From: Okamejei kenojei
Taxonomy: Eukaryota
NCBI GenBank assembly: GCA_035221665.1
Contig: CM069147.1
Span: 25,358,001-25,422,000 of the forward strand
Length of the DNA stretch: 64,000 nucleotides
Direction: 5' to 3'
Shown here: positions 1 through 64,000 of the stretch, piece by piece
How the letters are laid out: each line of letters opens with the position of its first letter
Position numbering within the stretch: the stretch's first letter is position 1
Notes under the pieces: model-generated
Databases searched by the model: none
The model's input: the letters and a program-made list of their open reading frames with translations, nothing else
Told to the model about the DNA's origin: nothing
Made by a program: the position numbers and the translations under genes

Positions 1-197
1 GTTTATAACAAAGCCGATTAACCTACAAACCTATATGTCTTTGGAGTGTGGGAAGAAACCGAAGATCTTGGAGAAAACCCACGCAGTCACGGGTGAAATA
101 TACAAACTCCATACAGACAGCACCCATTGTCAGAATCAAACCCGGGTCTCTGGCGCTGTAAGGCTGCAACTCTACCTCTGTACCACCATGCCGCCAT
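1..197 (-). mobile_element. tRNA-derived V-SINE (HE1-like), 3' part runs off the window start
   Basis: Reverse complement shows a tRNA-like head (GGCGGCATGGTGG...GACCCGGGTTTGATTC) followed by the V-domain-like core TGGAGTTTGTATATTTCACCCGTGACTGCGTGGGTTTTCTCC...TTCCCACA. Confidence 0.8.
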
Positions 198-710
198 TGT
201 GTTCTCCAGAGATGCTGCCTGTCCAGTTGCATTGCTCCAGCACTTTGTATCTTTTTTTGAAAATCAGCATTTCATGTCCTTTGTGCCCAGATAAGTGTTC
301 TCAATACACACAGCTCCACCTTGCAAACTCACATACTCTGTCCTCAGATTACTTGCTTGTTATTTGTTCATGGATGAGCTCCATTTTTCCATTAGTACAA
401 AAGTTCAATAGTTATTTTATTGTCATGTATACCTAGATTCCATGAAATGCTCTATTTTGCATATGATCGATTGAAATCATACTAGACCTAAGTAAATCAT
501 ACATAAATTATAGAGCGTAATAATTGTAGCGTAAAAAAATTGCAGGACATTATAGAGATTGTGGATTTTGCAATCGTCCACCCTGAATTCTGCAATATAT
601 TAAGTCTTTATATTTCCCACAGCAGCAATTTGCTGGAAGCGTTTGACTGGATCCTCAGCATGGAGGCTCTCCGAGATAACCGTCCCATCAGCATGAAGGA
701 TTTTTAAAAA

Positions 711-2278
711 TTTATTTATTTATTTAACCTTTATTTAACCAGGAGAAGTCTCATTGAGATTAAAAATCTCTTTTACAAGAGAGTCCTGGCCAAGACAGGC
801 AGCAGCACAGTTTCCCAGTTACAGACAATAATTTAAAAACAACAGAGAACATATAGAGTCACAGTCATAACATCATCAAACAAAGCATGTACAGACAGAA
901 GAGCCCGCTTCAACATAATTAAGAAGAGATTTAAATCTGTTTATAGAAACCAGCTCCTTAAATTTCAGTTCATTCTGCAGCTGGTTCCATGCGAAGGAAG
1001 CAGCATAACTAAATGCCCTTTTCCCCAGTTCAGTAAGGACATTAGGTACAGTTGGTAAGAACAAGCGGAGCTGATAAGTTCCTGTGCTTTTTCGAATTAC
1101 ATACTTCTGCAGGTATGAAGGAAGAACACCGAGGATAGTCTTATAAATAAGGATATGCCAATGATGGAGTCTGTGGGTGGACAGGGCAAACCATCCAACT
1201 TGAGCATTTTTTAAATGCTCAAGTTTTTAAATTTATAACAAATCTCAGTGCTCCGTGGTAGACCATGTCCAAAGACTGTAGGCGTTTTGAAGATGCATTC
1301 ATATATAAAACATCACCATAGTCCAACACAGACATAAACATTGCAGCAACAAGTCTTTTTTTGGCTTCAAAAGAAAAACAAGATTTGTTTCAAAAGTAAA
1401 AACCTAATTTTATCTTTAGTTTTTTCACGTTGCTGGATATGAGATTTAAAAGAGAGAGAATCATCAATTATAATTCCCAGATATTTATATTGAGACACAG
1501 ATTCAACCACAGAGCCCTGCAAAGTGGTGACAGAAGGGAGGTCCGAGGGCTTTGATTTAGCTTTATTGAACAGCATGAGCTTTGTCTTGTCAGCATTTAA
1601 AACAAGTTTTAAATCACACAGGTTACATTGCACAGTGTTAAAAGCAGTTTGGAGCTGACAGAGAGCCTGATTTGGGGTAGATGCAGAGCAATATATCACT
1701 GTGTCGTCAGCATAAAAGTGAAAATTTGCGTTCGCTGCTTTATGATCTAGACTATTAATATAAATAGTAAATAATAAAGGTCCTAGAACCAGTCCCTGTG
1801 GCACACCCTTGGATACATTAAGAGAGCTAGAAGTAATACCTTCTGCTCGCACACACTGGGATCTGCCTGATAGATAGTTTTTAAACCAACAGACAACTTG
1901 ATCAGACAAACCAATGCTGCATAGTCTTTGTAACAATAAGGCATGATCCACAGTATTGAAAGCCTTTGATAGATCAACGAAAAGGGCTGCACGGTGTTGC
2001 TTATTGTCTAAAAATTCAATAAAATCATTTACTACTTTTAAAGCAGCTGTTGACGTACTATATTTTTTCCTAAAACCAGATTGAAATTCAGATAAAATAC
2101 TGTTAGTTGATAAAAAGTCCATCAGTTGTTGGTTTACAATGGATTCCAGCACCTTACTTAAAACAGACAGTTTGGAGATGGGCCTATAGTTGTTTAGCAC
2201 AGAGGGGTCCCCCCCTTTAAACAGTGGGACAACAAAGGCAGATTTCCAAATAAGGGGAATTTCGTTTTTCTCCAGGGA
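711..2278 (-). mobile_element. 5'-truncated L2-clade LINE (RT domain and 3' tail)
   Basis: ORF 1367-2200 has non-LTR RT motifs (YRPIS, QSGFR, DLSKAF, GVPQG, YADD); ORF 876-1064 gives the C-terminus; the 3' end reads CCTGGTTAAATAAAGGTTAAATAAATAAAT, an L2-type tail. Frameshifted. Confidence 0.8.
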
Positions 2279-2879
2279 TACAAACAGAAATGCTGAAAAT
2301 ATTTCCAGGGTTTTCAGTTGGTATTTTAACTTCCTTGTATCTGTAGATGTTCCATGGTAAAATATAATTGTTTTCCCTGGAGTATCAGAACATCAAAGGA
2401 AGGATGTGTTTGGAAGCAGGTTCTACCCTCCCATAACTATTGACAAGCCCGCAGTCAGCTTGCACTGCTCAGTAAATTCAGAGGAGATTGACAAGTGCCT
2501 TCACTTTACGTAGAACATAGTACAGCACAGGAACAGTACATTCAGCCTACAATGTCTGCACAGACAATGATACCATTTCAAACTAATCCCATCTGCCTGT
2601 ACATGGTCATATCATTCCATTCTGTGCCCGTTCATATGTCTAAATGCATCTTAAACTGGGTGATCATTTTGGTTTCTCCCACTTCCCCTGGCACCATGCT
2701 CTGATAATCCAGGGAAAATAATCCAAGTTTATTTAACCTCATAGCTAGTTTCAAAATAATTTAAGAACTTCCACAGGCATTTAAATGGCTTGGTAATCTG
2801 TTCGAACATTTAGGAAAGGAATGTAAATTTTGAAAATTTTCTGTAAATTAAAATATTTGTTGTAAAGTTTTAAACACCA

Positions 2880-3900
2880 TGTTTTCTCAGAAACGTTATC
2901 TTGTGGTAAAGCGTTACATTCAGGCTAGAGGTCTCTGACCAGTGGAGTTCACATGGGTCTTTGTCGGGACCTCTGCCATTTGTGATACATATAAATGACT
3001 TGGACATATACGTACACTAAATGAGTTGGTTAATAAGTTTGCAGATGACACCAATGTTGCTGGCATCACAGACTGTGAGAAAGGCTGTCAATGTATACAG
3101 TGGAATACAGATCAGCTGTAGAAATGGCAGATAGAGTTTAATCTAAGTAAGCGCAAGGTGATGCACTTTACAAATGTAAGGGCGAAATATAAAATTAATG
3201 GCATGACTCTCAACAGTATTCATCTATTGAGGGATATTGGGGTCCATCCGTAGCACCCCAATAGTGGCAACACAATTAGATAGATTGGTATGATGCTTGC
3301 ATTAATAGGTTGATGCATTCAGTATAAGACTCAGGATGTCATGATGCAGTTTTATAGGACTTTGATTTGACCGCATTTGGAATATTGTGTGCCGTTCTGG
3401 TCAACCTACAGGAAGGATGTGGAGGCTTTGGAAAGGGTACAGAGGAGGTTTACCAGAATGTTGCCTGGTTTAGGGGGTATTAGCTACTGGGAGAGGATAG
3501 GCAGACTTGGATTGTTTTCCGTGTAGTGCCAGACATTACAGGGCTATTGATAGAAGTATACAAAATTATGAGAGGCACAGATAGGTCAGGCAGACCTTTT
3601 TCTCAGGATGGAAAAAAAAATACCAGATGGTATAGCTTTAAGGTGCAAACGGTGAAGTGCGAAGGATATATGTTTTCTACACAGAGGGTGGTGAGTGCCT
3701 TGAACGCATCGCCAGTGTTGTTGAGAGAGGCAGGTATGATAGTAGGATTTAAGATGCTTTTGGGCTGGCATATGGATGTGCAGGTAATGGAGGGATATGA
3801 AATATGCACAGGTCGATAAGAGACAATCTTGGCGTCACGCTTGCCACAGTCATTGTGTCCTGTGGGGTTTGTTCTTGTGCTCTACTGTTCCATGTTTCTA
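2880..3900 (+). mobile_element. Decayed CR1 LINE 3' portion
   Basis: Remnants of KFADDT, HLEYCVPFWS, QRRFTRMLPG and TQRVV motifs, with many stops. Confidence 0.8.
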
Positions 3901-4593
3901 AGTTGCACAGGAAAATGTCCGTTATATTTTCCCAATGGGTAGGGCTTTCACCGGACGTAACCAAGGTCGGCTAAAATTGAATGCAAAATTATGTTCATGC
4001 ATAAAGACTGGGCACAAATGGACCAAATTCATTGTCTTCAAATATTATCTTTTCCAAAGAATGAGTTGTTCTATTCTTCGTAGCAAAATAAACTTAATTT
4101 TTCCACAATATGCTTCATCTACCGTGTTTTGCGTACAGGTTAAGCTTTTCAACATTGTCCAAATGTTTTGCTTCCTGAAGCCTTGGCTCCTTTGTGGCTC
4201 TGGTCTCTATCACCAGTAGGTTGGGATATGTTTGCCGACTACAATGCAGATTGTAGTGTCACACATTTCTGCAAAGTCTGTAAATATGTAATTCAGAAAA
4301 TATTCTTGTGCTCTGACATTCGATCTTTCATTAATCCACTCATCTCTAATCCCATGAGCTCTTACTTCTCCAAAATTTAGTTTGATCAGATAAAATGATA
4401 ACCATTTTTACTTTTTGTTGCCCTGTTCATTGCGCTCTGTTAGGTAAAGTGTAGCTAACTGGACAATAGCTCCCAATTTTCTCTCTTCTGCGATACAATC
4501 CTCTCATGGCTAATGCTGGAGGTGGGGCTGATGGACATTTGAATTACAAGAGGTTGAATGGTATAGGGAGATACTAAGACAGCTGCTTTGAGA

Positions 4594-4742
4594 NNNNNNN
4601 NNNNNNNNNNNNNNNNNNNNNNNNNNNNNNNNNNNNNNNNNNNNNNNNNNNNNNNNNNNNNNNNNNNNNNNNNNNNNNNNNNNNNNNNNNNNNNNNNNNN
4701 NNNNNNNNNNNNNNNNNNNNNNNNNNNNNNNNNNNNNNNNNN
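4594..4742. other. Assembly gap (149 N)
   Basis: Run of N. Confidence 1.
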
Positions 4743-5295
4743 CTACACATAACTAAAACTCTGATCTTGTGCTCTTCCGGTTTGTGCGTTTTTTCTATTT
4801 GCGCAAAAACGGTACGCTATAGCGCTATGGTTTTTTGCCACCTCACTCACCGTTCTCCTGTGTTGCAAGTGCAATGGGTTTCGTTCCGATTGGTAGTGTA
4901 TTGTAAAAGTTAGCGAGGTTTAAAATCTTAAAATTGGTCTCTTCTCCTGTCACTCTCCGAGCCGGTCCGCCCCTTCCTGCGCCATCGCGTCCTTACTGGA
5001 GCTGAGGGATGCTGTGGGTAGCCGGCGGAAGTCTCGAACTAGACATAATTTTCAGAGGGACCGGAAGCGGCCGGCCCGGCCCGGGAGATGTTGCCAAACG
5101 GAAAGCGGAGAATCTGATCCCGGCGGAGGATAGCGTCCAGTGCCCGCTGTGAGTCCCAAACGCACCGCCATCATTACGTCCTGCAGCTCCAGCCCCTTCC
5201 CCTCTGATCCTCCTCGCTGGCTCCTGCCCCCCTCCCTCGTGATACTCCCCTCTCCCCATGGCTCTTCCCCGTCTTTTCTCTGAGCTCTCCATCCT

Positions 5296-8200
5296 CACAT
5301 TTTTCAACATTAAACTTCATCTGCCATGCATCTGCCCACTCCCCCAACCTGTCCAAGTCACCCTGCATTCTCATAGCATCCTCCTCACAGTTCACACTGC
5401 CACCCAGCTTTGTGTCATCTGCAAATTTGCTAATGTTACTTTGAATCTCTTCATCCAAATCATTGATGTATATTGTACCAGCAACGAGCCTTGCGGTACC
5501 CCACCAGTCACTGCCTGCCATTCTGAAAGGGACCTGTTAATCCCTACTCTTTGTTTCCTGTCTGCCAACCAATTTTCTATCCATGTCAACACTCTGCTCC
5601 CAATACCATGTGTCCTAATTTTGACCTTATCAAATGCTTTCTGAAAGTCCAGGTACACTTTATCCACTGGCTCTCCCTTGTCCATTTTCCTAATTACATC
5701 CTCAAAAAATTCCAGAAGATTAGTCAAGCATGATTTCCCCTTCGTAAATCCATGCTGACTCGGACCGATCCTGTTACTGCTATACAAATGTGTGGCTATT
5801 TCATCTTTTATAATTGACTCCAGCATCTTCCCCACCAATGATGTCAGGCTAACTGGTCTATAATTCCATGTTTTCTCTCCCCCGCCTTTCTTAAAAAGTC
5901 GGATAACATTAGCAACTCTCCAATCCAGAGGAACTGGTCCTCAGTCTAAAGAACACTGGAGAAGTATCACCAATGCATCCATGATTTCGAGAGCCACTTC
6001 CTGAAGTACCCTGGGATGCAGACCATCAGGCCCTGGGGATTTATCAGCCTTCAGTCCCATCAGCCTACCCAACACCATTTATTTCAGTTCCTCCGTCACT
6101 ACAGATCCTCTGGGCATTACTATATCAGGAAGATTGTTTGTGTCCTCCTTAGTGAAGACAGATCCAAAATACCTGTTCAACTCATCTGCCATTTCCTTGT
6201 TAATAAATAATTATCCCATAATAAATTCACATTTTTCGATCTTCAAGGGTCCAACTTTGGTCTTAACTAATACATTCCTCTTCATATACCTAAAGAAGCT
6301 TTTACTATCCTCCTTTATATTCTTGGCTAGCTTACCTTCTTACATCATCTTTTCTCCCCGTTTTGTCTTTTTAGTTATCTTCTGTTGCTCTTTAAACATC
6401 ACCCAATCCTCTTGCTTCACACTCATCTATGCTACATAGTAACTTCTTCTCTTTTATTTTTATACTGTCCCTGACGTCCCTTGTCAGCCACGGTCACCCC
6501 TTACATAGACACATAGAAACATAGAAAATAGGTGCAGGAGTAGGCCATTCGGCCGTTTGAGCCTGCACCGCCATTCAATATGATCATGGCTGATCATCCA
6601 ACTCAGTATCCTGTACCTGCCTTCTCTCCATACCCCCTGATCCCTTTTGTCACAAGGGCCGCATCTAACTCCCTCTTAAATATAGCAAACGAACTGGCCT
6701 CAATTACCTTCTGTGGCAGAGAATTCCAGAGATTCACCACTCTCTGTGTGAAAAATGATTTTCTCATCTTGGTCCTAAAAGACTTCCCCCTTATCCTTAA
6801 ACTGTGACCCCTTGTCCTGGACTTCCCCAACATCGGGAACAATCTTCCTGCATCTAACCTGTCCAAACCCTTAAGAATTTTGTAGGTCTCTATGAGATTA
6901 CCCCTCAATCTTCTAAATTCCAGCGAGTACAAGCCGAGTCTGTCCAGTCTTTCTTCATATGGAAGTCGTGCCATCCCAGGAATCAGTCTGGTGAACCTTC
7001 TCTGTACTCCCTCGATGGCAAGAATGTCTTTCCTCAGATTACTCCCCTTGGAATCTTTCTTCCTCCTATCAATGAACTGATTCTGCACCTTCTGTATTAT
7101 TCCTAGAAATACCTGCCATTGTTGTTCCACTGTCATCCCTGCAAGTGTATCTTTCCAGTCAACAGCCGCCCTGAGTCAATATTTTGTAGCACCGCCTTTC
7201 GCTGCAAGTCTTTGGGGTATGTCTCTCCCAGCTTTGAACATCTAGAGACTGAAATTTTTGCCCATTCTTCTTGACCAAATAGCTCAAGCTCAGTCAGATT
7301 GGATGGAGAGCATCTGTGAACAGCAAGTTTCAAGTCTTGCCAGAGATTCTCAATTGGATTTAGGTCTGGACTTTGACTGGGCCATTCTAACACATGAATA
7401 TGCTTTGAACTAAACCATTCCATTGTAGCTCTGGCTGTATGTTTAGGGTCGTTGTCCTGCTGGAAGGTGAACCTCAGCCCCAGTCTCAAGTCTTTTGCAG
7501 ACTCTAACGGGTTTTCTTCCAAGATTGCCCTGTATTTGGCTCCATCCATCTTCCCATCAACTCTGACCAGCTTCCCTGTCCCTGCTGAAGAAAAGCATTC
7601 CCACAGCATGATGCTGCCACCACCATGTTTCACAGTGGGGATGGTGTGTTCAGGGTGATGTGCAGGGTGATGTTAGTTTTCCGCCACACATAGCGTTTTG
7701 CATTTAGGCCAAAAACTTCAATTTTGGTCTCATCAGACCAGAGCACCTTCCTCCACATGTTTGCTGTGTCCCCCACATGGCTTGTGGCAAACTGCAAATG
7801 GGACTTCTTATGGCTTTGTTTCAACAATGGCTTTCTTCTTGCCACTCTTCCATAAAGGCCCGATTTGTGGAGTGCAGGACTTATAGTTGTCCTGTGGACA
7901 GATTCTCCCACCCGAGCTGTGGATCTCTGCAGTTTCTCCAGAGTTACCATGGGCCTCTTGGCTGCTTCTCTGGTCAATGCTCTCCTTGCCCGGCCTGTCA
8001 GTTTAGGTGGATGGCCATGTCTTAGTAGGTTTGCAGTTGTGCCATACTCTTTCCATTTTCGGATGATGGATTGAACAGTGCTCCGTGAGATGTACAAAGC
8101 TTGGGATATTTTTTTATAACCTAACCCTGCTTTAAACTTCTCCACAACTTTATCCCTGACCTGTCTGGTGTGTTCCTTGGGCTTCATGATTCTGTTTGTT

Positions 8201-8816
8201 CACTAATGTTCTCTAACAAACCTATGAGGCCTTCACAGAACAGCTGTATTTATACTGAGATTAGATTACACACAAGTGGACTCTATTTACTAATTAGGTG
8301 AGTTCTGAAGGCAATTGGTTGCACAGGATTTTAATTAGGGGTATCAGAGGAAAGGGAGCTAAATACTTTTGCATGCCACACTTTTCAGTTTTATATTTGT
8401 AAAAATATTTGAAAACCATGTATCATTTTCCTTCCACTTCACAATTATGCGCCACTTTGTGTTGGTCTATCACATAAAATCCCAATAAAATACATTTACA
8501 TTTGTGGTTGTAATGTGACAATATGTGGAAAAGTTCAAGGGGTATGAAAACTTTTGCAAGCCACGTCGCATCAGGGTCTTTTTACCCTTACAATTCCTTA
8601 GTTCTATGCATACTGACTCCACATCTCCTGTTCCAATGTCATCCCTTGCAAGGGACTGAATTTCATTCCTCACCAACAGAGCTACGCCACCCCCTCTGCC
8701 CACCTGTCTGTCTTTTCGATAGGAGATATACCCTTGGATATTCAGTTCCCAGCCCTGGCCCTCTTACAGACATGTCTCTGTAATTCCCACAACATCATAC
8801 TTGCCAATTTCTAACT
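5296..8816 (-). mobile_element. CR1 LINE ORF2 (EN+RT) fragments, interrupted by a second CR1 3' end (about 6505-7040) and by Tc1
   Basis: ORFs 5174-5521, 5392-5838, 6603-7136 and 8470-8703 carry [25 protein letters not shown] and the EN motif GGGVALLV. The host CR1 text breaks at CCCCTTAC (about 6504) and resumes at TTACTCCCC (about 7039). Confidence 0.88.
7165..8564 (-). mobile_element. Tc1/mariner DNA transposon, IR/DR type, with frameshifted transposase and the left TIR lost
   Basis: ORFs 7630-8187 and 7133-7633: HTH region, LWSDETK, KHGGGSIMLW, FQQDNDPKH, SPDLNPIENLW (DD34E). About 200-bp terminal repeat with direct repeats CTTTTGCA(T/A)GCCAC near 8366 and 8551. Confidence 0.93.
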
Positions 8817-10334
8817 GAATAGAGGGAGAGGAGGGCAGTGGGGGACGTGAGGAGGGATAGTGGGGGGATATGGCAGGTGAGGAGTAGGGGAGGTGGGGGG
8901 TAGAGGGATAAGAGGGGGTAGGGAGTGGAGAGGAGTTATGGAGGGATGGAGGGAGTGACTGAGGGTAGGGGGAAGGAGAGGGAGAGATAGGTGATGGAGG
9001 GATTGGTGGCAGGTAGGAGGAGAGGGGAAAGAAGAGGGAGGGGGAGAGAGTGCTAGCGATGAGGGCAAATCAGCTGCGCCTGTGCAGTTGGAGGGTACGG
9101 GTGAGTGGTGGAATATTGTGTTGGGGGACCAAGCCACCTGTGTGAAAGGGACCCAACGGGTCCCACTTAGTCTAGATTTATTTAAAGGCAGACCTGGTTC
9201 AAGGAGTGAATTGGTCTTCACCTCCTATTTCTTATGTTATGTTGCCAGGATTTGTGGACCTGAGCTTTAAGAAGGTATAAGGAGAGGTTGGGCATGGTAG
9301 TTTTGGAATCCTCTGAGCATAGGAAGATGAAAGGTGTATGAGATCATGAAGGGAACAGGATAGATGCACATAGTCCTTTACTCAGAGCAGAGGACAGACA
9401 ACTTTTTCACACTGAGAGTGGTGGATATATAGAATGAGCTGCGGAGGAGGTAGTTGAATCAGAAAATATAACAACATTTAAGAGACCTTTGAATAAGCAC
9501 ATGGATTGGAATGGTTAGGAGGGATGTGGGCCAAAGATACTGTAGGTGGGACTAGTGCAGGTGGGGTATATTGGTTGGCAGCGACAAGCTGGGTCAAAGG
9601 ACCGCTTTCCATCCTGTATGACTCTATGACACTATAAATTCCTGAGACACAATCTCCCTTGTACAACACCAATCTTTAATCAGCCCATCTTTCTAAATGC
9701 ATGTATATCTTATCTCTCAGAATCCTCTCCTGCAAATTTCCTGCCAAGAATGTTACACGTAACCCGTCTGTAGCTGAACAATTTATTGAACAATTCAATA
9801 AAAAGGATCGGGAATATTAACAAGCAGGAAATCCTGTATGAAAGAAGCAGAAGATCACCGAGGCACTGCAGATCGGAAGTTCTGCAATAAGTGTGCTTTT
9901 GTATGTGTGTATTTTTGTCTGTGTTGGGAAAGGCGGGAACTTGAACTACAAAAGCGCTCTGGTTGACTACTTCAAAGTGGAGATAAGCTACAAAAAGATA
10001 GGAATTTCATATCACAACTACTCTCACCTTGCAAGCTTAAGGATCATTCCAGGATGTTGCTCTTGATCTCTGCCGCTGCTCATAATTTGGTACTCACTGC
10101 TGCATTACTGAGGTTGCCTAACCCAGGCTCAATGAAAGGAGACAATCTGCTTCCCTATCAGACCTCAGAGGCAGGGAAATTGACGTGCCTGCATCGCAGG
10201 CATCCTAAAGGCAACATTCAGAGTTAACAATTTTGCTCTCACTGAAAACTTCCTGAGAGCATCCCACTGTGGGCGACACCACCACAGGGGGCCACATATC
10301 AAATAATGACATTGAACAACCAGAGGAAGCGACG

Positions 10335-10660
10335 TGGTATACATTGATGGCGACAAAGTAGAGATGGTTGAAAGCTTCAGGTATCTAGGAGTAAATATCA
10401 TTAGCAACTTTTCCTGGATAAGCCATATCAAAGTCACGGGCAGAAAAGCACACCAATGCCTCTAATGGGCAAAGGGAGGGACATCGGTTCACGACCAAAC
10501 CCGTCAAGGGCAATGGAGGAGGCACTGCAACAGATTGGGGCTCACTTAGCCTTATGTGGATCGGGTGTGCTCCTGTGCATCCAGCATGTGGACTCCCGGC
10601 TTGTTGTGCAAAAATAATTTCACTGTGCAATGCATACGTGAAAATAAAGAACAATTGAAT
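10335..10660 (+). mobile_element. Rex/Babar-like LINE RT C-terminal remnant
   Basis: Translates to VYIDGDKVEMVESFRYLGVNI...WISHIKVTGRKAHQCL, typical of this clade. Confidence 0.6.
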
Positions 10661-11878
10661 CATTGAAACACAAATCACAACTGTCCTGTTAATAGTGTTG
10701 TCATGGTGTTATTGGGTGCTCCAGCAATTAGATATAAAGACAATGGGTTAACCTTAATCTACTTCCAAGTTAACTATTCTGTGGCTTGCAGAGGTGGATG
10801 TGACGTAGTCAGCCCAGCACAGGCACGTAACATTACGTACGTTATAGATGGTATACGCTGTTTGGGAAACGGGATATTGAAAATTGACCAATGAGCAGAA
10901 TGGATTTGTTTTCTAATTGGAAAGTAAATGCCAGAACTTGGCTGCACAGATGCAATTTAATTCAAAAGGTAATTAGTTCCAGATTACAAATCCTTGGACT
11001 ACAGACTAAATGTTTTCTGGTTCCTCATTCTTTGCTCTATCGTGTGCACTAAACCTTTTCTTTATATCACGCAGAATGATTGGAATTGTCAGGTTGTCGA
11101 GGATTTCAGGAAGGAAATTAAGGTGGACTATGCGCTGGCAGCACTGACGAAGCTTGGTTGTAGATTCTTTAACATTCAATTCTGCATTCACCTCCTTGCT
11201 TCAGCCATCCTTGTTATTGGTTCTGTTCTTGAACTCTTCTTCTCCATTAACTGGTCATCACCAGAAGAACGTGGACCTGATCCCAGAACCCACCACATCA
11301 ATGACTCACAACCTAAAACAATGCACTGGGAACTTTGCTTTTAAATTGGCTGACTACCCCTCCAGGTTCAAAGAAGCATAGGACAAAGAAACATAGAAAA
11401 TAGGTGCAGGAGTAGGCCATTCGGCCCTTTGAGCCAGCACCAAAATCAGTACCCAGTTCCGACTTTTTCCCCATATCCCTTGATTCCCTTAGCCCTAACA
11501 GCTAAATCTCTCACTCTTGAAAAGCGAGCAAAGGAGAAGCAAAAATCTGTGAGGGAATATATGACCATTGTTGGTGGAAGATAGTTGTGAGGGCAGAAGC
11601 CACCAGATATATTGCAAACTAATACTGGCGCCGTTTTCAACAGTTCCCTTATTTTCATGAGAAAGTCCGATGTCTGGCACAAATTGGAATGTAATCCAGT
11701 GGTGACATCGTAAATTACACCCCTTGCAATTTACAATTTCACTACGCTGCATCATTCAATCTAATAGGTCTGCGTGAATGATCAAAGGCTCTACATTTCT
11801 GAAGATGAAGACTCACAATAACTACACCAAACATAATGCCATGGTTGATCACCACCTGTCATCATGAGAAGAACGTAG

Positions 11879-12688
11879 AATAGTAAGATTAAATGAGAAC
11901 TTACCAGTTTGAAGTTTGATCTTTATTTTATGAGGAGTTACGTTGATGTTTACGTGAAGAACCCCACCAGTTCGCATGCGTCAATCTTCAAAGCAGCAGT
12001 ATGAAATCACAGATAACAATAATCAAAATTAATATAGTAAGATCAGCAACTTGAGAACTACCAGATGACCTTTGTGAGAGAGGGCTGGGCGTGGAGGGCA
12101 CGTAATCACTAATGTAACTCCTCATAAAATAAAGATCAAACTTCAAACTGGTAAGTTCTCATTTAATCTTACTATTTTACTTCGGAGGCATGTGAGTGAT
12201 TCCGTGAAGGGTTCAAAACACTGTGATTTCATGCCATAGATTCAAATCCCAGCGTCTCACTGCATCGATTGACTCAGAATGAGTGAATAATAAATAATGC
12301 ATTAACCATGACATTGATTCAAATGTATTAATGGTTTACGTTAATAAAGAAATCAATAGCAACCCCTCTATCTCAGGGGAGGCTAAAGTGGATGCAAAAC
12401 AGAATGGGCAAATAGCCCGGGTCAGTAACCGGCCTATGGTAAAAAAAAATAATAATAATTCAGTGGACCTTCCTGCGGTCGTTGGCAACGTCCATTTCCC
12501 TGGCCACTGACGTTGATGCCGCCCTAGTGGAATGACATGTAAAATTGTCAGCGTTAATACCTACATAAACCAGAACCTGCTGCAGCCACCTTGAAATAGT
12601 CTGAAATAAATCTGACAGGAAACCTCTGTGAAGAGAGGCTCCTGCTTGAACAAGAAATCCTGGTAAGTAAAATACTCCGAAGTAAAAT
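11879..12688 (-). mobile_element. Internally deleted mini-DIRS (subfamily B, about 810 bp)
   Basis: Starts AATAGTAAGATT, has the terminal hairpin/ICR (11879-12210) and a YR C-terminal remnant (ORF 12460-12732, HSTRAAS), and ends ACTCCGAAGTAAAAT at 12674-12688. Confidence 0.85.
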
Positions 12689-13910
12689 TGAGCTCTGAAC
12701 CAGTCACAATAGTGACTCAGGTTCCAAAGCATAGGTAAACTCCCCTGCTATCGTATCTGCCTCTACCACCTCACTCAGCGCATTCCAGGCATACACAACA
12801 TCTCTGTAAACAATTTGCCCCGCACATCTTTAAACTTTGTCCGCTCACTTTAAAGCTTAGAACCCCTTAGAATGGCTGTCCCATTCTGGTAAAAAGGCAC
12901 TGATTGACTATCCTATCTAGATCGCTCATAGCTTTGTATACTTCTGTCAGGACTCCACTTAATTTCTGACGTTCTAGAGAAAACAATCCAAGTTTGTCCT
13001 ATGTGGCCTTCCAGCTGATGGCCTCAACTCCTGGCGGTATTCGGGTAAACCTCTTCTGCACCGTCTCCAAAACATCCACATATTTCAACAACCGGAACAT
13101 TCGGCATTCAATATTCGCAGCGTCAGTGGAGAGACAATTAAAAAAAAAGCTTTCGGTCTAATTCTCAATGGCAAAATGACAAAGAGGGACTGGTATTTAG
13201 TTTCCAGTTGCAGAAAATTTAGGACGTCCAGAAAGGCAAAGGGGACATTTCGAATAGGGCTGGAACGTATAAATGCTGGAAAACGTGCGACAGAAATGTA
13301 GGGAATATTCAGTAAATTTGACAGTGTGATTTGAGAATTAACATTACAGAGCTGACCTGTTCTGCTTGGGCAAGGAAGGGGAAGATTAGTGTAGTCTTGG
13401 AAGATAGAAGAAGACGTATTATTTCAAATCTCAGTAGAGTCGGAAGTCGCCGCAGAATGACAGGCTCGGTCGGATGTCATTGGACAAGAAAGAAGTCTAA
13501 ACTAAACTTGAACTGTTCTGCTTTCTCCAGTTCTCAAATTGCAGTCCCAGTTCTGACCAAAGGCTTCGACGTGAAATATTAACATCCCACAGGTTGGATG
13601 TCTGCTCTGCTCAATCGAAGATCCTAATCTCAAGAAAAGGGGACAGCTATTTAAAATCGAGTCGCATAGGAAGTGCTTTTCATGGAAGGGGCTGAATCTC
13701 CTTTCCCCATGGAGCTATGAAGGTAGATCATTGAAAGTACTTAATGGGATGACCGATATTTGGTTTGAAATATCAGGGGATGGAAGTATATGGGGAAATG
13801 ACACAGAAGGAGAATTGGAGGCAAGGGTGGATTAAGCACTTGCTGAAAGGTGGGACATCCTTGAGTGTTCAGATGGCATATTTCCTGTTCCCAACGTTTT
13901 GATTTTGCGG

Positions 13911-14250
13911 AAGATAGACACAAAAAGCTGGAGTAAATCAGCGGGACAAGCAGCCTCTCTGGCGAGAAGGGATGGGTGACGTTTCGGGTCGAGACCCTTC
14001 TTCAGACAGTTTTATTTCTTCAAAGTAGACATACCCTGAGGCGATTTCGCAGTGGAGCGGACAAAATGTGTCAAAAAAACTGCAGATGCTGGTTTAAATC
14101 GAAGATAGACACAAAATGGTGGAGTAACTCAGCAGGCTAGGCAGCATCTCTGGAGAGAAGAAATGAGTGACGTTTCGGGTCGAGATCCTTCTTCTCCCTA
14201 GAGATACTGCCTGGCCCGCTGAGTTACTCCAGCATTTTGTATCTATCTTC
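13911..14250. repeat. Penelope-derived repeats (one half copy and one palindromic copy) with a hammerhead core
   Basis: Minus strand 13976-14005 reads CTGAAGA-AGGGTCTCGACCC-GAAAC-GTC; 14101-14250 is an imperfect palindrome. Confidence 0.7.
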
Positions 14251-15116
14251 AGGTTTATTTCTTGTTCTTTTGACTCCTGCCGTTGTTCCCGAATCGAAAG
14301 CGACATTTTTTTTTAAATTCTGTGACAACGGAGAAATAGGGATGGCGTTAAATTGGTCCCATCATCCAGGCGAATTTTGTTCGACTCCCCACTCCTGCCT
14401 CAGCTCGGATGGACGCGGACGATCGCAGAGCTGTAAATCTTGCCGATCCGAGGTCTGTTTGGGTGACAGATAAATACTCTCTTATGTACATCCTCGATTA
14501 TTTGCCAGTTTTGACCATGATGTGAGCCGCTCGCCAATCACGAATGACCCTTTCAATTCCCCAATGAACTCAGCGGTGTGACCCTCTGGCGCATTGAGCG
14601 TCATACGGCAGTAAACTGTAGCGAAGGCTGGGCATGGGGTGGAGGAGGAGGGGGCTGAATGGTATCAGGAAAGGCTCCATTTACTTGCTGATTAATTGCT
14701 TCGCATCATGGCGTGTTGAATGGAAAGTACTGGCGCAATCAAAGCAGGGCGCATCTGCGACACGTCACTGTATTTTTACATAGGTCGATCTTGGACAGTA
14801 TATTCGCGACGATCAGTACGAGCACATTGCTCAATAGATTGCATGGGGAAATGTGCAATGGCAGCAATTTCTAGCTGCATTGAATTTCTGTAGTTGTTCA
14901 GCAAATGCTTTGTGAAGTTTTCGGAAATGTGTGAGCAGCCACTAACTTGACCTTTGATCCGCGTCAATGCGCAGAGAAGCATCTCATGCATGGGATGATC
15001 ATGAGCAGACTCACTTTCCGGCACACCCACTGAACCCAAGCATACTCGCGGTGTTCCTCTCTCACTATTTATTCGACGCTTGTTTCAGTCGACTGTTCTC
15101 TGCAGTTTTGCCGTGC
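14250..15116 (+). promoter_or_regulatory. CpG-enriched region upstream of the Ig-superfamily gene (probable promoter / 5' UTR)
   Basis: Visibly CpG-rich non-repeat DNA directly 5' of the leader ATG; CCAAT near 14535; ETS-like CCGGAAAG (minus strand) near 15014-15021. TSS not determined. Confidence 0.4.
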
Positions 15117-15168
15117 ATGATGACACGTGTCTTACTGCAATTGATTGTTCTTCACGTCAGCTATGCCG
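15117..15168 (+). CDS. VJ-C1 Ig-superfamily receptor, exon 1 (signal peptide MMTRVLLQLIVLHVSYA)
   Basis: Hydrophobic leader; phase-1 donor G|gtatat; 159-bp intron to the V exon. Confidence 0.85.
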
Positions 15169-15327
15169 GTATATTTCACTCTTACTATAGACATCCGACC
15201 GAAACTTAATTATCAATTTATAAGTTTGCTGACCCTTTATTTATTTTTTCCTCGTTACGCGCAATTTTCAATTAATTTGGTCATTACCTCGGTTTAACCC
15301 TAAATTTGATTTTTCGTTTCCCGACAG

Positions 15328-15639
15328 CTGGTGCCAATGGTCCGTTGGACGTAACACAAGTTCCAGAAGCTGCTTTGATGCGGGGTGACTCGGCAGTGCT
15401 TTACTGCATTTATCCAATCTTCTCAGACAACAGGCCGTTCAAAGTGCATTGGTGGAGAGATGGGGATAATAGATTCCTGGATGAAAGTGCAGATAAAAGA
15501 ATCCAGTTTTATTTCCTGAGACGGGGAAGCGCTGTCATGCGGCTGGGGGACGTAACAGCGAAGGACGCTGGGCTCTATTTTTGTAGCTTGACACGTACCA
15601 AAGTTGTTAACGGGACTGGTACAAAGCTGGTAGTTTACG
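15328..15639 (+). CDS. Exon 2: germline-joined VJ-type Ig V domain
   Basis: Acceptor ttcccgacag; B-strand Cys (VLYC), C-strand Trp (VHWW), DAGLYFC, J-like G strand NGTGTKLVV; phase-1 donor G|gtgagt. Confidence 0.95.
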
Positions 15640-16650
15640 GTGAGTTTCGGGGAGAGGGGAAGGCCAGATCGGTTAACTTCACCAACTCAAAGCGATAAGC
15701 TCAATCACGTTGAAGAAAGTGCGCGTTGTTCATCATCTGTGTCCTTTGAAATAATATGATCTGTGTGATGGGTTAGATAGTGTTTTTGATGCAATTACCA
15801 AATAATCCCAATAGACTGATTGAGAGAGTAAATGACGCTTTCCACATCTTCTGCTTGACAGAATTATAAAACCTTTCGCGTATATTTTACAATTGCTTCA
15901 ACGCAGAGGGAATGGTGTTACTGAAACCGACGATACACGGTACAGGTAGTTGAGATTGAAAATATGTAGGGTTCCGAATGTGGTACTGATCAAGGAGATT
16001 ATTTAATTGATTTCTTTGGACCTGTCATCTTTTTTTTAATCGAAATTGTAAGGAATTACAGAATCATAGAATCATACAACTCGCCCGTTCTACCCACGTC
16101 GCCTCTGCCGACCGTGCTACTTGTGTATGTTGATGCTGTTTGCCTGTATTAGGCCCATATCCTTCTATAACTCTTCTGCGTAATTACCGGTCTAACGCAA
16201 TTTAAATGTTATTATTGTACTGCACCCTCTCCGGTGGCAGATGTTCCAGGTGTGCAAACCTTCCTCTTTTACATTTTCCACTTTTACTTAAACACCGTGC
16301 CTCATAGTGCGTGTTTCTATTATTCTGGGAAAGAAAACTCCGCCCGTGTGGCCCCGATATTTAAAAAATAACATTTTACAAGGTTACCCCTATGTCTCCT
16401 ATATTCTATGGAGAATAAACCATGCATTAGTCTCGTTTTTTATTCATCATCTGTGTCTCGTTATAACCAGGCCCCTCTATTTCAGTCAACATTCTGGTGA
16501 ACTTCATGTGCACTTGCTCAATTGGTACCATGTTAATCCGTAGTATAAATGTGGTCACATTTCTGATTGTCCCGGATGCTACTTGAAATTATACAGGAGC
16601 CGTGAAACGAGTCAATCATTGAGGGATAAAGATCTGTATTGTTACATTTA

Positions 16651-16783
16651 GTCTGAAGAAGGTTCTCGATCCGAAACGTCAACTAATCATTTTATCCAGA
16701 GCTGCTGTCTGACTCGCTAATTACTACAGCTTTTTATGTCTCCCTTCGGCTTAAACCAGCATCTCTAGTTCCTTCCTACACAT
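16651..16783 (+). repeat. Penelope-derived half repeat with a hammerhead-like core
   Basis: CTGAAGA-AGGTTCTCGATCC-GAAAC-GTC at 16653-16680. Confidence 0.65.
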
Positions 16784-17739
16784 TGTCACATTAACATATA
16801 TTTTCCATTAACTTTCCACTTATGGTAGTAGCGATAGCAGCAATGGAAATAGAATTAAGATCATATAGATATTGAAACCGGTTTGTTTTTAAATGGTGCA
16901 AATGTACTTGTAGTTTGAATCTCAAGCCTATATTTTGGGCGGCTTACGCAGACGCTGATCACTGTTTGAGCGATTGGAAATGGAACGGGGTAGTGACATT
17001 TTCATGTATGAATGTCATTGATATCGTCTCAGAGGCCTTTGCATACCATCCAAAATTCTTAAGGCAATGTGATGGTGCTGTGATAATTGTTCTCGAAGTA
17101 ATGCAATAATTTTGTGCTTAATGGAACTAGCGAACTGTTCCCCTCTGGTCCAGATGTACAATATGTTTTCACACAAGAACACACATTCTTCTGACCTTGT
17201 AAATTAAAGCTTTTTTTTTAAACCTCAAGTTACTTCTGAATAAATCTTCTGCCCGAGTTAGTTATTTCAACAACGAGAAATAATATATTTGTAAAATTTT
17301 GATAGTAGAGATGTCATTATGGATTACATTTTGTACAATAAATCACCAAATTATAATTAAAATCGCGAAGACGATTAAAAAAAAATCAAGTTAATGTTTT
17401 GGCTCCTAATGTCTCTGCACAGAGGGAACGCATCATTTACGTGTGCTGCGAGTAGAAACGGAAACGATATATTTATGAAGTAAGGTAACTGTTGTACAAT
17501 AGACCGCAATTGTAAAATCAAGGCATACGACGATGAGGTTTAAAAGGAAGGAAATTAGTCGTTAGATTATACCATAACAAGGAAAATACTTAACAGTTTG
17601 AAATCACTGTAAGCGCATTGGTTATAAAACTAGGCTGAAAACAAATATGGTTCAATTAAGTTTTTTTAGAGGTTGCAATGAACTTTGATTCGTCACGAAA
17701 ATACGGGACTGGTGAAAAAAAAATCGTTTTATTTTCCAG

Positions 17740-18042
17740 ACCCCCCAACTCCTCTGAGTTTGACCACCATGCTGCCGGAGAACACATCGGTTACTCTGAT
17801 TCTCGTTTGTAAAACAGCAACGTTCTTTCCTCTTGATCTGAATATTACTTGGTACAAAAATGGGTCAGATATTATACAGAACATTGAGCCGAACAAAACG
17901 CAGACAACAGCAGGACTGTACGAAGCTTGGAGCTGCCTGACCGAAACAGACCATGTGGAGAGCGGGACCGTTTATACCTGCCAGGTGTCTCATATTTCTC
18001 TTCCGAATCCAACCAATATCAGTTATACATTCTACAGTCGAG
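17740..18042 (+). CDS. Exon 3: C1-set Ig domain
   Basis: Acceptor attttccag; LVC, FFPLDLNITW and YTCQVSH C1 motifs; five N-x-S/T sequons; phase-1 donor G|gtaaga. Confidence 0.95.
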
Positions 18043-18451
18043 GTAAGAATAACGATACATTTTCGATGCATTTTGGCCACATACCCATGATTATCTCAGG
18101 AAAGGTGTGGTTAATAAACTATATTGTCCGTTTAGCACATGTATAACCGTTGACATGTAGTGTACCACAACAATGGGCGATGTTGGGACAAACGTCCATA
18201 CTTGTATGTGTCTCATGAACGTTATTACAACCTGTTCCATCATGCATTATGGTCCGGGTCAAACCATAAATGAAGCATCAGATCATCACAAACGAAACAA
18301 ACTAATGCCTAAAATATACTGCGAAGATTTTCGCTGGCAATCGATTGATTATGAAAGTATATTTTGGTGCCAAAAGTCCACGCTATGGTAAGATCTGGAG
18401 TAATTGGACTTACATTTTCTGAGAGACGGGGCCTACATGCATTTGGGGAGG

Positions 18452-18676
18452 TGTGTAGAAAGGAACTGCAGATGTTGGTTTACACCGAAGAGAGACACAA
18501 AATGCTGGAGTAACTCAGCTGGACAGACAGCATCTTGGATAGAAGGAATGCGTGACGTTTCGGGTCTGGACCATTCCTCAGTCCGGAAAAGGATCTCGAC
18601 CCGAAGTGTCACACATTCCTTCTATCCAGAGATACTGCCTATCCCGCTGAGTTGCTCCAGCATTGTGTATCTATCT
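18452..18676. repeat. Palindromic Penelope-derived repeat (degenerate hammerhead cores)
   Basis: Inverted arms (GACACAAAATGCTGGAGTAACTCAGC... / ...GCTGAGTTGCTCCAGCATTGTGTATC) centred near 18580. Confidence 0.7.
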
Positions 18677-20715
18677 ATGCATTTGGAGAGGCGTGGACTG
18701 ATCGGGGATAGTCAGATTTTCTTCGTGCGTGGGAATTCGCGTCTTACGAATTTGAATACGGGGTTTGAAGCGGTGACCATGAACATTGACGAGGACAGTG
18801 CGGTGTAATGCCTACTTAGACTTTAGCATGGCATTTGATAAGGTTCTGGTTGACTAGTCTGAAGGGTTAGTTCGTATTGGATCCAGGGCGAGCTTGTCAA
18901 CTGGATACGGAATTCCCTTGAAAATGGGAAATATAAATATAGTGATGGTAGAGGATTGATTTTATGACTAAATGTCTCTGACGAGTGCTATGCCCGAGGG
19001 ATCGGTGGTGGGTCCACTGTCTGTTTTCTTTCATATTAACGATTTGGATGTGAGTGCAAGGTTAGTTTGTGGATAGCACAAACAATTGTGGTTTAGTGGA
19101 CTGTGAAGAGTTTTATCAAAAATTATAACGGGATCTTAGTCAAGCGGGCGAATGGGCTGAGGAATGATAAATGCCGTTTAATACAGTGTCGATTTTTTTG
19201 TAAGACAAAATAGGACAGACATGCAGGTAGACTGGGAAAATCAGGTTGGTACTGGACCCCAAGAAAGGGACTTTGTCGAGTATTATTTGACAAGCTTGTA
19301 TTGGAGCCTACCAGGGAGAAGGCAATTCTGGATTTAGTGTCATGTAATGAACCGGATTTGATAAAGGACCTCGAGGTTAATGGGCCATTAGGAGAGAGTG
19401 ATCATAACATGGTTAGGTTTAATCTACAATTGGAGAGGGAGAAGAGTAGATCGGAGGTGTCAGTGTTGCAGTTGAATAAAGGGGACTATGGGCCCATGAG
19501 GGAGGAGCTGGCCAAAGGTGATTGGAAAGATACACTAGCGTGGATGACAGTGGAAAAAAAATGGCAGGTGTTTCTAGGAATATTACAGAAGGTGCAGGAT
19601 CAGTTCATTCCTAGGAGGAAGAAAGATTCCAAGGGGAGAAACGGACGACCATGGCTGACAAGGGACGTCAGGAACAGCATAAAAATTAAAGTGAAGAAGT
19701 ACAACGTAGCAAAGATGAGCGGGAAACAAGAGGATTGGGTAATATTTAAAGAGCAACAGAAGATAACCAAATAGACAATACGGGGAGAAAAGATGAGGTA
19801 CCAAGGTAAGCTAGCCAAGAATATAATGCAGGAAAGTAAAAGCTTCTTTAAGTATGTGAAGAGGAAAAAATTAGTTAAGACCAAAGTTGGACCCTTGAAG
19901 ACCGGAAGAGGTGAATTTATTATGGGGAATAAGAAAATGGCAGATGAGTTAAACTGGAACTTTGGATCTGTCTTCACTAAGGAGGCCGTGTTGGCATGTT
20001 GGCCTTTATAACAAGATGAATCGAATATAGGAGCAAAGAGGTCCTTCTGCAGTTGTACATAACCCTACTGAGACCACACTGGAGTATTGTGTGCACTTTT
20101 GGTCCCCTAATTTGAGAAAGGACATTCTTGCTATTGAGGGAGTGCAGCGTAGGTTTACTAGGTTAATTCCCGGGATGGCGGGACTGTCATATGCTGGGAG
20201 GATGGAGCAACTGGGCTTGTACACTCTGGAGTTTAGAAGGATGAGAGGATATCTCACTGAAACTTATAAGATTGTTAAGGGCTTGGATCGAGGATGTAAC
20301 TAGTAGAGTGGATAAGGGAGAACCTGTGGATGTGTTATATCTGGACTTTCAGAAGGCTTTCGACAAGGTCCCACATAAGAGGTTAGCACTCAAACTTAAA
20401 GCACACAATATTGGGGGTTCAGTGTTGATGTGTATAGAGAACTGGCTGGCAGACAGGAAGCAGAGAGTAGGAGTAAACGGGTCATTTTCAGAATGGAAGG
20501 CAGTGACTAGTGGGGTACTGCAAGGCTCAGTGCTGGGATCCCAGCTATTTACAATATATATTAATGATCTGGATGAGGGAATTGAATGCAACATCTCCAA
20601 GTTTGTGGATGACACGAAGCTGGGGGGCAGTGTTAGCTGTAAGGAGGATGCAAGGAGGCTGTAAGGTGACTTGGATAGGTTGGGTGAGTGGGCAAATGCA
20701 TGGCAAATGCAGTAT
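18677..20715 (+). mobile_element. Mosaic of CR1 ORF2 fragments; the last piece continues at 25984
   Basis: ORFs 19301-19774, 19793-20011, 20091-20303 and 20272-20664 have CR1 EN/RT motifs in non-collinear order. Confidence 0.88.
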
Positions 20716-23700
20716 AATAGTAAGATTAAACGAGAACTTACCAGTTCGAAGTTTGATCGTTATTTTATGAGGAGTAACGATGAGGGATTACGTGAAGAAG
20801 CCCCGCCTGGCGCTAGAAAGGCATACTTCAAAGCAACGGCATGCAAAACACAGAACACAATAGCCGGAGTAAGATAGTAAGGCTCATCATAGATTTAGAA
20901 CTACCAGATGATCATTTATTTTATGAGGGTGGGGAGTGGAGGGCATGTAATCCCTCATCGTTACTCCTCATAAAATAACGATCAAACTTCGAACTGGTAA
21001 GTTCTTGTTTAATCTTACTATTTTACTTCGGAGTCACGTGAGTGACTACGTGAAGATTTTGAAGCTTCTGTGTTTTCCATGTCGTAGAATTCTTCCATAC
21101 GACAGTCCGGCTAGGTCAACACATACATGAGTAAAAACCTTTTACCAGACCAGTTTTAGTTCTTTCCATAAATCTTTTAATGATAAACGAACATATATTA
21201 ACCCCCTTTTTACATCTGGGGAAACCATTACAAAGTGATAAAAGATATAAATGATAACATAATCGATAATATCAATCGATAGTGAAACAAAGCAGGTGAT
21301 TATAGTGAACCCAACACCGCGTGTCCAAAGCCTGTCATTGTGTGAACAGGTTTATTGTAGAACTTTGAAAAAGTTGCTTCTTTACACCACCCTGTGGTTT
21401 CTAAAATGTGTTCGAGTGGTACGTCCTGTAACTTCGCCGTGGACGTAGCTGCTGCCCTGGCGGAGTGAGATTTGAACACATCAGTGTCTACTCCTGCTAA
21501 AAGTAACACCTGTTTTAACCACCTTGAAATTGTTTGCACTGAAGCTTTTGTGTGTGGTTTCTTATGCGTAATCATTAATGTTTTTTCATCACCTTGAAGA
21601 TTTTTAGTAACTTTTATATATTGATTCAAATGTTTAACTACACACAACGTTGGATCAATAGGGTAAGCTTGAAACATTACCTTTGCTCCAGTTCTCCCTG
21701 GTCTGCTTTGTTTGATCAGATCGTAAACATAAAACACAATGTTATCTGCAGCCACATGCATACAGTCTAAACGTAGCATTTGTAATGTTTGCACCCTTTG
21801 AGCTGAAACCAATGCCATTAACATTACTAATTTAAATGTTAACTTTTCCAATGATAAAACTTCGATTGGAGTCCATTGCCTAAGTAAAGTAAGTACAATG
21901 CTGACATCCCAAATTTCTGTATATCTTATAACCATATAACCATATAACCATATAACAATTACAGCACGGAAACAGGCCCTCTCGGCCCTTCCAGTCCGTG
22001 CCGACCATTTGTTTTCCCCTAGTCCCATCTACCTGCACTCAGACCATACCCCTCCATTCCCTTCACGTCCATATACCTATCCACTTTACTCTTAAATGTT
22101 AAAATTGATCCTGCCTCCACCACTTCTGCTGGAAGCTCATTCCACACAGCCACCACCCTCTGAGTAAAGAAGTTCCCCCTCACGTTACCCCAAAACTTCT
22201 GTCCCTTAATTCTCATGTCATGCCCTCTTGTTTGAATCTTCCCTACCCTATCTTGGTTTGGGTGGATTTTTGTTAAAGATTCCTTTCATAAATCTGGATA
22301 TAAATGGATGTGATCCAATTGATTTCTGGTCAGAGATTTGTCCTAAATAAGATGATAAGGCACGACGTGCACTATTAATGGCACTATTACTTAAGTGCTG
22401 TTCAAAATGCAAGTCGGCAAGGAACTCCAATATGTTTGCAATGATCACAGTATGATAGGATATATTTGATTGTCTACAAAAATTTTCCCATTTTTTATAT
22501 GTGTCATATATTGTCTCTGAGTGCTATCTCGCCATGATGCACTATATAATAACCATAGTTCTATCCGACAATCCAAGCTCTTGTAGTGGTCTGGTCAAAA
22601 CCTGCAGATTAACAAATTCATATAAGCATGTAATGGATGAATTTCTTTGGTTACCGGTTTTATTAATAAATCACTGCTGCTAGGAATTGACATATATGGC
22701 TCTTTAATCATGTTTAACATCAATGGGAACCATGGTTGTGTCGGCCAATTTGGAATCACCAATAATCCTGTGGCAGAATCTTGTTCTATTTTCTTCAGAC
22801 ATTGCTGAACCAGAGCAAATGGCGGAAAAGCATAAAAGAACATATTCCCCCAATGTAGTGAAAAAGCATCTACTGCTACTGCATCTGGATCTGGTTCCCA
22901 AGACACATATTTAGGCAATTGATGATTTAATCTTGATGCAAACAGATCAATGTCTGGTAACCCATATTGAATCACAATTTTACTGAAAATTACTGGGTTC
23001 AACATCCATTCTGTGTTGTCTTTAAACATCCTTGATCTATTGTCTGCCACCACATTGTCTTTACCTGGGATATAATTTGCCGAAATCCAAATTTGGTGCT
23101 TAATACACCACTGCCATATCTGATTGACCAGACAATCACATGATACCGATCTAACTCCACCCATGTGATTAATATATGCAACAGCTGTTTTATTGTCTAA
23201 TTGTATCAGTACATGCAGATTCTTTTTTTGTAGAACAATAGGCTTTTAACCCATAAAACGCCCCCAATAATTCTAAATAGTTAATACCATATGTTTGGAG
23301 AAACATTTCCTCTTGGACAGTCCATCTGCCCCCACAGCTGGTAAATGAATCTGTCGCCCCCCCATCCGAGAGCACTAGCATCTGTTTGTAAAATTACTTC
23401 AGGCTGTTGTATCAGAATGGTTTTAGCAGCTTGTGGGACATTTTCAATCCACCATTGCAATTCCAATAAAGCTTATTTTGTTAATTGCATAGGCCTATCA
23501 AAATGGCCTGCTCTCTTTTTTAGAGCTCTTATTTTGTCCCTTTGAAGGTTTTGGTAATGTAATGGACCAAATTCTACTGCAGGAAATGCTGCTACTAATT
23601 TACCAATAACCTTTGCTACTTCCCGGATGGAGGGATAAGGTTTGTGAATGAGACCCCTACAGGTCATTAAAATATCATCAATCCTATCTGTTGGCAAAGT

Positions 23701-25983
23701 TACTAACATAGTAACTGAGTTAATCACAAACCCCAAATAGTGAATTGACTGTGCTGGCTGCAGCTGGGACTTAATTGGATGAATCAAGAAACCTAACTTC
23801 TCAAATAAAGTTTTAGTTGCTGAAACTGATTTTTCAGCTGATTCCTGATTACTATTGATGATTAAAATGTCATCCAGATAAGCCATAATGATGTGCTTTT
23901 GTGCTCTTAATTGTGCTAAAAGCTGGTTTCAACAGCTTTGTAAAGAGCCTGGGAGCTGAACTTAACCCATTTGGTAAAGCTTTGAATTGCCACAGCTGTC
24001 CCAGCCAATTAAATTTTAAATACCTTCGAAAGAACTGGTGTATCGGTACTGAATAGTACGCATCCTTTAAATCAATTGTAGCCATATAACAACCTGCTGA
24101 TATCAAATGTCTTGTAGTGTTGAATGTTTCCATCTTAAAATGTTTATACTCGACAAATGTATTATAGTTTGTAAGGTCCAGAATAATCCTGCAACCACCA
24201 TCTTTTTTACTTCTTGGAAATATATTTGACACAAACTGATGTTTATGTTCAACAGTTTTTTCAATAACACCTTTTTTAAACAATTTGTCAATTTCCACAT
24301 TAATTTCTGCCTCTTCAATTGCAGAAAACATGAAACCATAAGCAGGTTTATTTTGTACTGGAGCGTTAACACCTTCTTTAAATGTTATAGTAGCTCCTGA
24401 AACTGTTTGTAAAATAAACCGATCAGATGTGATGGCAAGCCATTCATCATAAAACATTTGTAATCTCCCTCCAACTGGAGATTTTGTCCCCAGTTTCTTT
24501 AAGAATTTGTACCTCTCCATATGAACGTGGTGGTCTCCTTCTCCCCGTATACGGGTGAACATTAGGCTGTGTCGGATGGTAATATTTTCTTATCATATTC
24601 CTGCCTCTGTTTCCAAAATCAAATCCCCTTCTTGATGAAAAATACCTTTTTTGTCCAAAAACGAAAGGTCTCATGTGGCTAATACATTTAGCCTCTTCAT
24701 CCATTTCTCTTATTTGCTCAGGCAGGTTCTCTCCAAATAGATAACCAGGAGCTTGAACACCACTTGATCGATACAGACCTGCAAACCTTGGATGACATAT
24801 GGGCCGAATCGCAATTTTCCTCATACTATTAATTTCATAGAAGGAATTGCACAATAAGCCCAAAGTATCTTTTTGGATTTTAACCATTTCCGACCCTTCC
24901 ATTTGCCTTCCAAAAGCAGTAATGGCAGCTGAAATCTGTTTGAGGATTCTTTGAAATCTTATTTCTTGTCCGCTCATGCCTGGAGTCATAGGCGTCCATA
25001 TAAACGGATTAACCGTAGGTACCTTCAATGAGTGCAATTTTCCGGTGTTTTATATAATTCTGCTGTTTCAACCATCACAGAATCTTGAAGTTGGTGAGAT
25101 ACCATATAATTAATACTGGCAGCTAGGTTTTCTTCCATAGCCTCACCACTTCCTTCAGGTATAGCAAAATCTTTTGCCATATCAGGCACATCTGGCCCCT
25201 TCTTTTTTATTCGTGGTGTGCACTCATAATCCACATCACCAGTTGCAGGGTCTGACTTTTGCAGCCCTGATACACTTGGAATTATATCCAATGAGACTTC
25301 CTCTGCCCTTAATCCTGGGTCTGGAGTTTCAAATTCCCAATTTGGCACATAGCCATATTCTGGATATTCAAACCCCTCAGGGTCATTTTGGGAAACTTCT
25401 GGGTACTGTGACCCTTGTCTCATTATATTTTGGAGTACTTTCTGCATATGTTCCATTTTAAGCCATGTAGCTTTATTATCCGGAGGACTTTCATTATCAG
25501 AGTCATTATCAGAAACCACGGGCCTCACGGATTTCTTTTTACTTTTTCTAGGAACATTTTCCTCCGTGGTTTGCTGATTCACCCGTAGTCTCACTAACGG
25601 GTGAATCAGCGGCCACCGGTATCGGAACCGGATCCGCACTAAACTCTTGTCCCAACTCTTTAGCTTCACCCCGGGACGATCTTTTTACCCGCAAAATTTT
25701 CCTTTGAGACTTCTCCATTTTTCTTTTTTATTATCTGGCTAAATCAGTATGCCAGCGTGACTCTAATTTTAAATTTTACTTTCACTTTTGCTGGTTCTAC
25801 CAGCATAACGTCTTTTTTAGAACATCCCCTCTTTTCCTTGCAGTTACCTGCGGGTCCGTTCCGGCCGCTTGTGAGGAGCTGCGCTCTGCAGCTCTTGCTT
25901 CTGCCGTCAGCGTCGACGTAATGCCGTTCTAGCGCCAGGCGGGGCTTGTTCACGTAGTCACTCACGTGACTCCGAAGTAAAAT
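20716..25983 (-). mobile_element. Near full-length DIRS1-type retrotransposon (subfamily A): gag, RT, RNase H, methyltransferase-like domain, tyrosine recombinase; disrupted
   Basis: Gag-like ORFs 25669-24447; RT 24562-23473 (DLKDAY, LPNGLSSAPR, YLDD); RH (TDAS..GWG, INYLEL); MT 23164-22595 (DLFAS, YAFPPF); YR 22448-21300 (SAQR, HSAR, FSKFY). Terminal structure: 20716-20793 pairs with 20944-21022, 21020-21054 pairs with 25949-25983, and ITR 20789-20824 pairs with about 25921-25956. Confidence 0.96.
21928..22248 (-). mobile_element. CR1 3' fragment inserted in the DIRS recombinase gene
   Basis: (ATAACCAT)n tail; 6-bp TSD TATCTT at 21922-21927 and 22249-22254; removing it restores PPKPRYTEIWDV. 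Same subfamily as 41876-42390. Confidence 0.92.
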
Positions 25984-27155
25984 GTGGATAAATGTGAGGT
26001 TATCCACTTTGGTGGCAAAAACAGAAGGGTAGACTATTATCTGAACGGTGGCCGATTAGGAAAATGGGAGATGCCATTTCCTACCTGGGTGTCATGGTAC
26101 ACCAGTCATTGAAAGTAGGCATGTAGGTGCAGCAGGCTGTGAAGAAAGCGAATGGTATGTTGGCATTCATAGCAAAAGGATTTGTGTACAAGAGCAGGGA
26201 GGTTCTACTGCAGTTGTACAGAGTCTTGGTGAGGTCACACCTGGAGTATTGCATACAGTTTTGGTCTCCTAATCTGAGGAAAGACATTCTTGGCATAAAG
26301 GGAGTACAGAGAAGGTTCACCAGACTGATTCCTGGGATGGCAGGACTTCCATATGAAGAAAGACTGGATAGACTCGGCTTGTACTCGCTGGAATTTAGGA
26401 GATTGTGGGGGGATCATATAGAGACTTACAAAATTCTTAAGGGGTTGGACAGGCTAGATGCAGGAAGATTGTTCCCGATGTTGGGGAACTCCAGAATAAG
26501 GGGTCACAGTTTAAAGATAAGGGGGAAGTCTTTTAGGACCGAGATGAGAAGATGATTTTTCACACAGAGAGTGGTGAGTCTGTGGAATTCTCTGCCACAC
26601 AAGGTAGTTGCGGCCAGTTCATTGGCTATATTTAAGAGGGAGTTAGATGTGGCCCTTGTGGCTAGAGGGATCAGGGGGTATGGAGAGAAGGCAGGTACAG
26701 GATACTGAGTTGGATGATCAGCCATGATCATATTGAATGGCGGTGCAGGCTCGAAGGGCCGAATCGCCTACTCCTGCCCCTATTTTCTATAATTCTATGA
26801 TACGCTAGAGGCAGGAAACATGTTCCCGATGTTGGGGGAGTCCAGAACCAGGGGACACAGTTTAAGAGTAAGGAGTAAGCCATTTAGAACGGAGACGAGG
26901 AAACACTTTTTCTCACAGAGAGTGGTGAGTCTGTGGAATTCTCTGCCTCAGAGGGCGGTGGAGGCAGGTTCTCTGGATGCATTCATGAGAGAGCTAGATA
27001 GGGCTCTTAAAAATAGCTGAGTCAGGGGATTTGGGGAGAAGGCAGGAACGGGGTACTGATTGGGGATGATCAGCCATGATCACATTGAATGGCGGTGCTG
27101 GCTCGAAGGGCCAAATGGCCTACTCCTGCATCTATTGTCGATTGTCTATTGTCTA
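25984..27155 (+). mobile_element. CR1 3' portion (continuation of the DIRS-split copy) plus a second CR1 3' end
   Basis: ORFs 26127-26555 and 26820-27020; CR1 3' UTR ending CCTATTTTCTAT / (TGTCTAT)n. Confidence 0.9.
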
Positions 27156-28335
27156 TAAAACAGATGGCAGAGCGATGGCGAGGTCAGCGAGGCCTGGGCG
27201 CACAAATACATGGTTTGATGTAAGTGTCTGGGGTAGATAGGGCGACGAAGAAATGCATACAGCACATTTGTTTTAATCAGTCGGTGTATTGAGTGCATGA
27301 AGAATGCCACCGGTGTACTAAATGTAAATAATGCACATTTCTGTATACTTCTTGTCGCCTTGCTGTTTGAAAGATGTCACCAAACTGTAAACAGTGCAAA
27401 GGCGATTTACGAGGATGTGATTAGGTCAGATAGGTTTCAGTTATAAAGTGAGGTGGGGGTGGGGGGAGGTTGGTGGCTGGGCCTTTTCCCCCCTAGTGTA
27501 CAGGAGGCTGAACGTAAAACATACAAGAGTACCGCACAGGAAAGGTCCCTTCATCCTACAATTATTGCACACAACATGATGCCAAGTTAAACTGGTCTCA
27601 TCTGCCTGTACATGATCCATTCCCTCAATTCCCTGCACTTCCATGTGCCGGAAAGAACTGCAGATGCTGGTTTACACAAAGATAGACACAAAATGCTGGA
27701 ATAACTCAGCGTGACAGACAGCATCTCTGGATAGAAGGAATGGGTGACGTTTTGGGTCACGATGCTTACTCGTGAGCCTCCTAAACGCCACAACCGTATC
27801 TGTCTCCACCACCACCCCTAGCAATCCGTCCCAGGATCTCAATACTCTTAGTAAAAATCGTGCCCCGCATTTCTCCAAGAAACTTTCCCCATCTCAGCTT
27901 ATAGCTATGTAGTTTAAGAATGACAATGTCAACCCCTGGAGAATGATCCTGGTGGTCTACCATATCCACGCCTCATAAAATTATTCAGGCCGACCTTTTG
28001 CATTGCCCAAAAGCCTCTTAAATGTCATTATTCTCCCTTTGTATCTTTCTCCACTACCACGGAAGGCAGCACATTCCAGGCAACAACCATGCTCTGTGCA
28101 TAGCACTTGCCCGGCATATTTTCTTTAAACTTTGCCCATCCAACGTATACCTACGCCCTCTAGTCGTTGACCTTTACACCAATAAAAAGGGCTCTAACGA
28201 TTTGTGCCACTCATAATTTTATATAGTTCCATCCAGAATCCTTTCAGCCTGCACCGCTCTGGAAAAGACAATCAAATCTGTTCCAACCTCTCCTTATATG
28301 CAATACCCGCTAATCTAGACAGCATCCTGGTTAAA

Positions 28336-28665
28336 GGCAGCATTGTGGCGCTACTGGTGGAGGTGCGGCATCACAGCGCTGGAAACCCGGGTTCAATCCT
28401 GATCTCGGGTGTCGTCTGTATGGAGGTTGCATGTTTTCCCTTTGACCATGTGGGGTTCGTGCCAGTGCTGCGGGTTCATCCCACATCCCAAACGATTTCG
28501 CATCATTGGATGTATAGATTAATTTGTCTCTGTAAAATTACCCACAATGTGTAGTATGGATGAGAAAATGGGATAATATAGAACGTGTGAATAAGTGATC
28601 AATGATCAGCCTTGACTCGTTGGTCCGAATGGGCCTGTTTCAATGTTAACTGGCCTAAACTAAAC
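28336..28665 (+). mobile_element. V-SINE (HE1-like), decayed
   Basis: tRNA-like head with B box GGTTCAATCC, V-domain core, CR1-like tail ending CTAAACTAAAC. Confidence 0.75.
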
Positions 28666-29484
28666 CTCTTACCTCTTCACTAACCTTACCAAAGCTTCGA
28701 CATGGTTCCTCTAATGGGGCGATTAGAACTGCACACAATACTCCAAATGTGCACACACTACACCCTATAAATCTGTAACATGATATATTGACTCTTATAC
28801 TCTATTCACCAATCAATGTAGGTAACAATACCATCCGTCTTCACCACTCTATCTAATTGTGTTGCCCTTTCAGGGAGCCGTCGACGGAACCAAGACCTTT
28901 GCGACCAATCCGCTCAGCACCCAGCGAGATTCTTTTAACTTTACAAGTGATTCACTCATGCCTGTTGAAGGATTTCTAAACGTCGAGGTATACGGGACGG
29001 TGGAAGACACCATTCCACAAAGTACTGCTGTGTGTCCTTTACTTAATTGCCATTATTCTTGATCCTTTATCCTACTTTTTACATCGAGCCTTAATCCCAA
29101 GATTGCAGATTTCGCACCATTGGTTACAATTGACATTGTTCAAATGAATCAGGGTACACAATTCCAAGATCACTGACACTATTTGTTAGAATTCAATTTG
29201 CAATGAATTCCAATGTTAAAAGAAGGCAGGTTCCGCTCACGCGTAAACAAATCTATCAAATGGTTTCAATTTAATTGAATCTCTGAGACATTTGAACATT
29301 TTGTCATGTTTACCTGATCTGCCATTGTCATAACTGAAGACAAATAACTGCTTTCAAAAACCATTGCCAGAATTTTTGCAAATGTTTTGAGGATACGCTG
29401 TTTTATGCCCGAATAACGAACATTGCTTGTACATTGGAAACACTTGTACATAATGGAGAATATCTAAAAACCAAGTTATAAAAT

Positions 29485-29697
29485 AAAGATAGACACAGAA
29501 AGCTGGAGTAACTCAGTGGGACAGGCAGCATCTCTGGAGCGAAGGAATGGGTGACGTTTCGGGTCGAGATCCTTCTTCAGCCCTGACCCGAAACGTCACC
29601 CATTCCTTCTCTCCAGAGTTGCTGCCTGTTCCGCAGAGTTACTACAGTTTTTTGTGTTTATCTTCGGTTTTATCCAGCATCTGTACTTCCTTCTTAT
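29485..29697. repeat. Palindromic Penelope-derived repeat with a minus-strand hammerhead core
   Basis: About 85-bp inverted arms; minus strand 29551-29580 reads CTGAAGA-AGGATCTCGACCC-GAAAC-GTC. Confidence 0.75.
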
Positions 29698-32600
29698 AAA
29701 AGTTATAACATTAATTTGTTTTGTCTAAATATTGGATAGATCTATTTTGTAAAGAGGTAACAAGAAATTTTGAGGAATGAATGCTGTAGCTGACGTCAAT
29801 GAAGAGTATTGGGTAAAAAAGATTCGACAAAGCTTCAATCAATATGTTGGTTATTAATGCTGTCGCTCATAGAATGAAACCAATGAACTAATCAATAAAC
29901 AAGCTTTCAAGAAGGCATGCGAAGGAAAGTAATGGAGAGAGATACAGAGAAAAAAGCTGGATATAGGATGTTGCTCTTCAATTATCGGATTGGAAATCAT
30001 GGGTGGAATAAGATCCAGTGCGGTAATCAGTTTATGGTTCTTACAAAACTTGTAACCAAACATGAAAGCTGAGCCATGTAAGTTGTCATTTGATGCATTT
30101 GAAGTAAGATCATGAGACAGGCCAAAAATTGATATGTGCGCGTCCTTTCACTAAAGCTGCGCGTCGTGCCGTTGCAAACCATTGCATATTTAATGTGTTA
30201 ATAGGACTCTTGACAAATTTAATAGTAAGATTAAATGAGAACTTACCAGTTTGAAGTTTGATCATTGTTATATGAGGAGTAATGATGAGGGATTACGTGA
30301 AGAAGCCCCGCCTGGCGCTTGATCGGCATACTTCAAAGCAGCGGCATGAAAAACACAGAACATAATAGCCGGAGTAAGATAGTAAGGCTCAACATAGATT
30401 TAGAACTACCAGATGATCATTTATTTTATGAGGGTCGGGAGTGGAGGGCACGTAATCCCTCATCGTTACTCCTCATAAAATAATGATCAAACTTCGAACT
30501 GGTAAGTTCTCGTTTAATCTTACTATTTTACTTCGGAGTCACGTGAGTGACTACGTGAAGATTTTGTAGCTTCTGTGTTTTTTATGCGGTAGACTCATTC
30601 CATACGGCAATCTGGCTCAATCAACACAGTAATGAGCAAATAACACATTTTTTCCCAAACATTGCCTCAGTTTATGTGATAATTTTTTTTCCATTATAAA
30701 AGAATGAAAATAATGCCCTTTTCATTGAAAGGCAAATTTATCACCAAAATATCAATTGATAATATAATTTGATAGTATAAACAAAGCAACAATTACAGAG
30801 AACCCAACACTCCGTGTCCAATCCGGACACCATGACTGGTTCCTTGTAACTTTAATATTTATTTTACACCCTCCTACGGCCTTAAATCTTTGCTCGAGCG
30901 GCCCATCCTGTGCCATTCCTGTGAATGTATCTACCTCCTTAATGGAGTGATTTTCCACATCTCAATGTCTAGTTCTACTGAGTTTTAAACATGTTTTAAC
31001 CATCTAGAATATAATTATCTAGAACCATCAGTTTTTACTGATACTTAATGTGGTTTTTGTGTGTAATAAGTAGTGCTCTCTCACCACCACAGAGACTCTT
31101 ACCTACTTTAACATATTGAGTCAATGTTGACCCGCACACAATATTTGGCCGACAGGATATGCTTAAATTTTACCTTGGTTCCAGCTCTTCTTGGTCTGCT
31201 TTGTTTGGTAAATTCATAAACATATAAGATAATGTAATCTGTAGCCACATGCAATTATATAATGTAACATTTGCAATGTTTGCACTCTTACGTTGATACT
31301 AAAGTCATGAGCATTATTACTTTCAATGTTAATTTTTTGAATCATTGATAGAATTGGAGTCCATTGCCTAAGGCAATTCAGGACTATGCTGATCTCCCAA
31401 CTCTGAAAAAGGGATATATATATATATCCCTTTTTCATATCGGGTTATTACGAATGAGCCCGATAAATTCTTGGTCAGCAATTTGTCCTAAATATGACGA
31501 TAAACACTATGAGCCCTATTATTGGCTCTATCGCTTAGATGCTGAGAAAAAATGCAATCCACAAGGAACTCCCATATATCTAATATGATAAAATAAACTT
31601 TAGTGTCTGCAAAAGACTTCCAATTTCTTATAAACAAAATATTGTTTTGTAAAACTATTTCTCCAAATTGCAGGTATAACTTTCCTTTTATGCATAATTG
31701 TTATATTGTTATATTAGTTAAAACATTCATAGACCTCTTTAAACTGTTATAATGGTCTGGTCAAACCTGCAGATAGCCAAATTCATATCTTCATGCCCTG
31801 GATGAATTTGTCCAACAATAAATTACTGCAACTATGAGTCATCATAACTGGTTCAAACATCACTCTCAACATTAATGAGAACCATGAAGGTCCGGTTTGG
31901 GCCACCAAAGCGCCCATGGCAGCGTCCTGCTACATTTTCATCAGACACTGTCCTATCAGACAAAATGAGGAACATAAAAGAACATCTTTCCTCATGTAAT
32001 TTAGCGAAATGCATCCAGCTCTCCTGCTCTCAGTTTTCCCCACGAGAAACATTTGAGAAATCGGTGATTTAATCTGGATACAACCAGATTAATGGAAAGT
32101 AATCCATATTACTGACAATGTTTTTCCCCTGATTTGTTGTCTGCGACAACATTGTCTCTTCCTTAGTGATAAACAGCTGAACTAAAACATTTTTAGAATA
32201 CGCCACATCTGGTTACCCAGATAATCACTTGATAATGATCTTACTTGACTCATGTGATTGATATATGCCACAGCCGTGGTATTGTTCACCTGATTTGAGA
32301 TGCACACTTTCATAGTAGAACAATAGGCATTTAATCTATAAAATGCTCCTGATACTCCAATAATTAATACAAATGTTTGGAGAAAAATGTCTTAGGACAA
32401 TCCATTTGCAATTCCCTGGTGTTATTGTCCGTAGTCCCCTAAACAAGGGACGTATCAAATATTAACTTGATAAGAATAGATATTGTACTTATCTTAGCCC
32501 AAATAATCACAGAAGCTATCCATCATCTGATAATACTTGCTTCAGCTTGCAACGGCTGCTAAGCTTATATCTTTAAAGCAGCTTGTGGAACCTTTTCTAT

Positions 32601-34642
32601 CCACCACTTTAATTCTGATAATGTATCCTTTGGTAATTGCATAGGCCTGTCAAAAGGCCTGCATACTCTTATAATGCTTGTGTTTTCCCTTTTTTGGAGC
32701 TTTTTTACTCTTTTACCTAACCTCCTTTTCTGATGGAGGGACAAAGTTTATCAACAAAGCAATGAGACATATTTGTATCTTGGAAAACATTTTCCCCCCT
32801 CATATAGGTGCTGAATTACTCCTAAACCCACAATAGTAATTTAGGAATTTTTATGAATGCCTAAAACATAGTTTTTATTGGATGGGTCAGGACCCTTGCC
32901 TCTCAACAGGCTTGTAATTGCTGCACTAATTTGCAGCTGACTCCTGATCAACCTTCCAATTTAAAATGTGATCAAGATAAACCATGTCCTCATAAGTGCA
33001 AGTGCTGATCTTCTTATCAGTGCAATTGTTGTTCCAATAATTATGTGAACAGCCTAGAACTGAGTTTAGTCCATTAGACAATGTCTTAACTTGCGCAGCT
33101 GACCTATTCTAATTAATTACCAGCACCTGTAAATATGATAATAAATTGGTACTAAATACCAATCCTTCGAGTCTTATAGTAATGATTAACAATTTGTTAA
33201 TAACAACTTTTCAATGTTGAAGATGTCCATTTTTATATAATGTTTTACACTGTAAAAGTGTATTTAAAACCATGTCTTGTATGGCTTTACCATCACATCT
33301 TCTTTTTCCCTGAGGAAATTTATGATACAAATTTACATACCTCTTCTTTATTGGAGATATTTTTGGGTGCAAACCTAAGATCATTTTTTAGGTTTTCCTA
33401 TACAGGTGAACCAATTCCTTCTACAATTTTTTGTAGATCCTTTACACGTTAAAATAAATCAATCCTTAGACAGGGGTTTTATGCTATATCATTGATCATA
33501 ACACACCTGTAATCTCCCACAATTGGAGATTTCATCAACTTCTTCTGTTAAAAGTGTTTGCACCTCTTCAAATATACATGAAGCCTTCTCTTTCCAATCA
33601 TATGGGTTCACATAAGGCTGTGTTGGATAAATATTTATTAATCATACTCCTGTCTTTGTTTTGATCCATTATCAAATCTTTACATTGGATCATAATTTTG
33701 CCAAAGTCTTTCCTTTGTAATCAATGTTTTTGATTTATCTTGAGGCAGGTTTACTCCATAATAATAGTAAGATTAAACAAGAACTTACCAGTTTGAAGTT
33801 TGATCTTAATTTTATGAGGAGTAACGATGAGGGATTACGTGAAGAACCCCGCCTGGCACTGGAACGGCATACTTCAAAGCAGCGGCATGAAAACACAGAA
33901 CATAATAGCCGGAGTAAGATAGTAAGGCTTCTCATAGATTTAGAACTACCAGATGATCATTTATTTTATGAGGGTGGGGAGTGGAGGGCACGTAATCCCT
34001 CATCGTCAAACTTCAAACTGGTAAGTTCTCGTTTAATCATACTATTTTACTTCGGAGTCACGTGTGTGACTACGTGAAGATTTTGAAGCTTTCTGTGTTT
34101 TTCATGTCGTAGAATTTATTCCATACGACAGTCCGGCTCATTCAACACAGTGACGAGCGAATAACACATTTTTCACCAAACATTGCCTCAAGTTATGTGA
34201 TAAATTATTTCACATTATAAAGAATAAAAGTAATGCCCTTTCCATTGAAAGGCAAGTTTATCACAAAATATCAATTGATATATATATTTTGATGGTATGA
34301 CAAAGCAACAATTATAGAGAACCCAACACTCCGTGTCCAAACCTGACACCATGACTGGTTCCTTTTTACTTTAACATTAATTTACACCCTCCTGCGGCCT
34401 TGCATCTTTGCTCAAGCGGCTCATCCCGTGCCATTCCTGTGAATGTATCTACCTCATTAACAGAGTGATTTTCCACCTTTCAGTGTCTAGTTCCACTGAG
34501 TGTATCCAATTTCTTACCATCTAGAATACATTCCTCTAGAACCATCAGTTTTTACTGAACCTAATGTGGTTTTTGTGTGTAATAAGTTGTGATGTCTCAT
34601 TACCGCAGAGACTCTTACGTACTTCAACATATTTCATCAATG

Positions 34643-34644
<2 letters not shown>

Positions 34645-34685
<41 letters not shown>
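34645..34685. repeat. (CA)n microsatellite
   Basis: About 20 CA units; the outer DIRS copy has only a short CACACA at about 31135. Confidence 0.95.
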
Positions 34686-34945
34686 CTTAAGGCCGACAGG
34701 ATATGCTTATAGGTTTACCTAGGTTTCAGCTCCTCTTGGTGTGCTTTGTTTGGTAAATTCATAAACATATATGATAATGCAATCTGTATCCACATGCAAT
34801 TATAACGTAACATTTGCAATGTTTGCACTCTTATATTGATACTAAAGTCATCAGCATTATTATTTTCAATGTTAACTTTTTTGAATCATTGATAGAGTTA
34901 GAGTCCATTGCCTAAGGCAATTCAGGATTATTTATCTCCCGACAT

Positions 34946-35104
34946 NNNNNNNNNNNNNNNNNNNNNNNNNNNNNNNNNNNNNNNNNNNNNNNNNNNNNNN
35001 NNNNNNNNNNNNNNNNNNNNNNNNNNNNNNNNNNNNNNNNNNNNNNNNNNNNNNNNNNNNNNNNNNNNNNNNNNNNNNNNNNNNNNNNNNNNNNNNNNNN
35101 NNNN
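34946..35104. other. Assembly gap (159 N)
   Basis: Run of N, at the position of a (TA)n tract in the paralogous copy (about 31414-31427). Confidence 1.
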
Positions 35105-35514
35105 CCCTTTCCATATCGGGATATTATGAATGCACCTGATAACTTCTTGGTTAGTATATTGTCCGTTAATAGGACGGTAACATTCTGAGCCCTATTATTG
35201 GCTCTATCAATTAGATGCTCAGAAAAATGCATTCCACAAGGAACTCACATATATCTAATATGATAAAATAACTTTACTGTATACACAGACTTCCAATTTC
35301 TTATAACAAAATATTGTTTTTTAAACTTATTTCTGCAAATTGCAGGTATAACACTTCTTTTATACATAATTATTTTATTGTTATGTTGTTATATTAGTTA
35401 AACATTCATAGAGTTCTTTGACCATCAGCTGTTGTAATGGTCTGGTCAACCTGCAGATAGTCAAATTCATATTTTCATGTCATGGATGCCTTTGTACAAC
35501 AATAAATTACTGCA

Positions 35515-35610
35515 GGGTTACACAAAACTGGAGAACCCAGCGGGTGCTGCAGCATCCAAAGAGCGAAAGGAGATAGGCAACGCCTCGGGTCGAGACCCTT
35601 CCCCAGACTT
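35515..35610 (-). mobile_element. Short Penelope-derived insertion with a 15-bp TSD
   Basis: CAATAAATTACTGCA at 35500-35514 and 35611-35625; the empty site is present in the outer DIRS copy at 31816-31830. Confidence 0.85.
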
Positions 35611-37995
35611 CAATAAATTACTGCAACTATGAATCATCACAAGTGGTTCAACATCACTCAATATTTATGAAACCATGAAGGATCCGTATTGGGCCACCAA
35701 AATGCCTCTGGCAGTGTCCTGCTACATTTTCATTAGACACTGCCCTATCAAACAAAATGAGGAACACAAAAGAACATCTTTTCCTCATGTAATTGAGAGA
35801 AAAGCATCCACCTTTCCTGTTCTTGGTTTACCCACAAGATACATTTGAAAGATCGGTGATTTAATCTGAATGCAACCAGATTAATCGTAAGTAATCCATA
35901 TTAATGACAATGTGTTTTTCCTCCCAAATTTGTTGTCTCCGATACCATTGTCTCTTCCTTAGAGATAAACAGCTGGACTAATTTTTTTAGAATATGCCAC
36001 ATCTGTTTACTCAGATAATCCCATGATTGTTATTTGACTTATCTTGTGTGTTTTAACATATGCCACAGCCGTGGTATTGTTCACCTTGATACGACATGGA
36101 CACTTCCATAATAAAACAATTGATATTTAATCCATAACTCCTTATACTTCAATAATTAATACAAATGTTTGGAAAATTTCTTAGGACAATCCATTTATGC
36201 TCACCTGGTATTATTGTCCGCAGTCCCAACAAGAGACTATCAATTATTCTTATAAGAATAGATAATATTCTTATCTTTACCCAAACATTCACAGAAGCTG
36301 TACATCATCTGTAACACTTGCTTCAGTTTGCAACAGCTGTTAAGCTTATAGTTGAAGCAGCTTGTGAACCTTTTTTACATTACTTTAATAATGATAACGT
36401 ATCATTTGATATTTGCATAAGCCTCTCACAAAGGCATACATTTTCTTATAAGCTTCTGTATTCCTTCTTTTGGAGCTTTTTTTACTCTTTACCTAACCTA
36501 ATGGAGGGACAAAGTATGCCAACAACAATGAGACATATTTGTATCATGGAACAATTTTCCCCCCCTTATGGTGCTGAATTACTTCTAAATTCAGAATAGT
36601 AATTTATGAATATTTTATTAATGCCTAAGCATACGCTTTATATAATGGGTCAGGTCCTTGCCTACCACCAGGTTTGTAATTGCAGCACTAATTTGCAGCC
36701 GACTCCTATAACCTTCCAATTTAAACGTAATCAAGATAACCCATGACCATGACCTCATTAGTGCAAGTGCTGATCTTTTATCAGCATAATTGTTCCTCCA
36801 GTATTCTGTTTAACAGCCTTGAACTGGTTTAATCCTTTGGACAATGTTTTAACTTGCACAGCTTGACCCATTTTAATTAATTTCAAGCACCTGTAATATT
36901 GATTAACAATTTGTTAATAGCAACTGTATTTCCATGTTCTAGATGTTTCCATTTTAATAAATGTTCTTACACCGTGAAAGTGTATATAAAATGATGTTTT
37001 GTATGGTTTATACCATCAAATCTTTACACTGAGGTAATTTTATAACATATATGTACGTACCCCTTCTTTATTGGAGTTACTTTTGAGTGCAAACCTAAAA
37101 TCAATTTTTAAGGTTTTCTTATACAGGTGAACCAATCCTTCCTTAGTTATATTAAATTAATGATCATAATACACCTGTAATCCCCCACAATTGGAGATTT
37201 TTCATGAACTTATTTTGTAACAAGATGTTTGCACCTCTTCAACGTACTTCAAGCCTTCTTTTCCCAATTATATGGGTTTGGATAAGGCTATGTTGGATTA
37301 TACCATTTCTGCCTTTGTTTTGATCCATTATCAAATCTTTCATTGGATCATAGTTTTTCCCCCAAGTTTAAAGATCTTTGCCTTTGTTTTGATCCATTAT
37401 CAAATCTTTCATTGGATCATAGTTTTTCCCCCAAAGTTTAAAGATCAGTAGTCTGTTCTTTTGTAATCAATATCTTTGATTTATCATAAGGCAGGTTTTA
37501 TTCCATAATAATCAGGAGTTTAACATAACCTGATTTATATTGATCTACGAATCTAGAGTGCAGTTTTGGTAAATTATATATATTTCTTCCCATTGAGCTC
37601 CACAAACTGATGGCAATTTATTTTATTTTAAAAGTATTAGTTATTTGCACAACGTTTTATTTTTTTTATTTTTCTTTTTGAATAGCAATGCCATGCACCA
37701 ATTTGAAATACTTTGAAATTGTATTTCTTTATATCTCATATAATTTGAGACATGGATATCATAAACGGATTCATCGTTGATATCTTTATAAAACATAAAA
37801 GTTTTATCATATTCTGCTGTTTCAATCATTACAGCTTTGGTGTGTTTTTAGTTTCCATGTTTACTTTTCATGGCCTCACTCATCATTAGTTCTGCTGTTT
37901 TAACCGTAACAGCTTTTAGTGAGAGACCAACTAATTTTGGTTTCCATGGTAATTTTCCATGGCCTCACTTCTTATTCAGGTGTTGTGCATACACC

Positions 37996-38028
<33 letters not shown>

Positions 38029-40524
38029 TGGTGCTGTGGTGGGTACTTCATGACCAGCCACCACTATCAGTGCATTTTTAGGGTCAGTTTTTCCATTTTA
38101 TTTTTCACTGCCCTTGTTTTCTCCCTCAAGGAGACAACCTTCAGAAATATCTGAGGTAGATATTCCCACCATATTTCATCATATTTTTCCTTTTTATATG
38201 TGAAACCCCCTTAGGGTAGGTTAGGGAATATTTCCATTATTTTCCGTCTGAAGGCCTTTATTAACTTTTTTAATTATGGCCTTTCTGACTTATTTAAAAT
38301 TTTCCCCCCCCCCTACCAAAAGTTTGTGGAGCATCTAAAACTCCCTAACGTATTTTTAACGGTCACCAGTATCGGAACCGGCTCCGTAATTAATCTCCCG
38401 TCCCGATCGCTGGGTATTCCCCCGGGACGTTCTTTTTTAAACTCCGTTGTATTATACAGAGTATTTTTGTTCTATTTTACTCTTTTATTTTATTTTTGTT
38501 TTTAAATTCATTTCGAATCCTGGTTCAATACACCAGGCACGGAGTTTTCCAGACCCTAAAAGTTTTTCAACTGCACTTACCTGCCGGTTCCGTACCTACC
38601 GCTTCGACGAGCTAGCCTCTGCAGCTCTTCCTTCTGCCGTCAGCGTCGACGTAATGCCGTTCCAGTGCCAGGCGGGGTTCTTCACGTAGTCACTCACGTG
38701 ACTCCGAAGTAAAATCAGGAGTTTAACATAACTTGATCTGGTTTAACCTGCAAATCTAAAGTGCAAAATTGGTCCCAATAACAATGACATATATATATAT
38801 ATTTATATTATATATTTTTATCCCATTGAGCTCCACAAACTAATGGCAATTTGTCTTTTAATTTAAAATGTTTTGGTTATTGCACAATGTTTTATTTGTT
38901 TTACATAAGTAGTGATGCCACGCACCAGCTTGAAATACTTTGAAATCGTATTTCCGTATGTCTCCATATAATTGAGACATGGGTACCATAATCGGATTCT
39001 CTGTTGATACCTTAATAAAACATAAAAGTTTTATCAATAACTCTGTTGTTTCAATCATAACAGCTTTGGTGAGAAACCAATTAATTTTGGTTTCCATGGT
39101 TACTTTCCATGGCCTCACTCCTTCATTCAGGTATCGTACCTAGTACACCTGTATATATATTTGTGCTGTGGTGGGTACTTTATGACCAGCCACCACTATC
39201 AATGCACCTTTAGGGTCAGTTTTTTCATATTATTTTACTGCCTTGGTTACTCCTGAGTTTTTCCTCAAGGAGACTACCTCCAAAACAATCCGAGGTAGAT
39301 ATTCCCACAGTTGATAAATTCCACCATATATATTAATGTATGGAAACCCCTCAGGGTCTGTTTTTGGGAATATTCTGGGCCTTTTTATACCATTTGGTTG
39401 AATTTTTTTATTTTTGGAGTCTTTCTCCATTAATTTTAAGCCATAAAGCTTTTTTGTCTGGAGGCCTTTTTATTAGAACTTTTAAATCATGGCCTCTCTG
39501 GCTTTTTTTAATTTCTTCCTCCCCACTGGAGTTTTTTTCTTTTCTTTTTAACTTTTAAACTCCATTGTTCCTCATAGCCAAAAGTTTGTGGAGCAACTAA
39601 AGTCTGCCTAATGGTAATTTTAATGGCCACCGGTATCGGAACCGGCACCGCACTAATCTGCCGTCCCGATCGCTGAGTTTTCCCCTGGGACTCTTTTTAA
39701 ACTCAGTTTTATCCCACCAGAGTATTTTCTTATAAGTTTAACTTTTATTTTATTTTTTGCTTTTAAATTCCGTTTCTTTTTAACTCCTAGTGGCTCTATA
39801 CACCAGCCACGGAGTTTGGATATGCCCTGTAAGTAATGCAACTGTACTTATCTGCGGGCCCGTACCTACTGCTGTACAGGAGCTGCCTCTGCAGCTCTTG
39901 CTCTGCCGTCAGCATCGATGTAATGCCGATCAAGCGCCAGGCGGGGCTTCTTCACGTGACTCCGAAGTAAAATCGATTTGTTACCTCAAATGAATAAAAT
40001 CATTCATGGAATGTGTCTTGTGTGTGACGGAGAGAGCGTGAATCTGCTGCCATGCCTAACCCCCCCCAGGTAGCTCATTGATATTCTACAAGAAAGGAGC
40101 ATTTTCGTCTATGTTCTGTATGGATTTTCGATGGTCGCCATGCCACCCTGAATACAGCAGACGTCAATTCGCATTTAGAAGTAGACTACGAGGTCATGCA
40201 CATCATTAGAATGAACGGTTCCAAAAAATCGGTTTTCCATCGATATTCTGGATTTAAAAAACAAAGGTTTATGTGTTTCTGTGAAGTACAGCACCTCATT
40301 TGTCACTAATGGTATTTCCACTGTTCAGCCACAGCAAGCTAAATCTATCTTCATTTTTCCTACCACTCTCTTGGATTAATTTCAAAGCCTCTATTCGATT
40401 TTGGATCGGATTTCACAGCAAAATTCAGCTTCCTTAATATTCCACGAATAATGCATCGTCTGTAATTCTGTCTGGAGCACACCAGGGTCGCCAAAAGTTG
40501 GAGATTGTTTCCAGCCACACTGTT

Positions 40525-41780
40525 ACATAGAAACATAGAAACATAGAAAATAGGTGCAGGAGTAGGCCATTTGGCCCTTCGAGCCTGCACCGCCATTCGA
40601 TATGATCATGGCTGATCATCCAACTCAGTATCCTGTACCTGCCTTCTCTCCATACCCCCTGATCCGTTTAGCCACAAAGGCCACATCTAACTCGCTCTTA
40701 AATATAGCCAATGAACTGGCCTCAACTACCTTCTGTGGCAGAGAATTCCACAGACTCACCACTCGCTGTGTGAAAAATGTTTTCCTCATCTCGGTCCTAA
40801 AGGAATTCCCCCTTATCCTTAGACTGTGACCCCTTGTTCTGGACCTCCCCAACATCGGGAACAATCTTCCTGCATCTAGACTATCCAACCCCTTAAGAAT
40901 TTTGTAAATTTCTATAAGATCCCCCCTCGGTTTTCTAAATTATAGCGAGTACAAGCCAAGTCTATCTAGTCTTTTCTCATATGAAAGTCCTGACATTCCA
41001 GGAATCAGTCTGGTGAACATTCTTTGTACCCCCTCTATGGCAAGAATGTATTTTCTCAGATTTGGATACCAAAACTGTACGCAATACTCCAGGTGTGGTC
41101 TCACCAAAACCCTGTACAACTGCAGTAGAACCTCCCTGCTCCTATACTCAAATCCTTTCGCTATGAATGCTAACATACAATTTGCTTTCTGCACTGTCTG
41201 CTGTACCCGCATGCCTACGTTAATGATTGGTGTACCATGACACCCAGGTCTCGTTGCATCTCCCCTTTTCCTAATTTACCACCATTAAGATAATAGTCTA
41301 CCCTCATGTTTTTGCCACCAAAGTGGATAACCTTACATTTATCCACATTATACTGCATCTGCCATGCATTTGACCACTCACCCAGCCTATCCACATCATC
41401 TTGCAGCCTCCTAGCATCCTCCTCACACTTAACACTACCCTCAGCTTAGTGTCATCCGCAAACTTGGAGATGTTTCATTCAATTCCCTCATCCAAATCAT
41501 TAATATATATTGTAAATAGCTGGGGTCCCAGCTCTGAGCCTTGCAGTACCCCACTAGTCACTGCCTGCCATTCTGAAAAGGACCCGTTTACTCCTAACCT
41601 TTGCTTCCTGTCTGCCAGCCAGTTCTCTATCCACATCAATACTGAACCCCCAATACCGTGTGCTTTAAGTTTGTATACTAATCTCTCATGTGGGACCTTG
41701 TCGAAGGCCTTCTGAAAGTCTAGATATAACACATTCACTGGTTCTCCCTTATCCACTCTGCTAGTTACATCCTCGAAAAA
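40525..41780 (-). mobile_element. 5'-truncated CR1 LINE
   Basis: ORFs 41475-41756, 40940-41212 and 40625-40888; (CATAGAAA)n tail. Confidence 0.92.
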
Positions 41781-41875
41781 TCACAAGGTGAAGAGTATAT
41801 AACTTTTATCCCTGCGCATTCTTGGACATTCCACAAAATGTCTTGTTGTACCGACACAGCCATAAATCATTACTT

Positions 41876-42390
41876 AACCATATAACCATATAACCATATA
41901 ACAATTACAGCACGGAAGCAGGCCCTTTCGGCCCTTCCAGTCCGTGCCGACCATTTGTTTTCCCCTAGTCCCATCTACCTGCACTCAGACCGTACCCCCT
42001 CCCCCTTCACGTCCATATACCTATCCACTTTACTCTTAAATGTTAAAATCGATCCTGCCTCCACCACTTCTGCTGGAAGCTCATTCCACACAGCCACCAC
42101 CCTCTGAGTAAAGAAGTTCCCCCTCACGTTACCCCTAAACTTCTGTCCCTTAATTCTCATGTCATGCCCTCTTGTTTGAATCTTCCCTACCCTCAATGGG
42201 AAAAACGTATCCACGTCAACTCTGTCTATCCCTTTCATCATTTTAAAGACCTCAATCAAGTCCCCCCTTAACCTTCTGCGCTCCAAAGAATAAAGACCTA
42301 ACTTGTTCAACCTTTCTCTGTAACATAGTTGCTGGAACCCTGGCAACATTCTAGTCAATCTCCTCTGTACTCTCTCTATTTTGTTGACAA
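41876..42390 (-). mobile_element. 5'-truncated CR1 LINE (second subfamily)
   Basis: ORF 41975-42358; (AACCATAT)n tail. Confidence 0.9.
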
Positions 42391-42715
42391 AATAGAGAGA
42401 CTATAAATACTTGTTATGCTCTGGGACATATCCGAGCTGCATTCTTATATACCGTTTCGAATTGGTTGCAGGCAAATATTTGGTTCTTCTGCACCTTAAC
42501 AATGCTTTGATTATATGTTATTTACACACAACTAGCATGAGACAACAATGAAAAAAACAGCAACTGCGTTTATGGGCAATGTTCCTGCATGTTTATTCCC
42601 CGTCGACGTCAACTCGATATAAACAAAGACTGAATTATGCTTTTGAAATAATAGCCTGTCCTATTATTTAACACTCTAAATATACTACAACTGACCATTA
42701 TTTTATTGTTTGCAG

Positions 42716-42814
42716 TTTCTTTACCCAATAATCCATTTCATAACTGGATTTTTGGTTGCATAGGAGCAGGATTGATACCTCTCATAATCATTATTTTCAT
42801 TGTGAAACGAAAAG
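42716..42814 (+). CDS. Exon 4: stalk and transmembrane helix (VSLPNNPFHNWIFGCIGAGLIPLIIIIFIVKRK)
   Basis: Branch-like CTGAC and acceptor ttttattgtttgcag; phase 1-1; 20-residue hydrophobic run followed by a KRK stop-transfer; donor G|gtaaga. Confidence 0.9.
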
Positions 42815-43467
42815 GTAAGACTCGGAAACTTTTTGATCTCGAGATTGTATTGAAATTAACCAATCGGAATTCAGCAATACTTTAGTTAGAAATGCAGCTC
42901 GTAAACAGGTGATTCGGCACCGAACAGCAACCCCAGCATAGTCACACTATCGTACACACACTTGGGAGAATTTACAATTATACCAATCCATTTAATCTAC
43001 AAACCTGTACTTCTTTGGAAAGTGGGAGGACACCGGAGATCCCGGAGAACATAATATTGGAGAGTTATATTGGATCGGACACTGCATGCGGTTAGCTGGT
43101 CTGTGGTACATACGCTCCATCTCACTGAGTGCATCGCTTATCGGAAGCAAACTTTTTAGTTAGTCACCGCTTTGTTCATGAAGGATAGATGCTTGGTGTT
43201 TTGGGGCTGGTTGTGGGATAAGGGGTTGAGTCTGAGAAAATGGGTCGGTGACGCAGAAACTCATTCTGTGATTGAATGTGCTCCGACAACTCGAAGTGGA
43301 CTAATATCCTGTAGGTTTTTAATAATTGGTACCGTGAAATTATTTTTGCAACATACATGTATACAAACTCAAAAGTTTAAAAAAAATGTATATGCTGCTA
43401 GATTTACTGGCTACTACGATTCTTTGTATGGATCAAGAGATTTTTATTCTAAATTACCTCACTGTAG

Positions 43468-43511
43468 GGACGTGCAGAATATCGAAAGGACGTGCAGAGC
43501 ATATAACGAAG
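43468..43511 (+). CDS. Exon 5: juxtamembrane cytoplasmic (GTCRISKGRAEHITK)
   Basis: Acceptor cctcactgtag; donor AAG|gtaaga; supplies the phase 1 to 0 switch needed to keep exon 6 open. Confidence 0.78.
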
Positions 43512-44452
43512 GTAAGATATGTATAATACTGCAGATAGGTCCAAACAGCACTCGGACATGCTCCCAATTATTACCTTCGTTTGGATAATTACGAGATTCT
43601 ACAAGTCAACTTGCGTGATGAAATTGGAGCAAAATGAAATTCCTCAGTAATGCCTTCAAATTCAAACACAGCTGCTGTAGGCCCATTTGTGCACTTGATG
43701 TTTTTTAATGGAAGCATGGCGATAGGAACGTAAACTTAGGAGAAGGAATAAGCGATATGGTCCTTCGACCTTTCTTGGTCGTTCAATAAGTTCATGGCTC
43801 ATCCTGCAAATTTAGTGTCCCGCTCCTACTTTCTCCCAATGTCCCTTGATCCCTGAGACTTGGTTCGCACTGTATCTCTATCACATAACAATGTTCACAT
43901 CATTTTGAATATATCTCATAATTTTGATTCGTGTGATTGTGAAATAGATGTTCTTCTCTCCTGGAGAGGAACGTTGACCCCATTACAGTTTGAAATAGCT
44001 TTTCCCGTATTATTTTACAATGATTCCTGGTACTGGTTTTCCCATCAATGGGGAACAACATAACTCCATTATATCTTTCCCATACTGTGGATTTGTAAAC
44101 AATTGTCTGGGCTGCCTTCTCATGCTTCCAAATTTTTGGGAAATTACCTTAATTTAACCCAATGCATACGTTAGTCTTGACACAGTCTATCAGTCTGTTG
44201 AAATCTCATTGTAACACCATCATTGGAAGATCTCTTCACAGTCAAATTGACCAAATGTGTGCACACCTCTCAAGGAGAGTAGTCGTCAAGGTCTATGCAA
44301 GTCGAGACAATCCTTTTCCGATAGCTTTTTTAAAATCGGAATTTGGCATGCTGCAGGAATGTACGATGTTTAATTATGTCTATTGTAGTAAATTTATCGA
44401 AAATATTTTGATTCGTAGGAAAGAATTTTAACAACATACTGTTTTTTTTTAG

Positions 44453-44563
44453 ACTAAGCATTGGGAACCCAATGAAGGAATTGTTTACAGTACTTTCCTT
44501 ATCGCTGGTGCAAAGCGATCTGCCGAAGATAAATACACAGAACCGAGCACAATATATGCCCAG
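44453..44563 (+). CDS. Exon 6: 111-bp cytoplasmic exon (TKHWEPNEGIVYSTFLIAGAKRSAEDKYTEPSTIYAQ)
   Basis: Poly-T acceptor; phase 0-0; donor CAG|gtatga; ITIM-like IVYSTF and TIYAQ; paralogous to exon 7. Confidence 0.85.
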
Positions 44564-47500
44564 GTATGAGCAACATGCGCCATTTCATTGAGCAGCAGTT
44601 GGATCACAGTTGAATTTAATTGAAACATTTATCTGAGTGCTTCGTTCGTAGCTTTGTCTAATTACAATTAACAAATTGCAGTCTCAAAAGGGGGGAAATC
44701 TAATCGGCAGAATTGATAGCCTTTGCTTTAATTAAAAAACAATTATTTTTCGTGAATAAGAAAGGCTATAATCCACAATGCACCAGTAACTGAAATTCAG
44801 GTGGTGATAAGCGGGCACAATCTTGAATCTCTCCCATGCTTCAGGTAAAGGTGCTGTCAAATTGTTTCGTGTAAATGCTTGGGGGATTTAGACTCAACGG
44901 CGAGGGAGGACCTCCAACCAATTTTAAGTCAGGAACGTGTATGACTCGGAGAGGAACCTACACGTGGCAGTGATCCCATTCAAACTTTGTTCTCTATGCA
45001 TATAGATCAAAAGATTGCTATGCGCTTATGTAATGGATGGGATGAATAGCTGCAGTTTACGTAGTAAATAGTGCACTGGTGAAGGAAATAACTGCTTATG
45101 GTTGGCAAGCAAATGCAGTGATTTGACCTGAATGGTGTCAGGTGTCTGGAATTGGAACATTTGCTGGAACTGCACTCAGCTTGCCAAATGAAAGTCATTC
45201 TATCACATGCCCAAGTTATGCTTTGACGATGAGAAAAGGTTTCGGAGTCAGTAGTTGGGTAGCTTTTCGCAGGATACGCAGCCGACTCTTGTAGCTCTAC
45301 TATTTATGTGGCTAATCCTCGTGCATTTGTGATCTATGATGAGTACTAAAGAGGTGATGTTGGAGGATGCAGTGATCGCAATGCCACTGAAGTTCAGGGT
45401 AATCGGTTGGACTCCATTTTTTGTGGTGTGACCCAACACCTTTAGTCTATCAGGTCGTGAAATTGCCAACAGGGATGGACTATTTGAATTTCTGAGAATT
45501 TGCAAGTGGAACGGAATATGGTGCAAACATTCAGTGAACACCCCAGTTTTGATTTAAGATGGACAGATGGTCATTTATGAGCAATTTAACATGGTTGCGC
45601 CTCCGATACAGCCTAGAATATTGCCTGTGGTGATGGTAATCCTCTCGGATAGTTCATCTGGAGCAATAACAACCAGTGCACCACATGACTCCAATCATAA
45701 AGAACCCAATGATACTGTAATTGGAATATCCCTGTGATAGAAATAGTGGAGAGAACATTCACCTGATTGATCTTTGCGCTGACTGGTTTTGCTACATGGG
45801 GAGATGTTATGAACATATATTGTAGAGAGAATAAAGGCTGTTCACAAAAACCTGCAATATTTTACAGGCCGATAAATAGATGTTGATATTTATCCTGATT
45901 TCGTTGCTTAGAATCAGGCTTTGCAATCTCATAATGAGGATATAGCATCATTGCAGAGATAGCATTATGAACCAAGACTGATCTCTGTAACATGAAGTGG
46001 CAATTGACAATTCAGACACAATGAACAATCTGACAAGATATGATGTCATTATTATATTAGGGAAGCAATGCATTTGAGGTTATTGCATGGTAAGTTTTTT
46101 TATATACAGTATAGTGTGTTAGATATCTATAATTCGATGTCAGGGGACGTGCTTGAATCAGATACAATAAGCGAGTTCGGTATTCCGACTGTGCATGCCC
46201 AGGTCATAGGTCACTAGCTATAAATCAGTCTTGGCAACCATGTTGCTGCATTGTGTGCAGGCTTGCGTCTCGTTCGTAGTCGGGTTGGGGTCGGCTCTCC
46301 ATCGCTGTGGCCCGGGTGCTGTTGGGGCATCCCTCCCCGGTGTCCTGTCCCTGTCCGGAGATGTCCGGGTGGCCCTGGCCTGGCGGGGCGGCCCCGGACT
46401 TGCCCCAGACAGGGCCGTGCTGGTTCCAGCTCGGCTCTGCCTACCCAACCGGATTGGTCCCAGCAACCCTCCACCTCCACCCCCACCCCCTCCCCTCAGT
46501 CCGACGCTGAGATCATGCTGAAGATGGGCAGCCGTCGGCCCTGCTTGAATCCAGGCGACTCAGAACCGCTGCTGCTGGAGTCGTCCCGGTCAGTGTCCCA
46601 TTGATCCGGACGTCTCATGTGGTTGGGGGGGGGGGGGGGAGGTCCTAGGACCGCCCAGTCTCAACCCCTCCCCAGGACCACCTGGTCTCCACCCCCCACC
46701 ATCTGGTCTCCAGCCCCGTCTCCCACTGAAAAATCGGACCAAATGTATACTCACTGTATCTATAGCGCAGAGATCTATTTACTTTTATAGCTTACAACCT
46801 TTGACAAATCCCATGATTCCCTGCGTTTTTCGGAATACCGAACTCACTTATTGCTACATTTATACAGGCTTTTATACGGATACATCCACGGGCAAGCCAT
46901 ATGATCCAAAACTGGCCATAAGTATAGATGGGCAAAAGGTCGGTATTATCACCGACTCTCTGACTGCAAAGCAACACGAGAAAGATTAGTGGTAATATTT
47001 TAACACTACAGTAGAGACACTAAAAGGCACTCCTGAGGCTATTGTTTATTTTTTTACGTTTGGGGCGTTAGCCTGAGTGCGGGCGCTGATATTGCTTTGC
47101 TCGCACTGACTGGGGGGGGGGGGGGGGGGGGGGGAGGGGGCGGGGGTTAGATGATTTAATGGAGATTTAATTGATAGCATATTTCTCCACACGTGCGCAT
47201 TGCCTCATGTAGGTCGATCATTTCACAAATTACGGAAGTTTCGGGGGGGGGAAAAAGCCTGGTTCAGGGCCTAGAGGGTCAAACATTCTTTACTTCAAAG
47301 CTTGTGCTGTCACACCTAAAATTAATCTAAATATCACCGTAATATTTGACTTCACTCAGAAATAACATCAGGTATCGAGTCGGGTTCCGTTTACTGCAAA
47401 ATTCTCAAGACCCCTCAGTGACAGTGGTCGAATGTTTTGCAAAGCCCGGGCATCCTAGCTGAAGAGGACTTGTGGGAGGTGAAGTACAGCATGGTGACTG

Positions 47501-48816
47501 AAAAGATTGAGAAAGTTGCTGTGGTTACCATGCAATCTTTCTGAGTTTGGTAGTCTTATGAATGTTAGAATCGTGGGTTTCATTTTGTAGGCAATGTAAA
47601 TTGGGGACCGTTTGCGAGGTAGTTAAAACTGAAAATAACCTTTCATACGCCATCCTCGCTAATAGTTGTAGTGTAGCTCTTTAAGTGGAAGTGTTTGAAG
47701 ACTGGTCTCTTGTAGCATGTAATAGGGAGCCCCGCGTATTTGTTTAATACAGGGTTCCCTTATATGAAGGGGATGGTCCCAATTATTACATCTGCAATGT
47801 CCCTTCTCTTCCTGGCTAGGGGGTGTGAGCCTGTAATTTTGTATCCAAATTGCACCTACACAATTTTGAATCTCCAGCAAGCCAGTCCAGATGCATCCAC
47901 TAATAACTAAAATCTATCATAGCATCTGGCAGTTTAATTTCGTTCATTGAGTTTCATTGTGTTTCACATGAAATGAAAGTCAGCTGGAAAATCAGTTAAG
48001 TTGGCAATACAAAGTAAAGTCAAATTTAGAATGGAAATTAGTGTTTCAATGGGCCACTCTGTGACAGTAAGAATAAAACACGTGTCCAATTGCAGCCTGG
48101 TTACCATGCACCATAGTTTGATGCACTAAACGGTGAATCAACAAGTAAGGATATTCGGTATTGGAAAATGTTTGAACTGATAAATTAGAGAAACATCAGA
48201 AAATGGTAAATAGAAAATGTTTTTCACTCACTTGCATTTTTCAATGACTCAGCAGAAAAGCTTAAAGAACGAAAAACATCCCAAGTGAGCATTTAATAAA
48301 ATGCAGACAGAAGGCTTGCAAATGAGTCTGTGGCCAAATGAATAAAATATAACACATAACGGGGACCAGTGGAAGGAGCTGTCCCCATTCAATTGAACCA
48401 TAGCTAGTTGAATAATAGACACAAGAGACAACATTTACTTTCAATCGGATCAACTTTGGGAGATTGTGCAGATGAGGCCTTCAGCAACTATTTCCATGCA
48501 GGAACTTTAAAAACAAATTGAATTGCCCTAGTTATCAGTATATTTGATTTGGCTAGTCTTATGCATTAGTCTTATTTGGCTAATGCACAGTCTTAGGTTT
48601 AGCCAATGATCACTGTACAATCCAGAACAGTGATAAATGAATCATTTGTTTTTTTACAGAAGGAAAAATAATATTAATATAATAACATTTTTCATATTAT
48701 TAAAGGCATTTGGTATTTTGCTAACATTTACAATGTCCGTTACTGGCGGCAGTGGTGTATTTTTGGAAATATGTTGATTGATGTAATAATTATAATAACT
48801 TGCTGATAACTTTCAG

Positions 48817-48927
48817 ACAATGCAATCCGAATGTGATCCAAAGTTAACTTATACTACTCTAAACATCGCTGGTCTAGATACATCTATTAAATCCAGATAC
48901 ATTGAAGAAGGCATGATATATGCCCAG
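48817..48927 (+). CDS. Exon 7: 111-bp cytoplasmic exon (TMQSECDPKLTYTTLNIAGLDTSIKSRYIEEGMIYAQ)
   Basis: Acceptor actttcag; phase 0-0; consensus donor CAG|gtaagt; canonical ITIM LTYTTL. Confidence 0.85.
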
Positions 48928-49014
48928 GTAAGTGTAATAAGAGCCAATTAATGGAACAACTATGAATCAAAGATGAATGTATGTTAACCAATTATCTTTG
49001 TAAGGTGTTTGTCG

Positions 49015-51890
49015 TTACATAGACAATAGGTGCAGGAGTAGGCCATTCGGTCCTTCGAGCCAGCACCACCATTCAATGTGATCAAGGCTGGTTATCCACA
49101 ATCAACACCCCGTTCCTGCCTTCTCCCCATATCCCTGGATTTTGCTAGTCCTAAGAGCTCTATCTAACTATTTTTTGAATGCATCCAGTGAATCGGCCAC
49201 CATTACCTTCTGAGTCAGAAAATTCCACATATTCACAGCCCTCTGGGTGAAAATTTTTTCCTCATCTCAGTTCTAAATGGTCTACCCCTTATTCCTAAAC
49301 TGTGGCCTCTGGTTCTGGACTCTCCCAACATCGGGAACATGTTTCCTGCATCTAGCGTGTCCAATCCCTTAATAATTTTACATGTTTCTATAAGATATCC
49401 TCTCATCCTTCTAAATTCAAATGAATACAAGCCCAGTCGCTCCAGTCCCGCCATCCTGGGAATTAACCTCATGAACCTAAGCTGCACTCCCTCAATAGCA
49501 AGAATGTCCTTCATCAAATTAGGTGACCAAAACTGCACACAATACTCCAGGTGTGGTCTCATCTATACAACTGCAGAAGGACCTATTTGCTCCTATACTC
49601 AACTCCTCTCGTTATGATGGCCAACAGGCCATTAACTTTCTTTGTTGCTTGCTGTACTTGCATGCTTACTTTCAGTGACTGATGTGCAAGGACACCCAGG
49701 TCTCGTTGTCCTGCCCCTTTTCCTAACCTGACAGGTTTCAGATAATAATCTGCTGTCCTGTTCTTGCCACCAGTGGATAATCTCATATTTATCCACATTA
49801 TGCTGCATTTGCCATGCACCTGCCCACTCACCCAACCTGTCCAAGTCACTCTGCAACCTCTTCACAGTTCACATTGCAACCCAGATATGTGTCATCTGCA
49901 AATTTGCTAATGTTACTTTTAATTCCTCCATCTAAATCATTAATATGTATTTAAAATAGCTGCAGTCACAGCACCAAGCCGTGCGGCTGCCCATTAGTCA
50001 CTGCTTGCCATTCTGAAAGGGACCCGTTAATCCCCTACGATTTGTTTCCTGTCTGCCAACCAATTTTCTATCCATGTCAATACCCTACACCCAATACCAT
50101 GTGTTCTAATTTTGACCACTAATCTCCTGTGTGGGACATTATCAAAGGCTTCCTGAAAGTCCAGGTACACTATATCCACTGGCTCTCCCTTGATCATTTT
50201 ACTTGTTACATCCTCAAATAATTCCAGAAGATTAGTCAAGCATGATTTCTTCTTCATAAATCCTTGCTGACTTGACTGATCCTGTTACTGCTATCCAAGT
50301 GCGTCGCAATTACATATTTAGTAATCGCCTCCAGCATATTCCCTCACCCAATGATGTCAGGCTAACTGGTCTATAATTCCCTGCTTTTTCTCTCCCTCTT
50401 TTCTGAAAATGTGGGATAATATTGGCTCCACTCCAATGCACAGGAACTGATCCAGAATCTATAGAACATTGGAAAATTATCACCAATGCTTTCTAGAGGC
50501 ACCTCCTTGCGTACCCTGGGATGCAGACCATCATGCCCTGGGGATTTATCAGCCTTCAGTCCCATTAGTCTACCCAACACCATTTCCGGACTGATGTGAA
50601 TTTCCTTCTGTTCCTCTGTCACCCTAGGTCCTCTGTCCCCTAGTATACATGGGAGATTGTTTTTGTCTTCCTTAGTGAAGACAGAACCAAAGTAACTGTT
50701 CAATTCGTCTGCCATTTTTGTTCCCATAATAAATTCACCTGTTTCTGTCTTCAAGGGACCCACATTTGTCTTAAATAATTTTTTCCTCTTCACATACCTA
50801 AACATTTTTTTTGTTGGCCTCCTTTATATTCTTGGCTAGCTTACCTTCGTACTTATCTTTTCTCTCAATATTACCTTTTTAGTTACCTTCTCTTGATCTT
50901 TAAAAGTTTCCCAATCCTTTGGTCTCCCGCTCATCTTTGCCATGTTATATATCTTCTCTTTTATTTTTATACTGTCCTTGACTTCCCTTGTCAACCACAT
51001 TTGCCTCTTACTCCCCTTAGAGTCTTTCTGCCTCTTTGGAATTAAATTATCTTGCATTTTCTGGATTATTCCCAGAAGTACCTGCCATTGGTGTTCACTC
51101 ATCATATTATGATCACTAACTCCTAATGGGTCCTTTACCTTGAGTTCCCTTATCAAATCCGGTTCATTACACAACATGATATCTAGAATTGCCTTCTCCC
51201 TGGTAGGCTCCAGTACAAGCTGCTCTAAGAATCTATCTCGGAGGCACTGTACAAACTCCATTTCTTGGGGTCCAGTACCAACCTGATTTCCCAAGTCTAC
51301 CTGCATGTTGAAATCTCCCATAACGACCGTAATATTACCTTTGTTACATGCCAATCTTAACTCATGATGTAACTTGCACCAGGAAACTATTTGGGGGCAT
51401 GTAGATAACTCCCATTAGGGTCTTTTTACCCTTACAATTTATCAGTTCTATCCACAATGACTGCATCTTCTGATTCTATCTCACCTCTCGCAAGGGACTG
51501 AATTTAATCCTTACCAACATTGCTTCTGGAACCCCCCTGCCCACCTGTTTGTCTTTTCGATAGGACATATACTCCTGAATATTCAGTTCCCAGCTCTGAT
51601 CCTCTTGCAGCCATGTCTCTGTAATTCACACAACATCATACTTACCAATTTCTAACTGAGCCTCAAGCTCATCCACTTTATTTCTTATATTTCGCGCATT
51701 CATAAATAACACTTTTAATTCAGTATTCAACTCCCCTCTCACGTCGGTTCCTATTTCACCTGACCTTGCTCTTTTACCCCTTCTTGAAATTTCCGTCCCA
51801 TTAATTTGGGTGTCTTTCGTAACTTCTCCTGTACACTTTTCCCCTTTAACTCCACCATTATACTTCTAATTTGTCACCCCCCACCTCCCC
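49015..51890 (-). mobile_element. CR1 LINE, most of ORF2 (EN+RT), decayed
   Basis: ORFs 50836-51354 (MGDFN, SDHN), 50371-50805, 50027-50257 and 49233-49865; CR1 3' UTR. Confidence 0.92.
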
Positions 51891-52437
51891 ACTCCGTGAT
51901 GGTGAGTCTGCAGGCTCCGCGACTGGAGCCCTTAGTTTGGTTCCATTTGGAGACGGCGGTGGCTCCACGATGTTAGGCCCAACGACATCGGAGACCCGAC
52001 AGGGAAAAGGTCGGGTCCCCGTACAGGGAAGAAATAAAACGCCCCCCCCCCCCCCCACATTTACACAGCTAAAAATTAATAAAAACTGGAATCAAAAATA
52101 TACATTTAACGAGACCAGAAAAAAGACAGACGGACTGCAGTCGAGCCGCTGCCGTTAGGTGCCACCACAGATGCACTGAATTTGCGTTTATTATCATTTG
52201 TACAAGTATGGCTAGGTACAGGTACTATGACAACCTTGTTTACAGCAGCACCACCGGCACCAAGAATCAGGCAGCATACTACAACATGACCTTTACATAA
52301 TTATACTTAAGTTATATGTAACTTCTGCTGGGCAATAGAAAAAATAAAGCGAAGTGGCAGAAAACAAGAAATTATTGCAAAACACACTTCAAAAAAACAA
52401 GCTCATAGTTGTGCATCGTGTTTTATCGTTGAGGTAG

Positions 52438-55400
52438 AATAGTAAGATTAAATGAGAACTTACCAGTTTGAAGTTGGATCTAAATTTTACGAGGAGTTAT
52501 GTTGGTGATTACGTGAAGAAGGCCCGCCAGGCCACATGCGCACCAAACTTCAAAGCAGCGGTATGAAATCACAAATAAACAACACCAAAGTACATAGTAA
52601 GATCAGTGACTCGAGAACTACCGTATGATCCTTTTATAAAAGAGAGTTGGGCGTGGGGGGCACGTAATCACCAACGTAACTCCTCATAAAATCAAGATCA
52701 AACTTCAAACTGGTAGGTTCTCATTTAATCTTACTATTTTACTTCGGAGTCACGTGAGTGATTCCGTGAAGAGTTCAAAGCTTTGTGATTTCATGCCGCA
52801 GGTTACAAATCTCGGCATCCCACTGCATTGATTAACTCAAAAGAGAAATAAATGCATTAGTAGTAACATTGCATTCAATGTAAAAATAGGGTTTACTTAA
52901 CAATGTAATCAAACGAGAGTACCCCTTAAATTTAGGTACTTAAAATGGCATAGGCAAACAGTCCTGTATTGACAATCGGCCGATGATAAAATTCTGAAAC
53001 ATCAGCTCATTTGCCCATCCGGCGGCCACCAAAATATGGTCGAAGGGCACATCCCTCGCCTTGGCTGCCGACGTAGCTGCTGCCCTAGTGGAATGAGATG
53101 TACACACACTGTCTAAATGATATGCTGACATTGTTACTGACCTGGTGGAATAAGATATACAATCGTCAGTGTTAATATCTGTATAACCCTGAACCTGCTG
53201 CAGCCACCATGACAAAGTCTGAACTGACCTTCCTTTGTGTAGTTGTTTGTTAACTAATAAACAATGCTGATTCCATACTTCTTAGGATTCTGGTGGCCTA
53301 GATAACATAGAAGTGAGACCGTGGGGTGTTCAAATGATCTTCAATCATGCTACCCCTATTCTACTCTGGGTGTGTATACCAGAATGTAAATGTAATGGCA
53401 CCTGCAGCCAATTCCATCCTATCTAGCCACAACGTTTGCAATGTTTTCCATCGTTGTGCTGATATAAATGTCATAACTAAGGATGTAGCTGGAACCCCTT
53501 GGTGAAGTAATGTTCACACATTTTCAATAACCAACTGCATAATATAGTAGTGGGAGAACTTGTGTCAAGATCTTTTAAAAACTCGATATTCTGGTTGGAC
53601 CTGAGAGCGTAGTTCCCTTCTGTTGCAGCTGTAGTGTCTGCAAAACTGAATTATTGTCAATACCACTTAAAATGAGCTGGAATGTCAGTAATCTGTACCG
53701 TATTAAATGTAACATTAACATTTAACAAAACACTTCTGATCCCCTCAATAGGAATGTACTGCTTTTTTGGGTGCTATCCCTGCACACTGCAGTGAGCACC
53801 TTCATGGCTTGATGTGGCAACCTGAGGAAAAAGTCAATCCATTCAAAATGTGTAGGTCAATAATTGTTTTACTGTGCAAAAGCCGGTCTCCTGAACCAGT
53901 TTGAACAGCAAGTTCTTGTTTTTTGGCATAACCGTATACCGTTGTGCCATTATACCTGATGAAGCAGGCAACATGGACGCTTGGCCAGTCCGACAGTACG
54001 AACCCAAGCGAGGTCTTGCCGACTGTTTTAAGACCCGGCTAATGAGGAAGACATAAAGACCATTCCTCGTATTGAAGCGAGAAAGTATTTCTCCGCACTG
54101 TTGTGCCACATTTTTTGCAATGAATGAAAAACATGCATTAACATGATGAATATTCGATGAAGTATTGAACCATGCTTTCATCATACTTCGAGATCCAACA
54201 CTTATTCTGTGTTATCATCAATCTGAACTGGATGAAACACCAGTGGCAACGAGATTAATTACAGGATATTTTTCCCTTGATTATCATGTGACTAACATAT
54301 GTCACCATCGTAGAGTAGCAACTTGAATTTGAGCATGTAGAATATGTACATTCGCTCAAAACCCCTTACTCATGGGTGCATCAAGTGTATATATTTAGTT
54401 GATACCAACAACTGAAGAATTGGTAACTCATGCAATCTCCACTACCTTTGAGTAGGTGATGGTATATGGAACTTCTCATCTTAGAGTTCTAAACATCAGT
54501 TCATAATAACTGAATTCAACCGACCACACTAGCGTGTTTCAAGTTCTAGTTCAATGAGTTATTGTCATGTTCAGCAATGCTGAATACTGTTACTTCATCA
54601 TTGTGGCTGAAGTAGCCTCAGCTGACAATAGCATAAGGTTGTTAGCAACAATCTAATTGCTACTTACACAATATCAGTTCCTTGATTTCCTCAGCTGCAA
54701 CACAGCTGCTATATTGCCAATTACTCTCAATGAAAATAACTCAGTTTTATAACAGATTGCTATAACTCCAATCTCTTGCCACAAGGCGGAGACAAGGCTA
54801 ATAATAATTAAAGGTAAATCCCAATGATCAACAAACAGTTTATCCCATACTGCAAAGCTTTACTGTTATAGTACAGTTATATTGTCTTTGATAACCTTTG
54901 TATTGGGACTTGTATAACATGTATCTCTTACCTTATGAATCTGTTGCAGTCAGGCATAAGTTTTTACATTCGGAAAGTTCATATGCCCGCTACTCTCCAT
55001 TCTTCATAACAACGTGCCAATCCTGCCTTATTGCATGGGTGGTTTGCATGAGAACTTCTGCCGAATTTCCAAACCCTGGCCATAATCCAAACTTACTTGG
55101 AATGCCCCGGCTGTGCCTCAACCAAATATATTTACCCTTTGTGTGTTGTACGAAAAAATGTAAATATTACAACTTGTGACCGGTGCACTACCCAAATTTT
55201 GGAAGTGCTAGACCCATTTAGTTGAGCATGATTGGAAGGTGCATGGAATTTCTGAGCTATCATGCTGCCCCCAGCTCCAGTGAGCCGCTACTGCTGATGA
55301 GCCCCTGGGGTGCATTCTGAACGATGACTTTTACCCGCCGTTGCCCGAATTAATTTGTCTGCCAGGCTTCTTCCCCTGTAGAATAGACCTACCTGAATAA

Positions 55401-56956
55401 CCGATTCAGCGGCTGGCTCTCACATCCCCCTGTTGGCGTTGTTCACTGCCGGCACATATGTGCTTGAGTCTGTTCTATTGACATCTTTAGAGCCCGGAGT
55501 CATCTTGACCTTTTGCTCTTCCCTCCTCAGAGAGGGTGATTCATAGGCAACTCTAACAGGTGCTGCCGCAGGCCATAGGATACAAATACTGATACGAACC
55601 CATTGGCCTTAATCCAATAAAATATTTTACTGGGATGCAACTTTATTGTCAGGAAAGGTACCACTGACATGTGCCCTTCATCCCTTTGGGTATGCCCCAC
55701 GGCCATACCTTGAGACTCAGTGTGAGCAGGATACTGATCCATCTTGGTCTCTGCCTCCGAGAAGGAGACCTTTGCAGCACTGTGTACAACAGTTGCAGTA
55801 TTTAGGATAGTCGTTCCAACGCACTATCCAGCCCCGGTGAGGAATTCATCCCCCGACTCTATGAGCCTTGCTCTCTAGCCCCGGTGGGCGAGCAGATATG
55901 TGTGAATTTGAGCAACCCTGTCCCAGGCCTTGCTGGCGCCGCCTTTCATTAAGGCCGGCGCTTTTTGACATGACACAGCCCTGCATCAGGCGCTGCTGGC
56001 ACGGCTCTCCCGTAGGCTGGCACTTCACACATGAAGCAGCCCTGTCAGGCACTGCTGGCATGGCTCTCCCGTAGGCCGGTAATGTCAGAAATGAAACAGC
56101 CCTGTATCAGGTGCTGCTGGCACAGCTCTCCTGTAGGCCGGCACTTTCATACATGAAGCAGCCCTGTCAGGCGCTGCTGGCGCAGCCTGTCCCATAGGCC
56201 CGCGCTATTGCTGCGTAAGCTCACTAAATCAACATTTTCAGTGTACAGCTTTACCTGTGAAGGGTAAAAATAATTCATAGCAACCTGTGCTTAAACAATT
56301 ATAACATTGTCAGAACATATAATATCTTTGTACTTTGCCTTAGCTTTTACTTAAGGAAAAAACACTATAAAATACATTATTTTTATTATAAGGAGAAACC
56401 CTTTATAGCCCGGCACACCCGAGTCCAAATAGGGCTGAATGAGTCCCACTAATTTCTTGACTGGAGACCAACGTCTGTGAGCCACTGACCCCACTGTCAT
56501 GGCTCCAGCGTTGCTTCCTTTCCGTTCCAACGGCATCCCACAGGCTGGGAGCTGCTGACCCCCCTGTCAGCGACTCTGCTTAAATTTCCTGCCGTTTGTA
56601 CGGCATTCCTGCAGGCTGGGAGCCCCTGACTTAACTGTCAGCGGCTCCTTCTCTCGCAACCCGATCAATTTTGCCGGTTTATCCGCATTTGCGGTCGGAC
56701 TGGAATTTCCCCACAGTCCATGACCGGCAACTTGTCGGGCTGCGAAACTGGCAGGAAAAACCTATGTAAAAACAGGCTATCGCCTAAAAAACCCTGGTAA
56801 GTAAAAAACCAAACTTACCTTTTAAGTTTAACTTACCACCGGCAGGAGCTCTGTCCTGCCAGACTGGTGCTTGCGCCAATGCGGCTGACGTAATGGTGCG
56901 CATGCGGCCTGGCATGCCTTCTTCACGGGATCACTCACGTGACTCCGAAGTAAAAT
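52438..56956 (-). mobile_element. Decayed DIRS (subfamily B) with both termini
   Basis: AATAGTAAGATT start, hairpin/ICR at 52438-52770, YR remnant (ORF 52940-53215, HSTRAAATS...AAGW), end CTCCGAAGTAAAAT; splits an older Rex/Babar-like fragment. Confidence 0.9.
55975..56200. repeat. Tandem repeat of about 60 bp, 4 copies, inside the DIRS
   Basis: Units of CAGCCCTG(YA)TCAGGCGCTGCTGGCACRGCTCTCCCGTAGGCCGG...ATGAAG. Confidence 0.85.
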
Positions 56957-57730
56957 TGGGATTGAGCAGACTACTTCAAGAACCTTATGGTTGTAGGAAA
57001 GTGCCTGTTCCTGGACCTGGCGGCGTGGGGTTTTAGGCCTCTGCGCTTCCTACAGGATGGTAGAGGCGTGAGATGGCATGTCCCTTATGGTTGGGAGCCT
57101 GGACGATAGATGCCACCATCTTGAGGAAATGCCTAATGTTGATGCTTTAAATGGTGAGGATGCTGGCGACGGTGAAGTACAGAGAGCTGGTTGATGACCA
57201 GTATGGATAAGATCGGACAAATAGCATGCTTTCTTTCTCGTATATTCAATTATTCTCGACACGAAGCACCAAGAAGATAAGTTATACAGTAGTAGACGGC
57301 TGAAAGCTAAACACTCATAATTTCTTAGTCACAAAATGCTAAATTAATTTAAAGAAGAAATGAATTAAACAATATGAAAACAAGCTGATCAAGGATAATT
57401 TACCAATACATTGTTCATGAGATGAGATAGGAGATTTATTTTCAATTCAGTGTTACGGAATGCACTGTCTTGAAATGCGCAGATTGTCGACTGAAACACT
57501 TATTTTAAACTTGACAAATTATATCATAGATGAAAGTAAACGTACAATTCAGTTGGAAATGATCAGTGGCAAAGACCAATGTGGCTGTCTTATATCTTGT
57601 ATTCCATTGGACGAGTATGTGTATCAATTAAAATGTTGCATTTATTTTGGTGGCGTAGTTACTGGGAGACAGCTGTCAAAGCAAAAGCTGAAATGAATTG
57701 ACGACGATGTTATGAAACACTATTTTACAG

Positions 57731-57811
57731 ACAATACATGGTCGATCTGAACGCATGGCTGAAGAAATGGATATCAATACAGGGAACATCAACCAAATTG
57801 TAAAATCGTAA
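57731..57811 (+). CDS. Exon 8: probable terminal coding exon (TIHGRSERMAEEMDINTGNINQIVKS*)
   Basis: Acceptor tattttacag; phase 0; start ACAATACAT resembles the exon 7 start ACAATGCAA; followed by non-repeat AT-rich UTR-like DNA and a poly(A) signal. Confidence 0.6.
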   Translation, partial: TIHGRSERMAEEMDINTGNINQIVKS

Positions 57812-58441
57812 TCTAATGGAAAATTCGTAGGAATATTGAGTAGTGTCAAGGCAGCCATGTTTTCCAGTGCATTTGGAATATTATTGCTGGGAGCTCTGTA
57901 TTTGGATGGGTTTTGTTCAGTTTATTTATGGATCCATGCTTTCCTTATAGATTAAAAATACGCAAATTTTGTAGTCGAATATTCTGCAAACAATATGGAT
58001 TATTTCAAACTGACTAAAAAAACGCTCTTTTGTACCCAATCGGCCCAGTGACAGTCCCAGTTATGCATTTTCCAATAGTATTCCTCTTTCAGATAATACA
58101 AATTGTCCATTAACTAACGTAATGATCTGTATGTGAACTGATGTGGAGATGTTTTTGTACTCAGAGGTCTTATCTTATCGAACAGTAGTGTTGCAAATGC
58201 CGACTAATTAAAAAATAGACTCTTCAGGTTAGACCGCTAATCAGCACGAGTAGAAGCCGGGTACATACGAAAACGGTTCTACTTTTTACTACGAGTGGGA
58301 CATGTCGGTGTTTCTTCGTCAATTGAATTATCCGCAACATGGACGTCATCTTTTTGTTATGGGTGAACATTTCCGTGCTACACCTATATATTATACCAAT
58401 ATATTGTAGTAATTATGTTTGCTGTAAATTCTCTGTGAACC

Positions 58442-58447
58442 AATAAA
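58442..58447 (+). terminator. Probable polyadenylation signal
   Basis: AATAAA followed about 20-40 nt later by a GT/T-rich tract (TGTGAGTGTTGCATTTTGTCT); repeats resume afterwards. Confidence 0.55.
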
Positions 58448-59169
58448 TTCGTTTTAATTCTTGAATGTGAGTGTTGCATTTTGTCTCTGCCTTCTTGATT
58501 CTTATATGGCTTGAATTGGAAAACTATTCTGACTATCGTCACTGTCTATTCCTCCAATAATTTGACATGCATGTAGCAGGTCGCCACTCAGCCTCATACG
58601 CTTGAGGTATACATGCGAATTCTATCAAATTTCACCCGATAACTAAAGTATTCTAATCTAAGTAACAATCTACGGAATCGCCTCTGCACTATCTCCAGCG
58701 AAAACAGACCCACCCTGTCGACCAGAATTGCACATAATGCTCCTCAATCGATGTTTTGTAGAGTTACAATCTAATGTCTGTCCCAAATCCTATGTCCCAT
58801 GCCCCGAGCTGAGAAGGCAAGCTTGCTATGCGCCTTCTTTGCAACTCTCTCCAGTTTTGGTGTGACTTTTATTGTAGTATGGACTTGGAAAACAATGTCT
58901 GTCCATTCATCAATAATCGTTTGAGCCTCTCAATCACTGTACACGTTCTTTGCTTGTGTGACTTCTTAAAAAGCACCACATCGCACTTGTCATGGATACA
59001 TTAGATCTGGTGATTCTCTGCCTAATCTTCAATTTGATCTACTCGCTACCACTGTTTGAAGCAACTCCCTTTGTTTCACCACCGATTGGCTCCACACAAA
59101 ATTGTTATACTGCATAACTTGATTTTTCGGGCAAAGATCGTGCTCTACCAATCCCAGTCTTCATGACCA

Positions 59170-59475
59170 GTAACTGCAGATGCTGGGTTACAGTGTTGGT
59201 GTAACACTGAAGGCCAGGTTGTATTTTCGGAAGACATGAAGAGGTGACTGGGTCCCTTTTTCAGACTAATTATAGTGGGGGTGTGGGTGTGGGGCGGGGT
59301 CGTTCTTCAGATTAATTTAAATGAGGGGGGTGGGGCGCGCTGAACAAGAGTTTGGAACCTTTCCCTACATCTCTTCCCTAACTTCCATTCATTACCCCAT
59401 CAGCCCTTCCATTTGAGACAGAGGATCACATGCACACCATTTAATTCCATCTACTGAATTCGCTGCCCCACAAGT
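59170..59475. mobile_element. Decayed Penelope-like element (inverted pLTR piece and GIY-YIG endonuclease remnant)
   Basis: About 59400-59466 (+) reads QPFHLRQRITCTPFNSIY*IRC; 59170-59270 resembles the opposite-orientation terminal repeat. Confidence 0.6.
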
Positions 59476-60020
59476 TTCCTTGCACGTTCCTCGTGGGTTA
59501 GCAGGTTACTTGATCACGTATTTTGTGAAATTTAGTGGTCGAATCTGAGGGAAAGTGTTAGGCCGATGAGGATTGTAGTGTTGGCTGTACTGTTGGGCGA
59601 ATAAAAATTGATTTCATGTTATGGGTGCTTGATAGTCGACATGTACAGGATGTGCGGGTGGGTAAGTTTTCGAAACGCATGTCCCCATGCGGCACGGTAC
59701 ATTATGATAGGGAAACGTTCCGAGTGTTTATTCATGACTCCTTTCACTAAACAAAACAGTCGCTAAATTGACGCTGCACTGAGAAGAGGGTGCTGTTTAT
59801 TTAAATCACATCCGTCATTCTATCACAATATGTGGCATCATTATGTCTACGTTTGTATCTATGACACCTCAGATTTGTTAAACCTATCCTTAAATGATAT
59901 TTTGCTAGGCAGCAAGTTGAAAAAATAGTTGTTACTTCTGATTGAACACTTTTGGTGCGGAATTGTTTTTCAATAGAGTTGAAGTTCAAATGCATTTATT
60001 TGCCATATGCACCGTGTATG

Positions 60021-60576
60021 AACTGAACATTGAAATTCTTACTCTGCTGCTTCACGGACACATTAGGCGCAACGGGAACAAAATTAAGCATACAATAGAT
60101 CATTTGTTATTCTTCGTAAACTGAACCATGATAGTGCAAAAGCCAAAGCAGTAGAGCTACTGGAGTAGTGGAAATTCAGTAGCAATTTGGTATTGAGGTA
60201 GGTTTGTAGGTTAGGTTATGCAGGATGGTTCAGGAATCTGATGGCCAACAGAGATAAACTGTTCCTGAGCCTGGACCATGGGCCCTCATGGTCTTCTACC
60301 TTCATCCTGATGGTGAAAATGAAACGTAAGCATGGCAATGGTGGTGTACGTCTTCGAATATGTTAGCTGTCTCTATGAAATACTGCTTCCTATCGATCTA
60401 TTCGATGTTGGGGAAGTCAGCACCCGTGAAGGACCGGGCAATATTGACCACTTTCTGCAGCATCCTTCATTCTCGAGCGTTCAAACTTTACAGTAAATGG
60501 GAGATTGAGATTGTACTAGTGTTCGGGTTACAAAAGTTATGCGTGGAACAGATAACTGTTGGGAGTCCTTTGCTTT
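60021..60576 (+). repeat. Direct repeat copy 1 (556 bp), paired with 61995-62555
   Basis: Collinear with scattered substitutions and small indels. Confidence 0.95.
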
Positions 60577-61994
60577 ATTTACATTTTTAATTTGTGTTAC
60601 ATTTTATTTATTAGAGGTAAATACATCAGTGTACATCCCGTATATATTGTTACAATCATTGTACCCCTTAATTTTAAGGCTTTTTTATAGAAAAGGAATA
60701 GAAACAGTGAAGAAAGTGAAAAGAGTTGTGAGATGTGAAAAAGCGTGCCAAAGGAAAAGAGAAAAAGAGCCCTTGGTCAGAGTTAGAGAAAGGAGATTAA
60801 GAGATAGATCCTAGAAAAGAGAGAGAGAGAGAAAAAAGAGAGAAAAGAAAAAAGTAAAAGCTAGTTACTATATTATAAACATCACGCAAAAGGAATTTAC
60901 CAACTCGATAGTTTTTCATCCCCCTTTACTAAGACCCGACGCCGGTACCTTTCTGAGGTACTCTTGCACCCTATCCTTGTAGCAAATCTATAAATGCGGA
61001 CCACGTCTGATATAAACAATCTGATTTTCCTGCCAGGCGGAGTCTCATATCTTCCAGATGTAGTGTTTCAAACATAGTTGAAATCCACATATTTACTGTT
61101 GGTATAGGAGCATTTTTCCAGAAATTTAAGATTAGCTTTTTTCCTACTATTAAGCCATATTCAAATAGATTTTTTTGAAACACAGGGCTACCTTCCGTTA
61201 GTCCAAAAAATAATCCAATTTGACTTTGGTGTCAGTTTTATTTTAAATAATTTTGTGAAGATTTCAAAGATTTCAATCCAAAATTTTTGAATTTTTGTAT
61301 AAAAGACAAATGAGTGCGCTACAGTAGCTTCTTGAGACTGGCATTTATCGCAAATAGGTGAGACTGGGAAATAGATTACTTAATTTAGTTTTTGAATAGT
61401 ATAACCTGTGTAAGATTTTAAATTGCATTAAAGTGTGTCTTACATTAATTGAACATTTATGCACATTTATTAAGTGTTCTTTCCACCTTTCTTTGGAAAT
61501 TTTTATACTTAATTCTTTTTCCCAATCTCTTCTGATGCCTTCAGTTGTTGGTATTTCAGCATTTAGAATAATATTATATATATGAGATTAGATTTGCTGA
61601 TTCAGCTTTTGTATTCATTGCTTCATCCAGTAAATCTGATGGCATATTGTGATATTCTTGTGCATATTTTTCCAGATAGTCACATATTTGGAAATATTTA
61701 AAATACTGATTGTTTCCCAAATTGTATTTTAGTTGTAATTGTTTAAATGCTAATAATTGCTGGGGAGCGTTATCCAGCAATTGAAGCATATTTCTGATAT
61801 TTACAGACCAATAGTAATACATGAAATTAGGGAGTGCTAATCCCCCTACTGCTTTGGGTTTATTCAAGTGTGATCTTTGTATTCTATGTGACTTATAATC
61901 CCAAATAAAATTTGTAATATCTGAGTCCAGTTTAAAAAAAAAACTTTTTGGGTAGGTATATTGGGATTGATTGGAAAAGGTATAACATTTGTGA
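60577..61994 (-). mobile_element. 5'-truncated L1/Tx1-clade LINE (ORF2 C-terminus and 3' UTR)
   Basis: GGLALPNF..YY (ORF 61574-62065), KILHRLY and CDKC...H zinc-knuckle remnants; T-rich tail at the left end. Confidence 0.88.
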
Positions 61995-62555
61995 AACTGA
62001 ACATTGAAATTCTTACACTGCAGCTTCACGGACACGTTAGGTGCAACGGGAACAAAATTAAGCATACATTAGATCATTTGTTAATCTTCGTAAACTGAAC
62101 TATGATAGTGCAAAGGCCAAAGCAGTAGAGCTACTGGAGTAGTGGAAATTCGGTATTAATTTGGTATTGAGGTAGGTTTGTGGGTTAGGTTATGCAGGAT
62201 GGTTCAGGAATCTGATGGCCAATAGAGATAAACTGTTTCTGAGCCTGGAACCTGGGCCCTCATGCTCTTCTACCTTCATCCCGATGGTGCAAGTGAAATG
62301 TAAGCATGGCAATGGTGGTGTACGTCTTTGAATATGTTAGCTGTCTCTATGAAATACTCCTTCCTATAGCTCCATTCGATGTTGGGCAAGTCAGCACCCG
62401 TGAAGGACCGTGAAGGGCAATATCGACCACTTTCTGCAGCATCCTTCATTCTCGAGCGTTCAAACCTTACAGTAAATGGGAGATTGAGATTGCACTAGTG
62501 TTCAGGTTACAAAAGTCATGCGTGGAACAGATGACTGTTGGGACTCCTTTGCTTT
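61995..62555 (+). repeat. Direct repeat copy 2 (561 bp)
   Basis: Matches 60021-60576. Confidence 0.95.
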
Positions 62556-63474
62556 CTGTCCTCATTTTTTCCTTCTTTTAATTGGCACATTGTTTCTGAT
62601 TGTTTGGCGATCTTCCCATGATGTAATCAAAGAACATCTCCTCAAGACTACCGTTTGCCAAATTGACCTCGCCAATTTATTTGGAGATACAACTATCCAA
62701 GATTGATGTAATTCTTCCATTATAACTATGATATGATAAATAATATCATGAAAATTACTGAGACCCCACAGCTGCTTTGGAAAGAAAATTCCAAAGGTAA
62801 CAAGCTTTTGCATTACAACCTATTCAGCTGAGTGCTAAACTACTTACTTCTTATTATGGGTCTTTAGGTCCTAGCATATTGATGCAATCACAAAGAAAGT
62901 CTAACAACGCCTCTAGTTCCCCAAATTGAGGAGATTCGGCGTATCGGCGAGTACCCTCTCGAATGCCCACAGGTCTGCAATCGAAGGCATACTATTGGTT
63001 GCGTTACTTACTGGTTCAGTGAAGTGGACGTCCCCAAATTTAGGAGGCAATGGTGAGTGCGATCTACAAGAAGCGATGTCTCAACAAGACAGTTAATATT
63101 ATTAAAGAACCACACGACTCTTGGTACGCTCCCACGCTCCCATCTTGCTGCTACTACTGGGATGAAGATATCAGAGGCGGAGAACCGTGTCTATTAAGTA
63201 AAGGTTCGTCCTATTAAATAACACTGTTGATCGGTGTGCAATGTTGTGATTGGGTGTTCCAATTTTAGGCACACATTTCTCCCACTTCCCGGCCCACACA
63301 CTACCTCCTCCACGCTCCCCGTTCTCTTCCACCTTTCCTTCGCCTTCACATTTACGGGCCAGCAGCCGGTAATGCCTATCAAGGGGGGGAGGGGGGGAGA
63401 TGGGAAAATCCGTTTCCTGCAGAAGCGGGAGAGATCCAATTATGAACTATCCGACAGATGTAGGGATAATGCAT

Positions 63475-64000
63475 TCATAGAAAATAGGTGCAGGAGGAGG
63501 CCATTCGGCCCTTCGAGCCAGCACTGCCATTCAATATGATCATGGCTGATCGTCCGCTATCATTAACCCGTGCCTGCCTTCTCCCCATATCCCTTGACTC
63601 CACTAGCCCCTAGAGCTCTATCCAACTCTCTCTTAAATCCATCCAGTGATTTGGCTTCCACTGCCCTCAGTGGCAGGGAATTCCATAAATTCACAACTCT
63701 CTGGGTAAAAAAGTTTTTTCTCACCTCAGTCTTAAATGACCTCCCCTTTATTCTAAGACTGTGGCCCCTGGTTCTGGACTCACCCAACATTGGGAACATT
63801 TTTCCGGCACCTACTTGTCCAATCCTTTCTATAAGATACCCCCTCATCCTTCTAAACTCAAGCGAATACAAGCCTAGTCTTTTCAATGTTTCCTCATATG
63901 ACAGTCCCGCCATCCCAGGGATCAATCTCGTGAACCTACGCTGCACAGCCTCAAACACAAGGATGTCCTTCCTCAAATTAGGAGACCAAAACTGTACTCA
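63475..64000 (-). mobile_element. CR1 3' portion, runs off the window end
   Basis: ORF 63563-63976; CR1 3' UTR. Confidence 0.92.

Follow-up and report, generated by a model that had tools for sequence, protein, structure and literature searches.

Gene organisation

The 64-kb stretch of DNA analysed here (the window) contains a gene model of eight GT-AG exons on the forward strand, measuring 52, 312, 303, 99, 44, 111, 111 and 81 nt. Together these 1113 nt form a frame without internal stops that encodes 370 aa and closes with a TAA in the last exon. The intron phases are 1, 1, 1, 1, 0, 0 and 0, with AG...GT at every internal boundary, and the encoded order is a leader, a single-exon VJ domain, a C1-set domain, an uncharged transmembrane (TM) segment and a tail with six tyrosines. 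The initial annotation of this DNA had proposed eight phase-compatible exons of the same total length and product size; its open frame was recovered, and the 44-nt exon that it had left unplaced was assigned a position. Database searches were run one exon at a time, and exons were concatenated solely to check frame continuity. Matches to shark and ray proteins back seven of the eight exons. In tblastn searches, exons 2, 3, 4, 6, 7 and 8 gave collinear matches to family proteins on the forward strand, and 14 family proteins used as queries revealed no further V, C1 or TM exon in the 64-kb window.

Exon 1 (15117–15168, 52 nt) carries the start codon(s) and the signal peptide MMTRVLLQLIVLHVSYA-, is similar to the leader of two orthologues, P0001 and P0154, and ends at a phase-1 GT donor that is weak (splice score 0.3). 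Exon 2 (15328–15639, 312 nt) encodes a V-set domain together with the germline-joined J-like strand YFCSLTRTKVVNGTGTKLVV, and exon 3 (17740–18042, 303 nt) encodes the C1-set domain. After a 24.7-kb intron, exon 4 (42716–42814, 99 nt), which has good splice sites, supplies a short stalk and the uncharged TM SLPNNPFHNWIFGCIGAGLIPLIIIIFIVKRK. Exon 5 (43468–43511, 44 nt), encoding the basic juxtamembrane segment GTCRISKGRAEHITK, is the least certain. Three distinct 44-nt AG/GT exons preserve the frame at this place; under a crude scoring scheme, the one chosen reached a splice score of 9.8 vs. ≤ 7.4 for all other frame-restoring AG/GT exons. It was also the closest, although weakly, to the juxtamembrane segments of P0001, P0154 and P0155. 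The alternatives at 43130–43173 and 43535–43578 were rejected for their lower splice scores and poorer likeness to the orthologues. Exons 6 (44453–44563) and 7 (48817–48927, with a strong donor of 8.9) are both 111 nt long and phase 0-0, and each encodes a tyrosine unit. Exon 8 (57731–57811, 81 nt) encodes the C-terminus TIHGRSERMAEEMDINTGNINQIVKS and the stop, and ATTAAA/AATAAA signals follow on the same strand (57951–59600).

Ectodomain

Exon 2 was identified as a V-set domain (Pfam, E 1.3e-8) and exon 3 as a C1-set domain (Pfam, E 3.8e-12), as the initial annotation had proposed for both. The V hallmarks (Cys26/Cys85, WW, DAGLYFC and NGTGTKLVV) all lie within one exon, so that the J-like strand is part of exon 2 as claimed, and no recombination signal sequence (RSS)-like heptamer/nonamer site was found across 14.5–18.5 kb. 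The earlier view of a non-rearranging VJ-C1 membrane receptor of a cartilaginous fish, here a skate, is supported. The C1 exon contains the motifs LVCKTATFFP...ITWYKNG...YTCQVSH, five N-glycosylation sequons and an extra Cys65; the hallmark residues of both domains are all retained.

In a search of 1.8 billion proteins, the best match of the V exon had an E value of 1.9e-33. Its PDB matches at E ≤ 0.01 included NKp30 (human NKp30, 1.2e-3), TCR-alpha and pIgR, and SIRP d1 was absent among them, whereas the C1 exon matched IgM, MHC-I alpha3, SIRP-alpha d2 (9.4e-11) and UrIg2. The ESM Atlas returned just generic 'putative antigen receptor' V-set clusters for the V exon, and for the tail, which is disordered, it gave no informative match. 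The predicted fold of an orthologue ectodomain was V plus C1 with high confidence; a Foldseek search with this model matched antibody light chains alone (E about 1e-16, 21% identity) and did not distinguish one VJ-C1 family from another. Conservation of the CDR1- and CDR2-like loops among the elasmobranch orthologues argues for a conserved ligand of the V domain.

Transmembrane segment and cytoplasmic tail

The TM segment WIFGCIGAGLIPLIIIIFIV contains no charged residue, and in tblastn the exon 4 TM was 59% identical over 27 aa to that of P0001 (IFGCLGAGLI...). The tail comprises about 117 aa with exactly six tyrosines, three in exon 6 (IVYSTF...DKYTEP...TIYAQ) and three in exon 7 (LTYTTL, then SRYIEE, then MIYAQ). 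An uncharged TM and six tail tyrosines had both been claimed earlier, and both are present in the spliced model. The designation of the tail as inhibitory in type needs qualification: it is an ITIM-type tail, but a canonical ITIM surrounds just one of the six tyrosines, LTYTTL in exon 7. IVYSTF and both IYAQT motifs are off-consensus, and the latter have no V/I at the +3 position that characterises an ITSM. The second tyrosine (MIYAQ) lies 23 residues downstream of the exon 7 ITIM tyrosine. In the orthologues, LTYTTL is represented by LTYLTL, LKYVTL and LTYVTL, and the tail layout is kept across the family alignment.

The SIRP-alpha tail consists of two units, each an ITIM followed by a second tyrosine about 23–26 residues later. 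The skate tail likewise contains a unit of ITIM-type motif plus second tyrosine twice, with only LTYTTL canonical. ITIM-plus-ITSM-like tails are found also in Siglecs, CEACAM1 and PECAM1, and the SIRP-like layout could therefore be convergent. Exon 7 matched P0002/P0155 at E 3.7e-6 (tblastn), and exon 8 resembled the C-terminus of the manta proteins P0155/P0002 (TIHGQNESQTEEINVN). Exon 6 represents a duplicate of exon 7 that has diverged, and the introns flanking the two exons align as well. Its identity to the single tyrosine unit of manta P0155 is 40%, vs. 56% for exon 7, and its conservation is no higher than that of its flanking introns. Exon 6 can be skipped without loss of frame; its use is predicted from sequence, and it may be unused.

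ITIM-bearing inhibitory IgSF receptors are defined by at least one (S/I/V/L)xYxx(I/V/L) motif in the tail and an uncharged TM, and both features are found here. The gene is thus a candidate inhibitory receptor, whose phosphorylation and SHP binding are predicted from the motifs.

A chondrichthyan orthogroup

Separate V and C1 phylogenies both placed the gene in one chondrichthyan orthogroup. Its other members come from little skate, manta, a chimaera and two or three sharks. The family V clade that includes the gene had a support of 95, and the orthogroup of seven rows had a support of 98 in the V tree and 84–99 in the C1 tree. The two trees recovered an identical orthogroup, the order of which resembles the species tree, and the distal TM exon and last exon scored best against the same orthogroup as the V/C1 half. 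The orthogroup appears to be single-copy in each species sampled. These results indicate membership of a multigene family spanning Chondrichthyes, in which the gene falls into a single old orthogroup reaching from chimaera to skate. Such an orthogroup has been conserved for > 400 million years, which implies a conserved ligand.

The closest model, P0156 of the little skate (Leucoraja erinacea), is 89% identical in V and 96% in C1. It is auto-named 'tapasin-related protein-like', reads into intron 3 and lacks the leader, TM and tail, all of which the present gene model has. Full-length orthologues share the layout and are of near-equal size (P0001, 368 aa; P0154, 349 aa; P0155, 325 aa). The family proteins agree with the present gene exon by exon (leader, VJ, C1, TM, short exon and 111-nt-type tyrosine exons, with exon 5 placed by splice scoring) and in hallmark motifs, namely WW[KR]xGE, NGTG[TS]xLxV, TWYKNG, VYTCxVSH, FGCxG in the TM and LTYxxL...xYAQ in the tail. 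The gene differs in having two tail units, vs. one in manta, and a 24.7-kb intron before the TM exon.

In public databases, the family is represented by dozens of protein predictions, drawn from 15 or more chondrichthyan species, such as XP_067853506 (Heptranchias, 'PTPNS1-like'), XP_072135201 (Mobula) and A0A4W3GFD2 (Callorhinchus). Their labels are inconsistent (SIRP-alpha-like, tapasin-like or Ig-lambda-like), and several are auto-named 'tyrosine-protein phosphatase non-receptor type substrate 1-like'. No paper on this chondrichthyan VJ-C1-TM family was found in the searchable literature. The suggestion of an uncharacterised family therefore holds in that sense, but the family is not hidden; it is known so far from automatic predictions, to which the present gene adds one further member.

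Intron 3 and the continuity of the gene

Intron 3 (18043–42715, 24.7 kb) separates the C1 exon from the TM exon. It contains a LINE reverse transcriptase (RT) fragment (19301–20664, forward strand), a DIRS-like element with RT and tyrosine recombinase (21300–25669, reverse strand) and a tandem duplication of ~3.5 kb (30220–33699 and 33762–37357). The remote position of the TM exon behind transposons, reported in the initial annotation, was thus confirmed, and the warning that this exon is easily missed fits the little-skate RefSeq model P0156, which ends after C1. The 18042–42716 splice across this intron is a prediction from sequence. Contigs from three small runs under the same species label, probably of DNA, that matched 42700–48699 lay on high-copy repeats (42900–43099 and 46100–46900) and not on exons 4–6.

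A single AATAAA (18113–18118, forward strand), 71 nt past the exon 3 donor, may serve as an intronic poly(A) signal from which a secreted V-C1 form would arise. Such a form might even be the main product, made by read-through of the exon 3 donor into 34 extra codons and polyadenylation at 18113, with the distal exons rarely used or unused. P0156 terminates in exactly such a read-through, and 24.7 kb with transposons separate the exon 3 donor from the next exon. However, P0156 is partial, without a leader and with an internal Met start, and may therefore be an ab initio model. Furthermore, the read-through peptides of the two skates diverge after about 21 residues, as expected of an intron and not of coding sequence. 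The frames of exons 4, 7 and 8 remain open, their splice sites are good and they still resemble the orthologues, which argues for their use, and the full-length manta and shark orthologues possess a TM and tail. A mainly secreted product is consequently considered unlikely.

Intron 3 also contains an assembly gap (N run, 34946–35104), which lies inside one copy of the duplication and touches no exon. Exons 4–8 could in principle derive from another family member whose V-C1 part was lost in the gap, or the gap could be a false join of tandem paralogues. The family is indeed tandemly clustered, with paralogues 8.9 and 249 kb downstream and 4.85 Mb upstream; the gap sits between the two halves of the gene, and collapsed sequence could hide in the tandem repeats around it. 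Nevertheless, the gap flanks align with the other duplication copy in the same order and orientation, with only ~29 nt of that copy lacking a partner, and this collinearity makes a false join unlikely. The 5' and 3' halves independently find the same orthogroup as their best match, the lengths of the stalk and of the whole protein agree with those of the orthologues, no exon is missing, and the window holds no other V, C1 or TM exon. A chimeric origin thus seems quite improbable, and one continuous gene spliced over intron 3 is preferred.

Relation to known receptor families

The gene was compared with SIRP, NKp30, TCR/Ig light chains and UrIg, and it departs from each of them in one or more defining features. 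Like SIRP-alpha (SHPS-1/PTPNS1), it combines a V domain that includes a J-like strand with a downstream C1-set domain and an uncharged TM; its repeated tyrosine units resemble those of SIRP-alpha in layout, and inhibition through recruitment of SHP-1/2 is a likely mode of action here too. If the gene were a genuine chondrichthyan (co-)orthologue of the SIRP-alpha of tetrapods, with a CD47 homologue as its ligand, this would account for the SIRP-alpha-like names that NCBI gives to many members, the doubled unit of ITIM and second tyrosine about 23 aa later, and the matches of the C1 exon to SIRP-alpha d2 and of the family profile to SIRP-alpha d1-d2 (4.7e-30). A skate paralogue, P0041, even has the V-C1-C1 arrangement. 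However, SIRP has a V-C1-C1 ectodomain, whereas one C1 exon was found in the 64-kb window and the orthologues are V-C1 too. The V exon is not specifically SIRP-like: NKp30, TCR-alpha and pIgR, but not SIRP d1, were matched at E ≤ 0.01, and in the whole library the nearest V domain outside Chondrichthyes was Xenopus NCR3 P0055 (32%–35% identity, E 6e-10). The family profile scored Ig chains and UrIg2 (2.3e-35) equal to or above SIRP, although these scores sum over several domains and such a PDB search has no power to separate SIRP, UrIg2 and Ig. In a separate search, the family profile detected no tetrapod protein at E ≤ 1e-15. The four-tyrosine SIRP tail is matched in layout and 23-residue spacing, but several motifs of the present gene are off-consensus, only LTYTTL being canonical; this layout may be convergent, and the database names are themselves inconsistent. 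Orthology to SIRP-alpha is accordingly regarded as a poor prospect. SIRPs have so far been dated to tetrapods, or their origin has been called unknown (PMC13262535, PMC9652883).

NKp30/NCR3, which forms an expanded cluster in Xenopus, likewise has V and J joined in the germline and an NGT sequon within the J-like strand. NKp30 consists of a single VJ domain without a C domain, and its mammalian, activating form has a short tail and a charged TM that pairs with CD3-zeta/FcR-gamma; in contrast, the present gene encodes a C1 domain, its TM is uncharged and its tyrosine-bearing tail is long. The proposed SIRP/NCR3 relationship is therefore upheld in parts, the V domain pointing to NKp30 and the tail layout to SIRP, but the differences noted speak against membership of either family.

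The VJ-C1 ectodomain is common to TCR and Ig light chains. Unlike these, the gene has no RSS, no separate V and J segments (V and J form one open exon without a heptamer/nonamer site), no charged TM residues and no membrane-proximal interchain cysteine, and it carries an inhibitory-type tail of its own. UrIg and UrIg2 are elasmobranch non-rearranging antibody-like genes, and UrIg2 has been crystallised as V-C1-C2-C3 in antibody-like homodimers (PDB title 9dmx; PMC12227049). They share with the present gene a non-rearranging VJ plus C1, confinement to cartilaginous fish and a bearing on antigen-receptor origin models, but the gene has one C domain, followed by a TM and a signalling-type tail. 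The MDIRs of the clearnose skate were ruled out, since their V domains are of the CD300/pIgR type without C1.

Proposed function and significance

An unexpressed or decaying copy with exons open by chance is very improbable: large transposon insertions in intron 3, a weak exon 1 donor and an exon 6 as diverged as its introns would suit it, but eight exons spanning 1113 nt without a stop or frameshift, fully retained V and C1 hallmarks and the high identity to the little-skate orthologue (C1 96%, V 89%) would not. We consider that the locus, from a skate closely related to little skate, probably holds an intact gene for a VJ-C1 type I membrane receptor, with the TM and tail exons joined by splicing over the 24.7-kb transposon-filled intron, and likely acting as an SHP-recruiting brake. 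The receptor would consist of a signal peptide, a non-rearranging VJ-type V domain, a C1-set domain, a short stalk, an uncharged TM and a tyrosine-motif tail. Its V domain would bind a conserved, probably endogenous, cell-surface ligand, upon which Src-family kinases would phosphorylate the tail tyrosines. The LTYTTL ITIM and the tyrosine 23 residues downstream might then serve as docking sites for the tandem SH2 domains of SHP-1/SHP-2, and SHP recruitment would dampen activating signals in the manner of SIRP-alpha, Siglecs or CEACAM1. The AATAAA just past the C1 exon may also permit an alternative, secreted V-C1 product.

A more far-reaching reading joins an NKp30-type VJ, a C1 domain and a SIRP-alpha-type double tail in an ancient orthogroup, possibly with a choice between secreted and membrane forms; we regard this reading as tentative and unlikely. 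If the tail and ectodomain shared true homology with their counterparts in SIRP and NKp30, an inhibitory module of the SIRP type on a VJ-C1 ectodomain would date from the base of jawed vertebrates and not from tetrapods. A secreted (poly(A) at 18113) versus membrane choice, if true, would resemble that of Ig heavy chains.

Annotation pipelines can truncate genes of this family when transposons shift the TM exon by tens of kilobases; public models therefore give no reliable count of 'secreted' versus 'inhibitory' members. Non-rearranging VJ-C1 genes (UrIg, SIRP, NKp30 and PRARP) are the raw material of antigen-receptor origin models, and the present family offers a concrete gene set with which to ask whether inhibitory VJ-C1 receptors predate or parallel TCR/Ig. 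The role of pre-RAG ancestor raised in the initial annotation found no support; several lineages of non-rearranging VJ-C1 genes exist, and the family stands beside UrIg, UrIg2, PRARP and SIRP.

Gene structure and domain organisation

The receptor gene looks intact, with its exons correctly put together in the initial annotation. When the model was re-derived, eight exons on the + strand, namely e1 (15117–15168, 52 nt), e2 (15328–15639, 312 nt), e3 (17740–18042, 303 nt), e4 (42716–42814, 99 nt), e5 (43468–43511, 44 nt), e6 (44453–44563, 111 nt), e7 (48817–48927, 111 nt) and e8 (57731–57811, 81 nt, TAA at its end), were bounded by AG/GT at every internal boundary and joined into an open frame of 370 codons. 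The intron phases (1,1,1,1,0,0,0) follow the pattern usual in Ig-superfamily receptors. The frame is maintained by any of three alternative 44-nt exons, and the original choice among them had been left unspecified; 43468–43511 was selected as e5 because its splice sites scored far higher than those of any other exon that restores the frame and its peptide best matched the juxtamembrane segments of three orthologues. Homology searches used the exons singly, the joined sequence serving for the frame check.

The proposed VJ and C1 domains were confirmed by Pfam, with a V-set domain in e2 (1.3e-8), whose J-like residues (YFCSLTRTKVVNGTGTKLVV) lie within the same exon, and a C1-set domain in e3 (3.8e-12). 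Since V and J-like residues share an exon and heptamer/nonamer sites were absent from 14.5–18.5 kb around it, the gene cannot rearrange, as had been suggested. A six-frame motif scan of the whole 64 kb detected no further V, J or C1 signatures. The transmembrane (TM) segment (WIFGCIGAGLIPLIIIIFIV) contains no charged residue and the cytoplasmic tail contains six tyrosines, three in each of the 111-nt exons e6 and e7, in agreement with the earlier description.

Continuity of the locus across intron 3

The TM exon was correctly reported to lie far from the C1 exon, behind transposons. Intron 3 is 24.7 kb long and harbours a LINE reverse-transcriptase fragment (19301–20664, + strand) and a DIRS-like element (21300–25669, − strand) with reverse transcriptase, tyrosine recombinase and a methyltransferase-like ORF. 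No extra Ig or TM exons were found in intron 3 or the rest of the window in tblastn searches with 14 family proteins. The intron also contains a run of N (34946–35104) that touches no exon; therefore, only continuity is at issue, not the reading frame. This gap falls within the second copy of a tandem duplication of ca. 3.5 kb (copy 1: 30220–33699; copy 2: 33762–37357; 82%–89% identity). Both 1-kb gap flanks align to copy 1 with order and orientation kept, and only ca. 29 nt of copy 1 have no partner at the gap position. The collinearity of the flanks with copy 1 places the gap inside one tandem unit, and intronic tandem duplications are typical assembler break points. Judged from this alignment, the two sides of the gap look like one locus, in which additional repeat units are possibly hidden at the gap. 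An (AC)n microsatellite is located nearby, at about 34647–34685.

Several indirect lines concur in suggesting that e1–e3 and e4–e8 belong to one gene: its layout and size, the V and C1 trees, the scores of the distal exons, the collinear gap flanks and the lack of a second V-C1 gene upstream on the + strand within the window. Orthologues from the shark Heptranchias perlo (P0001, 368 aa) and manta (P0155, 325 aa), together with a further full-length orthologue (P0154, 349 aa), have a layout identical to that of the 370-aa window protein. The C1-to-TM stalk is 11 aa long vs. 9–13 aa in orthologues, and thus no exon is missing from the model. Trees built separately for the V and C1 domains recovered one orthogroup (support of 98 on V and 84–99 on C1), in which Callorhinchus branched first, followed by sharks, manta, and then little skate with the window gene. 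The TM exon e4 scored highest with P0001, P0154 and P0155, and e8 with the manta proteins P0155 and P0002 (TIHGQNESQTEEINVN vs. TIHGRSERMAEEMDIN); the 3′ half therefore points to the orthogroup of the 5′ half.

A VJ-C1 receptor family in cartilaginous fishes

Exhaustive HMMER searching from the V exon yielded 226 matches at E ≤ 0.001, of which P0001 was the best (60% identity, E 1.9e-33). Look-ups and two word-indexed database searches placed the VJ-C1 family in at least 15 chondrichthyan species, from the genera Callorhinchus, Heptranchias, Heterodontus, Chiloscyllium, Hemiscyllium, Scyliorhinus, Mustelus, Carcharodon, Cetorhinus, Mobula, Hypanus, Hemitrygon, Pristis, Amblyraja and Leucoraja, with multiple genes per species on a single chromosome-sized contig. 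All 49 named matches to the family profile at E ≤ 1e-15 were chondrichthyan. Their automatic names were inconsistent (SIRP-alpha-like, SIRP-beta-like, tapasin-related-like, Ig lambda-like, NCR3LG1-like, CD276 homolog, TCR-beta-like and H-2 class I-like), indicating that no named family is clearly the best match.

The closest protein, P0156 of the little skate Leucoraja erinacea (‘tapasin-related protein-like’, 223 aa), shares 89% identity with the window gene in V and 96% in C1, which points to a close relative of this skate as the source of the window. This model starts at an internal Met, lacks the leader, TM and tail, and runs past the C1 exon through the donor into intron 3 before a stop; read-through into intron 3 of the window gives an identical peptide for ca. 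21 residues, after which the two diverge. This read-through model and an AATAAA 71 nt beyond the e3 donor are compatible with a possible secreted V-C1 isoform as an alternative product. The C1 exon also encodes a third C1 cysteine, Cys65 (17934–17936, EAWSCLTE), which occurs in the little skate and manta orthologues, not in those of sharks and chimaera, and could be unpaired or form an interchain bond.

The literature searched yielded no account of this family, although coverage was incomplete and a prior description is possible; the earlier suggestion of an uncharacterised family was borne out to this extent. A study of the cartilaginous-fish MHC mentions VJ-C1 genes in general terms only (PMC10751288). 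We regard the window gene, whose structure is unusually dispersed, as a new member of a so far uncharacterised chondrichthyan family of VJ-C1 receptors that do not rearrange and are of inhibitory type. This family is already visible among public protein predictions, and its inhibitory-type role is predicted. The family bears on the origins of antigen receptors and of SIRP, which has been dated to Tetrapoda (PMC13262535) and whose origins have been termed unknown (PMC9652883). For SIRP-alpha, a connection with the precursors of antigen receptors has been argued from its C1 domains (PMC2785349).

Relation to known receptor families

PDB matches of the V exon comprised pIgR D1, NKp30 (1.2e-3), TCR-alpha and amphioxus VJ-C2, and SIRP d1 was absent among those at E ≤ 0.01. 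Outside Chondrichthyes, the nearest V domains in the large protein library searched were those of Xenopus NCR3 (P0055, E 6e-10, 32%–35% identity) and a Bombina protein. The V tree set amphibian NCR3-type domains beside the chondrichthyan family, which formed one clade (support 95) in a tree rooted with a turtle pIgR-like V domain and built by a quick method from few alignment columns. The C1 exon encodes a generic C1 domain matching IgM, MHC-I alpha3, SIRP-alpha d2 (9.4e-11) and UrIg2 (6e-10), and the family profile matched Ig chains, UrIg2 (2.3e-35) and SIRP-alpha d1-d2 (4.7e-30) at comparable levels. UrIg and UrIg2 are unlike the window gene, UrIg2 being a V-C1-C2-C3 antibody-like chain (PMC12227049). 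In the AlphaFold model of P0001, the V and C1 ectodomain and the TM helix were confident and the tail was disordered; its top structural matches were antibody light chains.

Considered as a SIRP, NKp30, TCR/IgL or UrIg member, the window gene fitted none of these families on the features compared. Of the SIRP/NCR3 relationship originally proposed, likeness was therefore retained, in an NKp30-like V domain and a SIRP-alpha-like tail, whereas membership of SIRP or NKp30 was not. In our reading, the gene belongs to a separate chondrichthyan family and may work like SIRP-alpha. The V-C1-C1 ectodomain of tetrapod SIRP-alpha also occurs within this family, in the Amblyraja radiata paralogue P0041 (493 aa), which has a tyrosine tail as well and would be a better candidate than the window gene for testing SIRP orthology.

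Cytoplasmic tail and predicted signalling

Exons e6 and e7 are duplicates whose flanking introns also align, at ca. 65%–70% identity, no worse than the exons. Identity to the single tail unit of manta is 56% for e7 and 40% for e6. The latter, a putative exon, is symmetric (phase 0), and its skipping would give a manta-like product of 333 aa. The canonical ITIM in e7, LTYTTL (LTYLTL, LKYVTL and LTYVTL in orthologues), is followed 23 residues later by a second tyrosine in MIYAQ/T, and e6 carries IVYSTF and TIYAQ/T at the same spacing, both exons ending before the T. Read-through at the e6 donor (44561–44569) gives TIYAQV and a stop, a canonical TxYxxV, and at the e7 donor (48925–48950) MIYAQVSVIRAN and a stop, like the true C-termini of paralogues P0157 and P0158 (VYAEVTVIKKERS); which residue stands at +3 in the final tyrosine motif would therefore depend on splicing vs. 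read-through.

The family tail consensus consists of a first unit (xxYAxLxL, ca. 16 residues, TxYAQTKQ) and a second unit (LTYAALxL, ca. 16 residues, xEYAxx), a layout like that of SIRP-alpha (ITYADL...TEYASI...LTYADL...SEYASV). Siglecs, CEACAM1 and PECAM1 also bear ITIM-plus-ITSM-like pairs, in line with the possibility that the likeness reflects convergence on SHP tandem-SH2 binding. In the proposed SIRP-alpha-like mode of action, the ITIM and the +23 tyrosine would signal through SHP-1/2. Skate and sharks share conserved CDR1- and CDR2-like loops (YPIFSDxRPxKVHWWRDG and FLxESxDxRIxFYFL), in keeping with a V domain that would bind a conserved endogenous ligand rather than diversify under pathogen pressure. 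A conserved NGT sequon occupies the place of Phe/Trp in the FGXG motif of antigen receptors; because a glycan there would sit on the face used for pairing by Ig/TCR V domains, we infer that a light-chain-like V-V dimer seems unlikely.

Other elements in the window

Short high-copy repeats at 42900–43099 and 46100–46900 were matched by hundreds of contigs (90%–95% identity) from three public runs bearing the same species label, and the adjacent exons by none of the contigs piling up there. An endonuclease-reverse transcriptase match (50836–51354, − strand) neighbours an ORF without a Pfam match (50371–50805, − strand). Upstream of the receptor gene are a second assembly gap (4594–4742, 149 N), a retroelement ORF (1367–2200, − strand) with an RVT_1 domain (E 8.5e-39) and a decayed Tc1/mariner (Sleeping-Beauty-like) transposase (6603–8187, − strand), whose HTH_Tnp_Tc3_2, HTH_SB and DDE_3 domains extend over three ORFs.
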